DNA of 62,069 bases from Candidatus Velthaea sp. GTDB lineage: Bacteria > Vulcanimicrobiota > Vulcanimicrobiia > Vulcanimicrobiales > Vulcanimicrobiaceae. This document shows positions 1 through 62,069 of this stretch, in pieces (position 1 is the stretch's first letter; each line of letters starts with the position of its first letter). The notes under the pieces are model-generated. The model was not told the origin of the DNA. It ran no database searches and worked only from the letters and a program-made list of their open reading frames with translations. The stretch lies in the NCBI GenBank assembly GCA_050012475.1, contig JBEKHC010000016.1:1-62069 (forward strand), written 5' to 3'. A program made the translations under genes and the position numbers.

Positions 1-2
1 TC

Positions 3-260
3 ATCGTCTACAGCGACGGGCTCGACAGCGGCGAGCTGCCGCGGCTCGAAGGCGCGCTGCGTACGATCGATCGGCGATGCGCGGCGATCGTCTGGCTCAA
101 TCCGCACGCGGACGAACCGGGCTATCGCCCCAGCGCGCGCGGCATGCGCGCCGCGCTGCCGTTCGTCACCGTACTGGCGGCGGCAAACGACGCGCGCGGT
201 TTCGTGCGTCTCGCCGGACGGCTGGCGCGTGAGCCGCGCATCGTTGGCCGCCGGCGTTGA
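3..260 (+). CDS. 3' end of a VWA-domain CoxE-like protein (truncated by window edge)
   Basis: Manual translation: IVYSDGLDSGE...IVWLNPHADEPGYRPSARGMRAALPFV...*. This matches the SDG / WLNP / GM-AALP pattern of CoxE-family C-termini. Confidence 0.8.
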   Translation: MVYSDGLDSGELPRLEGALRTIDRRCAAIVWLNPHADEPGYRPSARGMRAALPFVTVLAAANDARGFVRLAGRLAREPRIVGRRR

Positions 261-281
261 TCGTCCGGCGTGCTGCTTGCG

Positions 282-3233
282 TTACGACGGTAGCGCCGAC
301 ATGATGCCGTGCGCAGCAGACGCAGAAAACGTCGCGAGGAAACGCTCGAATTCGACCGCCGGCAGCGGCCGGCTAAAGAGAAACCCCTGGATCCGGTCGA
401 CGCCGAACGAACGCAATGTTTCCAGCTGGGCCGGTGTTTCGACGCCTTCGGCGATCACCCGCATTCCCAGACTGTGCGCCAACGTAATGATCGTCTTCGC
501 GATCGCCTGATCGGTGGGGTCATCGGCGACATCGTGCACGAAGGAACGATCGATTTTGAGCGCGTTCACCGGAAAATTCTTGATGTAGGCGAGCGAACTG
601 TAGCCGGTTCCGAAATCATCGATCGAGAGGTTGATGCCCAGCGTTTTGAGCTCGTCGAGCGTCGTCAGCGTGGCGTACGTGTTGCCCATGACGACGCTTT
701 CGGTGATTTCGATCGTGAGCCGCCGCGGATCCGTCGTGTAGTGGGCCAATGCCGTGACCAGGTCGTCGACGAATCCGGTCTTACCGAATTGATGCGCCGA
801 AACGTTGACGGCGATGGTCAAATCCTCGTGCCCGGCGCGTTTGAGCCGCTCGAGCATGGCGCACGCGGCTTGCAGGACGACGGCACCGATGTGCGCGATG
901 AGCCCGCGTTCTTCGGCAAACGCGATGAAGTCGCCCGGCATCAACAGACCGCGGCGCGGATGCTGCCAACGCACCAAGGCCTCCGCACCGATCGGACGGT
1001 CCGCGGACAGATCGATGATGGGCTGGTAGTACACCACCAGTTCGCCGGCCCCGATCGCATGCCGCAGCTCGGCTTCGCGTTCCGACGCGGCGACGATCGA
1101 GTTTTGCACGTCGTTGCTGTAGCAGCGGTACGTATTGCGCCCGTCCTGTTTCGCCGCGTACATTGCGGCGTCGGCTTTGCGAATGAGCGTTTCGCCATCC
1201 AATCCGTCCGCCGGGTAAGCGCTGATCCCGATGCTGGCCTCGACGGTCACCAGCTCGCCACCGACCTCGATCGGCACGGTGACCGCTTTGAGCAGCCGGT
1301 TCGCGATGCGCGACATCTCGTCGCCGCGCCCGGACGCCGCGCAGACAATGATGAACTCGTCGCCGCCGACGCGGCTGGCCGTGTCGCCGGCGCGCAGGCC
1401 GGTGCCGATTCGGCGTCCCGTCTCTTTCAAGACCCGATCGCCCGCCGCATGGCCGAACGTATCGTTGATGGATTTGAAGCGGTCCAGATCCAGATACAGC
1501 ACGATGACGCCGCTATTTTTGCGATCCGCCTGCGCGATCGCTTGGGTCAACCGATCCATGAGCAGCATGCGATTCGGCAGGTCGGTCATGGCGTCGTGGT
1601 GGACGCGGTGTTCCAGTTCGGCGACCGTGCGTGCGAGCGTTTTTTCGGCGGTCTTGCGTTCCTCGATGTCGGTGGCGGTGACGACCCACTTGCCCGCGTC
1701 GCCGTTGGTGTCCGCGAACGGCACGCAGCGAACGAGATGCCAGCGATACACACCGTCAAACCGGCGCAACCGCGACTCGCATTCGAATTCGCGCGGCGGG
1801 ATCGCTTCGCGCCCGGCTTTGATCGCCGCGACGTCGGCGGCGTCGACAATCCCGGAAAGACCGACGACGGCGCCGGTTTCGAGCGAGAACCCCGTATACT
1901 GCGACCACCGCTGGTTCACGTACAGCAGCATCGCGTCGGCGCCGACCACCCACACCAACTGCGGCAGAGCTTCGGTCAGCGCGCGATAGCGCGCCTCGCT
2001 GCTGACCAGCGCTTCTTTTTCCTCGTCCAGCTGACGGCTCAAGGAGCGCAGTTCGGTGACGTCCCAGTCGGTGCCGATGACGCGCACCGGCCTGCCGGCC
2101 GCATCGCGCACGAGCGTCGCGAGCGACCGGATGTGGTGCACTTCGCCGTTTTGCCAGATGACCCGGAACTCCGAATCGGACGGAACTCCGTCGGCGATGT
2201 CGCCATTGACCTCGCGCACGGCACGCTCGCGGTCGTGGGGATGCAGCGTCCCGGTCCAGAGCGCGAACGTCGGCACGGCCGTGGCATCTTCGATACCATA
2301 GAGGGTGTACATGTTGCGGTCCCACACCGAATCGTTGGTCCGCAAATCCAGCTCCCAGATACCGATCTTGCCGGATTGATTGGCGACCGCAACGTATTCG
2401 TTGAGCCGGTGCCGGCCCCGCTCGACGTTCTTGTGCTCGGTGATGTCTTGAAAATAACCCACGAGCGCGACGATGCTTCCATCCGCGGCACGTTCGGCGC
2501 GGCCGCCGTGGACGACGCTGCGCGTCGATCCATCCGCTCGAACGATACGTGCTTCGTCACGATAGGGCGTGCCCTCGGTTCGCGCGCGCTCGAGGAGCGC
2601 AGCGATTCGGGTGCCGTCCGCCGGCTCGCAACCCGCCAGCGCAAATTTGGTGGTCGGCTGCTCCGTCAACGGCAATCCGTATGTCCGGTACACTTCATCC
2701 GACCAGGACAAGTGCTGGGTGACCAAGTCGAAGCGCCAATGTCCGATTTGCGCCTGCGCCTCGCTGGCGACCGCGGCCAGCGACGATCCAGGCGCCTCGC
2801 CTAGGGGGAACTCTGCCACGACCGGCCGCCGACGACCGTCGCTCACCGAAACGAGCGTTTTGCTTCCCCGCTGCGCCGGCAGCGTTCGGGTTTCGATCTG
2901 AACCGGAACGATCGCGCCGTCCCCGCGGCGCGCGGTCAGGCTGGGACCGAACGCAGCACATGCCAGGGGATCGAAGCGTTCCGGGTCGGGGTATGGGGCT
3001 TCGTCCGTCGACGTGAAGGCCGCGCATTCGAGCACGGCCACAGGGCGCCCCTCGAGCATCCCGGGCCCATACCCCAGGATGCGCTCGGCCTCGGCATTGG
3101 CGACCTCGATCGTGCCGCAGGCGTCAACGACGAACAGGCCGTTTTCGGCGGCCGTGACGATCAGCCGCCGGTGTTCATCTTCATCGGCTGCAAAGGCATC
3201 GCCGGACGCCGGATCGTCGCGAAGCGATCGCAT
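282..3233 (-). CDS. Multi-PAS diguanylate cyclase/phosphodiesterase (PAS x4-GGDEF-EAL)
   Basis: Motifs RVGGDEF, AEALVRW, EITES, IDDFGTGYSSL and LKIDRSF, plus PAS/PAC repeats. Confidence 0.95.
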   Translation of the reverse strand: MRSLRDDPASGDAFAADEDEHRRLIVTAAENGLFVVDACGTIEVANAEAERILGYGPGMLEGRPVAVLECAAFTSTDEAPYPDPERFDPLACAAFGPSLTARRGDGAIVPVQIETRTLPAQRGSKTLVSVSDGRRRPVVAEFPLGEAPGSSLAAVASEAQAQIGHWRFDLVTQHLSWSDEVYRTYGLPLTEQPTTKFALAGCEPADGTRIAALLERARTEGTPYRDEARIVRADGSTRSVVHGGRAERAADGSIVALVGYFQDITEHKNVERGRHRLNEYVAVANQSGKIGIWELDLRTNDSVWDRNMYTLYGIEDATAVPTFALWTGTLHPHDRERAVREVNGDIADGVPSDSEFRVIWQNGEVHHIRSLATLVRDAAGRPVRVIGTDWDVTELRSLSRQLDEEKEALVSSEARYRALTEALPQLVWVVGADAMLLYVNQRWSQYTGFSLETGAVVGLSGIVDAADVAAIKAGREAIPPREFECESRLRRFDGVYRWHLVRCVPFADTNGDAGKWVVTATDIEERKTAEKTLARTVAELEHRVHHDAMTDLPNRMLLMDRLTQAIAQADRKNSGVIVLYLDLDRFKSINDTFGHAAGDRVLKETGRRIGTGLRAGDTASRVGGDEFIIVCAASGRGDEMSRIANRLLKAVTVPIEVGGELVTVEASIGISAYPADGLDGETLIRKADAAMYAAKQDGRNTYRCYSNDVQNSIVAASEREAELRHAIGAGELVVYYQPIIDLSADRPIGAEALVRWQHPRRGLLMPGDFIAFAEERGLIAHIGAVVLQAACAMLERLKRAGHEDLTIAVNVSAHQFGKTGFVDDLVTALAHYTTDPRRLTIEITESVVMGNTYATLTTLDELKTLGINLSIDDFGTGYSSLAYIKNFPVNALKIDRSFVHDVADDPTDQAIAKTIITLAHSLGMRVIAEGVETPAQLETLRSFGVDRIQGFLFSRPLPAVEFERFLATFSASAAHGIMSALPS

Positions 3234-3396
3234 CACCCAAGACCCGCGGGCGCGCGCCGATCAGCCATCCGCCATACGAACGTTTGCAGCATGCTCCTAT
3301 GAGCATCGGCGAAACGACACAACGCCCGCTTGGAACGTGCCCCCAACGTGGTTTCGAAACGGTTAAGGACCGCCGCCCTCCGCCGAAGCCGCCGCC

Positions 3397-4734
3397 TTAG
3401 GGCGCGCCGTTGCGCTGCTCGCGCGTGGCTTTGCTGCGCTCGTCGATTTCCTGATACCCTCGCTCTTGGGCGCCGACGTAGAGTTGCCGCGGGCGCGAAA
3501 TCCGCACTTCGGGATCCTCGATCATCTCTTTCCATTGCGCGAGCCAGCCGGCGGTGCGGGCGACGGCGAAGAACGGCGTGAACATTTGCTGGGGGATACC
3601 CAGCGCGCGCATCACGATCCCCGAGTAGTAGTCGACGTTGGGATACAGTTTGCGCTCGGCAAAGTACGGGTCGGCCAGGATCGTCTGTTCGAGTTCGCGC
3701 GCGAGGACGAGCAGCGGATCTTGCTCCGCGTCGCTGTGCGCGAACACGTCGTCGCAGATGCGCTGCAGAACCGTTGCACGCGGGTCGTAACTCTTGTACA
3801 CGCGATGCCCGAAGCCCATGAGCAGGAACGGATCGTTCTTGTCTTTGGCGCGCGCGATGTATTGCGGAATGCGTTCGCGGGTCCCGATCTCTTCAAGGAG
3901 TTCGACCACGGCTTCGTTGGCGCCGCCGTGCAGCGGGCCCGACAGCGAAGCGATGCCCGAAGCCACGCAAGCAAACGGATTGGCGCGGCTCGAGCCGACC
4001 GTCCGGACCGTCGAGGTCGATGCGTTCTGCTCGTGATCGGCCTGCACGATGAGCAGCGCGTTGATCGCCTTCACGAAGACCGGATTGATTTCGTACGGCT
4101 CGGCCGGCACCGAGAAAAGCATGTTGAGGAAATTCGCGGAGTAGTCCAGCCGGTTCTGGGGGTAGACGAACGGCTGGCCGACGGCGTTCTTGTGCGCCAT
4201 CGCGGCGATCGTCGGCATCTTCGCCAGCAGCCGGTGGTAACAAATCAGGCGCTGGTGCGGGTCGAAGACGTCGGTGCTGTCGGGGAAAAACGCCGACAGC
4301 GCGCCGACCACGCCGAGCAGCACCGACATCGGATGCGCGTCACGCGGAAAGCCGGTATAGAAACGGGCGACCTGCTCGTGGACCATCGTGTGATGGGTGA
4401 TGCTGCTCTGGAACGCATCGAGCTCCGGCCGCGTCGGCAGTTCGCCGAACAGCAGCAGGTACGCCACCTCGAGATAGGATGAACGCTCCGCCAACACGTC
4501 GATGGGGTAGCCGCGATAGAGCAGAATCCCCGCGTCGCCGTCGACATAGGTGATCGCCGACTTGCAGCTGGCCGTGCTGTTGTAGCTCGGATCGAAGGTC
4601 AGCAGGTTTTCTTCCTGGAGCAGCCGGCGTACGTCGACGGCATCGTACCCCAGCGTGCCGTGCAGAATCGGCAGCTTCGCATGCGGCGTGCCGGCTTCGT
4701 CGGTGAGTTGAATTTCTCGCGCCTTGGTAGCCAA
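3397..4734 (-). CDS. gltA: Citrate synthase (type II)
   Basis: Motifs [45 protein letters not shown] and [11 protein letters not shown] start at 4734 follows an AAGGAG RBS. Confidence 0.95.
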
Positions 4735-4890
4735 AGTCGTAATACTCCTTGCAGCGGCGGCCGACAATCTGCCGTCATGTTGCTTACGCGACGGCGACGG
4801 CGTTTCTTGCTCGCCAAGCAAGATGTGCGTGGTTTGCCGAGCAGAAATTCTACGCTCCGCGGCGCCCACTGCTCGGACCGCTCGAAAGAC

Positions 4891-4926
4891 AGCGGGGCCC
4901 GCTTTCGAAAGGCGGCGGGCCCCGCT
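4891..4926 (-). terminator. Strong hairpin after rpoC (probable terminator)
   Basis: 12-bp stem AGCGGGGCCCGC/GCGGGCCCCGCT, followed by GTCTTT on the minus strand. Confidence 0.6.
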
Positions 4927-4984
4927 TTCGCGAGGCCCGCTGTCCCTGCCGTCTCCCGGAGTCCGTCGGGCGGCGCGAGCTGCG

Positions 4985-8779
<3,795 letters not shown>

Positions 8780-8909
8780 ATTTCCGTCCTTTTTGCGCGG
8801 ACGCTCCGGAGAGCGCCCCTACGCACCAAAAGGCCGATAACGCCGAACAGGGCTCCGGGGTCTCCGGGTCCCTGAACTTCCATTTATCGACCGAGGGGCA
8901 TAGGCAGGT

Positions 8910-8938
8910 ATTATACGCCGTCTCTCACTGTGCGTCAA
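8910..8938 (-). promoter_or_regulatory. sigma70-type promoter directly upstream of rpoC
   Basis: Minus strand reads TTGACG-N17-TATAAT. Confidence 0.85.
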
Positions 8939-9144
8939 GGCACAGGGACGCCGACCCGGCTAAGCAACCTGATTTCGGCGAGGGATTCGCCCGCCGGCGA
9001 TTTTGTTCCCGTCGCCCCGGCCTCGACGCCAGGATCGGCCTCGTCGGCGATCAGCCGTCTTCTTCCGTATCGGCGGTCCCGCTTTGGATCTCTTGCGACC
9101 AGCGAAGTCTGCCCTGCTTTTCCTAACTCGTCAGCTGCTCTTGC

Positions 9145-9181
9145 ATGGACGGATCGAGAGCCTGATGGACGGATCGAGAGC
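9145..9181. repeat. Direct repeat ATGGACGGATCGAGAGC x2 (20-bp period)
   Basis: Copies at 9145-9161 and 9165-9181. Confidence 0.85.
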
Positions 9182-9310
9182 ACTAACCGGCAGGCGACCG
9201 TATGAGCGCACTCATGGTCGCGTTCAGCTCATTTGAAGGACGCCCGGTCGCGTTCGTCCTACCGTCAAACCAACCGCCAGCCTTACGAGCGGACTCCAAG
9301 GTCGCCTATG

Positions 9311-9358
9311 GCTCGCTTGATCGCGAGCGCCTCCCTATAGCTCGCTTGATCGCGAGCG
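9311..9358. repeat. Tandem REP-like mini-hairpin GCTCGCTTGATCGCGAGCG x2 (29-bp period)
   Basis: Copies at 9311-9329 and 9340-9358. Each has a GCTCGC/GCGAGC stem. Confidence 0.85.
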
Positions 9359-9365
9359 ATCTTTT

Positions 9366-9393
9366 AAGGAAAAGGCGCCCCGGTAGGCGCCTT
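9366..9393 (-). terminator. Intrinsic terminator after nusG
   Basis: AAGGCGCC-TACCGG-GGCGCCTT followed by TTCCTT, about 25 nt after the nusG stop. Confidence 0.7.
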
Positions 9394-9417
9394 GTTAACC
9401 GGGCGAGCCGGCTCGGC

Positions 9418-10017
9418 TCAGACTTTCTCGATCTGGTAGAACTCGAGTTCGACCGGCGTTTCGCGGCCGAAGATCGAGATGAGCGCGCGAACCTTCTCTT
9501 TTTCCGGCTGGATCTCGTCGACGATGCCGGTGAAGTCGAAGAAGGGGCCCGAGGTGACCTTGACCCGGTCGCCCTTGGCGAAGTCGATCTTGAGCTTGGG
9601 CGTCTCGATGCCCATCTGCTTGAGGATCGTCTTGACCTCTTTGTCTTGCAGGGGGACCGGCTTTTCGCCCGAGCCCGGCGAGCCGACGAAGCCGGTCACG
9701 CCCGACGTGTTCCGCACGACGTACCAAGAAGCGTCGTCCATATCCATCTCGACGAGCACGTAGCCCGGGAAGACCTTCTTGGGCGTGATCTTGCGCTTGC
9801 CGTCCTTGAACTCGACCTCGTCTTCCATCGGGACGAGCACACGGAAAATCTTGTCCGTCATGTTCATCGAGTGAATGCGCCGCTCGAGATTGGCCTTGAC
9901 CTTGTTCTCGTAACCGGAATACGTGTGGATGACGAACCACTTCTTCCGATCGTCTTTTTTCGATTTCGGCGGTTCGGCCGGCGCGACGGCCGCGGCGCTG
10001 GTGTCTATGGAATCCAT
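9418..10017 (-). CDS. nusG: Transcription termination/antitermination factor NusG
   Basis: Motifs WFVIHTYSGYENKV, KVFPGYVLV, KOW GDRVKVTSGPF and IFGRETPVEL. ATG follows AGGTGAG. Confidence 0.98.
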   Translation of the reverse strand: MDSIDTSAAAVAPAEPPKSKKDDRKKWFVIHTYSGYENKVKANLERRIHSMNMTDKIFRVLVPMEDEVEFKDGKRKITPKKVFPGYVLVEMDMDDASWYVVRNTSGVTGFVGSPGSGEKPVPLQDKEVKTILKQMGIETPKLKIDFAKGDRVKVTSGPFFDFTGIVDEIQPEKEKVRALISIFGRETPVELEFYQIEKV

Positions 10018-10022
10018 CTCAC

Positions 10023-10316
10023 CTACCGTGTGGTGTTTCCGGTAATAAGCCCGACGAGCCAGCCGAACAAATGGTCCGCAGCCGCGGTATACAACCCGAC
10101 GACGACCACCAGTCCAAGCGTCAGCAAGGTGGCGGTCACCCATTCTTCACGCGACGGCCAAGTGACGCGTTTCATCTCTGAGATGACCCCGGTCACGAAT
10201 GCCTGGGTGCGCGCAGCGTTGGCGGCCCGGTTGCCTGCGGCGGGCGTAGCGGCGACCCGGCCGCCCGATGGGCGTGTTGCGGCCGGCTTCCCCGGTTGCT
10301 TGATCGTTGGCTTCAT
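10023..10316 (-). CDS. secE: Preprotein translocase SecE
   Basis: EMKRVTWPSREE followed by one TM helix. Lies between tRNA-Trp and nusG. Confidence 0.95.
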   Translation of the reverse strand: MKPTIKQPGKPAATRPSGGRVAATPAAGNRAANAARTQAFVTGVISEMKRVTWPSREEWVTATLLTLGLVVVVGLYTAAADHLFGWLVGLITGNTTR

Positions 10317-10341
10317 CGTACTTTCGACTCGAGAAAAAAGT

Positions 10342-10417
10342 TGGCAGGGCGGACAGGACTCGAACCTGCAACAACTGGTTTTGGAGACCAGGACTCTACC
10401 AATTGAGCTACCACCCT
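10342..10417 (-). tRNA. tRNA-Trp (CCA)
   Basis: Cloverleaf AGGGTGG...CTGGT-CTCCAAA-ACCAG...GGTTCGAGTCC...CCGCCCTGCCA. Confidence 0.97.
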
Positions 10418-10596
10418 TAGAGACTGGGAAGACGGCTCGCAGCCGCCGGACTGCGTCGCCTCGGTCCTTGCGGTCGCAAGACCGCGGCGGACGTCGGCTC
10501 CTTGCCGGCGACTGCGATCCGCCTTCCGCACGATTGGTGGGGTAGGGCGGCGAACGTCGATCGGCAAGGCACACTGGCTGACGCGGGACGTTTGCT

Positions 10597-10761
10597 TTAC
10601 TTCGTTTCGCGGTGTGAGCGGTGGCACCGGCAGAAGCGGCAATACTTGCTGAGCTCGAGCCGGGCGGTGGTCTTCTGCTTGTTCTTTTGCGTGTTGTAGT
10701 TGCGACGCTTGCACTCGGTGCAGGCCATCGTAATCATCACACGGGTTTCTTTCTTCGCCAT
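10597..10761 (-). CDS. rpmG: 50S ribosomal protein L33 (Zn-binding CxxC form)
   Basis: [22 protein letters not shown]...[21 protein letters not shown]. Confidence 0.97.
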
Positions 10762-10832
10762 TATCCGGTTTCGCTGGACGTCGGCGCAAGCGCCGAACAT
10801 GAAAGAAACGGACGCGCGGTCCGTTCGCCCGA

Positions 10833-10861
10833 ATGATAGCACAGGGCACGGGCCGTGTAAA
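10833..10861 (-). promoter_or_regulatory. sigma70-type promoter of rpmG-tRNA-Trp-secE-nusG
   Basis: TTTACA-N17-TATCAT with a TGn extended -10. Confidence 0.65.
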
Positions 10862-10879
10862 CTCAAATCGAAGGCACAC

Positions 10880-12433
10880 GTGAAGAGGCTCGGTGACCGA
10901 CTCCGCGCTCGACTATCCTCAGTCGGGCGCTTCGTATGGTCGAATCGGCTGGCGCTTTCGCTTGCTGCGATCCCTTTTTTCCTGCACGTCCTGGCGTTCA
11001 ACCGTTACGGGTTCTTCCGCGACGAACTGTATTTCATCGTCTGCGGCCGCCATCCGGCGCTCGGCTACGTCGACCAGCCACCATTGACCCCGCTGCTCGC
11101 CGCAGCCTCCCAAGCCGCCGGCCAGAGCTTGTGGCTGCTGCGGATCATCCCAGCCCTGTTCCAGGTCGGAGCGGTGGTCGGCGCCTGCGCCGTAGCCCGG
11201 CTGCTGGGGGGCGGACGGACCGCTCAAGTCTTTACCGGGCTGTGCGTGGGCCTGTCGCCGCTGTTGCTCGCGCTGGCGGGATTGCTCGAAACGACCGCCC
11301 TCGAGCCGTTTTTGTGGACGGTCGTGGTGTACGCGCTGCTGCGCGCCGCGCTGCGCGATGAGCCGCGCTGGCTGATCGCCGCCGGCGCTGCCGCCGGTGT
11401 CGCGCTAGAAACCAAGTATACGATCGTCTTTTTGTTGGCCGGCCTCATTGCGGGTCTCTCCGTCTGCGGCCCGCGCAGCGTCTTCGCCCGCCGCGAGTTC
11501 TGGATAGGGGCGGCCGCGGCCGTCGCGCTCGTCATCCCCAATGCGCTGTGGCAGCACGCGCACGGCTGGCCGATGTGGGAGGTGCTGCGCAACGACGCGC
11601 TCGACAAGAACGTCGTGCTCGACCCCGGCTCGTGGATGCTGCAGCAGTTCGTGATCTACAGCCCGCTCATGGCCCCGGTCTGGCTGGCCGGCATCGTCGC
11701 GCTCAACGCCTGGAAACGCACGCGTTTCTTGGGCCTGGCCGTGCTCTCGATCTACGCTGCATTTTTCTGGCTGCACGCCCGCGACTATTATCTGGCCGGG
11801 TTGTATCCCGTGCTGTTCGCTGCCGGCGGAGCTGCGCTCGAACGTGTGCTCCGCGTCCGCGCCGTGCGCTACACGTATGCGACGCTGCTGGTCGCCACGT
11901 CGGTGTTCGTCGCGCCGGTCGCACTGCCGCTGCTCGATGAAAAAACCCTCATCGCCTACCGCTCGAGCGCCGAGGCGATGCTCGCCGAACGGCCGTCGGA
12001 CGAAAGCAGCGAGCGGTACGCGGTGAGCGTTTTGCCGCAGCATTTTGCGGACATGCACGGATGGGGAACGATCGTCGAACGCATCGCCGAAGTCGAACGC
12101 ACGCTGTCGCCTAGCGAACGCGCGCAGACCGCGATCTTTACCCAGAATTTCGGCGAGGCGGCGGCGCTCGACGTCTTGGGCGACGGCCGGCTGCCGGTCA
12201 TCTCCGGTCACAACAACTACTATCTGTGGGGGCCGCACGGGCAACACGCGATCTTCATCATCGTCGGCGGCCGCAAGAGCGATTACGAGCGCGCATTTCG
12301 CGATGTTCGGCAAGTCTCGACCATCGACAATCCCTATGCGCGCTCGGATCAGATCGGCGTCCGAATCTTCATCGCCCGCGACCTCCGGCCCAGCGCGATC
12401 CCGTTCTGGCGCAGCGTCCGGCACTACGATTAG
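10880..12433 (+). CDS. ArnT/PMT-like membrane glycosyltransferase (GT39-type), copy 1; start approximate
   Basis: [10 protein letters not shown]...[10 protein letters not shown], many TM helices, and [11 protein letters not shown]. Confidence 0.85.
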
Positions 12434-13934
12434 CGCGTCGGCGACGCCCAATCGGCTGGCGCTCGGGCTCGCGGCCGTGCCGTTCATTCTTCACCTCGCC
12501 GCGCTGAACAACTACGATTTCTTCCGCGACGAACTGTACTTCATCGTCTGCGGCCGGCACCCGGCCTTCGGCTACGTGGATCAACCGCCGCTCGTTCCGC
12601 TCCTAGCGGCGGCGACGCAGTCTGCCGGCGAAAGCCTCTGGCTGCTGCGGATCTGGCCGGCCCTGTTCCACTGCGGCGCGGTGCTCGGCGCGTGCGCGAT
12701 CGCACGGCTGCTGGGCGGCGGACGCGGCGCGCAAATCCTCGCCGGCCTGGGCGTCGGCTGCGCTCCGGAACTGCTCGGCGTCACCGCGACGCTCAACACC
12801 ACGGCACTCGAACCGCTCGCATGGACCATCGTCGCATACGCGGTGCTCCGCGCAACGGTGCGCGACGAGCCGCGCTGGTGGATCGCCGCCGGGATCGTGG
12901 CCGGCGCAACGCTCGAAGACAAATACACGCTCGCATTTTGGCTGGCCGCGCTCGTCGCCGGGTTGGCCATCGCCGGTCCGCGGGCGACCTTCGGCCGCCG
13001 CGACTTTTGGTTGGGAGCGGCCGCCGCGATCGCACTAGCCGCACCAAGCCTGGTCTGGCAGTCAGCTCATCAATGGCCGTTTTTGGACCTGCTGAGGGCG
13101 GGCGCCAGCGGCAAAAACGTGGTGCTGGCCCCCGGAGCGTGGCTGGCAAGTCAGGTGTTCAGCCTCGGACCGCTCTTCGCGCCGGTCTGGATCGCGGGAC
13201 TCGCCCAACTGGCGATCGAGCCGCGCACGCGCTTCATCGGCGTGAGCGTGCTGTTGCTGTTCGTGACCTTCATCGCGCTCCATGCCAAGGATTATTACCT
13301 GGCCGGCATCTATCCGCTGCTCTTCGCCGCCGGCGGCGTCGCCCTCGAGCAAGTCATGCGCAGCGCCGCCCTGCGCAACGCATATGCGCTCGTCGCCGCC
13401 GCCGGAACGCTCGCCTTCGCTCCACTCGCGTTGCCGCTGTTGCCCGAATCCACGTTCATCGCCTACGCTGACACGCTGCGCCGAAATATGCACGTGAGCG
13501 CGAGCGACAGGGAACACCACCGAACGGCGCAATTGCCGCAGTATTTCGCGGATATGCACGGCTGGCGTGAACTGGCGGACCGGGTCGCGGTGGCCGAACG
13601 TTCCCTCTCACCGGAGGACCGCGCGAACGCCGCCGTCTTCACCCACAACTACGGTGAAGCCGCGGCCGTCGACGTCTTCGGCGACCATGCGCTGCCGGTC
13701 ATTTGCGGCCATAACAGCTATTATCTGTGGGGGTCGCACGGCTCGCATTCGGTGCTCATCGTCGTGGGCGGAACGCAGCGCGAGTTCGCGCGCGCCTTCC
13801 GCGACGTACGGCAAGTCCAGACCGTGCGCTCGGCGTACGCGATGCCGTACGAAAACGACTTGCCGATCTTCGTCGCACGCGATCCGCGGCTCGACCTCCA
13901 AGCGATCTGGCCCAGACTCCGGCACTACGATTGA
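12429..13934 (+). CDS. ArnT/PMT-like membrane glycosyltransferase, copy 2; start codon uncertain
   Basis: Paralogue of copy 1 ([24 protein letters not shown]; both end RHYD). Confidence 0.85.
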   Translation: MSASATPNRLALGLAAVPFILHLAALNNYDFFRDELYFIVCGRHPAFGYVDQPPLVPLLAAATQSAGESLWLLRIWPALFHCGAVLGACAIARLLGGGRGAQILAGLGVGCAPELLGVTATLNTTALEPLAWTIVAYAVLRATVRDEPRWWIAAGIVAGATLEDKYTLAFWLAALVAGLAIAGPRATFGRRDFWLGAAAAIALAAPSLVWQSAHQWPFLDLLRAGASGKNVVLAPGAWLASQVFSLGPLFAPVWIAGLAQLAIEPRTRFIGVSVLLLFVTFIALHAKDYYLAGIYPLLFAAGGVALEQVMRSAALRNAYALVAAAGTLAFAPLALPLLPESTFIAYADTLRRNMHVSASDREHHRTAQLPQYFADMHGWRELADRVAVAERSLSPEDRANAAVFTHNYGEAAAVDVFGDHALPVICGHNSYYLWGSHGSHSVLIVVGGTQREFARAFRDVRQVQTVRSAYAMPYENDLPIFVARDPRLDLQAIWPRLRHYD

Positions 13935-14128
13935 TGCCGCTCGAATCGGACGCCGCCTACACCTGTCCGGTTTGCTTCGAGACCAACTACGTCGCGGTCG
14001 ATCCCTCGGGCGGGGCCAAACAGACCTTTGTCGAGGACTGCCCGGTGTGCTGCCGGCCGCTGCTTTTCGCTACGGCCTTCGACGCCGACGGTGACGCGGT
14101 CGTCGTCAGCGTCGAAGACGAATCCTAA
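13934..14128 (+). CDS. CPXCG-motif cysteine-rich small protein
   Basis: YTCPVCFE...FVEDCPVCCRP. TGATG overlap with the upstream stop. Confidence 0.85.
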   Translation: MPLESDAAYTCPVCFETNYVAVDPSGGAKQTFVEDCPVCCRPLLFATAFDADGDAVVVSVEDES

Positions 14129-14161
14129 CCCGGCGTACCACCGACAAACGTCTGAAATTTT

Positions 14162-14239
14162 TGGTGCGCCCGACTGGAATCGAACCAGCAACCTCGGCCT
14201 TAGGAGTGCCTTGCTCTATCCAAATTGAGCTACGGGCGC
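14162..14239 (-). tRNA. tRNA-Arg (CCT)
   Basis: Perfect GCGCCCG/CGGGCGC acceptor stem, loop CTCCTAA, GGTTCGATTCC, CCA end. The anticodon stem is imperfect. Confidence 0.9.
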
Positions 14240-14293
14240 GCCCCGGCCGGGTTCGCGCACGGGAGCAACCGTTCCCGGGTTGAAGTTGACCAA

Positions 14294-15808
14294 ATGCAGA
14301 CGAAACTCAATCACATACCGCCCGTGAGCAGCGCCCCCGCGGGCTTTTCGATCGATCGTGATTTGCCCGCCGGATTTGCGGAATTTTACCGGCCGCTGCA
14401 CGCCGCGTTTACCGCGCGCCAGCAAGCTGCCCTCGCGCGCCGCCATGAAATCATGGAAGCCTCGCACGCCGGAAAGCTTCCGACGTATCTTCCCAAGTCG
14501 GAAGCGGGCGGCGATTGGCGCATCACGCTGCCCGATTGGGTCGCGGATCAGCGCAATCAAATGACCGGGCCGGCCGACGATCACGAACTCGCCGTGAAAA
14601 TGCTCAACTCGGGCTCGCCCGGCGTGATGATCGACCTCGAAGATTCGATGGCCAACGAATTCGCGCGAACGCTGCTGGGCATCGACAACGCGATCGCCGC
14701 GTATTACGGTGAACTCACTTACGTCGACGCAAAGCGCGGCAATGTCGTCGTCGGCATCAAGCCCAGTTCGGCGGTGCTGTGGACGCGCGTGCGCGGACTG
14801 CACCTTTCGCAAGCGGGCATTTTCCCCGAACTCACCTCGGCCTCGCTGTTCGATCTCGCGCTGCTCGCGTACAAGCTCGACTTCTCGCGCCTGCGGCACC
14901 CGCTGGCAATCTACATTCCGAAATCGGAAACCGCCGACGAAGGCTTGTGGTGGCGTGACGTGTTCCGCGCCGTCGCCGCTGCCAAAGGTTTGGCGCCCGA
15001 CGCGATCAAGTGCATGGCGCTGGTCGAAGCGCACAACTTCGCGTATCAGATCGAAGAGTTCGCGTACAACTTGCGCGAGCATTTGCTGGGCCTCAACCTG
15101 GGCCGCTGGGATTACATGGCAAGTCTCATCCATTACAATCTCAACGATCCGGCCTGGGTGCTGCCCGACCGCAACACGATCCCGTTCAACGTCCCGTTCT
15201 TTCAGGCGCTGCGCGAGCGCATCCCCGAAGTCTGTCACACGCACGGCATGCTCGCCGTGGGCGGCATGACCGCGCTGTTCCCCGATCGCACTAATCCCGA
15301 ACTCAACGCGCGCGCGCTCGCCGCACTCGAACAAGACAAAAAGAACGAAGCGGTGTGCCTGTTCGACGGCGCTTGGACGGGGCATCCGGATCAGAACGAC
15401 ATCGCCGTCGCTCAGTTTCCGACACCCAATCAAGGCTTCGCGCGCAAACCCGGCGCCAACAAAGAACCCGATCTGCGGCCGTCGGTCGTGGGCATCGGCA
15501 CGACCTCGATCACTGGAACGCGCGCCGCGGTGAAGACCGTCATCCGTTACCGGCACGGCTATCTGTCGGGCCTGGGCGCCTCACTGCTTGACGGTTATAT
15601 GGAAGACCTCGCCACCGACCGGATCTATCGCTTGATGATCACGCAGCGCACGCTGCACGGGATGCACACCGCCGCCGTCGTCAGCGAGCTGTTCGATGAG
15701 GAACTGGCCAAACTGGTCGCGGCAGCGCCGGACCAGGCGGAAATCTATCGCCGCGCCCGCGCGCAAAGCGAAGCCATGATCGTCAACGGGTTCCACGATC
15801 CCATCTAG
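14294..15808 (+). CDS. aceB: Malate synthase (divergent, A-like)
   Basis: Motifs MIDLEDS, IYIPKSE, GLNLGRWDY, AVGGMTA, DGAWTGHP and MEDLAT. Confidence 0.85.
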   Translation: MQTKLNHIPPVSSAPAGFSIDRDLPAGFAEFYRPLHAAFTARQQAALARRHEIMEASHAGKLPTYLPKSEAGGDWRITLPDWVADQRNQMTGPADDHELAVKMLNSGSPGVMIDLEDSMANEFARTLLGIDNAIAAYYGELTYVDAKRGNVVVGIKPSSAVLWTRVRGLHLSQAGIFPELTSASLFDLALLAYKLDFSRLRHPLAIYIPKSETADEGLWWRDVFRAVAAAKGLAPDAIKCMALVEAHNFAYQIEEFAYNLREHLLGLNLGRWDYMASLIHYNLNDPAWVLPDRNTIPFNVPFFQALRERIPEVCHTHGMLAVGGMTALFPDRTNPELNARALAALEQDKKNEAVCLFDGAWTGHPDQNDIAVAQFPTPNQGFARKPGANKEPDLRPSVVGIGTTSITGTRAAVKTVIRYRHGYLSGLGASLLDGYMEDLATDRIYRLMITQRTLHGMHTAAVVSELFDEELAKLVAAAPDQAEIYRRARAQSEAMIVNGFHDPI

Positions 15809-15915
15809 CTCGGTCGTAACGGCCGGAGACGCAGGCGCAAGACCCGGTTGTCGTCAAAGCCTCCAATGATGGATACCATCGCCGCCGAGCCGGCCGCGGC
15901 CGGCGGCGGTCCTCC

Positions 15916-18720
15916 ATGATCGACGTCGACCCGGCCGATGTTGCGGCAGTGCTGCTCGAGCAACTACCGCACCTCATTTGGGCGGCCGACGCCGACGGTG
16001 AACTGACGTACGTCAACGAGCGCTGGGGCGAATATACCGGTCTGCCGGACGGCATGCTGCTGGGCTGCGGCTGGACGGCGGCCCTCGAGCCCGCCTCGCG
16101 CGCCGCGTTCCTGGCCGATTGGAAAGCGGAGATCGAGGCGGGCGTGACGCTTTCCGAGCATCGCCTGCACTATCGCCGCTTCGACGGCGTGTACGGCTGG
16201 TTTCTCTGGCGCGCCGTGCCCGTTGCCGGCGACGACGAAACGGGAGCCCGGTGGATCGGCACGCTCACCGACATCGATGCGCACGTGCGCATCGAAGAAC
16301 GGCTGCGCGCGAACGACGAGCGCAACCGCTCGATTCTCGACACCACCCAGGAGGGTGTCTGGATCGTCGACGCCGAGGGACGAACCCGCTACGCCAATCG
16401 CCGCTTCGCCGAGATGCTCGGTTACGCGCGGCCCGAGGAGTTGCTCGGGGTTTCGGCCTTCGACTTCTTCCGCGCTGCGGACCACGCGATGGTTCGCGAA
16501 CAGTTGGCACGGCGGCGCGAAGGCGAAGTCGCGTCGAAGGAGTATCGCTTTGCCCGCCGCGACGGGAGCGATCTCTGGACGATCACGGCGGCCAGTCCGA
16601 TCTTCAACCGCAACGGCGCCTTCGTCGGATCCATCGGCATGGTCACCGATATCACCGAACGCAAATCGATGGAAGTCCGGCTCGCGACGGCAGCCGCCGA
16701 ATATCAGTCGCTGGCCGAAGCGACGCCCCAGATCGTGTGGACCGCCGAGCCCGACGGGTCATTCGATTACGTGAACGGACGCTGGACAGAATACACCGGG
16801 ATCGCGCGCGAACATGCGCGCGGACGCGGCTGGATGGCGGCGGTCCAGCCCAGCGATCGCGCCGGCCTGCAACAAGCGTGGCAGGCGGCGCTCGACGGCA
16901 GCAGCGAGATCGAAGTGGCGCTGCGGCTGCGGCGCGCTGCCGATGACGGCTGCCGCTGGCACGTTATGCGCGCGCGGCCGCTGTTCGGCACGGACGGCAG
17001 CGTTGCGCGCTGGTTCGGCACGCTGACCGACATCCACAACGAACGCCGCACGGCGCGCCAACTCGAAATTATCGCCCGCACGAGCACGGTGCTTGCCGAG
17101 TCGTTCGACAGCGATGCGCTGCTGAGCCGCCTGGCGCAACTCATCTGCAACGAATTCGCGCAGTTCGTCCTGATTCTGCTCATCAACGACAAACGGCGTT
17201 TGTACACGGTTGCGACGGCCCATCGCTCACCCGAAGCAGCTTCCGCGATGCGTTCGCTTCACGGCCGGCCGCTGCTGCTGCCCGAATTCGAGGGCGCGGT
17301 GATCGCGCGGATGTCCGACGGGGAGCCCTACAGCGGGGAAACGGACGCGGCGCAGCTGGCTTCGATGGTACCGGCCGAAAACGCCGCGGCGATCGAGCGC
17401 GCGGGTCACGGCACGTTCCTTAACGCGCCGCTTCAGGCACGCGGCCGGACGCTGGGCGCGATCGTCGCGTATGCGCCACCCGACGCGCCATTCACCGCAG
17501 ACGAGACAAACATTCTCGCCGACATCGCCGCGCGCGCCGCGATCGCGGTTGAAAACGCCGAACTCTACGCCCGCGAGCATCGCGTCTCCGTGACGCTGCA
17601 GCAAGCGCTGCTGCCGTCCCGTTTGCCCGACATCCCCGGACTGCGGTTCGACGCGATCTATTCGCCGGCGACGACCGAAGCCCAGATCGGCGGCGACTGG
17701 TACGACGCGGTCGAACTCAGCGACGGACGCATCGTGGTGTCGATCGGCGACGTGACGGGGCGGGGCGTTCGCGCGGCGGTCATCATGGGCCGGGTTCGCC
17801 AAGCCATCGAGGCGCTCGCGACGTACCAATCCGATCCGGCGCAGCTGCTCAATGCTGCCGACACGGTGCTGCGCCGAACGCATGCCGACGCGATCGTCAC
17901 CGCACTCGTGGGCGTGATCGACCTCAATCGGCGCACGTTCGCGTATGCGACCGCCGGGCATCCGACGCCGATCATCCGTTCGGCGGACGGCCGCCTCGTG
18001 ACGCTGCCCGGCTCGGGGTTGCCGCTGGGCCTGCGCGACGCGCATCAGCCGCCGACCTCAACGATCGTGCTGCCGGCGAACTCGCTGCTGCTGATGTACA
18101 CCGACGGTCTGGTCGAATCGACGCGCGACATCGAAGAAGGCGAACGGCGCGTCGCGCTCGCGCTGCTCGGCGATCGGATCGTCACCAGCGCCCATCCGGC
18201 AGCGGAACTCAAGGCCGCGGTACTGCACGACGGTTCGAGTGACGACGTTGCGATCTTCACCGTGAGCATCGGCGACCTGAGCGGAACGGCGAACGCCGGA
18301 CGCACCGATTCGCCGCTGCGCAGCGCATGGTCGATGCACTGGTCGTTCGATGCGCGCGACGCGCGCTCGACGCGCGACGTGCGCGAGCTATTTCTGGCGT
18401 ATTTGCGCGCGAAGGGCAAACAAGACGCCGATTACGCCGGCGCCGAACTCGTTTTCGGCGAGCTGATCGGCAACGTCGTGCGGCATGCGCCGGGGACGGT
18501 CGATATCGAAGTCGAATGGCGCGGCGATGCGCCGGTTCTGCACATCCTCGATCGCGGACCGGGCTACGACCGTTCCGCAGCGCTGCCGCCGTCGCTGAGC
18601 GAGACGGGACGCGGATTGTACCTGGTCTCGACATTGACGCGTGAATTCACCGTCACCCGTTTGCCCGGCTACGGTTCGCACGCGCGCGCCGTGCTGCCGA
18701 TCGACCGCACCGCTCCGTAA
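15916..18720 (+). CDS. PAS x3-GAF-PP2C (SpoIIE)-HATPase_c partner-switching signalling protein
   Basis: LQQALLP, IGGDWYD, IGDVTGRG, AGHP, YTDGLVE and SSDDVA, then ELIGNVVRHA, DRGPG and GRGLYLV. Confidence 0.92.
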   Translation: MIDVDPADVAAVLLEQLPHLIWAADADGELTYVNERWGEYTGLPDGMLLGCGWTAALEPASRAAFLADWKAEIEAGVTLSEHRLHYRRFDGVYGWFLWRAVPVAGDDETGARWIGTLTDIDAHVRIEERLRANDERNRSILDTTQEGVWIVDAEGRTRYANRRFAEMLGYARPEELLGVSAFDFFRAADHAMVREQLARRREGEVASKEYRFARRDGSDLWTITAASPIFNRNGAFVGSIGMVTDITERKSMEVRLATAAAEYQSLAEATPQIVWTAEPDGSFDYVNGRWTEYTGIAREHARGRGWMAAVQPSDRAGLQQAWQAALDGSSEIEVALRLRRAADDGCRWHVMRARPLFGTDGSVARWFGTLTDIHNERRTARQLEIIARTSTVLAESFDSDALLSRLAQLICNEFAQFVLILLINDKRRLYTVATAHRSPEAASAMRSLHGRPLLLPEFEGAVIARMSDGEPYSGETDAAQLASMVPAENAAAIERAGHGTFLNAPLQARGRTLGAIVAYAPPDAPFTADETNILADIAARAAIAVENAELYAREHRVSVTLQQALLPSRLPDIPGLRFDAIYSPATTEAQIGGDWYDAVELSDGRIVVSIGDVTGRGVRAAVIMGRVRQAIEALATYQSDPAQLLNAADTVLRRTHADAIVTALVGVIDLNRRTFAYATAGHPTPIIRSADGRLVTLPGSGLPLGLRDAHQPPTSTIVLPANSLLLMYTDGLVESTRDIEEGERRVALALLGDRIVTSAHPAAELKAAVLHDGSSDDVAIFTVSIGDLSGTANAGRTDSPLRSAWSMHWSFDARDARSTRDVRELFLAYLRAKGKQDADYAGAELVFGELIGNVVRHAPGTVDIEVEWRGDAPVLHILDRGPGYDRSAALPPSLSETGRGLYLVSTLTREFTVTRLPGYGSHARAVLPIDRTAP

Positions 18721-18723
18721 CGA

Positions 18724-19281
18724 TCAGCGCGCGCCGGCGCGGGCGGAGCGTTCCGCGTTGGCCTTGAGCCGCCGCAGCTGCTTGCGCATCATCAGCAGAT
18801 CGATCCAAGGCATCGCGCCGCCGATCAGCCGGCCGTAGAGCGAACGCGGATAGTTTGCCTTCACTTTGACGAACAGGCGCGAGCCGCCGGACGCGCGCGG
18901 CGTTACCACGTACGTGCCGTAGAGCGTGCCGAACAGGGCGGTGCCGAGGCGCGAACGCGGCCCTAACGTCAGCGTGCAGCCCGGCTCGAACGCGACGAGC
19001 GAAAACACGTGCATCATCCGCTGGCCGAGTTCGATCCGATCGGCGCGCGGGCTGAGGCGCGCCGGACTGGGCAGCAAGAAATTATCGGCCCAATCGTAGG
19101 AGTACGGCGCGATCCGCAGCTGCTGCAGCCAGCGATAGGTGACCGCCGCGGGCGCATCGACGTCGATCGCGCGAAACAACACCTGCTGGCTGTGGGGCAG
19201 AAACCGATCGCACGGGTAGGCCGGCGCGCATTCTTCTTCGGTCGCGCCCCAGACGAATGGCACCGTAGGTGAAGCGCTCAC
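18724..19281 (-). CDS. Hypothetical SRPBCC-like protein; start approximate
   Basis: WGAT..E...YPCD, RAIDVDAPA...WLQQLRIAPYSYDW, MMRKQLRRLK. Confidence 0.75.
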   Translation of the reverse strand: MSASPTVPFVWGATEEECAPAYPCDRFLPHSQQVLFRAIDVDAPAAVTYRWLQQLRIAPYSYDWADNFLLPSPARLSPRADRIELGQRMMHVFSLVAFEPGCTLTLGPRSRLGTALFGTLYGTYVVTPRASGGSRLFVKVKANYPRSLYGRLIGGAMPWIDLLMMRKQLRRLKANAERSARAGAR

Positions 19282-19455
19282 CAGCCGGCCGCGCTGCGTT
19301 CGGTGCGAGGCCGTACTTTGCGCAGCGCTCGCTTGTTCGTCAAGTCCGTCTGAAGCATCCGGACGCAAATCAGACGATCGGCAGACGTGCGCGCCGGTAT
19401 CGTGTGGCCATCACCTGTCGCCGCGCACCCGGTCGCAGCCGAAAGGGCCTCCCGC

Positions 19456-20118
19456 ATGTTCCACGCCGTCGCTCCTAGCAGTTCCGCACCCTCGCATCCC
19501 CGTCTTACGGCGCTCCCCGCCGCTCGGCCGCAGGGAGCGCCGCCTACTGCCGGCGCAGCGTCGGCGGCCGAAGCCATCGATGCCGAACTCTTGGAACGAG
19601 TCGCACGCTGGAGCGATCAGGCCGCCTTCGAGGAGCTGTACCGCCGTCACCTCGACGCCGTGATGCTGACCGCGCTGCACGTCTGCCGCAACAAGCACGC
19701 TGCCGAAGAGATCGCGCAGCACGCCTTTAGCGCGCTCTGGTTCCGGGCCGAACGGCTGGCCGCCAAAGCCGTGCGTCTGCGGCCCTGGTTGACCACCGTC
19801 GCTCGCAACGCCGCCATCGACCAGTTGCGCGCGTCGGCGTCATCCGTCGCGTCGCTGGACGAGGCCCAAGAGCAAGCCTCCAGCGCCCCCACCCCGGAGT
19901 CCGAGGCGCTGCTGAACGATTCGAGCCGTGCGGTTCGCTCCGCCGTTGCGTCACTCTCGCCCGCGCAACGCTCGGTTGTCGAGCTCGTGTACTTCGCCGG
20001 AATGACCTATGCGGCCGTAGCCGAGGCAACCGGCGAACCGCTGGGAACGGTGAAGTCGCGCGTGCGGCTTGCGCTGGGTCACCTGCGGTCGCACCTGCGA
20101 GACGCGCAAGCCGGCTAG
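19456..20118 (+). CDS. ECF sigma-70 factor (SigK-like)
   Basis: DQAAFEELYRRH, WLTTVARNAAID, LSPAQRSVVELVYF and PLGTVKSRVRLAL. Confidence 0.92.
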   Translation: MFHAVAPSSSAPSHPRLTALPAARPQGAPPTAGAASAAEAIDAELLERVARWSDQAAFEELYRRHLDAVMLTALHVCRNKHAAEEIAQHAFSALWFRAERLAAKAVRLRPWLTTVARNAAIDQLRASASSVASLDEAQEQASSAPTPESEALLNDSSRAVRSAVASLSPAQRSVVELVYFAGMTYAAVAEATGEPLGTVKSRVRLALGHLRSHLRDAQAG

Positions 20119-20143
20119 ATCTCGGCTCCGACCGGGGGAGAAA

Positions 20144-20218
20144 TGGAGCTGCCGATGGGGATTGAACCCATGGTCTCCGCATTACCAATGCGGTGCTTTA
20201 CCGCTAAGCTACGGCAGC
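20144..20218 (-). tRNA. tRNA-Thr (GGT)
   Basis: GCTGCCG...CCGCA-TTGGTAA-TGCGG...GGTTCAATCC...CGGCAGCTCCA. Confidence 0.96.
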
Positions 20219-20598
20219 CCGGCCCGTGACGGATCGCCCGGCGCGCCCGGCGGGTCTCCAGCGGCGAACAATCCGCTTCGCACACTCAACATACCTGCTT
20301 GCGGCGGCGCGGCAGCGGTGCTCACCAGCGCCGGCCGCGTGCGCTGCGAATCGGCGCTGCTGCGCGGAACGCACGCGATGGCTCCAGGCAAACGAGATCC
20401 GCGCTCGACGCCTGGTCGAATGGTGATGCGCGTCCGCTGTGAGGCCAAAGGGCCACTTGCAGCGCGCATCGCGCGTCTGATGCAAGCAGATCAAGCATAG
20501 GATTTGCACCTACCTGCAAGAATCGGTTTGCCATCGCCGAGCTTCACGCTTATCGTCACGGCGACGATCTTTTGTTCGTCACGCAGGGGGAGATCGCT

Positions 20599-21171
20599 GT
20601 GTTACGCCGTTCGACCGTCGGCATCGCCGTACTGCTTTGTTCCTTCGTCCCGTTTTGCGCTCCGGCTGTTTCGAGCACCATGCGCGTCACGGTGCCGGGC
20701 GGCACGCCGATTACCGTCCATCTGGCAAACGAGATCTCTTCGAGCACCGCGCACGAAGGCGACACGTTCAGCTTCAGCGTCGTCGACGACGTGCGGACCG
20801 GCGGCTGGCTCATCATTCCCGCCGGAAGTCAAGGCGTCGGCAAAATCACGTCGGTCGAAAACGCCGCCGGCAACGGGCATTCGGGAAAGCTGGGCTTGCA
20901 GTTCGCCTACGTCTACGCCGTTGACGGCGAAAAAATCCGCGTGACGCAAGCCGCCAACCCGACGGAAAACGAACAGAAAACAGGCGTGGCGTCGACGGCG
21001 ATCATCGCCACCTACGCGCTGTTGGGCCCGGCCGGCTCGTCCGCACACGACGGGATGAAAGGCCGCGAAGCATCGATCTCACCGAACACCCCGTTTTCGG
21101 TTTTCGTCGACCAGACCGTGCACGTCGAGTCCAGCGATCACGCCGGAAAAACCGGCGGCTTCGCCCACTAA
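20599..21171 (+). CDS. Secreted beta-rich hypothetical protein (VirB10/TrbI-like pattern)
   Basis: Signal peptide, then VPGGTPITVHL..ISSSTAHEGDTF...IPAGSQGVGKI...GKLGLQF. GGGGGAG RBS. Confidence 0.7.
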   Translation: MLRRSTVGIAVLLCSFVPFCAPAVSSTMRVTVPGGTPITVHLANEISSSTAHEGDTFSFSVVDDVRTGGWLIIPAGSQGVGKITSVENAAGNGHSGKLGLQFAYVYAVDGEKIRVTQAANPTENEQKTGVASTAIIATYALLGPAGSSAHDGMKGREASISPNTPFSVFVDQTVHVESSDHAGKTGGFAH

Positions 21172-21188
21172 GGGACGCCCTGCACCTG

Positions 21189-21389
21189 CTAATTCGGGTG
21201 GCTGCGGTTGCTGCGTTCGACGTACCAGACGAAGATGAAGCAAACCACCGCGCCCAGCGTCCAGCCCCAGCGCGCAGCGAAGCCGGTCAAGAACGGCAGC
21301 CGCAGGTGAATCCAGCCGACCCGCGCGCAAATGTTGATCAGAACGACGAGGATACACAGGTATCCGGCCGTCAGCGCCACCCGGCTCAT
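21189..21389 (-). CDS. Small two-TM membrane protein
   Basis: MSRVALTAGYLCILVVLINI...WGWTLGAVVCFIFVWYVE. Confidence 0.55.
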   Translation of the reverse strand: MSRVALTAGYLCILVVLINICARVGWIHLRLPFLTGFAARWGWTLGAVVCFIFVWYVERSNRSHPN

Positions 21390-21515
21390 CCGGGCGAATT
21401 GTCCGCGCCGGCAGTGCAAACTCCGGATGCGTGGTATCCGTTCATGCCGCAACTCGTTCGGCCAGCGGCTCGTGAAACCCACGACGAGGGCCCGCTTTGG
21501 CGCGATCTCGTCGGC

Positions 21516-22778
21516 CTAGCTCGCCGGTGAATCGGCTGGTCCGGCCGGCACGTCGAGCAGCACGACGTCGCCGCGGGCGATGAGATCGATGAAAACGCGC
21601 ACGAGGCCGGCGTCGAGTTGCGTTCCCGCGACCCGCTCGAGTTCGCGAACGGCGGCGTCGACCGTCATCGCGCGGCGGTAGGGCCGGTCGGTGGTCATCG
21701 CATCGAAGCTGTCGGCGACCGCGATCAGACGCGCACCAAGCGGGATCCTCTCGCCGCGCAGTCCCTCGGGGTAGCCGTCGCCGTCGATGCGTTCGTGATG
21801 GTGAAGAACACACGGAACGACGCCTGCCATCGACGACACGCCGCCGATCAGCCGCGCCCCCAGCCCCGGATGAAGCGCGATCGCGCGCCGCTCGGGAACG
21901 TCCAACGGCCCGGGTTTGAAGAGCACGGCGTCGGCGACCCCGATCTTGCCGATGTCGTGGAGCAGCGCGCCGCTTTCGACGATGTCGACGTCGTTCTCGG
22001 ACAGCTTGACGGCGCGCGCAAGCCGCCGGCTGTACGCCGCCACGCGCCGCGAATGGCCCGCCGTGTACGGGTCGCGCATGTCGATCGCGTCGGCCATGAA
22101 GTTGAGCGCGTCGAAGAACATCTTTTGTGCGTAGCGCCGGCGTCGCTCGAACTCGTAAGAGATTCCGGTTGCCAGAATCACCAGCGAAATCGTGAGGATC
22201 GCGCTGACGATCGCCGTCACGCCGAAAATTGGGCCGCGGCCGCGCGTCGTGGCGTGCAGCTGGGTCGCAGTGAAATCGACGGCGATCACGTACAGCTGCG
22301 CTCGGCGCGCGCGGTACGGGAGATACACGGCGACCTGCGGACCGGTATCGACGGGCACGGCATGCCCGGCGGCAACCGCGCGTTCGACGTCGATCGTTGC
22401 CGGCGCAGCCGTTTGCGGATACACCGGTTGTCCGTCACGACGATAAATCCGCACGCCCGAAACCGCATCGATCGTGCGGGCATCGTTTTCGGCGCGCCGG
22501 AAGGCGTCTTCGAGCCTGGCGTTGAGCCGGCCCGAATCGGCGAGGCTGTCGAGCGGCACGGCGAGCTCGGCGCTGACGCGCCGGACCGACGTTATTTCAT
22601 AGTCCGTTTCCACCGCGGCGCGGTGCGCGCGCTCGACGAGCGCCACGACCGCGAGCGTGCACAAGGCCGCCGCCAAGATCGTCAGCAGCGTCCAGCGCCC
22701 AACGAAATTCGGCAGCGGGCGCGTCACGACCAGCGCTCGCCCGGCCGGGTGCTCGGACGGCGCGGATCCTTGGAGCAC
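21516..22778 (-). CDS. Membrane-anchored HD-GYP c-di-GMP phosphodiesterase
   Basis: DPYTAGHSRRV, LHDIGKIG, HHERIDGDGYP and DAMTTDRPYR, with two TM helices. Confidence 0.92.
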   Translation of the reverse strand: MLQGSAPSEHPAGRALVVTRPLPNFVGRWTLLTILAAALCTLAVVALVERAHRAAVETDYEITSVRRVSAELAVPLDSLADSGRLNARLEDAFRRAENDARTIDAVSGVRIYRRDGQPVYPQTAAPATIDVERAVAAGHAVPVDTGPQVAVYLPYRARRAQLYVIAVDFTATQLHATTRGRGPIFGVTAIVSAILTISLVILATGISYEFERRRRYAQKMFFDALNFMADAIDMRDPYTAGHSRRVAAYSRRLARAVKLSENDVDIVESGALLHDIGKIGVADAVLFKPGPLDVPERRAIALHPGLGARLIGGVSSMAGVVPCVLHHHERIDGDGYPEGLRGERIPLGARLIAVADSFDAMTTDRPYRRAMTVDAAVRELERVAGTQLDAGLVRVFIDLIARGDVVLLDVPAGPADSPAS

Positions 22779-22915
22779 CCGTGCCGGGATTTGGCCAATA
22801 GCATCGCTCCGATATTCGCGAGAGGCTTACTGTCTTGCCCCACCAATACCGCCGCCCGGCCGTGCGCCCCTTCGGCGACGAACCGCTGCGAGCCCAGTGC
22901 GCGAAGGGCGCGTGC

Positions 22916-24901
22916 ATGAGACCGCTGCTGCTCGCGCTCATCATCGCCTTGACGGTCGCCGCGCGAGCGGCGGCGACAACGATCACGCCGGACGACCTGT
23001 ACGCCGAAGTGTCGCTCGGCGAACCAGCGTTTTCTCCTGACGGCACGAAGGTTGCCGTGGTCGTGCGGCGCGTCGACGTTCGCCAAAATCGCCGTGACGG
23101 CATACTGGAAGTCGTCGACATCGCGACCGGAACCGCACGCACGCTAACCGTCGATCGTGAAGGCGTTGCGGCACCCTCCTGGTCGCCGCGCGGCGATGCT
23201 GTTGCGTTCATCGCCGATGATGCCAAACATGACGGTCAGGTTTTTATTTTCCCGCTCGACGGCGGCGATGCGCTGCCGATCACCCGTGCGCATGCCGGCG
23301 TTCAGCAATTTGCCTGGCGTCCGGATGGTGCTGCGATCGCCTATGTGGCGGCCGACCGCAGCCCGGATGAAGCCGCGATCAAAGCCCATCACGACCTTTT
23401 CGACCTGGGCAATGATGACTACCTGACGCGCGCCAACGAGCCGCCCTCGCACATCTGGCTCGTGTCACGCACCGGCACGCATGACCGGCGGCTGACGTCC
23501 GGGACGTGGAGTCTCGAAACCGCGTATCCTCCTTCTGCACCGGCGTCGCCGCTTTCGTGGTCGCCCGACGGAAAGTCGCTGCTCTTCACCCGCGTTCCCG
23601 ATACGCGCGACGGCAACGCCTATCGCACGCAGATCGCGCGGCTCGACGTCGCGAGCGGGCGCGTCGCCCCGCTCACCGGTCGCATTGCACTCGAAGGCTA
23701 CGCCCAGTATTCACCCGCGGGAACGAACGTCGCCTATCTGTTCAGCCGCGACGGCGATCCCAACAACCAAACCGATGTTTACGTTACCGGCGCCGCGGGC
23801 GGACCCGGGATCGACGTGTCGCGCAAACTCGACCGCGCGATCTATCACGCGCAGTGGTTTCCGGACGGGAAATCGCTGCTCGTCGGTGCTCACGACGGGA
23901 CGCGGACGCTGCTGTGGCGCCTGCGGCTCGACGGAACGTACGAGCGCTTCACGACCGGCGCAGTGAACCCGGCGCTGGACTTCTGGCTCGACGCCGCAAT
24001 CGACCGGCGCGGGACGATCGCCTTTCCCGGCTCGTCGGCCCATCATCCGACCGAACTGTACGTGCTCGCGGGCCGCACCGCGCCCCGGCGCCTGACCGAT
24101 TTCAACGCCGTGATCGCCGCGCGAGAACTCGGCAACGTTGCCGACGTAGCGTGGACCAACGACGGCTTTCCCGAAGACGGCGTCCTGATCTATCCGCCGC
24201 ATTTCGTCGCGGGAAGGCGCTACCCGCTCGTGCTGGATATTCACGGCGGACCGCAGGCGGCGTCGGGACGAGAATTCGATTTCTGGGGTCAACTGCTGGC
24301 CGCCCGCGGATGGCTGGTCTTCGAGCCGAATTATCGCGGCAGCGACAACTTCGGCAACGCCTACGAGCGCGCGATTTACATGGACGCCGGCGCGGGACCG
24401 GGGCGCGACGTGATGGCCGGCGTCGCGGCCGTCGAAAGACTCGGCATCGTCGACCCCGGTCGCATCGCGGTGGGCGGCTGGAGCTACGGCGGATACATGA
24501 CCTCCTGGCTGATGGCACACGAACATGTGTGGCGGACGGCGATCTCCGGTGCGGCCGTCAACAACTTGGTCGACATGTACAACCTCAGCGACGGCAACGT
24601 GCAGACCGCGTTCGCATTCAAAGGCTCGCCGTATCTCGCCGGCAACCTGCGCGACTACGTCGCACAGAGTCCGCTCACGTATGCCGCGCAAACGCGCTGC
24701 CCGGTGCTCATCATCTCGGATGTCGGCGACGTGCGGGTGCCGATCGTGCAGTCGTTCGAGCTGTATCACCTGCTGCACGACCACCACATCCCAGTTCGCT
24801 TCGTCGGCATCCCGGTCGACGGACATTTTCCCAGCGATCCGGTGCATGCGCACGACGTTATCGCCCTTTGGGCTTCCTGGTTTGCCGACCACTTGAAATA
24901 A
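22916..24901 (+). CDS. Secreted S9-family peptidase
   Basis: Signal peptide, WSPDG propeller repeats, IHGGP, nucleophile GWSYGG, DVRVP and GH. Confidence 0.92.
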   Translation: MRPLLLALIIALTVAARAAATTITPDDLYAEVSLGEPAFSPDGTKVAVVVRRVDVRQNRRDGILEVVDIATGTARTLTVDREGVAAPSWSPRGDAVAFIADDAKHDGQVFIFPLDGGDALPITRAHAGVQQFAWRPDGAAIAYVAADRSPDEAAIKAHHDLFDLGNDDYLTRANEPPSHIWLVSRTGTHDRRLTSGTWSLETAYPPSAPASPLSWSPDGKSLLFTRVPDTRDGNAYRTQIARLDVASGRVAPLTGRIALEGYAQYSPAGTNVAYLFSRDGDPNNQTDVYVTGAAGGPGIDVSRKLDRAIYHAQWFPDGKSLLVGAHDGTRTLLWRLRLDGTYERFTTGAVNPALDFWLDAAIDRRGTIAFPGSSAHHPTELYVLAGRTAPRRLTDFNAVIAARELGNVADVAWTNDGFPEDGVLIYPPHFVAGRRYPLVLDIHGGPQAASGREFDFWGQLLAARGWLVFEPNYRGSDNFGNAYERAIYMDAGAGPGRDVMAGVAAVERLGIVDPGRIAVGGWSYGGYMTSWLMAHEHVWRTAISGAAVNNLVDMYNLSDGNVQTAFAFKGSPYLAGNLRDYVAQSPLTYAAQTRCPVLIISDVGDVRVPIVQSFELYHLLHDHHIPVRFVGIPVDGHFPSDPVHAHDVIALWASWFADHLK

Positions 24902-25089
24902 CGGCGGCGAGCCGGCCGGGCCGCTCGGGGCTATGCGGAGGTCGGGACCGCGCTCGCATCCGGTGCGGCTGTGATCCCGAAGGCCGCTCGAAAACTTAGG
25001 GAATTAAGACCCTAACCTATGCGCATCGGCGAGCTCAAACGAAGTCCCGAGCGACAGGAGAACGCCGCCTCTTCGACCGATCAAGGCAC

Positions 25090-25434
25090 ATGAAATGTGT
25101 TTTTGCGGCACCACTCGTCGCTCTCAGCTTAGCGATTCTCGTACCGTCGGCCAGCAGCGCGCAACTTAATCTTTCGAATCAGTTTCCCGGAAACTGGTGT
25201 GCACAAGGCGACTCCGCTCGACCGGAATCAATAACGTCAAAGGGACCGCTCTCGCTCGGATTCCGGAACTGGGCTGGCGCGACCGCGACCGGAACGCTCG
25301 TCGGCTTGAATTCGCACGAGGTCGTGGTCGCAAAGTGGAAAGGTGTCCATGGCAATCTGAGCGGAGATGCCCAGACGATCAATTGGTCCAACGGCACGTT
25401 CTGGAAGCGCTGCTCGGCAACCGTCACGCGCTAG
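25090..25434 (+). CDS. Secreted hypothetical protein
   Basis: Signal peptide, C-terminal INWSNGTFWKR, and an AAGG RBS. Confidence 0.6.
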   Translation: MKCVFAAPLVALSLAILVPSASSAQLNLSNQFPGNWCAQGDSARPESITSKGPLSLGFRNWAGATATGTLVGLNSHEVVVAKWKGVHGNLSGDAQTINWSNGTFWKRCSATVTR

Positions 25435-25438
25435 CAGT

Positions 25439-25458
25439 TTGTCCGACAAGTCGGACAA
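25439..25458. terminator. Palindrome TTGTCCGAC-AA-GTCGGACAA just after the stop codon
   Basis: 9-bp perfect inverted repeat with no clear U-tract. Confidence 0.4.
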
Positions 25459-25739
25459 CTGCGACGGGCGGTTCGGGCGAAGGCCGAACGCGACGGAATG
25501 CGCGCAGCGCATTCCTCTAGACTTTTACCCGAGCTACTTCTGATCGGGAAACCCGCGTTGGCCGGCCCGCGTTTCGACACGACGCGACCCGGCCGCCCGC
25601 GCCCGGCTTCGGACCGCGAGCGTCTTTACGTTCAGCGCCATGGGCGTCCTTTCCGCGACGAAAGATACACAATCCGTTCAATTCGTTAAACGAACTTTAA
25701 AGTCCGACCGGCCCCGTTGCCATTATACTGCTGTCAGCA

Positions 25740-26336
25740 ATGCAATGGTACGAACCGGAAGTGAGCGCGTTAGTCACGCGGCTTGCCTTAGATCCGATCC
25801 TTGATCCCGCGGTCGTTTATGGCAGCTCCTCCATAAACCTCTGGACGTCGATGGCGAACGATCTCAAGAACGAGCGCATCGTCAACGCCGGTTTCGGCGG
25901 ATCCACGCTCGAGGCATGCGCTCATTTCTTCGAGCGGATCGTTTCCCCGCTGGACCCCGCCTCGCTGCTGGTTTATGCCGGCGATAACGATATCGGAGAC
26001 GGCCGCTCACCCGAACACGTGCTCAGATCGTTCCGCCAACTGGCGGGCAAAGTCGACCGATGCTGCGGGCCGATTCCCTTCGGCTTCATATCGATCAAAC
26101 CAAGCCCTGCACGCGGCGAACTTCTGGACCGGATACGCCGGGCGAACGAACTCATTCGGGCCGATATGAAAACCCGTCCGAATGGGTTCTATGTCCCGCT
26201 CTTCGATGCCATGCTTCGGGATGGAAAACCTCGTCCGGAGCTGTTTCTGGACGACGGCTTGCACCTTGGTCCGGAAGGTTACGAACTCTGGATCGAACTC
26301 TTAGAACCATTCCGTAAGCAGATGTTCGTGAGCTGA
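25740..26336 (+). CDS. SGNH/GDSL hydrolase
   Basis: YGSSSI, NAGFGGS, YAGDND and DGLHL. Confidence 0.9.
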   Translation: MQWYEPEVSALVTRLALDPILDPAVVYGSSSINLWTSMANDLKNERIVNAGFGGSTLEACAHFFERIVSPLDPASLLVYAGDNDIGDGRSPEHVLRSFRQLAGKVDRCCGPIPFGFISIKPSPARGELLDRIRRANELIRADMKTRPNGFYVPLFDAMLRDGKPRPELFLDDGLHLGPEGYELWIELLEPFRKQMFVS

Positions 26337-26393
26337 AAACCGCCAACGCGCAGCCGCTATCATGCAACACGCAGCCCCGATCTTGGAGCCGGC

Positions 26394-27122
26394 ATGAATC
26401 GCGAGTATCACCGATGGTTCAGTCACCGCCTGAATCGCGACATGGAATTGCTGGTGTTCGGGCATGCAGGTGAACGCGTCTTGATATTCCCCACGCGGCA
26501 GGGCCGATTTTATGACTATGAGGGCTGGGGCATCGTCGACGCCGTTCGCAATCGTATCGAATCCGGGGCGATCCAGCTATTTTGCGTCGACAGCTACGAT
26601 TCCGAAAGCCTGTACGCGTTCGGAATCGCTCCGTGGGAGCGGATCGCGCGCCATCACAGCTTTGAGCAGTACATTTTGTGCGAGGTGCTTCCTTTCTCGC
26701 GGTCTGTCAACTCGGATTCCCGGCTCGTCGCCCATGGATGCAGCATCGGTGCCTATCACGCTCTCAATGTCGCGTTTCGCCATCCTTCTTTGTTCAGCAA
26801 AGTTGTGAGCTTAAGCGGACGGTATGACCTTACTCGGCAGTTCGCTTGTTTTCCCGATTTGTTCAGCGGGCACTACGACACCGACATTTACTTTAACACG
26901 CCGAGCCATTTCATTCCAAACCTTTCGGATACGAACGTTCTTCAAAGCCTTCGATCGCTGGACATTCGGCTGGCTGTCGGCGGAGAAGACTATTTTTTCG
27001 AGAGCAATCATCGGCTCAGCCACGCACTCTGGGAAAAAGGCATCTGGCACGCGTTCGATGTTTGGCCGGGCACGGCGCACAAGCCGCATTATTGGCGAGA
27101 GATGGTCGCCCGCCACCTCTGA
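26394..27122 (+). CDS. Esterase-family alpha/beta hydrolase
   Basis: MNREYHRWFS..L.RDMELLVFGHAG, nucleophile elbow GCSIG, and AHKPHYW. Confidence 0.88.
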   Translation: MNREYHRWFSHRLNRDMELLVFGHAGERVLIFPTRQGRFYDYEGWGIVDAVRNRIESGAIQLFCVDSYDSESLYAFGIAPWERIARHHSFEQYILCEVLPFSRSVNSDSRLVAHGCSIGAYHALNVAFRHPSLFSKVVSLSGRYDLTRQFACFPDLFSGHYDTDIYFNTPSHFIPNLSDTNVLQSLRSLDIRLAVGGEDYFFESNHRLSHALWEKGIWHAFDVWPGTAHKPHYWREMVARHL

Positions 27123-27212
27123 TCTCGGGCTACCGGCGCTTGGTTTGAGCCCATATCGCATGCCACAATTCGCGCTGCTTTGCGGCGCGTGCGGTGGCGA
27201 GTGCCGTCAGCG

Positions 27213-27258
27213 ATCGGCCTTTTCCACGATGGCCCCGTGCGCGCCGCGGTGTTACGCT
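27213..27258 (+). promoter_or_regulatory. Regulon motif copy upstream of the PRC-barrel gene
   Basis: ATCGGCCTTTT-CCACGATG-N17-GTGT-TACGCT (weaker upstream half). Confidence 0.55.
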
Positions 27259-27422
27259 TGCGACAGGCGTTGATTTCAAAGACCCGGCGGTCTGGTCTCT
27301 GGACAGGTCAAACTCGGCTAGGAACTGCGCTCCCGATTCGCGGAAGCAGCGCCCTCACTTCCGTCGGCGTGCGGGTACCGATTTTGCCGCTATGGCGCCC
27401 GCGCAGAGCAGAGGAGCAAACC

Positions 27423-27905
27423 GTGTCTTCACATCAGACCACGACGAGCACTGAACTTCAAAAACTCGCTGACACCGGCCTCACCCTCGACGACGATCGC
27501 CAAGACATCCGCGGCCGCCGGCTGGTCGACGGCGCAGGCGAAGCGATCGGGCACGTCAGCAATCTCTTCATCGACGCCGGCCAACGTAAGGTGCGGATGC
27601 TCGAAGTTCGCGCCGGCGGTTTCCTGGGATTGGGCGACAAACACTTTCTCCTTCCCGTGGAAGCGATCACGAGCGTCGACGCGGATGTCATTCACGTCAG
27701 CGAAACACGCGAGCGCATCATTCACTCACCGGTCTACGATCCGCAGCTCGTCCCCGAACCGGCCCACGAGTACTGGGAGCCATTCTACGGATACTACGGC
27801 CTGCCGCCGTTTTGGGGCAACGATTACCTCTACCCCGGTTTTCCGCTGTCGCTCGAACAACGGCCGACGGTCAACGAGCACTCGAGTCACGCACAAGACC
27901 TGTAG
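27423..27905 (+). CDS. PRC-barrel domain protein
   Basis: DIRGRRLVDGAGEAIGHVSNLFID...GGFLGLG...LLPVEAI, YGYYG.PPFW. GAGGAG RBS then GTG. Confidence 0.88.
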   Translation: MSSHQTTTSTELQKLADTGLTLDDDRQDIRGRRLVDGAGEAIGHVSNLFIDAGQRKVRMLEVRAGGFLGLGDKHFLLPVEAITSVDADVIHVSETRERIIHSPVYDPQLVPEPAHEYWEPFYGYYGLPPFWGNDYLYPGFPLSLEQRPTVNEHSSHAQDL

Positions 27906-27939
27906 GCGACGGCTTTAGCACGAAGGGGTATTGCGCGCC

Positions 27940-29355
27940 ATGATGCTCGTCAGTAAGACGTACGATGATCTTGCGGTCGGAGATGAAGCCTCGATAACGC
28001 GGGTCGTTACACCGGACGACCTGTACGTCTTCGCGCACGTGAGCGGCGATTTGAACCCGCTGAACCTGCCCACCAGCGGGGAAAGCGGGCCGGCCGATGC
28101 GGGCTCGGCGGCACCCGCAATGTGGATCGGCTCGCTCTTTTCCGCCGTGCTCGGGAACGTGCTCCCCGGACCCGGGACGACCTATGCTGCACAGACGCTG
28201 CGATTTTATGCTCGGGCACTTGTCGGCGACACGCTCACGGTGACCGTTCGCGTTCAAGAGAAACGGCCGCCGCATACGGTCGTGCTGCAAACACACATCA
28301 AACGCGAGGACGAGACGATCGCCGACGGCGTCGCCGAAGTCCGCGCGCCGGCGATCGGATTGGCGCTAACGGAAAGCGTTCTTCCGGAGCTGACCGTCGC
28401 CCGGCACGCCAACGTCGAGCGGCTTTTGGCGGCTTGCCGCGGCCTGCCGCGGCTGGTGACCGCGGTCGTCGCACCGGAGGAAGCGCTGGCTTTGGAAGGA
28501 GCGCTCGAAGCCGCGCACCGCGGCTTGATCGAGCCGGTGTTGATCGGCAGTATCGAAAAAATCCGCGCGGTGGCCGCGGCGTGCCGCTTCTCGCTTGACG
28601 GATGCGCGCTCGAGGACGTCCCGGACCATGACGCGGCAGCTGCGCGCGCCGTGGAGCTGGTGCACGCGGGTCGTGTTGCGGCCGTCATGAAGGGCTTTCT
28701 GCACACCGACGAGTTGTTGCGCCAGATCGTCAAGTCGCAAGGGGGGCTGCGGACGTCCCGGCGGATCAGTCACGTGTTCGTGATGGACGCACCGGCGCTG
28801 GCCGGACTTCTGCTCGTGACCGACGCGGTCGTCAACATCGCCCCGACGCTCGATGACAAGGTCGACATCGTGCAAAACGCCATCGACCTCGCGCTTGCGC
28901 TTGGGATCGTCGAGCCGAAGGTGGGGATCCTGTCGGCGGTCGAGACGGTGAGCTCGAAAATCCCGTCGACGCTCGACGCCGCGATCTTGTCCAAGATGGC
29001 CGACCGCGGGCAAATCCGCGGCGGGGTCGTCGACGGCCCGCTCGCGATGGACAATGCCGTCAGCGTGTCATCGGCGCGGGCGAAAGGCGTCGTCTCAGCC
29101 GTCGCCGGGCGCGCCGACGTGCTCGTCGTGCCGAACGTGGAAGCCGGAAACATTTTGGCCAAAGAGCTGATCTATGCCGCGCAGGCGGAAGGCGCGGGCA
29201 TCGTTCTGGGCGCGAAGGTGCCTATCATGCTCACGAGCCGGGCCGACGATGCGCGATCGCGTCTGTTCTCGTGCATCGTGGCCGTGCTGTACAACGCCTG
29301 GTGCGTCAGCGGCCGCAGCAGGATGCCGGCTCCCGCGCGTCCGGGCACGGCATGA
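27940..29355 (+). CDS. Bifunctional MaoC-like enoyl-CoA hydratase / phosphate acyltransferase
   Basis: N-terminal FAHVSGDLNPL and LPGPGT. C-terminal MKGFLHTD, VDGPLAMDNA and LTSRAD. Confidence 0.92.
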   Translation: MMLVSKTYDDLAVGDEASITRVVTPDDLYVFAHVSGDLNPLNLPTSGESGPADAGSAAPAMWIGSLFSAVLGNVLPGPGTTYAAQTLRFYARALVGDTLTVTVRVQEKRPPHTVVLQTHIKREDETIADGVAEVRAPAIGLALTESVLPELTVARHANVERLLAACRGLPRLVTAVVAPEEALALEGALEAAHRGLIEPVLIGSIEKIRAVAAACRFSLDGCALEDVPDHDAAAARAVELVHAGRVAAVMKGFLHTDELLRQIVKSQGGLRTSRRISHVFVMDAPALAGLLLVTDAVVNIAPTLDDKVDIVQNAIDLALALGIVEPKVGILSAVETVSSKIPSTLDAAILSKMADRGQIRGGVVDGPLAMDNAVSVSSARAKGVVSAVAGRADVLVVPNVEAGNILAKELIYAAQAEGAGIVLGAKVPIMLTSRADDARSRLFSCIVAVLYNAWCVSGRSRMPAPARPGTA

Positions 29356-29387
29356 CGCGCGCCTTACTATAGCGGCGCTCGGCTCCG

Positions 29388-29433
29388 TTCCATGTATTTC
29401 ACGGTACCGCCGTGCAGCGCTCTGCGCTAGACT
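29388..29433 (+). promoter_or_regulatory. Regulon motif copy upstream of the BON-macAB operon
   Basis: TTCCATGTATT-TCACGGTA-N17-GCGC-TAGACT. Confidence 0.75.
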
Positions 29434-29637
29434 TCAAGCAGCAGCGGCATGAATCGCGCGACGGACATCCCGCGCGCGTCTCTTCGACGGAGCTTTTGAA
29501 GCCGACGCCTTCGAGACGAGGGATCATCAAAGAAGTGTGTGCGACGACGAACGAAGATACGGCGCTGCTTTCGTCGCGCTGAAGCGATTCCGCCGAACTT
29601 CTCCTCAACGACGCGACGCAGCCGTCGCAAGGACTCT

Positions 29638-30297
29638 ATGCTCAAGCCTGACCTCAATATCGATCTGCACCGACACGTCATCGAAGAGCTGGCATTCGAT
29701 CCCAGCATCGACGAACGCGCGATTGCGGTAGCCGTCAGCGGCGATGTGGTAACGCTGAGCGGCTTTGTAAACAGCTACTCGCAGAAGCTCGCCGCCGAGA
29801 AGGCGGTGAAACGGGTCCGCGGCGTACGCGGAATCGCCGAGGAGCTGACGATCGATCTTCCGGTGTTTCACGTTCGCAACGACGCCGATCTGGTGTCATC
29901 CGCGGTTGCCGCGCTGCGCTGGCACGTCGACGTTCCCAACGATGCGGTGCTCGTCAGCGCCGATGCCGGCCAGCTGACCTTGACCGGCAACGTCGAGTGG
30001 CATCATCAACGCGCAGCGGCCGAGGCTGCCGTCGCGTCGCTCGAGGGTGTGCGTGGTGTGACGAACGACATCGCGCTGCGGCCGCACGATGCCGTCGGCG
30101 ACATCGCGATCGCGATCCGCAGCGCGTTTGCACGCAGTTCTCAAGTCGATGCCGAGCGGGTCAAAATCGAAATGTCCGAAGGCACCGTGACGCTGCGCGG
30201 ATCGGTCCATTCGTGGGCCGAGCGGGAAGACGCCGAGAACGCAGCCTTCTCGATTCCCGGCGTTAGCAATGTTCGGAATCTTACGATCATTTCCTGA
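29638..30297 (+). CDS. Triple BON-domain (OsmY-like) protein
   Basis: Three VTLSG/LTLTG/VTLRG...GVRGV.N repeats. AAGGA RBS. Confidence 0.92.
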   Translation: MLKPDLNIDLHRHVIEELAFDPSIDERAIAVAVSGDVVTLSGFVNSYSQKLAAEKAVKRVRGVRGIAEELTIDLPVFHVRNDADLVSSAVAALRWHVDVPNDAVLVSADAGQLTLTGNVEWHHQRAAAEAAVASLEGVRGVTNDIALRPHDAVGDIAIAIRSAFARSSQVDAERVKIEMSEGTVTLRGSVHSWAEREDAENAAFSIPGVSNVRNLTIIS

Positions 30298-30300
30298 CCG

Positions 30301-31860
30301 ATGAAAGCGACGATCCAACCCCAGAACGGAGCGTCGACCAGCGCTCAACCCATTTCCGCCGTGCCGGTCCGACGGCGGCGCAGGTCGTCGCTGGTCTGGG
30401 GCGTACTCGCGCTGGTCGTCGTCGCCATCGCGGCCGTGCTCATCGTGCGACTGCGCGCCGGTAAGGCGGTCACGTACGTGACCGCGCCGGTCGTTCGCAC
30501 GACGTTGGTTCAGACCGTCACCGCCGAAGGAACCGTCAACCCGCAAAACCTCATTCTCGTCGGCACGCAGGTCTCAGGGACGATCTCCGAACTCGACGTC
30601 GACTACAATTCGGCGGTCCGCGTCGGCCAGGTCATGGCGAAGATCGATCCGACGACATTCCGCGATGCGCTCGATTCCGCCGCCGCGTCCCGCACACAAT
30701 ATGGTAACCAATATGCAGCCGGCGTCGCCGCCGCACAGAGCGCTGCGCAGACCGTGGCGACCGACCAGCAGAATGCCGTCGCTGCTCGCGCCGCACTCGC
30801 CTCCTCGGAAGCGCAGGTCGGGAAAGCGAAAACCGCCGCCGCACTCGCCGCGCTCACCGTGCAACGCGATGCGGCGCTGCTGACGCACGGGTACGTCGCG
30901 CAGAACCAATACGATACCGACGCCTCGACGCGCGTCGCTGCCCAGGCGGCGCTCACCGCCGCGCAATTGGCGGTCGATCAAGCGCGGGCGCAAGCAGCGG
31001 CCCAAGATGCGGTCGTCACCGCCGGGAAAGCACAAGCGCGCAGCGCGAGCGCGACGGCCCGCGCCGATCAAGCTCAGATTGGCGTGTACGGGGCGCAGGT
31101 GGCCATAGCGACCTACAATCTTCGCCAGAGCGTGATCGTCTCGCCGGTCCGCGGCACGGTCATCGCGCGCAACGTGTCGGTCGGGCAGACCGTGGCGGCG
31201 AGCTTCACGACGCCGACGCTGTTCACGATCGCCCAAGATCTCACGAAGATGGAGGTCGACATCGCCGCCGGCGAGCCGGACGTCGGCGGCGTTCACACAG
31301 GCGAAGCCGCCGACTTCACCGTCCTCGCTTTTCCGAACCGGACCTTTACGGGCACCGTGTACCAGGTGCGGCAAAATCCGACCACGCTCAACAACGTCGT
31401 TACCTACGATACGGTCGTCTACGTTCAAAATCGCGATGGCGCCCTGTTTCCGGGAATGACGGCAAACGCGAACATCCACGTAGCGAAAGTCGCGAACGCG
31501 CTCGTCGTGCCGCTCCAGGCGCTGGGGTGGGCCCCGCGTCTTGCTACGACTGCCGCAAGCGAGTCCGGCGCTGCGCCGGCGTCACCTTGGGGGACGACCA
31601 CGGCGTCGCTCAGCCGGACGGTCGTCGCCGGCCGCAACGGCCGGCTCTTCGTGCTGGAAAACAACGTGCCGCGCGCCGTCAGCGTTCGCATTTTGCTGGT
31701 CAGCGGGACGCAGGCGGCCGTCGCGCCGATTGCCGGTTTACTGGGCACGACCGACCGCATCGTGATCAGCGATTCGAGCCAGAACACCGCGACGAAGGCA
31801 ACGTCGACGATCACCGCGCTGGCACCAGCGGCGACCGCCGCTCGGCCGGCTACGCATTGA
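30301..31860 (+). CDS. MacA-like periplasmic adaptor (HlyD family)
   Basis: VGTQVSGTI..L.VDYNS, SPVRGTVIARNVSVGQTVAASF and LFPGMTAN. Confidence 0.9.
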   Translation: MKATIQPQNGASTSAQPISAVPVRRRRRSSLVWGVLALVVVAIAAVLIVRLRAGKAVTYVTAPVVRTTLVQTVTAEGTVNPQNLILVGTQVSGTISELDVDYNSAVRVGQVMAKIDPTTFRDALDSAAASRTQYGNQYAAGVAAAQSAAQTVATDQQNAVAARAALASSEAQVGKAKTAAALAALTVQRDAALLTHGYVAQNQYDTDASTRVAAQAALTAAQLAVDQARAQAAAQDAVVTAGKAQARSASATARADQAQIGVYGAQVAIATYNLRQSVIVSPVRGTVIARNVSVGQTVAASFTTPTLFTIAQDLTKMEVDIAAGEPDVGGVHTGEAADFTVLAFPNRTFTGTVYQVRQNPTTLNNVVTYDTVVYVQNRDGALFPGMTANANIHVAKVANALVVPLQALGWAPRLATTAASESGAAPASPWGTTTASLSRTVVAGRNGRLFVLENNVPRAVSVRILLVSGTQAAVAPIAGLLGTTDRIVISDSSQNTATKATSTITALAPAATAARPATH

Positions 31861-32576
31861 TGGCGGAGTCTCTCCCGGTCGTGAGGCTCGAGAAGCTGCG
31901 CAAAGTCTACCAGATGGGCGGCCAGGAAGTGATTGCGCTCGACAGCGTCGACCTGACGCTCGAACGCGGCGAGTTCGTCGCGATCATGGGCGCGTCGGGT
32001 TCGGGGAAATCGACGCTCCTGCACATGGTCGGCCTGCTGGACCGGCCGACATCGGGTCGCTATTTGCTCGAGAACCAAGACGTGGCCCAACTCGGCGCCG
32101 ACGATCTTGCCGACCTGCGGTCACGGCGGCTGGGGTTCGTCTTTCAAGCCTACAATCTGCTGGCGCGCACGACGGCGGTTGAGAACGTCGAACTGCCGAT
32201 GATGTATGCCGGCATACCGGACGCCGAACGTCGCCGCCGGGCACTCGCCGCGCTCACGATCGTCGGCGTGGCAAACATGGCCGAGCATATTTCCAACCAA
32301 ATGTCCGGCGGCCAGCAGCAGCGCGTCGCAATCGCCCGCGCGCTCGTGAACGATCCCAGTCTGATCCTAGCCGACGAACCGACCGGCGCCCTCGACTCGA
32401 AATCATCGACCGAAATAACCCGGCTGTTCCAAAAGCTCAACGAGGAACGCGGAATCACGATCCTGATGGTCACGCACGAGCCGGACGTCGGACGCGCGGC
32501 GAAACGGATTATCACCTTCCGCGACGGCCGCGCCATCTCCGACGAACCGGTGATCCGGCAGGCGCTGGGCGTATGA
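31860..32576 (+). CDS. MacB/LolD-type ABC ATP-binding protein
   Basis: GASGSGKST, MSGGQQQRV, ADEPTGALD and MVTHE. Confidence 0.95.
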   Translation: MAESLPVVRLEKLRKVYQMGGQEVIALDSVDLTLERGEFVAIMGASGSGKSTLLHMVGLLDRPTSGRYLLENQDVAQLGADDLADLRSRRLGFVFQAYNLLARTTAVENVELPMMYAGIPDAERRRRALAALTIVGVANMAEHISNQMSGGQQQRVAIARALVNDPSLILADEPTGALDSKSSTEITRLFQKLNEERGITILMVTHEPDVGRAAKRIITFRDGRAISDEPVIRQALGV

Positions 32577-33787
32577 CGCTGCGCACCCTGCTCAAGATCG
32601 CTTGGGAAGCCATCGTTCGCAATGGAATGCGCTCGTTGCTCACCATGCTCGGCGTGGTCATCGGCGTCGCGGCGGTGATGATCACGGTGTCGATCGGCGC
32701 CGGTGCGCGTGAATCGGTCGCGGCGCAAATTACGGGCCTGGGCAGCAACCTGCTCATCGTCATTCCCGGAAACGTCACCCTCAACGGCGTGCGCAGCGGC
32801 ACCGGCGCCGCTTCGACGCTCACGCCCGATGACGGCTTAGCAATCGCGAAACTGCCCCATGTCGCCGCCGTCTCGCCGACGGTCGGTGTGAAGACCCAAG
32901 TCGTCGCCGGAAAAAACAATTGGTCTACCAGCGTCGCCGGCGTCGCGTCGACATTCACGTTCATCCGCGGCTGGGATCTGTCGTCCGGCTCGTTTTTCAC
33001 CGATGCCGACACGTCCGCGTCGGCCAAAGTCTGTGTGCTCGGCCAGACCGTCGTCGCCAATCTCTTTCCCGACGGTTCGCCGCTGGGAAAGACGATTCTC
33101 ATCCGCAACGTCCCGTTCACCGTGATCGGCGTCTTGGCCGCGCGCGGCCAGAGCGCGTCCGGTCAGGATCAAGACGATACGATCGCGATCCCGTACACGT
33201 CGGCGATGCAGCGTCTCACCGGCACCACCTTCGTGAGCGTGCTGCTCGTCTCGGCCGACGATGCGGCCTCGATCGCTCCGGTTCAGGCGCAGATCAGCGC
33301 GCTGCTCGAGCAGCGTCACCGAATCGTCGGCGGCGAAGCGGACGACTTCAACGTGCGCAGCCTCCAGGACATCGCTAACGCTGCCTCGGCGACCGCATCG
33401 GTCATGGAATACCTGCTGGCCGGCGTCGCAGCCGTTTCGCTCCTCGTCGGCGGCATCGGCATCATGAACATCATGCTCGTTTCCGTCACCGAACGAACGC
33501 GCGAGATCGGGTTGCGCATGGCCGTGGGTGCGCGCAGCGGTGCGATTCTCGAACAGTTTTTGGTCGAAGCCGTGACGCTCTCCACCGGCGGCGGTCTGAT
33601 CGGCGTTGCGTTCGGGGCAGCGATTACGTTTGTCGTCGCGCTCATCGCACACTGGCCGATGGTTCTTTCACCCGGCGTGGCGATCGCATCGGTCGGCTTC
33701 TCCGCGGTTGTCGGCGTGTTCTTCGGCTACTATCCGGCGCTCAAAGCATCGCGCCTCAATCCGATCGACGCGCTTCAATTCGAGTGA
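32573..33787 (+). CDS. MacB-type ABC permease
   Basis: RSLLTMLGVVIGV, GGIGIMNIMLVSVTERTREIG and GYYPA.KAS.LNPIDAL. Confidence 0.95.
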   Translation: MTLRTLLKIAWEAIVRNGMRSLLTMLGVVIGVAAVMITVSIGAGARESVAAQITGLGSNLLIVIPGNVTLNGVRSGTGAASTLTPDDGLAIAKLPHVAAVSPTVGVKTQVVAGKNNWSTSVAGVASTFTFIRGWDLSSGSFFTDADTSASAKVCVLGQTVVANLFPDGSPLGKTILIRNVPFTVIGVLAARGQSASGQDQDDTIAIPYTSAMQRLTGTTFVSVLLVSADDAASIAPVQAQISALLEQRHRIVGGEADDFNVRSLQDIANAASATASVMEYLLAGVAAVSLLVGGIGIMNIMLVSVTERTREIGLRMAVGARSGAILEQFLVEAVTLSTGGGLIGVAFGAAITFVVALIAHWPMVLSPGVAIASVGFSAVVGVFFGYYPALKASRLNPIDALQFE

Positions 33788-33828
33788 CGCAGCCGGCGCG
33801 ATTGCGCCCGTGCCTTCAGTCAGCGTTC

Positions 33829-33875
33829 GTCCCTGAATTTCACGATACTACCATGCGCCCGGTCTGCGCTATACT
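33829..33875 (+). promoter_or_regulatory. Regulon motif copy upstream of the 61-aa protein
   Basis: GTCCCTGAATT-TCACGATA-N18-GCGC-TATACT. Confidence 0.72.
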
Positions 33876-33934
33876 TCGAACTACGCGATCGATCCGATCG
33901 ACGGACATATCCAATCGCCCGGTGGGGAAAGTCA

Positions 33935-34120
33935 ATGTTGCGAGCTGGAGATCGAGTCTACATCAACGGCACCTTCGAGCAAGGCATCGTCAAAGAAGTC
34001 CACACGCATGAGGTCGTCGTGCGCGTTGCGGTCCCGGGGGGAAGCGAGGAAAGACGGTACTCGCACGAGAGCCTCCGGTTTATGCCGACGATGCACGAAG
34101 GGTTGAGCATGGCGCACTAG
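33935..34120 (+). CDS. 61-aa SH3/KOW-like small protein of unknown function
   Basis: MLRAGDRVYING...GIVKEV...VVVRV. GGGGA RBS, own promoter motif, and a decayed paralogue at 36883. Confidence 0.8.
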   Translation: MLRAGDRVYINGTFEQGIVKEVHTHEVVVRVAVPGGSEERRYSHESLRFMPTMHEGLSMAH

Positions 34121-34157
34121 CCGTTTGTTCGGATCCGGCCATACGCATTCTTCAATT

Positions 34158-34310
34158 GTTCCGGCAACCGGGCTGCTCGTTGCCGCCGGTCGGATCGTTC
34201 GTCGCCATCATTTCGAATCTTCGGAAGCTCTTTCGTTCCGGGAAGCGGGCTCCTCGTTGCCGCCGGTCGGATCATCGTCGCCGCTATTTTGAGTCTTTGG
34301 AAGCTCTTTG
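34158..34310. repeat. Imperfect 77-bp tandem duplication
   Basis: Copies start at 34158 and 34235 and share CTCGTTGCCGCCGGTCGGATC and GGAAGCTCTTT. Confidence 0.85.
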
Positions 34311-34335
34311 ATCGAGGACCACTGACGCCCAGACC

Positions 34336-34371
34336 AACGACAGCGTCCCCGCACGCGGGGACGCTGTCGTT
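34336..34371. terminator. 17-bp perfect inverted repeat between convergent genes
   Basis: AACGACAGCGTCCCCGC-AC-GCGGGGACGCTGTCGTT. Confidence 0.75.
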
Positions 34372-34468
34372 TGAATTCAGCTAAAAGCCGCCGTTGGTGG
34401 TGACGTCGAACCACAAGGACCGGCTTCTCCGTTTTCGCGATCGCGGTGCTGCGTCGCGCAGCGCGTAT

Positions 34469-36259
34469 TCACCGCGGCGTGTGTTCCTTCGGGGCCGCTT
34501 GTGCCGGGGCGGCATGCGAGGCCGGGGCGGCATGTGAGGACGGCGCAGCGTGTGATGGCGGCGCAGGCGCACGAACAGCCGGAGCGGCATGAACGGGGCG
34601 CGGAGGAGCTGCGTAGACGGCCGGCACGTGAACCGGCGCAACTTCGTGGACGGCCGGTGCTTGATAAGCGGGCGCCGCTTCGTGAATGACGGGGGCGTGA
34701 TACGCGGGGGCTTGTCGGACGGTTGGAGCGGGAACCGACGCCGCCCGGTGGACAACGGCCGCTTGAGGCACCGGAGCTTCGTGCACCGCGGGCGCATGAT
34801 ATGCCGGCGCAGCAGGATGAACAACGGGCGCGTGATACGCAGTTGGTTGGTGAGCCGCCGGCGCGGTCACAGGAGCCTGGGCTACCGGTACTTTGTGGAT
34901 GGCCGGCCCATGAGACGCCGTTGAAGCCTCCTTGCCCGCGGGTGCATGAATTGCCGGGCGGCCGACCTGAGCCTGAGCCGCCGCGGGGCGGGCAGCCTGA
35001 ACCGGCACCGGGCGGGCAGCCTGAGCGTGAGCCGCCGCCGGGCCGGCAGCCTGAGCGTGTGCCGTCGCGGGGCGCGCAGCCTGAGCGTGTGCCGCCGCGG
35101 GGCGAGGAGCCGCGACGTGAACCGGAGCGACGTTGGCCAGCGGATTCACGCGATCGGCGGCCTTGACTGCAACGAACCCCGACGGGCGATTATTTTGACT
35201 CAAGGGACGCGCCACGGCGAGAACCGGCGGTTTGTTGTTATTGACGCGAGCGAGAAGCCGACGGTCCTGTTCAGCCAATTGCACGTGCTGCTGTTGTACC
35301 GGTGTCATGCCCAAGTGGCGTTGCTTCGTAACCGATTGCTGTTGTTGTGTCGGACTGGTGCGCAATCCGTATCTTCCGCCATTGTAGCCAATGCGAGCCG
35401 TCGAATTGTTGGCGTACACGTTGCGGTCAACGTATACGTTGCGAATGTTCGTCGTGTTGACGCGCGAGACATACGTGTTATAGCGGAACTCGTTATTCGA
35501 CCATCGGCCGCCGTCATAACCGTTGCCGTAGTAGCCGCCGCCATAGTTAACGCCGCCGTAGAACCCAACGGCCAAAGCCCAGTAGCCGGGATTCCAGTGG
35601 AAGCCTACGTCGTTTCCCTGCCAATAGCCCGGGGTCCATAGGTAGCCGGGCTGCGGCGCCGGGACCCACGTGCCCGGCACCCAATAGTAACCGTACGAAC
35701 CCCAAGCCCAATAACCCGGCTGCCAGATGTAATTGGGTTCGGGCACATACGGTTGATCGTAGACCGGAATTGGGGGAGGAGCCGTGTCCACGTAACTTGC
35801 GGTTCCCGGCGCGTAGTAGTCCGCCGAGCCTCCTGCGGTATCGATCGCTGCGATGCTATCGGCATCATCCCAGCTGACGCTGTCCCCGAGCGCTTCAGAA
35901 ACGAAGCGAAGCGGGATATACGTGCTCTCACCGACGATGAATGGCGCCACGTCGATAATTTGCGTCTGCCCATTGACCGTAGCTTGGGTTGAACCGATCT
36001 GCAACGAAATTTCGCGACCGTTGCCCGTCGCGTTGATCGTGCCGTTTGAATAGACGACGCTCGCGCCGAGTTGCTCGAAGACCCCGCGCAGCGGAACGAA
36101 CACGCGTCCGGCCTGGACGATCGGCGGAGGCGAGATATCGACCGCGCTTCCGTTGACCGTTACTCCGACGTCGGCATTCGCCGCAAGCGTCGTGAGCGCG
36201 AACATCCCAACCGCAGCGATCGAAGCGGTCACGTACTCGGAACGAACTTTGGGAATCAC
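34469..36259 (-). CDS. Secreted protein: copper-amine-oxidase N-terminal (stalk) domain, YXWGXW repeats and an Ala/Pro/His-rich tail
   Basis: GRVFVPLRGVFEQLGA, TYIPLRFVSEALG; YIWQPGYWAW, YLWTPGYW; AHAQAARP and PAYHAP repeats. Confidence 0.88.
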   Translation of the reverse strand: MIPKVRSEYVTASIAAVGMFALTTLAANADVGVTVNGSAVDISPPPIVQAGRVFVPLRGVFEQLGASVVYSNGTINATGNGREISLQIGSTQATVNGQTQIIDVAPFIVGESTYIPLRFVSEALGDSVSWDDADSIAAIDTAGGSADYYAPGTASYVDTAPPPIPVYDQPYVPEPNYIWQPGYWAWGSYGYYWVPGTWVPAPQPGYLWTPGYWQGNDVGFHWNPGYWALAVGFYGGVNYGGGYYGNGYDGGRWSNNEFRYNTYVSRVNTTNIRNVYVDRNVYANNSTARIGYNGGRYGLRTSPTQQQQSVTKQRHLGMTPVQQQHVQLAEQDRRLLARVNNNKPPVLAVARPLSQNNRPSGFVAVKAADRVNPLANVAPVHVAAPRPAAAHAQAARPATAHAQAAGPAAAHAQAARPVPVQAARPAAAQAQVGRPAIHAPAGKEASTASHGPAIHKVPVAQAPVTAPAAHQPTAYHAPVVHPAAPAYHAPAVHEAPVPQAAVVHRAASVPAPTVRQAPAYHAPVIHEAAPAYQAPAVHEVAPVHVPAVYAAPPRPVHAAPAVRAPAPPSHAAPSSHAAPASHAAPAQAAPKEHTPR

Positions 36260-36346
36260 GTTAGACCTCAGACTTCATTTCACACCAGGAACGCTTGCAG
36301 CGAGTCAGACGTACTCCATGGGCATTAAGACGACATTACAATAACC

Positions 36347-36398
36347 CGTGGACACATCGAGAACACGTGGACACATCGAGAACACGTGGACACATCGA
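36347..36398. repeat. 19-bp tandem repeat CGTGGACACATCGAGAACA x2.7
   Basis: Copies at 36347, 36366 and 36385 (partial). Confidence 0.95.
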
Positions 36399-36724
36399 CC
36401 TGACTTCATCATGCCATCCTCATATTCAACGCATCCGTTCAGCCGCCGGCACCCTGACGGCCGCTCACCCATTCGCTGCCGCGACCTTCGAGCCGTTCAC
36501 GCCGGCCTCGTCATGCCGCACGCGCAACGAAGCAAGATGATTGTCGTCTATGGAGTCGTTCAGGCGCTCGCTACAATTGGCCTCCGCGACTATCCGGTTC
36601 ATCTCCGCGCTCTCGTTGCAAGAATCCGTATCCGATTCGGCTCCGTCGCCAGCCGAATTCTCGACGCTCGTCGACGCAGGCGCGCCGGGACGATCACCTC
36701 GACGACGGAGTGGTCGGCTCGCCT

Positions 36725-36770
36725 ATCGTATTGCATTCCGGCATCTGCCGCAATCGTGAAATACGGGGAA
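36725..36770 (-). promoter_or_regulatory. Regulon motif copy, leftward
   Basis: TTCCCCGTATT-TCACGATT-N17-GCAA-TACGAT. Confidence 0.7.
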
Positions 36771-36777
36771 CACCGTC

Positions 36778-36824
36778 TTCCCGCCATTCTCACGATACCG
36801 AAGAGCTTGCCGTTGCGCGAGTCG
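36778..36824 (+). promoter_or_regulatory. Regulon motif copy with a degenerate -10, upstream of the pseudogene
   Basis: TTCCCGCCATTC-TCACGATA-N17-GCGC-GAGTCG. Confidence 0.55.
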
Positions 36825-36882
36825 TGAAAGCGCCGGCGTCATCCGATGTCCGACGCTTCCGATCACGTTGGAGGAGATTCCG

Positions 36883-37091
36883 ATGTTGCGACCCGGAGAC
36901 CGTTTCAATATCTACGGTGCCGGCGAGGAAAGCCGGCGTCAAAGAATTCCATACGAACGACATCGTCGTCTACGTTCAGATCCCGCAAAATCGCCTCCGG
37001 ATCGTACGAGCGAACTTACGCGCACGAAAGTGTCCGCCGGAGCACAGGGATACTCGACGCCGCAGCCGCGCGCCTCGCGAACTATTCTTGA
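36883..37091 (+). pseudogene. Doubly frameshifted paralogue of the 33935-34120 small protein
   Basis: Three frames give MLRPGDRFNIYGAGEE / AGVKEFHTNDIVVYVQIP / SGSYERTYAHESVRR. GGAGGAG RBS. Confidence 0.8.
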
Positions 37092-37127
37092 GCCCCAACC
37101 TGTCGCCGGCCCGGATCTTCGGGGCGG

Positions 37128-37173
37128 CTCCCCGGGTTTCACGATTCCGTCCCGAGCTTGGTTGCAGTAGTAT
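37128..37173 (+). promoter_or_regulatory. Regulon motif copy upstream of the GT4 gene
   Basis: CTCCCCGGGTT-TCACGATT-N17-GCAG-TAGTAT. Confidence 0.7.
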
Positions 37174-37271
37174 TTGGCTACGCTCGACGGGTCTGGTTCC
37201 CTCTGCCGCATCTCCGAAGACGTACTTCGTCAGGAGGCAGCGCAACACGCCGACGCCTGAAAGAGAACACC

Positions 37272-38690
37272 ATGCTGCAACCCCCCAGTCAAGTCGCTCA
37301 GGCCCGCCCGGGCGTCTTTCTGGATGAGCAGCGGTCTCGTTCGATACGCGTCCTGGTCGTCGGCTCATTTCCGCCGCGAGAGTGCGGGATCGCTACGTTT
37401 ACAAAGGACGTCGTGGACCATCTCGCCGCCCGAGACGACGTGCGCTGTGAGGTAATCGCTATCGACGAAGCCGGCGGCGAAGCGCGTACGTACGGGGTGC
37501 CCGTCGTGGCACGGATCAAACGCGACGATCGCTCATCGTACGCGTCGGCGGCGGGATTCATCAACCAGCATCCTGCCAGCATCGTGCTCGTGCAGCACGA
37601 GTACGGTCTGTTCGCCGGCGAAGACGGTGCGGCGTTTCTCGATCTGCTCGCTGCGGTCCGCAAGCCAGTCGTGGTGACGTTTCACACGGTCTTGCCTGCG
37701 CCGAATGCGAACCACCGCGCGGTGACGCAAGCCATTTGTGCGCGGGCGGAAGCCGTAGTCGTTTTGTCCCATATGGGCAAGACGATTTTGCAGCAAGCCT
37801 ACGGCGTGAGCGAAAAAACGATCTACATGATCCCGCACGGCGTTCCCGATGTGCCGTTTACCTCAACGGAGCCTGCGAAGCGGAAACTTGGCTTTGCCGG
37901 CCGGAACATCGTATCGACATTTGGGCTACTGTCGCGCGGCAAAGGGCTCGAAGATGCAATTGAAGCGATGCAAACCATCGCTTCGGACCATCCCGAGGCG
38001 CTCTACTTGATCCTCGGTCAAACGCATCCGATCGTCCGTCAGCAGGAGGGCGAGTCGTATCGTGAAGCGCTCGCCGCTCAAGTGATCAAACTCGGCTTGC
38101 GAGGCAATGTCGCCTTCGTCGGCCGCTATCTCTCCTTCGACGACTTGATCTTCTATCTGTCGGCAACCGATATTTATCTCACCCCGTACCTCAATGCCGA
38201 CCAGATCGTCAGCGGAACGCTTGCCTATGCTCTGGGCTGCGGCAAAGCGATCGTTTCGACACCCTATCTCTACGCGCGCGAAGTACTCGCGCGAGGGCGC
38301 GGTTCATTGTGTGATTTCCACGATCCCACATCGATTGCGGCGAACGTCACGGCTCTGCTCGACCATCCGCATCGGCGACACGCGATGGAGCGGCGCGCGT
38401 ATAAATTTGGTCATGAGATGCGGTGGTCGAATGTAGCCGCGTCGTATGCGCAAATCTTCAGCGACGCAACAGGCTGCAGCGCACCCGATTCTTTGCCACG
38501 CCATGTCGTCCATCATGACGTCTTGCGCATGGCTAGGAGTTCCGGAAGCAACGTGCGCAAGAGCGGTGAAACGTACCCGGCGGACAGCGGAACACGCATA
38601 CCGCTCACAAACGGAGTCACACGAGTACTCGATCCGGTCACGCAGGGCGGCCCATCACGTGTTTGCGATCGCTTTGGAGATCAGCTGTGA
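37272..38690 (+). CDS. GT4 glycosyltransferase
   Basis: PPRECGIATFT, QHEYGLF, IPHGVP, TFGLLSRGKGLE and SGTLAYALG.GKAIVSTPY. Confidence 0.92.
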   Translation: MLQPPSQVAQARPGVFLDEQRSRSIRVLVVGSFPPRECGIATFTKDVVDHLAARDDVRCEVIAIDEAGGEARTYGVPVVARIKRDDRSSYASAAGFINQHPASIVLVQHEYGLFAGEDGAAFLDLLAAVRKPVVVTFHTVLPAPNANHRAVTQAICARAEAVVVLSHMGKTILQQAYGVSEKTIYMIPHGVPDVPFTSTEPAKRKLGFAGRNIVSTFGLLSRGKGLEDAIEAMQTIASDHPEALYLILGQTHPIVRQQEGESYREALAAQVIKLGLRGNVAFVGRYLSFDDLIFYLSATDIYLTPYLNADQIVSGTLAYALGCGKAIVSTPYLYAREVLARGRGSLCDFHDPTSIAANVTALLDHPHRRHAMERRAYKFGHEMRWSNVAASYAQIFSDATGCSAPDSLPRHVVHHDVLRMARSSGSNVRKSGETYPADSGTRIPLTNGVTRVLDPVTQGGPSRVCDRFGDQL

Positions 38691-39328
38691 GAGCGGGCGC
38701 TCCGCCCTCTCGAACGGGTCCGGGGAAACGCGAAAGGGCGAATCGCCCACCTATGAAGGAAGCGGTTCCCGGTCAACGAGCAGCGTCTTTAGGCTGAAGT
38801 CGCCATCGGAAGGCGGCTCTGCACTTTTCTGAAGAACCATGCCGAACTCATCGACCATCACACTGCCGTTGTGCGCCTCGCCGTCACAGAATACCAGTCG
38901 CGCCGTCTTGCAACCGCGAAGTGCAAGTTGGGAATTCGCGGGATCGAGGCCCACGTCGGACATGCAGGATCCGCAAAACCGGTAGCTACGCACAACTCAT
39001 CTCTTTTCTGGATACATGACGTCATTATCGCTTGGACGGCCATCGGCCTCTGTGACGTTCGGTTTTCGCCCATCGCTTTGACTTTCGGCCAAACACGTGC
39101 GTGTGGACACACGAACGTGGCAACGATAGCGATAAGTATTTCTGGAGCGTGAGAATCGCGACTTCGCCTACCACTCCGACATACTGCTTGCCGGAAACAG
39201 TAGACGACCAAAGGCGACCGTCAATCGTCCTACCGACCGCCGATTGCCGCACGATCCGACCGCTGTGCGCATCGAACGCGCATCGGCGCCACGAGGAAAC
39301 GATCGGTCGGGAGCACGGCTCGCAGCCG

Positions 39329-39577
39329 TTAGAGATTCCTGCGAATGTCCTGTCTCACGGAATCGACCTTTGCTAAGGCTTCTTCACGGACTTCGGCGGC
39401 GACCGACTTCGCCTGTTCTCCCAACGATAGCGAGTCGCCCGAACGCTTTTCCGCTTCGGCTCGTGCTGCGGCATGATGCTGCGCTTCCGAAGCCGCATCC
39501 CGAGCGTTGTGCTTTGCGGCCTCGACGGCATCGCTTACCGGCTTCGTGACCGTATTGAATGTTTCTTTGAAACCCAT
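39329..39577 (-). CDS. 82-aa hydrophilic helical (LEA/CsbD-like) protein
   Basis: Ala/Glu/Lys-rich helical sequence, AAGGGAG RBS, and a motif promoter upstream. Confidence 0.78.
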   Translation of the reverse strand: MGFKETFNTVTKPVSDAVEAAKHNARDAASEAQHHAAARAEAEKRSGDSLSLGEQAKSVAAEVREEALAKVDSVRQDIRRNL

Positions 39578-39741
39578 GACTTGCTCCCTTGGATGCGCAC
39601 AGTTCGATCGCCCAAACGAGCGCGGTGTTCACCGCGCGCCGCCGTCTTGCGCCCTGAGAACGACACCGTGCTGCGAACCCTTCACTGTGAAGTCCTGGGC
39701 GCCGCCGGCTGGGCAAGGACCGTCAAACTGCTGTGTAACCA

Positions 39742-39787
39742 ACTGTATCGCGTTCGGAGCGAAGAATCTATCGTGAAACTCACGGAA
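39742..39787 (-). promoter_or_regulatory. Regulon motif copy upstream of the LEA-like gene
   Basis: TTCCGTGAGTT-TCACGATA-N17-GCGA-TACAGT. Confidence 0.75.
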
Positions 39788-40042
39788 CGCTTCGTGACAC
39801 AGCAAGACCGAATCGGGACGAATCACGCTCAGGTCGCAATCGAAGCCTGTCGGCGATGTCGCTGCTCCGTCATCGAGGTTCCCGTTCGCAATGGTGACGA
39901 CGTGTTCGATCAAGCCATCGAGCAGCGGCGACGCACTCGGAAAGCTGCGATCGCAAGAGCGAATACAGCCACGTCGCAGCCTGAGGTGCCGGATTGAATT
40001 GCCCGGGCCAAAGTACCAAAATCGTCGCGGCCGGTCCGATTG

Positions 40043-41797
40043 TCAGCGCGTCGACGCGCGTTGGAAAGTTGGCCCCACTTCCGGTTCGTGAGCAGCGTCC
40101 GGTGTCCAGACCTCTGCGCGTATCCCCTGCTGCGGCATGCCGATCCGGATGTCGTGATCCCGCAGCGCGAGATACACGCGCCGGTTGAACTCGCGACCAA
40201 CCGGATACTGCTGGAGCGGCAGCGTCACAATCCAGACCCGAATTGCCACTCCTGCGCACGAAAACGATTCGACGCCGAGAATCTCCGGCGGTGCGGCGAT
40301 CAGCGAACTCCATTTCGGGTCGCTGTAGAGCGCTTGCGCCGCCCCGGAGATCACCTCGGTCGCCCGCTCGAGGTCGCTATCGTAGGCGATATTTACCGTG
40401 AAATCGATGCGTGACCAGGTCCGCGTCAGGTTTTCGACGACCGCGATCTGACTGTTGGGAATCGTGATGAGGCGGCCGCTATCATTTCGGAGCTGCGTGA
40501 CCCGCAACGTCAAATTCTCCACGATTCCACCCAACGCGCCGACCATTATGACGTCGCCGATGGCATACTGGTCTTCCGCCAAAATCAAAAACCCATTGGT
40601 AAGGTCCTTGATGATACCCTGCGCCGCCAGTGACGCGGCGAGCGCGACAGCAGCACCGATCGTCAGCACCGACACGGTCGAAAATCCGAGCACATCGAAA
40701 CTGATGCCGACGGCGGACAGATAGATGACGACCGCCTTGAAACCTTCGACGACCCGGACGATCGTGGGGACGCGAAGCGGACGGCGTGAAGGGTCGTCCC
40801 GCAGCAGAAACGGCGACTTCGTCCAAGCGGCGGCGAAGTGATTGATGAGCGCGTTCGCCAAGCGATCCAACAAGCCGGCCAAAAACCAGATCAGGACGAG
40901 CCGCAGCAACTGCGCCCAGACGGTTTCCGCGGCTACCGCCGTGGCCGGAAACAGCGAGAGGATCCAGACCAAGCCCCCGAGCCAAATGGCGACGAGAGAG
41001 GATGCCGTGATCCACAAAAAGACCGAATTGACTTCAATCCGGCGCTCGATGCGCGCGCTCTCGAGCTCGCTCAACGGCGCCGTCTTCTGCGTCAATGCAG
41101 CGCGACGCGCGCGCAAGCGCCGCCATGCAAACCAAAGAACGATCGAAAGCAAGGTCAGCGTGCCGATCAACTTGGGCACGAGCACGAGATGTCGTCGGAC
41201 GAGCTGCGGCTGGCGGCTGTTCAGCGCTTGGACCAGCACCGTTTCGAGTTGCCGCTGCCAGCGCTGTGCCAAGTCCGTGCGATCCATCTCGTTGTAGCGC
41301 GCGTCCTGCGCCGTAACGGTCAGCAGCGTAAGGTCATTGGGATGTTCCCGGTCGCCGGCAACGAGGACCGGCTGATCGTCGACCTTTGTGACCGAGACGC
41401 GAAACGTCCGTGGATCGTAAAACGTGTCGTATGCGCCGAACAAAGACACCGAACGATCGAGATCGATGCTCAACACCTGCTGAAGGTTGCCCTCGATCTG
41501 TGAAACGCGAACGTCGACGGGGGTCAGATTACCCGCATGCTGACGATCGCGGACCACCGGTCCCGTCACGGTAAAGAGTGTTTGGTTCTCAAATTCGACG
41601 TTCGCGGTCTCGACGTTGCCAACCCGGTGCACACCGGGCGGCAGTTCCTCGCCGCCCGCCGTAAGGGAGCCCGAGAGGATACCGCCCTGGGCGCGCGCAG
41701 CGCCGGGTGAGACGAGTGCAAAAACCGCGACGATGGAAAAGACAGCGACGGCCATAGCGATGGCACGCCGTATCCCGGTAAGATTGAAAACCGTCAT
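40043..41797 (-). CDS. MscS-family mechanosensitive channel with a large N-terminal extracytoplasmic domain
   Basis: AQGIIKDLTNGFLIL.EDQYAIGD, GIVENLTLRVTQLR, IPNSQI and REFNRR. Confidence 0.9.
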   Translation of the reverse strand: MTVFNLTGIRRAIAMAVAVFSIVAVFALVSPGAARAQGGILSGSLTAGGEELPPGVHRVGNVETANVEFENQTLFTVTGPVVRDRQHAGNLTPVDVRVSQIEGNLQQVLSIDLDRSVSLFGAYDTFYDPRTFRVSVTKVDDQPVLVAGDREHPNDLTLLTVTAQDARYNEMDRTDLAQRWQRQLETVLVQALNSRQPQLVRRHLVLVPKLIGTLTLLSIVLWFAWRRLRARRAALTQKTAPLSELESARIERRIEVNSVFLWITASSLVAIWLGGLVWILSLFPATAVAAETVWAQLLRLVLIWFLAGLLDRLANALINHFAAAWTKSPFLLRDDPSRRPLRVPTIVRVVEGFKAVVIYLSAVGISFDVLGFSTVSVLTIGAAVALAASLAAQGIIKDLTNGFLILAEDQYAIGDVIMVGALGGIVENLTLRVTQLRNDSGRLITIPNSQIAVVENLTRTWSRIDFTVNIAYDSDLERATEVISGAAQALYSDPKWSSLIAAPPEILGVESFSCAGVAIRVWIVTLPLQQYPVGREFNRRVYLALRDHDIRIGMPQQGIRAEVWTPDAAHEPEVGPTFQRASTR

Positions 41798-41874
41798 GGC
41801 GCCTGCCCACCGTGCCGCCGCTCGCAGGTTAGCGACGGCAACGGTGAGCGCTCCCGACCTCGGAGAGGCCGTGC

Positions 41875-42381
41875 TTACTTGGTCTCTTTCTCGTCGGGTT
41901 CGTGCCGATTGGCGAGATTCCGAATCTCTTCGATGTTGCTGCGCACGCGATTCGAGACGATCTCGAGGATCTCCGACTGCGACTTGCCGACCGTGTCGGC
42001 AATCTCTTTCATGCTCGCCAGAGCGCTCGACAACGCTTCGCTGGCGAGAGCTTGCTGTTTACGAATGACTTCTGCGGGCTTCGCCGCTTCCTCCGGCAAT
42101 TTGCGCAACGCCTCGCCGACTTCCGTGAGCACCGTTTTTAGCAACTCGGCCTGCTTCTCGACGATCGTCTGGGCACCGACGAATGCTGCGGATGTCCCCC
42201 GCGTTACCGAGTCGATGTCCAGCTTGCGTGATTCGAGGAAGCCGTCAAGGTCAAAGCCGGGCAGCTTGAACCGTTCGAGCATGCCTCGAATGTCCAGCGA
42301 AGCATCGTTCGCGTCTTCGTGCGGCGCATCTTTGGCGTCGGTCGCCTTCGGGTCGGGCGTCAGGGTGGTTTGTTGGCTCAT
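41875..42381 (-). CDS. phaP: Phasin (PHA granule protein)
   Basis: FKLPGFDLDGFLESRK.DI...GAQTI..KQAELL...SQSEILEIVSNRV. Confidence 0.8.
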   Translation of the reverse strand: MSQQTTLTPDPKATDAKDAPHEDANDASLDIRGMLERFKLPGFDLDGFLESRKLDIDSVTRGTSAAFVGAQTIVEKQAELLKTVLTEVGEALRKLPEEAAKPAEVIRKQQALASEALSSALASMKEIADTVGKSQSEILEIVSNRVRSNIEEIRNLANRHEPDEKETK

Positions 42382-43013
42382 CATCGTTCCGTTCTGTAGT
42401 ACATGAGTGAAGGTACGTTTGAAATCGCCGGATTGGGAAGCCCGCTCATTGTCGACGCCGCGGCCGAACGTCGTGCCCTTACTTCGCCGTCGCGGACAAT
42501 AGGCTCAATATACCGTCGGTCCTCGACGATGTCACTCCCTGAGAGTCACGATAACGCTGCACGTTCTAAGGCGCTCGTCAAACGGGATTCGGCCTCCTCG
42601 GCCCGGCCCGGACGCCGGTCTGGGTGATTTCTTGGTGGTCGCCGCAGCGATCCCACTGAATTGCCAGCCCCCGGTTGTCCCGACCATTGCCGATGCAGTC
42701 CAACGTGCAACCGCACTTCCACGTCGATCGCTCGATCTGCGACGTGCCGTGGGAAAACATGAGTGATCTGGTTTGATAGGGGCCGAGAACGCGATGAATC
42801 TCGGCCGCTTTTTTACCTCGTGCGATTTTCGTCTCCCATCATCGCGAAATCGGTATATAAGAACGGTTTGCGGCGCCGGATTCTCGAATTGAGCTTCATG
42901 GCGCGAATAGCACATAATAATTAGACGGGAGCGGATAGAATCTGGGCAATCGTGGAAAACGTGGATTGAACCCGAGCGAATGATGCGGTAAAATCGATGC
43001 GGAGGATACTGCC

Positions 43014-43697
43014 TTGTCACGTCCACACGAAGATCGCGAACGACACACCCTCGTCGACCATCGGCCCGGCGGGTCGCCGGCGGCATTCACCGTTGGAAGC
43101 TGGCTGGCCATCGGTATCGCGCGCGTCAAGGCAGAGCGCGACGATGCATGCGTCGCCGCCTACGAAACGCTCATCGAAAAAGCGAGCACGTCGAACGTTC
43201 ACGCCGGCCCGGCCGTTGTGTTCGCATCGGACAACGGCCGGCGGGTGGTGGCGATGGTTGGGGTGCGCGGCCATGACGCCTTTCGTCACCTCACGGCGGC
43301 CTGGGACGACCACCATCGTAACGAGCAGCATCGCGTGATCGCGGAGTCGGTGTCGTTCGCTCTCTACGAAGTCGCCGCGGGCATCGGAGAGCCGGACATC
43401 GATCCGGCGTCGCACGACGTGTACGTCTACGAGCGCTTGGAGCGGGGCGTCCCGCGCGCATCCGAGCTTTTCTCCTCGCTCGACGCCGGGACGGGTTTTC
43501 GAGGCGCGACCGTCTTCCAGGGCGACGACGCAACCGCGACCGTCATCCTCTCGCGCTTCGCCCACCTCGCGGCTTACGACGCCTTTCGCACCGGCCGAGC
43601 TGCCGTGAACGCCCTTGGCTCACGCGGCGAACCGGGAGACGCGTCCTTCGCCGTGCACCCGCGCAAGACGATCGCGCTCCCTGCGGCTCGCGCCTAG
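43014..43697 (+). CDS. Hypothetical protein, possibly tandem ABM-like barrel domains
   Basis: GGAGGA RBS then TTG. Two similar halves: VFASDNGRRVVAMV..RGHDAFR and GFRGATVFQGDDATATVILSRF..LAAYDAFR. Confidence 0.7.
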   Translation: MSRPHEDRERHTLVDHRPGGSPAAFTVGSWLAIGIARVKAERDDACVAAYETLIEKASTSNVHAGPAVVFASDNGRRVVAMVGVRGHDAFRHLTAAWDDHHRNEQHRVIAESVSFALYEVAAGIGEPDIDPASHDVYVYERLERGVPRASELFSSLDAGTGFRGATVFQGDDATATVILSRFAHLAAYDAFRTGRAAVNALGSRGEPGDASFAVHPRKTIALPAARA

Positions 43698-43709
43698 TTC
43701 GGTTTCGAG

Positions 43710-44561
43710 CTACGGCGCGAATTCGTATTGGGCGTTTACGATGCGCCCACGCCAATAGGGAAAAGGCCCTTCGGGCAACACCCATTCGACTTGACCCACC
43801 ATTGGAATCATCATGCCCGCGACTTGGTGATAGTCGCTCCAGCGGCCAACCCAAGGTGTCAATCCGGACTTACCGGCCCCATCGCGATACCGCAGCGCAG
43901 ATATGCGCGCGATCTCGCCGCGCTCACCAAACTCCACGTCGCAAGAGACCGTCGTTTGCCCATCCGCGAGCGTGACGCGGGCGGTGTTGCCGGGAAGTGA
44001 ACTCCACGAGATACCGCCACGGGGCAGAAGGGCGGTGGGGAATAACACGGCTTCGGCCAGATATCGCAGTAGTTCGCCCGATGCCATCACCGGTGTCCCA
44101 CACTGATTCACGAGCGGTACCATTGCCGCTAGCGTTCCATACATGGCTCCTTCGTTTGCAACATAGCCGTCGCGAACGTAAAGAGGCATTATCGCAGCCA
44201 TTCGAATCCTGGCGTCCCAAAGAAAACCCGGGGGCTCGACTGAAAAGTGCTCGACGGCCGTAAAGGGACTCCAGGAACCGGCGCGCATTGCGAATTCGCC
44301 CCTTTGCTGTAAACGTGCGTTACGCACGACCGACTGCCCCGGAGTGAGCGCGAACTCGAAATAGCGTATGACGGGAGCGGGCAAACCCGCGAGATCGTCG
44401 CGCGAGAACCGAGCGGCGATGTTTTGCCTCTGCTCGTGAAGGCGAACGACGCTACGCGCTGTCGCTCGATTCCAACGAAGGTGCGCAACAAAAAACGCAG
44501 CAGCGACGCCGCCCGCAATGCTCGCCATGACCGCGACACGAATCAACAGCCAACGTTTCAA
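43710..44561 (-). CDS. DUF6544-like membrane-anchored protein; start approximate
   Basis: LPAPVIRYF, WSPFTAVEHFS..PPGFLWDARI, RYLAEAVLFPTALLP and TPWVGR. Confidence 0.82.
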   Translation of the reverse strand: MKRWLLIRVAVMASIAGGVAAAFFVAHLRWNRATARSVVRLHEQRQNIAARFSRDDLAGLPAPVIRYFEFALTPGQSVVRNARLQQRGEFAMRAGSWSPFTAVEHFSVEPPGFLWDARIRMAAIMPLYVRDGYVANEGAMYGTLAAMVPLVNQCGTPVMASGELLRYLAEAVLFPTALLPRGGISWSSLPGNTARVTLADGQTTVSCDVEFGERGEIARISALRYRDGAGKSGLTPWVGRWSDYHQVAGMMIPMVGQVEWVLPEGPFPYWRGRIVNAQYEFAP

Positions 44562-44610
44562 CTTCTTACGCCGCCTGCATAGCCGGTCGTTGCAGACTCG
44601 CACGATGACA

Positions 44611-45723
44611 TTAGACGATCACAGCATTTACCGGGCGACGCAAGGACCGCGGCATCTCCAGACCACGACCAAGGCGCACTACCAGATCGGGGCGACGATG
44701 CCCGAGACCGAGCGAACGCGCAAAATCGGTTCGGAGCGACGAGACTTCCACGGGTTGGTTCACCATTGCCGTGCGGATACCCAGCGCCGTTGCCTGCAGA
44801 ACGAAACGTTCATAGCAGCGCCCCGTCTGAACCCAATGCTGATGGTCGCTGGCATCGGACACAAACACGGCGATTCCCGCGGAGCTTCTAATGAACTTTG
44901 CATACTTGTCGTTTTCGCTGTTCGGCGTAAAAGACAACGTCAACGCGAGATTGCCGAGCCAGCGCGGAACTTGTGGATTGCCTGAAGCGTGCGAGCTTAG
45001 CCCATCGCCCGTCGCGATGGCGTCCCCGTCGTTAAAACGGATCCATTTGCGCAGTTCGGCCATGAAGGCAGGGTCATTCATCTGCCTGGTGTTGCCCTGG
45101 ACTACGTACTCGAGGACGCGTTCCATCTGGCTTCGACCGGTAAGCAACAGGATACGGACTCCTTGCCCCTGTCCAGCAACTTCGAGCGCTCGTAATTCGG
45201 TTTGCTGTATGGGTGTGCCGTCGTATGCGCCGCGCGTGCATTGACGCATGGGAATCGCACCGAACAGCGGCGAGATGACCGCTTTCGCCCGCTGGAATGC
45301 GACTCGTACCCCGGCGCCGGTGGCGGGATCGAAGCGGACGTCGCTGCGGAGGCCGTGCGCAAGCCCGGCCTGAACCAGGTTCTCCGTTGCACAGCCGAGG
45401 CTAACGAAGAGGTGATGGTCGTCTGGGTCCACAGCCGGGCAGCGCCGAGCGAAGTCGGGGAGAATCGAAATGAGATTCTTTTCGAGTTTGAATCTCCAGC
45501 ACTGGGTGTTGTGGCTCGACGGCGCAAGCGTTGCATACCGGACGAGTTCACGCTGCAGAGCGTCACTCCCCGAGATGCGGCTGTCAAAGGGCCGCCACGT
45601 TCCTTTCACGGCCTGGGTGTACGCATTGTTGGATGATGAGCAGGCGGCAAAGGGCGCAGCGCTCGCAATGAGCGTCGCCGCTGCCAAAAACCCCCGCCGG
45701 GTCGGCTGTCTTTCGCTCTCCAT
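44611..45723 (-). CDS. Acg-family FMN-binding nitroreductase-like protein with a Tat signal
   Basis: TRRGFL; ATLAPSSHNTQCW, VDPDDHHLFVSLGCATENL, NQPVEV and SLRRPV. Confidence 0.88.
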   Translation of the reverse strand: MESERQPTRRGFLAAATLIASAAPFAACSSSNNAYTQAVKGTWRPFDSRISGSDALQRELVRYATLAPSSHNTQCWRFKLEKNLISILPDFARRCPAVDPDDHHLFVSLGCATENLVQAGLAHGLRSDVRFDPATGAGVRVAFQRAKAVISPLFGAIPMRQCTRGAYDGTPIQQTELRALEVAGQGQGVRILLLTGRSQMERVLEYVVQGNTRQMNDPAFMAELRKWIRFNDGDAIATGDGLSSHASGNPQVPRWLGNLALTLSFTPNSENDKYAKFIRSSAGIAVFVSDASDHQHWVQTGRCYERFVLQATALGIRTAMVNQPVEVSSLRTDFARSLGLGHRRPDLVVRLGRGLEMPRSLRRPVNAVIV

Positions 45724-45742
45724 GGCATCTACGCCGCAAAGT

Positions 45743-46637
45743 TCAAATCGCGTGGTCATTTCTCGCCCCCGCCGCTTTGTCGATCGCGCTGTAAACGAGT
45801 CGCAAATGCGGCGTAACGTCATTCTCAATGAGGGAACGCACGTCGGCCACGAGCGCGGCCATCTCCCGCGGTGCGTGACGCGTGTGGAGCGCAAAGTAAC
45901 GTTCCCCGCGAAACGATCGCAAGAGTCGGCGCCAGTACCCGATCGCGAACGCAAGCGGAACCCAGAGGAAGATCGCGCGCAGCGGCAGCGGAGCAGGCCG
46001 CAATGATAAACGTGCGCACGAGCGCCGAATCAGATGCCAAGCGAATCGGGTCGCCATCGACCTCATACAATGCGCCGGCAATCGCTGTCACGAAAATCGC
46101 GTGTCGGCGCAGCCACGAATCCATGTCTGGTACCAGTTCGACGCGAAAGCCGGCGCTTCGGATGATAGCGGCGACATCGGGCGCTCTCGCCTCAATCGCC
46201 GTCGCTTGTTCGCTGACTTCGACGTAACGATCCACGCCATCTTCGATCGCGCCGGCCGCTCCGGGAAAGCCTAGAACGACGCGCTGACGGCTAAGTGCCT
46301 CGTAGAGCGAATCGGATCCGTTTGCATGATTCACCATAACGACGAAGCGCGCGACTCTTGTCGCCACTACGAGGTCTGGAAGCGCGTCGTCCAGCTGCTC
46401 CCGCCGAACACAAATGAGACAGAGGTCGGCGACCGTATCTCGTGTTAGCCGTTCGATCACCCGCAACTGAACGACGTCGGTGCGGTTTGTCAGCGCGTTC
46501 GAGATGGCAGCTCCGCGGTCACTTAGCTCAGCCCCACGACCACCTCGCGCGATCAACGTTACGTCATGGCCTGCGCGAGCGAGCCGGACGCCGTAGAGAG
46601 TTCCCTGAACGCCGGACCCTAGGACCACGATCTTCAT
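45743..46637 (-). pseudogene. Ketopantoate reductase-like gene with a frameshift near 46000
   Basis: MKIVVLGSGVQG...DMDSWLRRHA...VRTFII continues in another frame as PAPLPLRAIFLWVP..FA..YWRR...HTRHAPREM. Confidence 0.8.
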
Positions 46638-46736
46638 TTTCCGCCATTGCGAGTCGTCGAGGCGTCAGTCCATATCATTGTCGCCGGCGATCGCCGCCGT
46701 CTCGGACTTACGATATCCGCCCTTGAGAGGCAGCGC

Positions 46737-46782
46737 TACCCCCCATTTCACTATGGTGGAGGGCGCTCGCGCTACGTATACT
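46737..46782 (+). promoter_or_regulatory. Regulon motif copy upstream of the LarA-like gene
   Basis: TACCCCCCATT-TCACTATG-N17-TACG-TATACT. Confidence 0.55.
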
Positions 46783-46861
46783 GTCTGCCAGCGCGCGTCG
46801 CGTTTGGCTCGTCAACTCGTTTAAGCGCCACGGATCTCGCCGTTCAGCTGGAGGTTTCGCG

Positions 46862-48124
46862 ATGGACTACATCGAGGCAGCCGTGGTCCTCGACACGCAG
46901 GTCGCCCCAGCGATCGCGAATCCCGAGCAGGCGGTCCGAGACGCGCTCGCAAGCGTGCTGCCGGGCCGGATCGCGCGCGGCGCGCGGGTAGCGATCACCG
47001 CCGGCAGTCGCGGCATCGCCAACGGCACCCCGCTTTTGCGCGGTTTGGCGACCGCCGTCCGCGCTGCGGGAGCGGAACCGTTTTTCATTCCGGCGATGGG
47101 CTCCCACGGGGGCGGCACCGGCGATGGCCAACGCGCGATGCTCGTTTCCCTCGGCGTCACGCAAGAAACCGTCGGTGCGCCAATCGTCAGCGAGATGGAC
47201 GTGATCGAAGTCGGCACCACCGCGAGCGGGGTCCGTGTTTACTGCGACGCGCAGGCGGCACGCGCGGACGCGATCGTCGTCGCGAACCGGGTAAAACCGC
47301 ATACCCATTTTTCGGGCACCATCGAGAGCGGAATGCTCAAGATGATGGCGATCGGTCTGGGCAAAGCCGTCGGCGCCGCAGCATACCATGCCGCCTTCGA
47401 ACGGATCGGATACGAGAAAGTCATCCGTGAAGTTGCCGAGGTGATGTTCGCTGGGACGCCGATCGTCGCGGGGGTCGGCTTCGTCGACGATAATCGCGGC
47501 GGCACTCACGCCGTTGGAGCCTTTCCTGCGGACACCATCGTGGCGAACGAAGAGCGGCTACTCGTGCAGGCGCGCGCGCTGCTCTCCGTGCTGCCGTTCG
47601 ATGAACTCGATCTGCTCGTTATCGACGAGATGGGCAAAGAACTCTCCGGAACCGGGATGGACACAAACGTCACCGCACGCGCCATCGACGGCCGAAGCCA
47701 AAAATCGCCGACGCCCATCGTCCGGCAGCTCTTCGTGCGCGATCTGACCGATCAGTCACACGGCAACGCCAACGGGGTCGGTATCGCCGATTTCTGTCTG
47801 CGCCGGTTAGCCGACAAAATCGACTGGCCATCGACCTATCTCAATGCATTGACCTCGGCATCACCGGCGGGGGCACGGCTACCCGTCGTATGTGCCAACG
47901 ATCGTGAAGCGGTTCGCTACGCGCTCGTGGCCGCCGGCGTCGAACGCCTGGCTGATGCGCGCGTCGCGCGCATCAAGAATACGCTGCACATCGATTCGAT
48001 GGTCGTTTCACAGGCCGCACTGGCGACGATGCGCAACGGCGGCCGGTACGCGGTGGGCGGCGACTCGGATGCGCTCGCGCTGCGCCACGGGGACGATTTT
48101 CCGGCCTTCCCGATCGCAACGTAG
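46862..48124 (+). CDS. LarA-superfamily (nickel-pincer-dependent isomerase-like) protein
   Basis: AITAGSRGI, PAMGSHGG.T, NRVKPHT, ESG.LKM.AIGLGK and GK..SG.GMD.NV. Confidence 0.82.
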   Translation: MDYIEAAVVLDTQVAPAIANPEQAVRDALASVLPGRIARGARVAITAGSRGIANGTPLLRGLATAVRAAGAEPFFIPAMGSHGGGTGDGQRAMLVSLGVTQETVGAPIVSEMDVIEVGTTASGVRVYCDAQAARADAIVVANRVKPHTHFSGTIESGMLKMMAIGLGKAVGAAAYHAAFERIGYEKVIREVAEVMFAGTPIVAGVGFVDDNRGGTHAVGAFPADTIVANEERLLVQARALLSVLPFDELDLLVIDEMGKELSGTGMDTNVTARAIDGRSQKSPTPIVRQLFVRDLTDQSHGNANGVGIADFCLRRLADKIDWPSTYLNALTSASPAGARLPVVCANDREAVRYALVAAGVERLADARVARIKNTLHIDSMVVSQAALATMRNGGRYAVGGDSDALALRHGDDFPAFPIAT

Positions 48125-48133
48125 TCTGCGCTC

Positions 48134-48179
48134 TTCCGAGTATTTCACGATACCGCTTCGAGTTCCGCTGCGATACAGT
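48134..48179 (+). promoter_or_regulatory. Regulon motif copy upstream of pntAB
   Basis: TTCCGAGTATT-TCACGATA-N17-GCGA-TACAGT. Confidence 0.78.
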
Positions 48180-48281
48180 TGTTCTCCGAGCCGATCGCGT
48201 TATGCGACCGAAAGTAGTCGAAGTAATGGCAGCACAAGCCGGACCGAAGACGGAATTCGCGCCCGAAAGCCCGGCACCGTG

Positions 48282-49424
48282 ATGTTCGTCAACGTCGCCG
48301 TCCTCAAAGAGACACAGGCCCACGAGCGGCGGGTTGCGCTGGTTCCGGCGGTTGTCGCCCGCCTCGTAAAATTGGGTGCCCGGCTGCATATGCAGTCCGG
48401 TGCCGGCGAGGCTGTCGCCTTGCCGGACGAAGCCTACCGGGACGTCGCGTTCACGGCCCATCGCAGAGAGCTGCTTCGCGATGCGGATGTCGTTCTCGCC
48501 GTCGGGCCGCCGGCGCTCGCTGCGATCGGCGAGATGCAGGCCGGCGCGATCCTCATTTCGTTCATTTACGAACACAACGAGCCGGCTCTCGTCGAACGCT
48601 TACTCGAAAGAAAGATCACGTGCTTCGCGATGGAGCGCGTACCGCGAATTAGCCGAGCCCAATCGATGGATGCGCTCTCGAGCCAGTCCGCGCTGACGGG
48701 ATACTACGGCGTGCAGCTCGGAGCCACGCATCTCAATCGCGTCCTGCCGAAGATCACGACGGCTGCGGGGACCATCGGGCCCGCCAAAGTGCTGGTCATG
48801 GGTCTGGGTGTGGCCGGTCTCGAGGCGATCGCAACGGCACATCGGTTGGGCGCCGTCGTGGAAGGCTACGACGTGCGGCCGGAAACGGCGGAACAGGCGG
48901 CGTCGTTGGGAGCTACCTTCGTCGACACGGGCGTCGATGCGCGCGGCAAGGGCGGCTATGCGCGCGAGCTCACCGCGGACGAACGCGCGAAGGTTGCAGG
49001 CGCGCTGACCAAACACATCGCGGCCGCCGATTTGATCGTTACGACGGCCGCGATCCCCGGAAAAGCATCCCCCAAGCTCATCAGCAGCGCGCAAGTCGCG
49101 GGCATGAAGGCCGGTGCGGTCATCGTCGACCTCTCTGCGGAAGGCGGCGGCAACTGCGACGATACGGTTCCCGGTCAGACGGTTCGGGTCGGCCGGATCA
49201 CGATCGTCGCGCCGCTCAACGTGCCGGCGCTGCTCGGTGCCGATGCAAGCAGCTTGTATGCCCACAATGCGTTCAATCTGCTCACGCTGATGCTCCAGAA
49301 CAACATCGTCACGATCGACTGGAGCGACGAGGTGCTGGCAAAGACCATGCTGACTCACGCCGGTGCCTTGCATGACGACGCGGCCAATCACAAGAGCGCG
49401 CAAACTGCCGCCAAGGTGGCTTGA
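48282..49424 (+). CDS. pntA: NAD(P) transhydrogenase alpha subunit, part 1
   Basis: ERRVAL.P, PRISRAQSMDALSSQ, GLGVAGL and GGYA. Confidence 0.95.
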   Translation: MFVNVAVLKETQAHERRVALVPAVVARLVKLGARLHMQSGAGEAVALPDEAYRDVAFTAHRRELLRDADVVLAVGPPALAAIGEMQAGAILISFIYEHNEPALVERLLERKITCFAMERVPRISRAQSMDALSSQSALTGYYGVQLGATHLNRVLPKITTAAGTIGPAKVLVMGLGVAGLEAIATAHRLGAVVEGYDVRPETAEQAASLGATFVDTGVDARGKGGYARELTADERAKVAGALTKHIAAADLIVTTAAIPGKASPKLISSAQVAGMKAGAVIVDLSAEGGGNCDDTVPGQTVRVGRITIVAPLNVPALLGADASSLYAHNAFNLLTLMLQNNIVTIDWSDEVLAKTMLTHAGALHDDAANHKSAQTAAKVA

Positions 49425-49765
49425 TGGCGGTCGACGGTTTCGCAGGCCTGTATATCTTCATGCTGGCCGCCTTTGCCGGCTGGGTCATCATCGGCCGCGT
49501 GCCCGCGATTCTGCACACGCCCTTGATGTCGGGCTCGAACTTCGTCCACGGGATCGTCGTTGTCGGCGGCATGTTCGCGTTGCTCAACGCGACCAATCCG
49601 CTCGAACAATCCATCGGATTCGTTGCGGTGCTGCTGGGCGCAGGCAACGCCGCGGGCGGGTACGCCGTTACGGTCCGCATGCTCGCGATGTTCAAAACCA
49701 GTGAAGCCAAGCCGCCTCGGTCAAGACACCGCCGAGCGAAACCGCATCATGCCAAGGGAACGTAG
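49424..49765 (+). CDS. pntA: NAD(P) transhydrogenase alpha subunit, part 2
   Basis: VPAILHTPLMSGSN and GGYAVT.RML.MFK. Confidence 0.95.
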   Translation: MAVDGFAGLYIFMLAAFAGWVIIGRVPAILHTPLMSGSNFVHGIVVVGGMFALLNATNPLEQSIGFVAVLLGAGNAAGGYAVTVRMLAMFKTSEAKPPRSRHRRAKPHHAKGT

Positions 49766-49774
49766 CACCTCGCC

Positions 49775-51223
49775 ATGCTCGTCATGATCTCGCAACTTGC
49801 AATCGGCGCGACGGGATTCGCGGCAGCCTTCCTCTTCATGTACGGCCTCAAGCGCATGTCCTCGCCGGCATCGGCGGCCTCGGGGATCCGTTTCGCGGGC
49901 ATCGGCATGCTCGCTGCCGTGCTCGCGAGCTTCCTCTATGTCTTCAACGTGAGCGACGCGGCGAGGCCCCATCTCGCGCTCAATCTCACACTTGCGGTCG
50001 CGGCTCTCGCGATCGGCGGCGGGATCGCCTGGTGGAGCGGCAAGACGGTCAAGATGACGGCCTTGCCGCAAATGGTCGCGATCTACAACGGCATGGGCGG
50101 CGGCGCCGCGGGCGCGATCGCCGCCGTCGAACTGTTCGGCAATCGGACGCAAGGCGCAGTGCAACTCGGCGTGACGTTACTCGGTGCGCTCATCGGTGCC
50201 ATCTCCCTTTCCGGCTCGCTCATCGCGTGGGGCAAGCTGGACGGCATCCTCAAGTCGCCCTTTCACGCGCGCGGCCAACAGGCATTCAACGCGTTTCTCA
50301 TGCTGGTGACGGTGATCGCGGGAATTCTCGTCGCGATCGGCGTGACCGGAACGGCACCGTTGCTGCTGCCGCTGCCCGGCTGGATCTGCGTCTTCTTCGG
50401 TTGCGCGCTGCTGCTGGGCATCCTCATCACGCTCCCGATCGGCGGCGCCGACATGCCGGTCGTCATCTCCATCTATAACGCGGCCACCGGGCTCGCGGTC
50501 GGGCTCGAAGGCTTCGTGCTGCAAAATCCGGCGCTGATGATCGCGGGTATGGTGGTGGGCGCTGCCGGAACGCTGTTGACCCTGCTCATGGCGAAGGCCA
50601 TGAACCGTTCGGTCGTCGGCGTCTTGTTCAAGACCTATGGACCGAGCGTGAAGCAAAAGCACGGCGCGATCGAGGGCACCGAAAAGCCGGCCGAGGCAAG
50701 CGATGCTGCCGTCTTCATGCGCTACGCGAAGAGCGTGATCATCGTCCCGGGCTACGGTCTCGCCGTTTCGCAGGCTCAGCAGAAGCTCCACGAATTCGTC
50801 AAACTCTTGGCGGCGGCCGGCGTGAGCGTCAAGTTCGCGATCCATCCGGTGGCGGGCCGCATGCCCGGACACATGGACGTCTTGCTCGCTGAAGCCGGTG
50901 TTCCATACGACACAATTTTTCAAATGGCCGATATCAACGAGGAATTCGCGAGCGCCGACGTTGCGCTGGTCATCGGCGCGAACGACGTTGTGAATCCGGC
51001 GGCGCGGACGGATAAATCGTCGCCGATCTTCGGGATGCCGATCGTCAACGCGGACCAAGCCAAACGCGTTTACGTCATCAAGCGCGGTCAGGGCAAAGGC
51101 TACGCCGGGATCGTCAACGCGCTTTTCTACGCGCCCAACTGCAGCATGGTGTACGGCGATGCGGCCGCCGTGCTAGTGAAAATGATCGAGGCGGTCAGAG
51201 CACTCGGTTCGGCCGCGGCCTAG
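49775..51223 (+). CDS. pntB: NAD(P) transhydrogenase beta subunit
   Basis: IGGADMPVVIS, IVPGYG, HPVAGRMPGHM and GANDVVNPAA. Confidence 0.97.
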   Translation: MLVMISQLAIGATGFAAAFLFMYGLKRMSSPASAASGIRFAGIGMLAAVLASFLYVFNVSDAARPHLALNLTLAVAALAIGGGIAWWSGKTVKMTALPQMVAIYNGMGGGAAGAIAAVELFGNRTQGAVQLGVTLLGALIGAISLSGSLIAWGKLDGILKSPFHARGQQAFNAFLMLVTVIAGILVAIGVTGTAPLLLPLPGWICVFFGCALLLGILITLPIGGADMPVVISIYNAATGLAVGLEGFVLQNPALMIAGMVVGAAGTLLTLLMAKAMNRSVVGVLFKTYGPSVKQKHGAIEGTEKPAEASDAAVFMRYAKSVIIVPGYGLAVSQAQQKLHEFVKLLAAAGVSVKFAIHPVAGRMPGHMDVLLAEAGVPYDTIFQMADINEEFASADVALVIGANDVVNPAARTDKSSPIFGMPIVNADQAKRVYVIKRGQGKGYAGIVNALFYAPNCSMVYGDAAAVLVKMIEAVRALGSAAA

Positions 51224-51267
51224 AGAAACGCGCTGCGCATTCCCTCGTGTTTCGGCTTCTCCCGAGA

Positions 51268-51301
51268 CGGAGGGTTCGGGCGGGCGTACCGAGCGAAGCC
51301 G
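51268..51301 (+). repeat. 34-bp element; an inverted copy lies at 60193-60226
   Basis: CGGAGG(G/C)TTCGGGCGGGCGTACCGAGCGAAGCCG, 33/34 identity between copies. Confidence 0.9.
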
Positions 51302-51351
51302 TTATCATTACGTGTCGGTGAGCCCGATACGTTCCTAGTAAAGGAGCGATC

Positions 51352-52959
51352 ATGTCCGCGTACGATTTCCCCCTGCTCATCAAGCAATTATTGCTCGCGC
51401 CGCTGGCGCACCGCTCCACGACGGAGATTGTTTACCGTGGGCGGCGCTTCGGCTACCCGATGCTGCGCGAGCGGATCGGCCGGCTGGGCAGCACGCTTTG
51501 CGGGCTGGGAGTACAACGCGGTGACACCGTCGCGGTGATGGACTGGGACAGTCACCGTTATCTCGAGTGTTACTTCGCCATACCGATGATCGGCGCGGTC
51601 CTCGAGACCGTCAACGTGAGGTTTTCCAAAGAGCAGCTCATCTATTGTCTCAACCACGCGGAAGCAAGCGTCCTTATTTGCAATCTCGAATTCTTGCCGA
51701 TCATCGATGCGATTCGCTCCGAGTTGACCGGCATCTCGAAGATCATCTGGGCGAGCGACTCGGGACCGCTTCCGGCCGGACTCGCGGGCGAGGGGGAGTA
51801 CGAGGACGTGATCGCACGGGGCGACCCCGCCCATCCGTTCCCGGACTTCGACGAGAACACGCGCGCGACGATCTTTTACACGACCGGCACGACGGGTTTG
51901 CCAAAAGGCGTCACGTTCACGCACCGGCAGCTGGTGCTGCACACGCTCGCCACGTCCGCGACGCTCGGGATCAAGCGTGAAACGGTGTACATGCCGATGA
52001 CGCCGATGTTTCACGTGCACGCCTGGGGACTTCCCTACGTTGCGACGCTTGCGGGCTGCAAACAGGTGTATCCGGGACGGTATCTCCCCGATGCGCTGTT
52101 GGGTTTGATTCGCGACGAGCGAGTCACCTTCACGCACTGCGTGCCGACGATTTTACAGATGCTGCTTGCGGCGCCGGGCTCGGAAAAGATCGATCTGAAC
52201 GGGTTGCGGATGATCGTCGGCGGTTCCGCGCTGCCGCGCGCGTTGTGCGAGGCGGCGCTGGCACGCGGCATCGACGCGTTCACCGGCTACGGCATGTCGG
52301 AGACCTGTCCGCTGCTCGCTGTCGCCGCGCTGCACCCGCAGACGCCCCGCGATCTGGAACACGAGATACAAACGCGCATGAAGGCCGGACACTCGCTTCC
52401 GCTCGTCGATTTGCGCATCGTCGATTTCGATATGAACGACGTCGCGCACGACGGCATCGCGACGGGCGAGATCGTGGCGCGCGCGCCGTGGCTCACGCAG
52501 GTCTATTATAAGAATCCGGCCGCCACGGACGTGCTGTGGGGCGGCGGGTTCCTGCACACGCAAGACATTGGCACGATCGACTCCGAAGGCAACGTGCAAA
52601 TCACCGACCGGCTCAAAGACCTCATCAAGACCGGCGGAGAGTGGGTTTCTTCGTTGGAGCTCGAGAGCATCATCGGAAATGATCCCGACGTCGCCGAGGT
52701 TGCCGTGATCGGGCTACCCGATCCGAAGTGGGGCGAGCGCCCTGCGGCGGTGGTCGTCGCGCGCGCGGGCGTGACCTTGCACGCCGCCGATATCAAGGCG
52801 CGCGTTATGCGTCTCGCCGACGTTGGCGTCGTGCCCAAATACGCCGTTCCCGCCCACGTATTCTTCCTGGCGGAGCTGCCCAAAACGAGCGTCGGAAAGC
52901 TCGACAAGAAAGTGCTGCGCCAGGTGTTCTCGTCCGTGAGTTTCGTCGAAGCCGTCTGA
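51352..52959 (+). CDS. Fatty-acid-CoA ligase (AlkK/DmdB-like)
   Basis: YTTGTTGLPKG, PMFHVHAWG, GYGMSET, KTGGEW and LPKTSVGK. AAAGGAG RBS. Confidence 0.93.
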   Translation: MSAYDFPLLIKQLLLAPLAHRSTTEIVYRGRRFGYPMLRERIGRLGSTLCGLGVQRGDTVAVMDWDSHRYLECYFAIPMIGAVLETVNVRFSKEQLIYCLNHAEASVLICNLEFLPIIDAIRSELTGISKIIWASDSGPLPAGLAGEGEYEDVIARGDPAHPFPDFDENTRATIFYTTGTTGLPKGVTFTHRQLVLHTLATSATLGIKRETVYMPMTPMFHVHAWGLPYVATLAGCKQVYPGRYLPDALLGLIRDERVTFTHCVPTILQMLLAAPGSEKIDLNGLRMIVGGSALPRALCEAALARGIDAFTGYGMSETCPLLAVAALHPQTPRDLEHEIQTRMKAGHSLPLVDLRIVDFDMNDVAHDGIATGEIVARAPWLTQVYYKNPAATDVLWGGGFLHTQDIGTIDSEGNVQITDRLKDLIKTGGEWVSSLELESIIGNDPDVAEVAVIGLPDPKWGERPAAVVVARAGVTLHAADIKARVMRLADVGVVPKYAVPAHVFFLAELPKTSVGKLDKKVLRQVFSSVSFVEAV

Positions 52960-53083
52960 CGCGTCGACAATCGCGACGCTGCCCGCGGAGCGTCTGCGGG
53001 CCGCCGTCGCGGTCGCCAGCGCCGCCGCGCATGGCGAGTCGGGCGGTGTGCCGCCCAAGTCCTCGCCGCGCGCGGCAGAACCG

Positions 53084-53995
53084 TTAACCGGTTTTTGCCA
53101 ACATCTCCGCGCCGTTGCTGATCTCGTGGTCCGCGAGCAGTTCCAATGCGCGCACCATCGCCGAGTGATCCCAAGCGCTGCCGCCGCGAGCCGCGCAAGC
53201 GTTGAAAAGTTCCTGACAGGTTGCCGTGTTGGGCAGGCTGATCTGCAGCGACCTCGCGCCCTCGAGGGCGAGATTGAGATCTTTCTGGTGCAGCTTGATT
53301 CGAAATCCCGGCTCGAAATTGCGCTTGATCATCCGCTCGCCGTGAACTTCCAAGACGCGTGACGCGGCGAAACCGCCCATCAGTGCTTCGCGCACGCGCG
53401 CCGGATCGGCACCTGCCTTCGAAGCGAACAGCAGCGCTTCCCCGACCGCCTCGATCGTAAGCGCAACGATGATCTGGTTGGCCACCTTTGTCGTTTGTCC
53501 GTCGCCGTTGCCGCCGACGAGCGTAATGTTTTTGCCCATCAGTTCGAGCAACGGGCGCACCCGTTCGAACCCGGCCGCGGATCCGCCGACCATGATGGTC
53601 AGCGATGCTGCACGCGCACCGACGTCACCGCCGGAGACCGGCGCATCGAGATACTCGCAGCCGAGATCGTTGATGCGTTTCGCGAACGCCTTCGTCGCGA
53701 TCGGTGAGATCGAGCTCATATCGATCACCACCTTGCCGGCGCTGAGTCCCTCGGCGATACCGTCCTTGGCGAACAATGCCGCATCGACATCCGGCGTGTC
53801 CGGCACCATTAGAATCACGATCTCCGCTTGTGTCGCAACCTCCCGTCCCGAAGCACAATCGATCGCACCGCCGGCCAGCAACTCCTTCGGGACGGCGCCG
53901 AGGTCGTGCAGGAATAGCTTGTGCCCGGCCTTCTGTAGATGGGCAGCCATGGGCCGGCCCATGATTCCGAGGCCGACGAATCCGATTTGTTTCAT
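53084..53995 (-). CDS. glxR: 2-hydroxy-3-oxopropionate (tartronate semialdehyde) reductase
   Basis: GFVGLGIMGRPM, MVPDTPDV, DAPVSGG, GQTTKVANQII and PGFRIKLHQKDL. Confidence 0.93.
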   Translation of the reverse strand: MKQIGFVGLGIMGRPMAAHLQKAGHKLFLHDLGAVPKELLAGGAIDCASGREVATQAEIVILMVPDTPDVDAALFAKDGIAEGLSAGKVVIDMSSISPIATKAFAKRINDLGCEYLDAPVSGGDVGARAASLTIMVGGSAAGFERVRPLLELMGKNITLVGGNGDGQTTKVANQIIVALTIEAVGEALLFASKAGADPARVREALMGGFAASRVLEVHGERMIKRNFEPGFRIKLHQKDLNLALEGARSLQISLPNTATCQELFNACAARGGSAWDHSAMVRALELLADHEISNGAEMLAKTG

Positions 53996-54286
53996 GTCTC
54001 TCTTTCCTGGCCAATGTTGCTGCAACGCGTGCCGCAGCGTTCGTTAGGTTCGTTGTATGCGTCCGCTCGTCGTATGCGTTCGCTCGTCGCTTCCTGCGAC
54101 GAGAACCGGTCCGCGCTGGCGAAAACGCCTTTCGCAGATCAACGCCAATCAGCAACCTAGTCTAGCTCCCTGCCGGCCGCGACGACCATGACTTGATCGT
54201 AACAGCTGAGTATGCCGGCTGGATGGCAGTGTGCGCAGCCGGGATGCATTCTTCTTCAAGGGATGCGGTAAAGGCGCGGTTCGCAG

Positions 54287-55567
54287 CTATGCGGCCCGCG
54301 CGGGGAACGGCCGTGCGAGCGCGGTCGGACCGGTCTTGCGATCTCGTAACAGAGCCCACACCACGAAAAATGCCGTGATATCAAAGATGCTCAGGCAGAT
54401 GAAGAGCGGCGGGTAGCCGACGATCCCGACTAAGTGACCGATGGTCAGGGTAAACAGCGTTGCCCCCAGATATCCCGCCATTCCGGCAAACCCGGTCGCG
54501 GTGGCGACGTCCTGCTTCTCGAACTTGTCGGTCACCAGCGCATACATCAGACTCGACAACATTTGGTGGGCAAAGCCGCCCAGTGAAAAAAGTAAGATCG
54601 CCACGATCGGGCTGCTGACGAGGCCAACGAGAGCCGGCCCGATCATGCAGAAAGCCCCGACGCCGATGCCCGCGATTCGGGAATTTACCAGCGACATATG
54701 CGCCCGCGTGTGCAAGTACGGTGAGAGGTAGCCGCCGACGACGGAGCCGAGGTCGGCAGCCAGGAACGGCAGCCATCCGAAAAGGGCGAATTGCTTGATG
54801 TCCATGCCGCGAGCGCTGATCATGTAGAGCGGTATCCAAAAGCTAAACGTTTGCCAGGCGGGCTCGGTGAGGAATCGTGCAACGGCCAAGCCCCAGAAGT
54901 CGCGTTTCGCGAGAACGTCGCGAATTGACGGCTTCCCCAGCACCGGTGCCTCGTCACCCGTTATGTAGACTTGCTCGTCCGTGCTCAGACGCGGATGCCG
55001 CTGCGGATCGCGGTAGAGGATGATCCACAACAGCGCCACGACCAACGCGGCGGCGCCGGTCGCGATAAACGCGTACTGCCAGCCCCAGGTGAGCAATAAC
55101 CAAACGACGAGAATCGGGGTGAGCATGGCCCCGACGGAACTGCCGATATTCGCCCAGCCGGTCGCCACGGAACGCTCTTTGGGAGGGAACCACAGGGCCG
55201 CAGTCTTTACGGTAGCCGGTATGTTGGCGGACGCAGCCACGCCGAGCAGCCCCCGAAAAGCAGCCATTGCCTGCCAACTTCCCGCAAAGGCGTGCAGCAC
55301 GGCGGACAGGCCCCAGAGAACCGCAAAAATGAAATACCCGATCCGCAACCCGATCAGATCGATGATATATCCCGCAGCCGGCTGCATGAGGCTGTAGAAG
55401 AGCAAAAACGCAACGACGATGAACGAGTACTGCTCGGTCGAGAAATGCAGAATCTTTTCGAGCGCCGGCGCCAGGACCGCGAGCGTGTTGCGGTCGATGT
55501 AGTTGACAACGCCTCCCAGGCCAACGAGGACGAGGATATACCACCGCAGACCGCGCGTCTTCATCAT
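54287..55567 (-). CDS. exuT: MFS hexuronate transporter (ExuT-like)
   Basis: LRWYIL, NYIDRN, WFPPKER, ARFLTEPAW.TF.FWIP and GGFAHQ. TAATG coupling to udh. Confidence 0.88.
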   Translation of the reverse strand: MMKTRGLRWYILVLVGLGGVVNYIDRNTLAVLAPALEKILHFSTEQYSFIVVAFLLFYSLMQPAAGYIIDLIGLRIGYFIFAVLWGLSAVLHAFAGSWQAMAAFRGLLGVAASANIPATVKTAALWFPPKERSVATGWANIGSSVGAMLTPILVVWLLLTWGWQYAFIATGAAALVVALLWIILYRDPQRHPRLSTDEQVYITGDEAPVLGKPSIRDVLAKRDFWGLAVARFLTEPAWQTFSFWIPLYMISARGMDIKQFALFGWLPFLAADLGSVVGGYLSPYLHTRAHMSLVNSRIAGIGVGAFCMIGPALVGLVSSPIVAILLFSLGGFAHQMLSSLMYALVTDKFEKQDVATATGFAGMAGYLGATLFTLTIGHLVGIVGYPPLFICLSIFDITAFFVVWALLRDRKTGPTALARPFPARAA

Positions 55568-56394
55568 TAGCGGATCGCTTCGATCCGACACTGCTGGTTG
55601 GGAGCGGTGAAATCAATGCCGGCGAAGCCGCCGCCCTGAAACTGCTGCGCGATCTCGCTCAGTGGATTTTGCAGGCGCAGAATTTCCGGCGCGTAGATTT
55701 CGGCGTTTTGCACCGGCCGATAGCCGATGCGTTCGCAGCCGGCCGGCGTCCAGTAACTCCGGGTATTGTCCGAAACACCCCAAGCCACGACGAATCCGAC
55801 CTCGGGAACCGCAATGCAGCACATGATGAACTGCAAGAGGTCTTCGAAACCGAACCAGGTGCTGAGATGTCGGAACTCCGTCGGTTTGGGCAGGGCGCTG
55901 CCGATCCGCACGCAGATACTCTCGATGCCGTGCTTATCCCAATAAAGCCGGGCCAAGCCCTCACCCCACATCTTGCTCAGTCCGTAGAATCCATCCGGGC
56001 GAAAGTCACAGTTGATATCGAGCTTGTCGTCGACGCCGTGCATTCCCACCGCGTGGTTTGAGCTTGCGAAGACGATGCGCTTTACATGATGCCTGCGGGC
56101 TCCCTCATAAACGGCGTGCAGGACGACCAGGTTATTCTCGATGACTTCAGGCAAGGGTCGCTCGACGCTGGTCGCGGCCATGTGGATCAGCATGTCGACG
56201 CCGGAGAGAAGGCGGTCGACGTTGACCGGTTCGCGGAGGTCACCGAAGCATACGTCTTCCCGCGGGTGAAGCGCCGTGAGGGGAGTGTGTCCAGCCGCGG
56301 AACGAAGCTCCACGTTCTTCCCAAGCAAGGCGGGGCGCAGGAAACGCCCGATCTGGCCGCCCGAACCGGAAAGCGCGACCTTATTTATGCTCAT
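55567..56394 (-). CDS. udh: Uronate dehydrogenase (SDR/epimerase family)
   Basis: FASSNHAVG, RPDGFYGLSK, YWDKHGIE..CVRIGS and R.LSTW, in a uronate gene context. Confidence 0.82.
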   Translation of the reverse strand: MSINKVALSGSGGQIGRFLRPALLGKNVELRSAAGHTPLTALHPREDVCFGDLREPVNVDRLLSGVDMLIHMAATSVERPLPEVIENNLVVLHAVYEGARRHHVKRIVFASSNHAVGMHGVDDKLDINCDFRPDGFYGLSKMWGEGLARLYWDKHGIESICVRIGSALPKPTEFRHLSTWFGFEDLLQFIMCCIAVPEVGFVVAWGVSDNTRSYWTPAGCERIGYRPVQNAEIYAPEILRLQNPLSEIAQQFQGGGFAGIDFTAPNQQCRIEAIR

Positions 56395-56863
56395 GTGCTA
56401 ACCGAGCTTCTCAGCAAGTTTGCTGATCGAATTGGGTTGCGTCTCCGCGCGCCGTCTTGATTTCAAATCATTGCGGCGTTTCTCAGAGCGCTGGTTTCAT
56501 CACGTCCGCTCGAGCGGCCCTTTCGCGCGTAAAATTCGAGCGCCTCGTCGCCGATCGCATGATCGCGATCGATCCAGATCGCGAAACTCACCGGACCAGG
56601 AAACCGGACGACAGCGCTACGAATGATTTAAAGTGCGAATTTATAGTACCATTATCGTTAGAAAATAACACGTTCTGGCAAGAAATAAAATCTTCGCTCG
56701 TGCCCGCCACATGTGTGTGCGGCGACGCCGCGAATGTCCGGCGCCGATTTGAACAGACCGCGTTCGTCGCTCGCAGCCTCGACGATAGACAAAGGCAGGA
56801 ACTCGTGCCGCACAACCCTCGCCACCCGCATCAACGAGCTTGCGTATTCGTCGTGTCGCACTC

Positions 56864-57937
56864 ATGAGACGGTTCGTCTATGTGGGCAGCTACACGTCGG
56901 CGGACCGAAACGGTCGCGGTTCGGGGATCTCGGTGTTTCGCGCCGAGGCCGTCGGCCTGCCGTGGACGCATCTTCAGACGCTCGCGACCATCGACAACCC
57001 GTCCCTGCTGCGAACCGCGTCGAAGGGCCGGATGCTTTATGCGGTTCATGGCGGCCGCACCACGATCAGCGCCTTCGCCGTCGATCCGGTCAACGGCCGG
57101 ATCGCCGCCCACGGCAACCAGCAAAGCGGCGGGGAAAACCCGGTGGATATTGGCTTTCTCGGAGGCGACCGCTTTCTGGTGACCGCAAATTACAGCTCGG
57201 GAACGGTCGCGGTGCTTCCGCTCGATGAGACCGGAGGGCTGCAGCCGGCTTGCCAGATCATTCCGCTTGCGCGCCCTGGATATCGCGCCGACGAACAGTC
57301 GCCGTCCATGCCGCACGGCGTCACCGTCGACCGTTCCGGCAACTTTGTCCTCATCCCATGCAAGGGTCTCGACAGCGTGTTCATCTTCCGCTTCGACTCT
57401 TCGGGACAACTGCTGCCCGCGCAGATGCCCTTCGCGGCCTGCAAACCCGGCAGCGGGCCGCGACATGCGGTCTTTCATCCGAGGCTTCCCGTTCTGTATG
57501 TCGTCGGCGAACTCGGCTCTTGCGTGCAGACGTTTCGTTGGGATGCCGCTAACGGCAGCCTTCAGGAAATGCAAATCCGCTCGTCCCTCCCGGATGCCGC
57601 AGCGCCTCAAAGTGCGGCCGCCGAAATCGCCATCGCGGCACATGGGCGCGACCTCTACGCCTCAAACCGGGGACACGATTCCATCGTTCATTTCCTTCTT
57701 GATGAAGCGACGGGATCGCTGGGGACCGCAAGCTGGACGCCTTGTTTCGGGCACGATCCGCGATTCTTCGCCCTTGCACCGGATGGGCGCGCGCTGCACG
57801 TTGCAAATCAAGAGAGCGATACCATTGTGTCGTTTCCGCTGACCGATGCCGGGCAGCTTGGGAATCCGTCCGTGTCCGCGAACGTCGGAAGTCCGAGCTC
57901 CATCTGCTTTGGCGCGCCGTCAGTCGGCGCGGGATAG
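56864..57937 (+). CDS. Pgl/YbhE-family 7-bladed lactonase (probable aldarolactonase)
   Basis: VYVGSYT, ANYSSG, GSGPRH, ASNRGHDS, PRFF and ANQESD. Confidence 0.88.
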   Translation: MRRFVYVGSYTSADRNGRGSGISVFRAEAVGLPWTHLQTLATIDNPSLLRTASKGRMLYAVHGGRTTISAFAVDPVNGRIAAHGNQQSGGENPVDIGFLGGDRFLVTANYSSGTVAVLPLDETGGLQPACQIIPLARPGYRADEQSPSMPHGVTVDRSGNFVLIPCKGLDSVFIFRFDSSGQLLPAQMPFAACKPGSGPRHAVFHPRLPVLYVVGELGSCVQTFRWDAANGSLQEMQIRSSLPDAAAPQSAAAEIAIAAHGRDLYASNRGHDSIVHFLLDEATGSLGTASWTPCFGHDPRFFALAPDGRALHVANQESDTIVSFPLTDAGQLGNPSVSANVGSPSSICFGAPSVGAG

Positions 57938-57957
57938 CGAGACCACGCTACCACGAC

Positions 57958-58770
57958 TTATACTTCAGCTCGAACCGACCCGTTCGTAGCGTGCGGCGCC
58001 GACACGGCTCCGCGGGCAGCCATCTTCGCGACGACCTGCTGGGCGCCGGCTGCGATCAAGCGGGCATCGGAACTCACTGTTACGAACTGAAAGCCTTTTT
58101 CGATCCGCTTCAATGCGGCTTCCGGAGTGCCGTTGTGGATTCCGGCAACCACGCCGTGAGCTTTGGCACGCGCGAGGATGTGATCGATGGCCCGGGCAAC
58201 CGGCTCGTCCACGTCGTCGAACGTCGGCGTACACCCGAGCGCAAGCGAAAGATCGGACGGGCCGATGTAGACCGCGTCAAGGCCCTTCACCGAGAGAATG
58301 TCGTCGAGATTGTCGAGCGCCCGCTGCGTTTCGATCTGCGCGAAGACGACGATCGTTTCATCGGCGTGCCGCGGATAATCCGCGCCGCCGTAAAGCAAAG
58401 CTCGCACCGGACCGAAGCTGCGCACGCCGCGCGGCTGATAATGCGTGTACGAAACGAGCAATTCGGCGTCGGCGCGGGTGTTGACCATCGGGCAGATCAC
58501 TGCGTAGGCGCCTGCGTCGAGCATCTTCATGAGGATCCCCGGTTCGAGCCACGGCACGCGAACCACGGGGACGGTGTCGGTCGTCGAAATCGCCGTCAAC
58601 ATGTTGACCGCCGCCTGATAGTCGACCACGCCATGCTCGAGATCGATCGTAAGCGAGTCCCACCCTTGGTGCGCCATCGTTTCGGTCGCGAACGCGCTTG
58701 GAATAGCGAGCCAGCCGTTGAGGACCGCACCTCCGGTTTTCCAAATCGTCCGAATTCTGTTCTCGCGCAT
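57958..58770 (-). CDS. HpcH/HpaI-family aldolase (GarL-like role)
   Basis: IDLEHG, VRVP, LDAGA, QIET and YIGPSDLS. Confidence 0.9.
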   Translation of the reverse strand: MRENRIRTIWKTGGAVLNGWLAIPSAFATETMAHQGWDSLTIDLEHGVVDYQAAVNMLTAISTTDTVPVVRVPWLEPGILMKMLDAGAYAVICPMVNTRADAELLVSYTHYQPRGVRSFGPVRALLYGGADYPRHADETIVVFAQIETQRALDNLDDILSVKGLDAVYIGPSDLSLALGCTPTFDDVDEPVARAIDHILARAKAHGVVAGIHNGTPEAALKRIEKGFQFVTVSSDARLIAAGAQQVVAKMAARGAVSAPHATNGSVRAEV

Positions 58771-58911
58771 CGGCATGTCCTTTCTGTGCGTGGGCCGCGT
58801 TCGGATCAGCGCACGAGCGCGTCGCTTGTTGCCGAACTTCAATCAAAGGGGATCCTGGGTGCTACCGCTACCTAGTAGAATGACTTCGTCGATCCATCGC
58901 GTTTGCGACTC

Positions 58912-60102
58912 CTATGGTCGCTTACCGAATTCGACGTGATCCGCAGTCCATGCGGCAGCCTGCGCGCTCAGGCTGAAGCCGAGCCCGGGACGGTTCGGAA
59001 CGAGCATTCGGCCGGCCTTGATCTCGAGGCGTTCGTTGAACATCGGCTCGAGCCACTCGAAGTGCTCCACCCACGGCTCGCGCGCATAGGCAGCAGCGAG
59101 ATGCAGGTGAATCTCCATTGCAAAGTGCGGGGCTAAGCGCAAGCCTTTGTGATCCGCAAACGCGGTGATCTTCAGAAACTGCGTGATCCCGCCAACCCGC
59201 GGGGCGTCGGGCTGGATGAAGTCGACCGCATCGTTCCGGATGAGCTCCCAGTGTTCGGCGACGCTCGTGAGCATCTCACCACTCGCGATGGGCGTGTCCA
59301 ACTGCGCAGCCAGCGCGGCGTGACCCTCAGCGTCGTAGGCGTCGAGGGGCTCTTCGATCCAGGCTAAGTTGAATTGCTCGAGGATGTGTCCGAACCGATG
59401 CGCGGTCGGACGATCCCATTGCTGGTTTGCGTCGACCATGAGCGGAACGCTCGGTCCAAGGTGATCTCGGACGGCTTGGACGCGCTTGAGGTCGATCATC
59501 GGGTCGGGCTGGCCGACCTTGATCTTGATTCCGCCGATTCCGTTTGCCAAGGCTTTCGAGCTGTTCTCCAGCACTTGCTCGATCGGGGTCGATAAAAAGC
59601 CCCCCGAGGTGTTGTAGCATTGCACCGAGTCGCGATGAGCACCAAGCAACTTCGCCAACGGCAAATTCGCGCGCTTGGCTTTGAGGTCCCAAAGAGCGAT
59701 ATCAAAGGCCGCGATGGCCTGCGTCGCAAGTCCGCTGCGGCCGACGGAGGCGCCGGCCCACATCAGCTTCTCCCAGAGCCGAGCGATGTCGTTGGGATCC
59801 TCGCCAAGCAAATTTTCCGCGATTTCTTTGGCGTGCGCGTATTGGCCCGGGCCGCCGGCACGCTTGGAGTAACTGAAACCGATGCCTTCGTGTCCCTGCC
59901 GCGTCGCAATCTCCGCAAACAGAAACGCGATCTCCGTCATCGGTTTCTGGCGTCCGGTGAGTACCTTTGCGTCACTTATCGGTGTTTTCAGCGGGAGGAA
60001 CACCAGGGACAGCTTGATCCAAGCGATGCGGTCGGTCGTCGCCTCACCGGCCTCGAGTCCGGCGGCCAACGGAGCAGCCGTGATAAACTCAGTGAACACC
60101 AT
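58912..60102 (-). CDS. L-talarate/galactarate dehydratase (enolase superfamily)
   Basis: ISDAKVLTGRQKP, YSKRAGG, KIKVG, DANQQW, EEPLD and APHFAMEIH. Confidence 0.9.
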   Translation of the reverse strand: MVFTEFITAAPLAAGLEAGEATTDRIAWIKLSLVFLPLKTPISDAKVLTGRQKPMTEIAFLFAEIATRQGHEGIGFSYSKRAGGPGQYAHAKEIAENLLGEDPNDIARLWEKLMWAGASVGRSGLATQAIAAFDIALWDLKAKRANLPLAKLLGAHRDSVQCYNTSGGFLSTPIEQVLENSSKALANGIGGIKIKVGQPDPMIDLKRVQAVRDHLGPSVPLMVDANQQWDRPTAHRFGHILEQFNLAWIEEPLDAYDAEGHAALAAQLDTPIASGEMLTSVAEHWELIRNDAVDFIQPDAPRVGGITQFLKITAFADHKGLRLAPHFAMEIHLHLAAAYAREPWVEHFEWLEPMFNERLEIKAGRMLVPNRPGLGFSLSAQAAAWTADHVEFGKRP

Positions 60103-60162
60103 GATTTGATTCCTTGCTCCTAGGATGTGCCGGGTTACCGACCATGACGACAGGATGGGTGT

Positions 60163-60250
60163 CCTCGGCTTCGCTCGGATGGGCGCGCCCCTCGGCTTCG
60201 CTCGGTACGCCCGCCCGAAGCCTCCGGGCTTGCGGCAAAGCCGCAAGCCC
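60163..60250. repeat. REP-like cluster: CCTCGGCTTCGCTCGG x2 plus hairpin GGGCTTGCGGC-AAA-GCCGCAAGCCC
   Basis: Direct copies at 60163 and 60190. An 11-bp stem spans 60226-60250. Confidence 0.85.
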
Positions 60251-60465
60251 GAACGATCGACAAAGCCGATCCGCTGGGCGAGATGCGAACAACGCATCGA
60301 CCCTTTCGGCATGCTCGAGATTCCGATGCCTCCAGTTGACGCAAGCGTTTCGGCCCTGCGATTCGCGACGCGCTGATCAGCAGCAGTCGAATTCTATCGC
60401 ACGACGAGCACATTCGGTATCGTGGAATCTATGGAACGTCCGGGGCATCGCCCGCCACCGTTTGC

Positions 60466-61827
60466 TCAGCGCACTAGGCTAGGACGCTTGCCGTCGAACG
60501 TCCAGCCCGGAATCAGCTGTCGCATCGCGATCGCGTCATCGCGCGCGCCAAGCCCTCGTTCCTGGTACAACCGGTGGTGCTTCTCGAGCTGGTGCATGTC
60601 GATTTCAATGCCCAGGCCTGGTTTTTTAGGAACCCGAATCTTGCCCATCTGAATTTGGGGAGGATCGCGGGTCAATCGCTCACCGTCCTGCCAGATCCAA
60701 TGCGTGTCGACCGCCGTAATGTCACCCGGGGCGGCTGCGGCACAATGTGTCAACATCGCGAGCGAAATATCGAAGTGATTGTTGGAGTGCGATCCCCAGG
60801 TGAGCCCCCACTCGCGGCACAGCTGCGCGACGCGCACCGATCCGGCCAGCGTCCAGAAATGCGGATCCGCCAAGGGGATCGTGATCGCGTTCAGCGCGAT
60901 CGCATGACCCAGCTCGCGCCAATCGGTGGCGATCATATTCGTCGCGGTCGGCATGCCGGTTGCGCGCCGAAACTCGGCCAACACTTCCCGCCCGGAGAAC
61001 ACCCCTTCGGCACCGCACGGATCCTCGGCATAGGCCATAATGCCGTGCAAATCGCGGCAAAGCCGCACCGCCTCTTTCAAGGGCCAACTGCCATTGGGAT
61101 CGAGGGTTATCCGAGCTTCCGGAAAACGCTCGTGCAGGGCCCGGATTGCGTCGGCTTCTTCTTCGCCCCGGAGCACGCCGCCCTTGAGCTTGAAGTCGTT
61201 GAATCCATAGCGGGCATGCGCCGCCTCCGCGAGCCGGACGACGGCTGCGGGACTCATCGCCGTTTCGTTGCGAAGGCGAAACCACTCATTGTCCGCCTGC
61301 GGTTCACTTCGATACGGCAAATCCGTGCGGCGCCGATCGCCGACATAGAACAAATACCCAAGCACCGCTACCGAGTCTCGTTGCTGTCCCTCACCGAGCA
61401 GTTCCGCAACCGGCACGCCCAAGTGTTGCCCAAGCAGGTCGAGCAGGGCCGCCTCGAGCGCCGTGACGGCGTGAATCGTCGTGCGCAGGTCGAACGTCTG
61501 AAGACCTCGCCCGCCAGCATCGCGATCCGCGAACCGCAACCTCACACCGTTGAGAATGCGGTGATATTCGCCGATCGAATGACCGACGACGAGCTCGCGT
61601 GCATCCTCGAGCGTCTGCCGAATCGTCTCGCCGCCTGGAACCTCGCCGAGGCCGGTATTGTTCGCGCTGTCTTTGAGGATGACGATGTTGCGGGTAAAGA
61701 ATGGCCCGTGCGCGCCGCTGAGGTTCAGCAACATGCTGTCGTGCCCGGCAACCGGAACGACTTGAAGTTCGGTAACGAGCGGGGCACCGTGGCGGTCTGC
61801 CACCGCTTTGCCGGGAGCTACGCGCAT
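60466..61827 (-). CDS. gudD: Glucarate dehydratase
   Basis: [48 protein letters not shown] and DTHWIWQ. GAGG RBS. Confidence 0.95.
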
Positions 61828-62067
61828 CTCTACCCTCACGATAACGTGTGAACCCAGAAACTGGCCGCGAACGGCGATCTCTGACCCGCCGGTTGAAAGC
61901 ACCTTCTCGGCTGAGACGGGACATCGCGTGTTGGACGCCGCGGGAACTACGAGGCACGCGACGTGAACGCAATAGAGCACAGGGAGCGCGACGAAGAGCG
62001 TCAAGCTTACGATGGGTAGGTACGATGCTAAGGCGACGCCGGCGATCGACAGCGCGGACCAAATCAG
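61828..62067 (-). CDS. 3' part of a membrane protein (possibly TMEM175-like), open in frame into gudD
   Basis: [32 protein letters not shown], with no stop before the gudD ATG. Confidence 0.45.
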
Positions 62068-62069
62068 GA

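Follow-up and report, generated by a model that had tools for sequence, protein, structure and literature searches.

A GAF-PAS-LuxR protein as the probable reader of a recurrent promoter box in a genomic island of Vulcanimicrobiota

Introduction

The window analysed here, 62,069 nucleotides of a Candidatus Velthaea contig, carries a promoter-like element that recurs with fixed geometry upstream of unrelated genes, and the question that it raises is which protein reads this element and in response to what signal. The searchable literature has next to nothing on regulation in the Vulcanimicrobiota (Eremiobacterota), and the open-access texts covered gave no previous account of the box or of its regulator. 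A first-pass annotation had listed ten copies, read them as 10-bp direct repeats of a kind typical of OmpR/PhoB-family activators, and proposed an uncharacterised, activator-dependent regulon clustered in an island.

Motif copies in the window and in the genome

All ten copies were found where they had been placed or at most 1 nt away (Table 1). The distance from the T of TCACG to TAnnnT is 29 nt, and 30 nt at 33829, as described, and the 1-25 kb core, in which no copy had been noticed, holds none above 15 bits. Two copies had been overlooked, one at 60436(-) with 41.9 bits and one at 42966(-) that combines a good box with a poor -10. The site at 46737(+), counted among the intact ones and followed by a LarA-like gene, has a good TATACT and is weak in the refined matrix (12.6 bits). 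For 36770(-), which had been given no annotated neighbour, a plausible target lies 466 nt on (34469-36259, minus strand), and in two other genomes the box accompanies homologues of this gene. The copy at 36778 is indeed decayed, and the gene downstream of it is a paralogue of the 61-aa gene with two frameshifts; the paralogue of the 61-aa protein on contig C3 likewise carries a box. At 39787(-) the site holds, and the gene described as LEA-like is corrected to the 82-aa ORF at 39329-39577.

Table 1. Boxes and associated genes in the window and on the adjoining contig C3.
Feature	Position	Strand	Remarks
tRNA-Thr(GGT)	20144..20218	-	left boundary of the ~118-kb insertion holding 20/26 boxes and the candidate regulator
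Box and -10, 26.4 bits, perfect ATCG..CGAT arms	27213..27258	+	upstream of PRC-barrel 27423-27905 and MaoC-phosphate acetyltransferase 27940-29355
Box and -10, 45.5 bits	29388..29433	+	upstream of BON 29638-30297 and MacAB-type transporter genes 30301-33787
Box and -10, spacing +1, 43.2 bits	33829..33875	+	upstream of 61-aa protein 33935-34120
Box and -10, 40.3 bits	36725..36770	-	faces 34469-36259 (copper amine oxidase N-terminal domain, WXXGXW repeats)
Decayed copy, box 18.7 bits, -10 lost	36779..36824	+	upstream of frameshifted 61-aa paralogue starting 36883
Box and -10, 32.1 bits	37128..37173	+	upstream of GT4 glycosyltransferase 37272-38690
Box and -10, 36.6 bits	39742..39787	-	upstream of 82-aa Ala/Glu/Lys-rich ORF 39329-39577, no Pfam match
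Decayed copy, 7.8 bits	42535..42580	+	upstream of 43014-43697; homologue with box in locus L019
Extra copy, good box (26.0 bits), imperfect -10	42920..42966	-	536 nt upstream of phasin gene 41875-42384; doubtful promoter
Weak copy, 12.6 bits, good TATACT	46737..46782	+	upstream of nickel-pincer isomerase (LarA-like) 46862-48124; membership doubtful
Box and -10, 43.4 bits	48134..48179	+	upstream of pntAB 48282-51223
Extra copy, 41.9 bits	60391..60436	-	upstream of L-talarate/galactarate dehydratase 58912-60102
40-nt exact overlap with C3 start	62030..62069	+	joins window to C3
PP2C gene	C3:62586-63329		divergent from regulator
Receiver gene	C3:63326-63718		divergent from regulator
GAF-PAS-LuxR gene	C3:~63854-64924		candidate regulator
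AspT/AsdA decarboxylase/antiporter pair	C3:65082-68447		predicted box target

The recurrence was confirmed by a held-out test, in which a box-only matrix built from the eight intact copies of the first pass was scanned across the genome at a threshold of at least 18 bits. This returned 21 further boxes, and TAnnnT stood at offset 40 in 14 of them and at offset 41 in one (15/21), while the other offsets from 22 to 71 carried it at most once each. The refined matrix gives nine sites of at least 22 bits in the window and none in each of 100 order-3 Markov resamplings; this matrix was partly trained on window sites, and the held-out test is therefore the fair one. A control with shifted spacings is of little use at low thresholds, because strong boxes pass alone there; at 24 bits or more it gave 23 sites at the true spacing against 3-10 at the others.

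In total the genome contains 26 copies, all outside called genes. According to the gene caller 25 of them face a gene on the same strand, and the 26th does so too on separate inspection. Twenty lie within an insertion that runs onto C3, where 11 further boxes and the GAF-PAS-LuxR gene are found; the span from tRNA-Gly to tRNA-Thr is 3.4 kb in the same-genus genome G001 and about 118 kb here. The clustering in an island that had been proposed is supported, as is an uncharacterised, activator-dependent regulon. The site at C1:172082 is doubtful, since the ATG of its gene overlaps the -10.

Architecture of the box

The element that recurs consists of an imperfect inverted repeat of 18 bp set at a constant spacing upstream of a -10 hexamer; the repeat has the form (A)TC(G/C)-N10-CGAT and is centred at -43.5. 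The inverted symmetry around this centre gives match values of 0.54, 0.80, 0.96 and 0.25, whereas a 10-bp direct repeat accounts only for the two occurrences of TC (0.70 and 0.88, then 0.01) and a period of 11 for a single column (0.75). The pattern xTC..GAT is found in 94 of 119 sites and the perfect arms ATCG..CGAT in 22, the left arm being degenerate. There is no -35 consensus, the -35 position beginning with TTG in merely 7/119 sites, and spacer positions 22-34 are not conserved. TAnnnT with a near-invariant G at -14 is a -10 of the housekeeping type, and the TG of an extended -10 is present in 28/29. No Rfam match was obtained across 25000-62069.

The candidate regulator and its distribution

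It is probable that the box is the binding site of a one-component GAF-PAS-LuxR(GerE) regulator encoded in the same island, predicted to activate from -43.5 and likely to repress its own gene. The first pass had seen no obvious regulator in the window, which agrees with the position of this candidate about 64 kb beyond the window end, on the adjoining contig. The protein (P0001) has a C-terminal four-helix GerE-type helix-turn-helix (PF00196, 47.2 bits against a cut-off of 23.5), and among PDB sequences it matches the NarL DNA-binding domain best (E 1.8e-10). The structure model (pLDDT 87) comprises GAF-like, PAS-like and helix-turn-helix parts and aligns with GerE (1fse) with Z 10.9 and rmsd 2.3 over 63 aligned positions. 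The top Foldseek match is VqmA (7dwm, E 5.5e-6), with an rmsd of 9.7 across the whole model, and identity in the Foldseek matches is at most 19%. Pfam detected no Response_reg domain in P0001, the N-terminal part of which models as GAF-like plus PAS-like, and no Autoind_bind match (PF03472) at E<=0.1, the likeness to TraR, RhlR and QscR being one of fold only. Members of the LuxR/GerE family are expected to bind, as a dimer, an inverted-repeat site near -42.5/-43.5, a pattern that the position and partial symmetry of the putative site would fit.

A NarL-like receiver is encoded by a separate gene, divergent from the regulator. Phosphorylatable receivers have an acceptor Asp after beta-3, a Lys after beta-5 and an acidic pair after beta-1. 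This one has D52 in 30/32 and K102 in 29/32 sequences, with no acidic pair conserved at 85% or more seen after beta-1, and its fold resembles the DesR and RcsB receivers (TM 0.7-0.8) with a Pfam score under the cut-off. The DosR/DevR dormancy regulon is induced by hypoxia via a heme kinase; over 29 loci, no kinase gene is a recurrent neighbour of the regulator (one partial match).

The regulator is confined to one order of the phylum. Within the class, the box pattern occurs in 87 of 299 genomes against 5 for a reversed control, and a stricter pattern gave five exact matches in a collection of 185,579 genomes, all in Vulcanimicrobiota. With regulator presence called at E<=1e-30, 70 class genomes have both, 17 the box only, 30 the regulator without an exact pattern match, and 182 neither; much of this co-occurrence stems from the physical linkage between the box and the regulator gene, and related genomes are not independent. 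Most of the 17 look like chance matches without a close regulator and two are strong (G238 and the unpublished G216). All 24 genomes with at least two boxes encode the regulator, and within genus g37 eight genomes have both and five neither. The number of exact-pattern copies among relatives ranges from one to 22 per genome. A divergent box adjoins the regulator gene in 28 of the 30 best loci and is kept next to it across genera; in the present genome two paralogues of the regulator each have an adjacent box.

The box as a probable site of the regulator's own start codon

Read on the opposite strand, the box shares the regulator's reading frame at 29 of 30 loci, with 14 different open distances (78-165 nt) and purines at -14 to -11. 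The box likely contains the regulator's start codon, and this placement suggests that the regulator represses itself. At locus L004 the regulator's RNA contigs begin at 3900 and 3908, beyond the box at 3849-3868, and positions 3809-3899 are uncovered in two runs, which argues against transcription from a start upstream of the box; in addition, this locus has GTT instead of GTG. A reverse-strand -10 is matched at only 15/30 regulator-side sites, against 12/66 others, and the extended -10 explains the same letters, which speaks against the proposed model. Downstream of two predicted start sites, RNA contigs from one study stop after 6-13 nt in three runs and after 8, 8 and 24 nt in three runs, a weak hint, and they give no position for the predicted starts C3:64951 and C3:69368.

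Other possible readers of the box

It is unlikely, though worth weighing, that some unlinked regulator reads the box instead, or that the regulator does so as a heteromer with a paralogue, the LuxR-receiver locus being partly a mere target. The asymmetry of the arms, with a degenerate left one, could point to a heteromer or another reader, and the present genome encodes two paralogues, while several genomes encode two or three; the strong boxes of G238 and G216 occur where no regulator was detected, and the GadE/RcsB heterodimer offers a precedent in the accessible part of PMC2887963. Against this, the LuxR protein is the sole DNA-binding gene constant across the 30 best loci, many genomes have a single regulator copy adjacent to a single box, and none of the multi-box genomes lacks it.

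Binding by an OmpR/PhoB-family response regulator to 10-bp direct repeats, the mechanism put forward in the first pass, is very improbable. In the strongest copies TTCC/TTCA does recur at 10 bp, and a 33.6-bit site faces an OmpR gene (C32:3670-4359) in this genome, but the invariant ACGAT has no direct-repeat partner and the inverted symmetry at -43.5 fits instead. The C32 gene itself was rejected as the regulator because its upstream box is present in 1/25 orthologous loci, a conservation test that covered this one OmpR candidate, and because orthologues occur in box-less genomes.

The TCACG of the box resembles the CRP half-site TCACA, which would suggest a CRP/FNR-family protein and a low-oxygen regulon of the FixK/Anr type, and the genome has 13-14 Crp-HTH matches above the cut-off. 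The Burkholderia lxa locus (PMC12973609), for which a TGAT-N6-ATCA box has been proposed and which includes universal stress proteins, shares with the present case a clustered island and the targets BON, phasin and acetoacetyl-CoA reductase; unlike lxa, the proteins scanned here gave no match to the universal stress family. This reading has very little probability: the left CRP arm (GTG/TGA six bases upstream) is found at 0/119 sites, a CRP-type site would centre at -44.5 rather than -41.5, and TTGAY-N4-RTCAA is absent from C3, C16, C78 and C160. Both palindromes, TGTGA-N6-TCACA and TTGAT-N4-ATCAA, were rejected accordingly, given the missing left arm and the lack of FNR boxes in the island contigs. 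In the available text of PMC8465061, TTTCACGAT sits within a Thermus CRP-type palindrome unrelated to the box.

An alternative sigma factor using TTCACG as -35 over an unusually long spacer is less probable still. The spacing is rigid and ECF sigma genes are located in and near the island. Spacers in promoters of the sigma-70 family measure 16-19 nt, far exceeded by the distance from box to -10, the hexamer with its G at -14 is of the housekeeping type, and across 29 loci no sigma gene turns up repeatedly next to the box. Least credible is a reading of the copies as what is left of a promoter duplication or of a small mobile repeat, with no regulator involved, given that, despite flanking letters common to some of them (TTCCATGTATTTCACG at several sites), the spacer is unconserved, the box is retained upstream of unrelated genes in many genera, one copy's decay coincides with the loss of its gene (the 61-aa paralogue), and Rfam found nothing.

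Discussion

With the GAF-PAS-LuxR protein as reader, a dimer of its LuxR-type helix-turn-helix domains would sit on the ATC(G)/CGAT arms adjoining the -35 position and recruit the housekeeping sigma-70 polymerase, as NarL does from -43.5 on yeaR. At the regulator locus the same site would drive the divergent receiver-only gene, often overlapping the PP2C phosphatase gene, the two being likely a split REC-PP2C relay. Given that the opposite strand of the site probably holds the regulator's start codon, occupancy would limit the regulator's own synthesis.

The predicted targets include an SPFH protein, a proton-exporting ATPase (H+-ATPase), BON, PntAB and the receiver/PP2C pair; an aspartate decarboxylase/antiporter, serine/threonine deaminases and alanine dehydrogenase; and phosphoketolase-acetate kinase-phosphate acetyltransferase and acetoacetyl-CoA reductase. 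This content suits acid or energy stress, and the regulon may equip the cell to survive when conditions are acid or low in energy. The earlier label of hypoxia or dormancy had been drawn from gene content, to which acid or energy stress would fit at least as well. No conserved Cys or His was found in the GAF/PAS part, and FNR-type boxes, present elsewhere in the genome, are absent from the island contigs, which together argue against oxygen as the direct signal; our best guess is a cytoplasmic metabolite or pH cue.

More tentatively, an order of acid-soil and peat bacteria may possess an acid or energy-crisis island under its own GAF-PAS-LuxR activators and a new box, in which one site would serve both as operator of the divergent Cys-rich receiver/PP2C pair and as start codon of the regulator, the regulon expanding from a single site to more than 20 by island accretion. 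The mechanism of activation is itself textbook. If true, an operator holding its regulator's start codon, with the frame preserved from genus to genus, would make an unusually compact form of feedback control. The predicted regulator-site pair has an exact geometry that can be tested in E. coli without culture of the host, and the regulon groups many small unknown proteins and the SPFH protein with acid and energy-stress enzymes.

A close comparison is NarL at E. coli yeaR, where, in the accessible part of the source, one dimer site centred at -43.5 adjoins a weak -35 (PMC10853779). The HTH type and site centre are shared; NarL differs by its receiver domain, its kinase and its 7-2-7 site (TAACCAATAAATGGTA on yeaR), whereas the regulator here carries GAF-like and PAS-like domains, and its predicted box is asymmetric and unlike that of NarL. 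Response regulators of the NarL/FixJ type carry an N-terminal receiver in the same polypeptide, unlike the separate divergent gene found here. GadE of E. coli acid resistance is likewise an activator of the LuxR type that controls a decarboxylase/antiporter pair for an amino acid, AspT/AsdA in the present case, but differs in sequence, domain layout and box, the GAD box being centred at -63 and bound by RcsB/GadE, as far as the available part of PMC2887963 describes it. VqmA (PAS-LuxR) and the AHL-type LuxR, TraR and SdiA share the fusion of a sensor domain to a LuxR HTH and differ from the regulator here, which has two sensor domains in tandem and no Autoind_bind match. In the lux and tra systems the regulator gene is divergent from a box-driven gene, an arrangement also present at this locus. 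DosR regulons include an Acg-family nitroreductase, and such a gene, here without a box of its own, lies at 44611-45954 of the window, a content shared with the mycobacterial DosR regulon.

Occurrence and shape of the site

The ten copies of a promoter motif listed in the first-pass annotation are all present in the sequence as described there; nonetheless, the copy before the LarA-like gene (46737) is weak and a strong copy at 60436(-) had been overlooked. At the 36778 copy, the decay of the box site is shared by its gene. A scan of the genome (5.36 Mb, 204 contigs) with a matrix refined genome-wide gave 26 sites of at least 22 bits, each an 18-bp box at a fixed distance before a TAnnnT hexamer (-10), the next score being only 19.4. 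Eleven are on C3, the contig adjoining the end of the window, nine on the window's own contig (C16), two each on C78 and C160, and one each on C32 and C1. The claim that the motif is intergenic holds for 26/26 sites with the gene caller of this analysis, which gives a coding fraction of 0.84 for the genome and 0.73-0.77 for the island. The consensus is (A/T)TC(C/G)-N4-W-TTYCACGAT-(ACC)-N15-(T)G(C/T)G-N-TAnnnT. A fair assessment comes from the held-out test, in which a box-only matrix built from eight copies of the first-pass annotation retrieved 21 further boxes: TAnnnT stands at offset 40 or 41 in 15 of them and at most once at every other offset, six boxes having none at the predicted offset. 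The box set is a real, conserved regulon.

With TAnnnT set as -12 to -7, the box occupies -52 to -35. Across 114 distinct sites, the pairs inverted about -43.5 match at 0.54, 0.80, 0.96 and 0.25, and the inner pair inverted about -43 at 0.75; the 10-bp direct repeat proposed earlier breaks down, with matches of 0.70, 0.88 and then 0.01. A strong right arm and a weak left one flank a T-rich centre. TACCGN occupies the -35 position in most sites, and the G at -14 is nearly invariant (48/53 targets, 28/29 regulator-side sites). This layout matches activator-dependent housekeeping promoters.

Genomic island and taxonomic range

The window's last 40 nt are identical to the first 40 nt of C3, and the joining of the two contigs is inferred from this overlap and synteny. 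The same-genus genome G001 is colinear (sigH, tRNA-Thr/Tyr/Gly, tRNA-Thr(GGT), tRNA-Trp, secE, nusG, rpoC), with 3.4 kb from tRNA-Gly to tRNA-Thr versus about 118 kb in the present genome, G000. This interval, 2.2% of the genome, carries 20 of the 26 sites.

The named relatives belong to Vulcanimicrobiota/Eremiobacterota. Of 299 genomes in the class, 87 contain the exact pattern and 5 the reversed control (tallies that take in the unpublished G216 and G281), and a stricter pattern has five matches among 185,579 genomes, all in Vulcanimicrobiota/Eremiobacterota. In a phylum sample, the regulator family is found in 63/116 genomes from two families of one order and in 0/84 others; it forms 126 clusters in a 1.84-billion library.

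Candidate regulator

G000 has 30 matches to GerE, 18 to Crp and 17 to OmpR. Three of these genes adjoin a site: an OmpR gene (C32) and a pair of GerE paralogues. The OmpR gene was rejected as regulator, its box link being private to G000 (1/25 loci), unlike the box-GerE link, which is general. A search with only the N-terminal 235 residues of the GerE protein, over 299 genomes including the unpublished G281 and G189, gave matches in 130 at E<=1e-8 and in 100 at E<=1e-30. At the latter threshold, 70 genomes have both box and regulator, 17 the box only, 30 the regulator only and 182 neither, much of this signal being the box linked to the regulator gene, in relatives that are not independent. 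All 24 genomes with at least two boxes encode the regulator (E<=1e-30), and the pattern matches in 2/30 genomes with only distant homologues are comparable to 15/169 without homologue. Of the 30 best-scoring loci, picked by similarity from more than 150 matches, 28 have a divergent box upstream of the regulator gene. The GerE protein, encoded outside the window, is a well-supported candidate for the regulator of the box regulon.

Its structural model (pLDDT 87) comprises GAF-like (1-113), PAS-like (138-227) and LuxR HTH (234-297) parts, the GAF and PAS matches being middling (Z 6-7), and family comparison found no conserved Cys or His in the sensor part. NarL binds yeaR at -43.5, the alpha CTD occupying the minor groove between the monomers (PMC10853779); the activation mode predicted for the candidate regulator is like that of NarL and VqmA, although the protein lies outside both subfamilies. 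No description of box or regulator was found in the open-access literature searched.

Arrangement of the candidate regulator and receiver genes

Among relatives' loci, a divergent receiver-only gene (129-130 aa) lies behind the box in 24/29 and a PP2C phosphatase gene occurs in 12/29; in G000 these two genes overlap by 4 nt. The receiver keeps D52 and K102, resembles the DesR/RcsB receivers in fold, and has four conserved cysteines (n=32), C6 in 29, C74 in 28, C91 in 32 and C121 in 31. Read on the regulator's strand, the box gives ATC GTG AAA AAG...GAT. Thirty of 33 loci surveyed have a box of at least 11 bits, which is in frame with the regulator in 29/30, over 14 different open distances (78-165 nt); the remaining box is out of frame, and in one of the in-frame cases a stop intervenes, yet a nearer in-frame box exists there. 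The codon within the box is GTG in 24, CTG in 5 and GTT in one (the C3 copy of G000), purines stand at -14 to -11 before it, and the regulator frame closes 12-24 nt upstream in many loci. Translation of the regulator would thus begin inside its operator, and negative feedback through such a start is the simplest reading, which we consider slightly more probable than its contrary. Against an in-operator start, regulator RNA contigs begin 32-40 nt past the box (four RNA runs, one study), the box is uncovered in two RNA runs by arithmetic on bin depths, and a reverse -10 exists in only 15/30 regulator-side sites.

The island was found at near identity in these same RNA runs. Among the 32 of 124 pieces listed, RNA contigs end at 2479, 2480 and 2486 where the predicted start is 2492, and at 3808, 3808 and 3792 where it is 3816 (L004, part of C3), a weak hint because contigs show neither strand nor true ends.

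Predicted targets and the probable stress

Predicted targets in G000 are PRC-barrel with MaoC-phosphate acetyltransferase; BON-MacAB; GT4; PntAB; two SPFH genes, one heading a same-strand run of GH130 phosphorylase, proton-efflux P-type ATPase and a putative phosphoketolase-like protein; a second ATPase with acetate kinase; AspT with aspartate 4-decarboxylase; RidA, amino-acid permease, threonine ammonia-lyase and alanine dehydrogenase; an alanine racemase fragment with serine ammonia-lyase; a possibly extra RNA polymerase omega gene with acetoacetyl-CoA reductase and oleate hydratase; and several small proteins. The relatives' 96 distinct sites, in loci chosen by pattern or regulator matches, target receiver (24), SPFH (15), one 155-aa unknown (4), GH130 and PP2C (3 each), and H+-ATPase, acetate kinase, PPK2, a kinase-like gene and a WXXGXW protein (2 each); 18 targets have no match in G000.

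Proton export, decarboxylation/antiport and deamination are standard routes of acid resistance, and acetate kinase, PntAB and PHB enzymes help to balance energy and redox state. FNR-type palindromes number 19 in G000, one upstream of a Crp/Fnr gene and none on the island contigs; those near Crp/Fnr genes suggest a separate FNR-like regulon. The single member in culture is strictly aerobic and grows at pH 4.5-8 (PMC9758169). Given the target functions, the island's lack of FNR palindromes and the aerobic cultured member, acid or energy stress is favoured as the condition answered by the regulon, a preference held with roughly even confidence. Hypoxia as such, part of the first-pass proposal, seems rather unlikely. 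Phasin, acetoacetyl-CoA reductase and BON are shared with the lxa low-oxygen locus, but lxa has a proposed FixK box (PMC12973609). General or desiccation stress seems as unlikely as hypoxia.

Positions of individual features (C numbers, contigs of G000 unless another genome is given; L numbers, extracted loci)
Feature	Position	Remark
GerE gene (candidate regulator)	C3:63995-64924
GerE paralogue	C19:2374-3405	box present, -10 absent
Variant box (..CATGATTATCACGATAG) of distant regulator subfamily	L083:885, L101:464, L100:2387	GAAAAT or GATAAT at -10 position; site and protein possibly co-varying
FNR-type palindromes near Crp/Fnr genes	C118:4105, C4:945
nusG then rpoC	window 8780-9417	no rplK/rplA/rplJ/rplL/rpoB between; G001 order identical
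Acg-family nitroreductase, truncated ApbA-like gene	window 44611-45954, 45825-46637	in island; no box found for either; poor coding scores (gene caller of this analysis) suggest decay
17-nt unit GTGGACACATCGAGAAC, ~2.5 times	window 36345-36400	leader between 36770 box and WXXGXW gene
~61-aa protein family	window 33935-34120; C3:1866-2054; C75:4881-5048	box at a broken copy as well as at two intact ones; no Pfam match above cut-off
RNA polymerase omega-subunit gene	C3:69496-69678 (L004:9496-9678)	in island, immediately after box; NF001579, below cut-off
Oleate hydratase gene, split in assembly	C3:70539-72100 (L004:10539-12100)	one extra base in three runs' RNA contigs, through either an assembly error or a strain difference
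Three tandem box + -10 units ~112 nt apart	L012:9938-10210 (G002:C22)	no clear ORF downstream; possibly small RNA promoters
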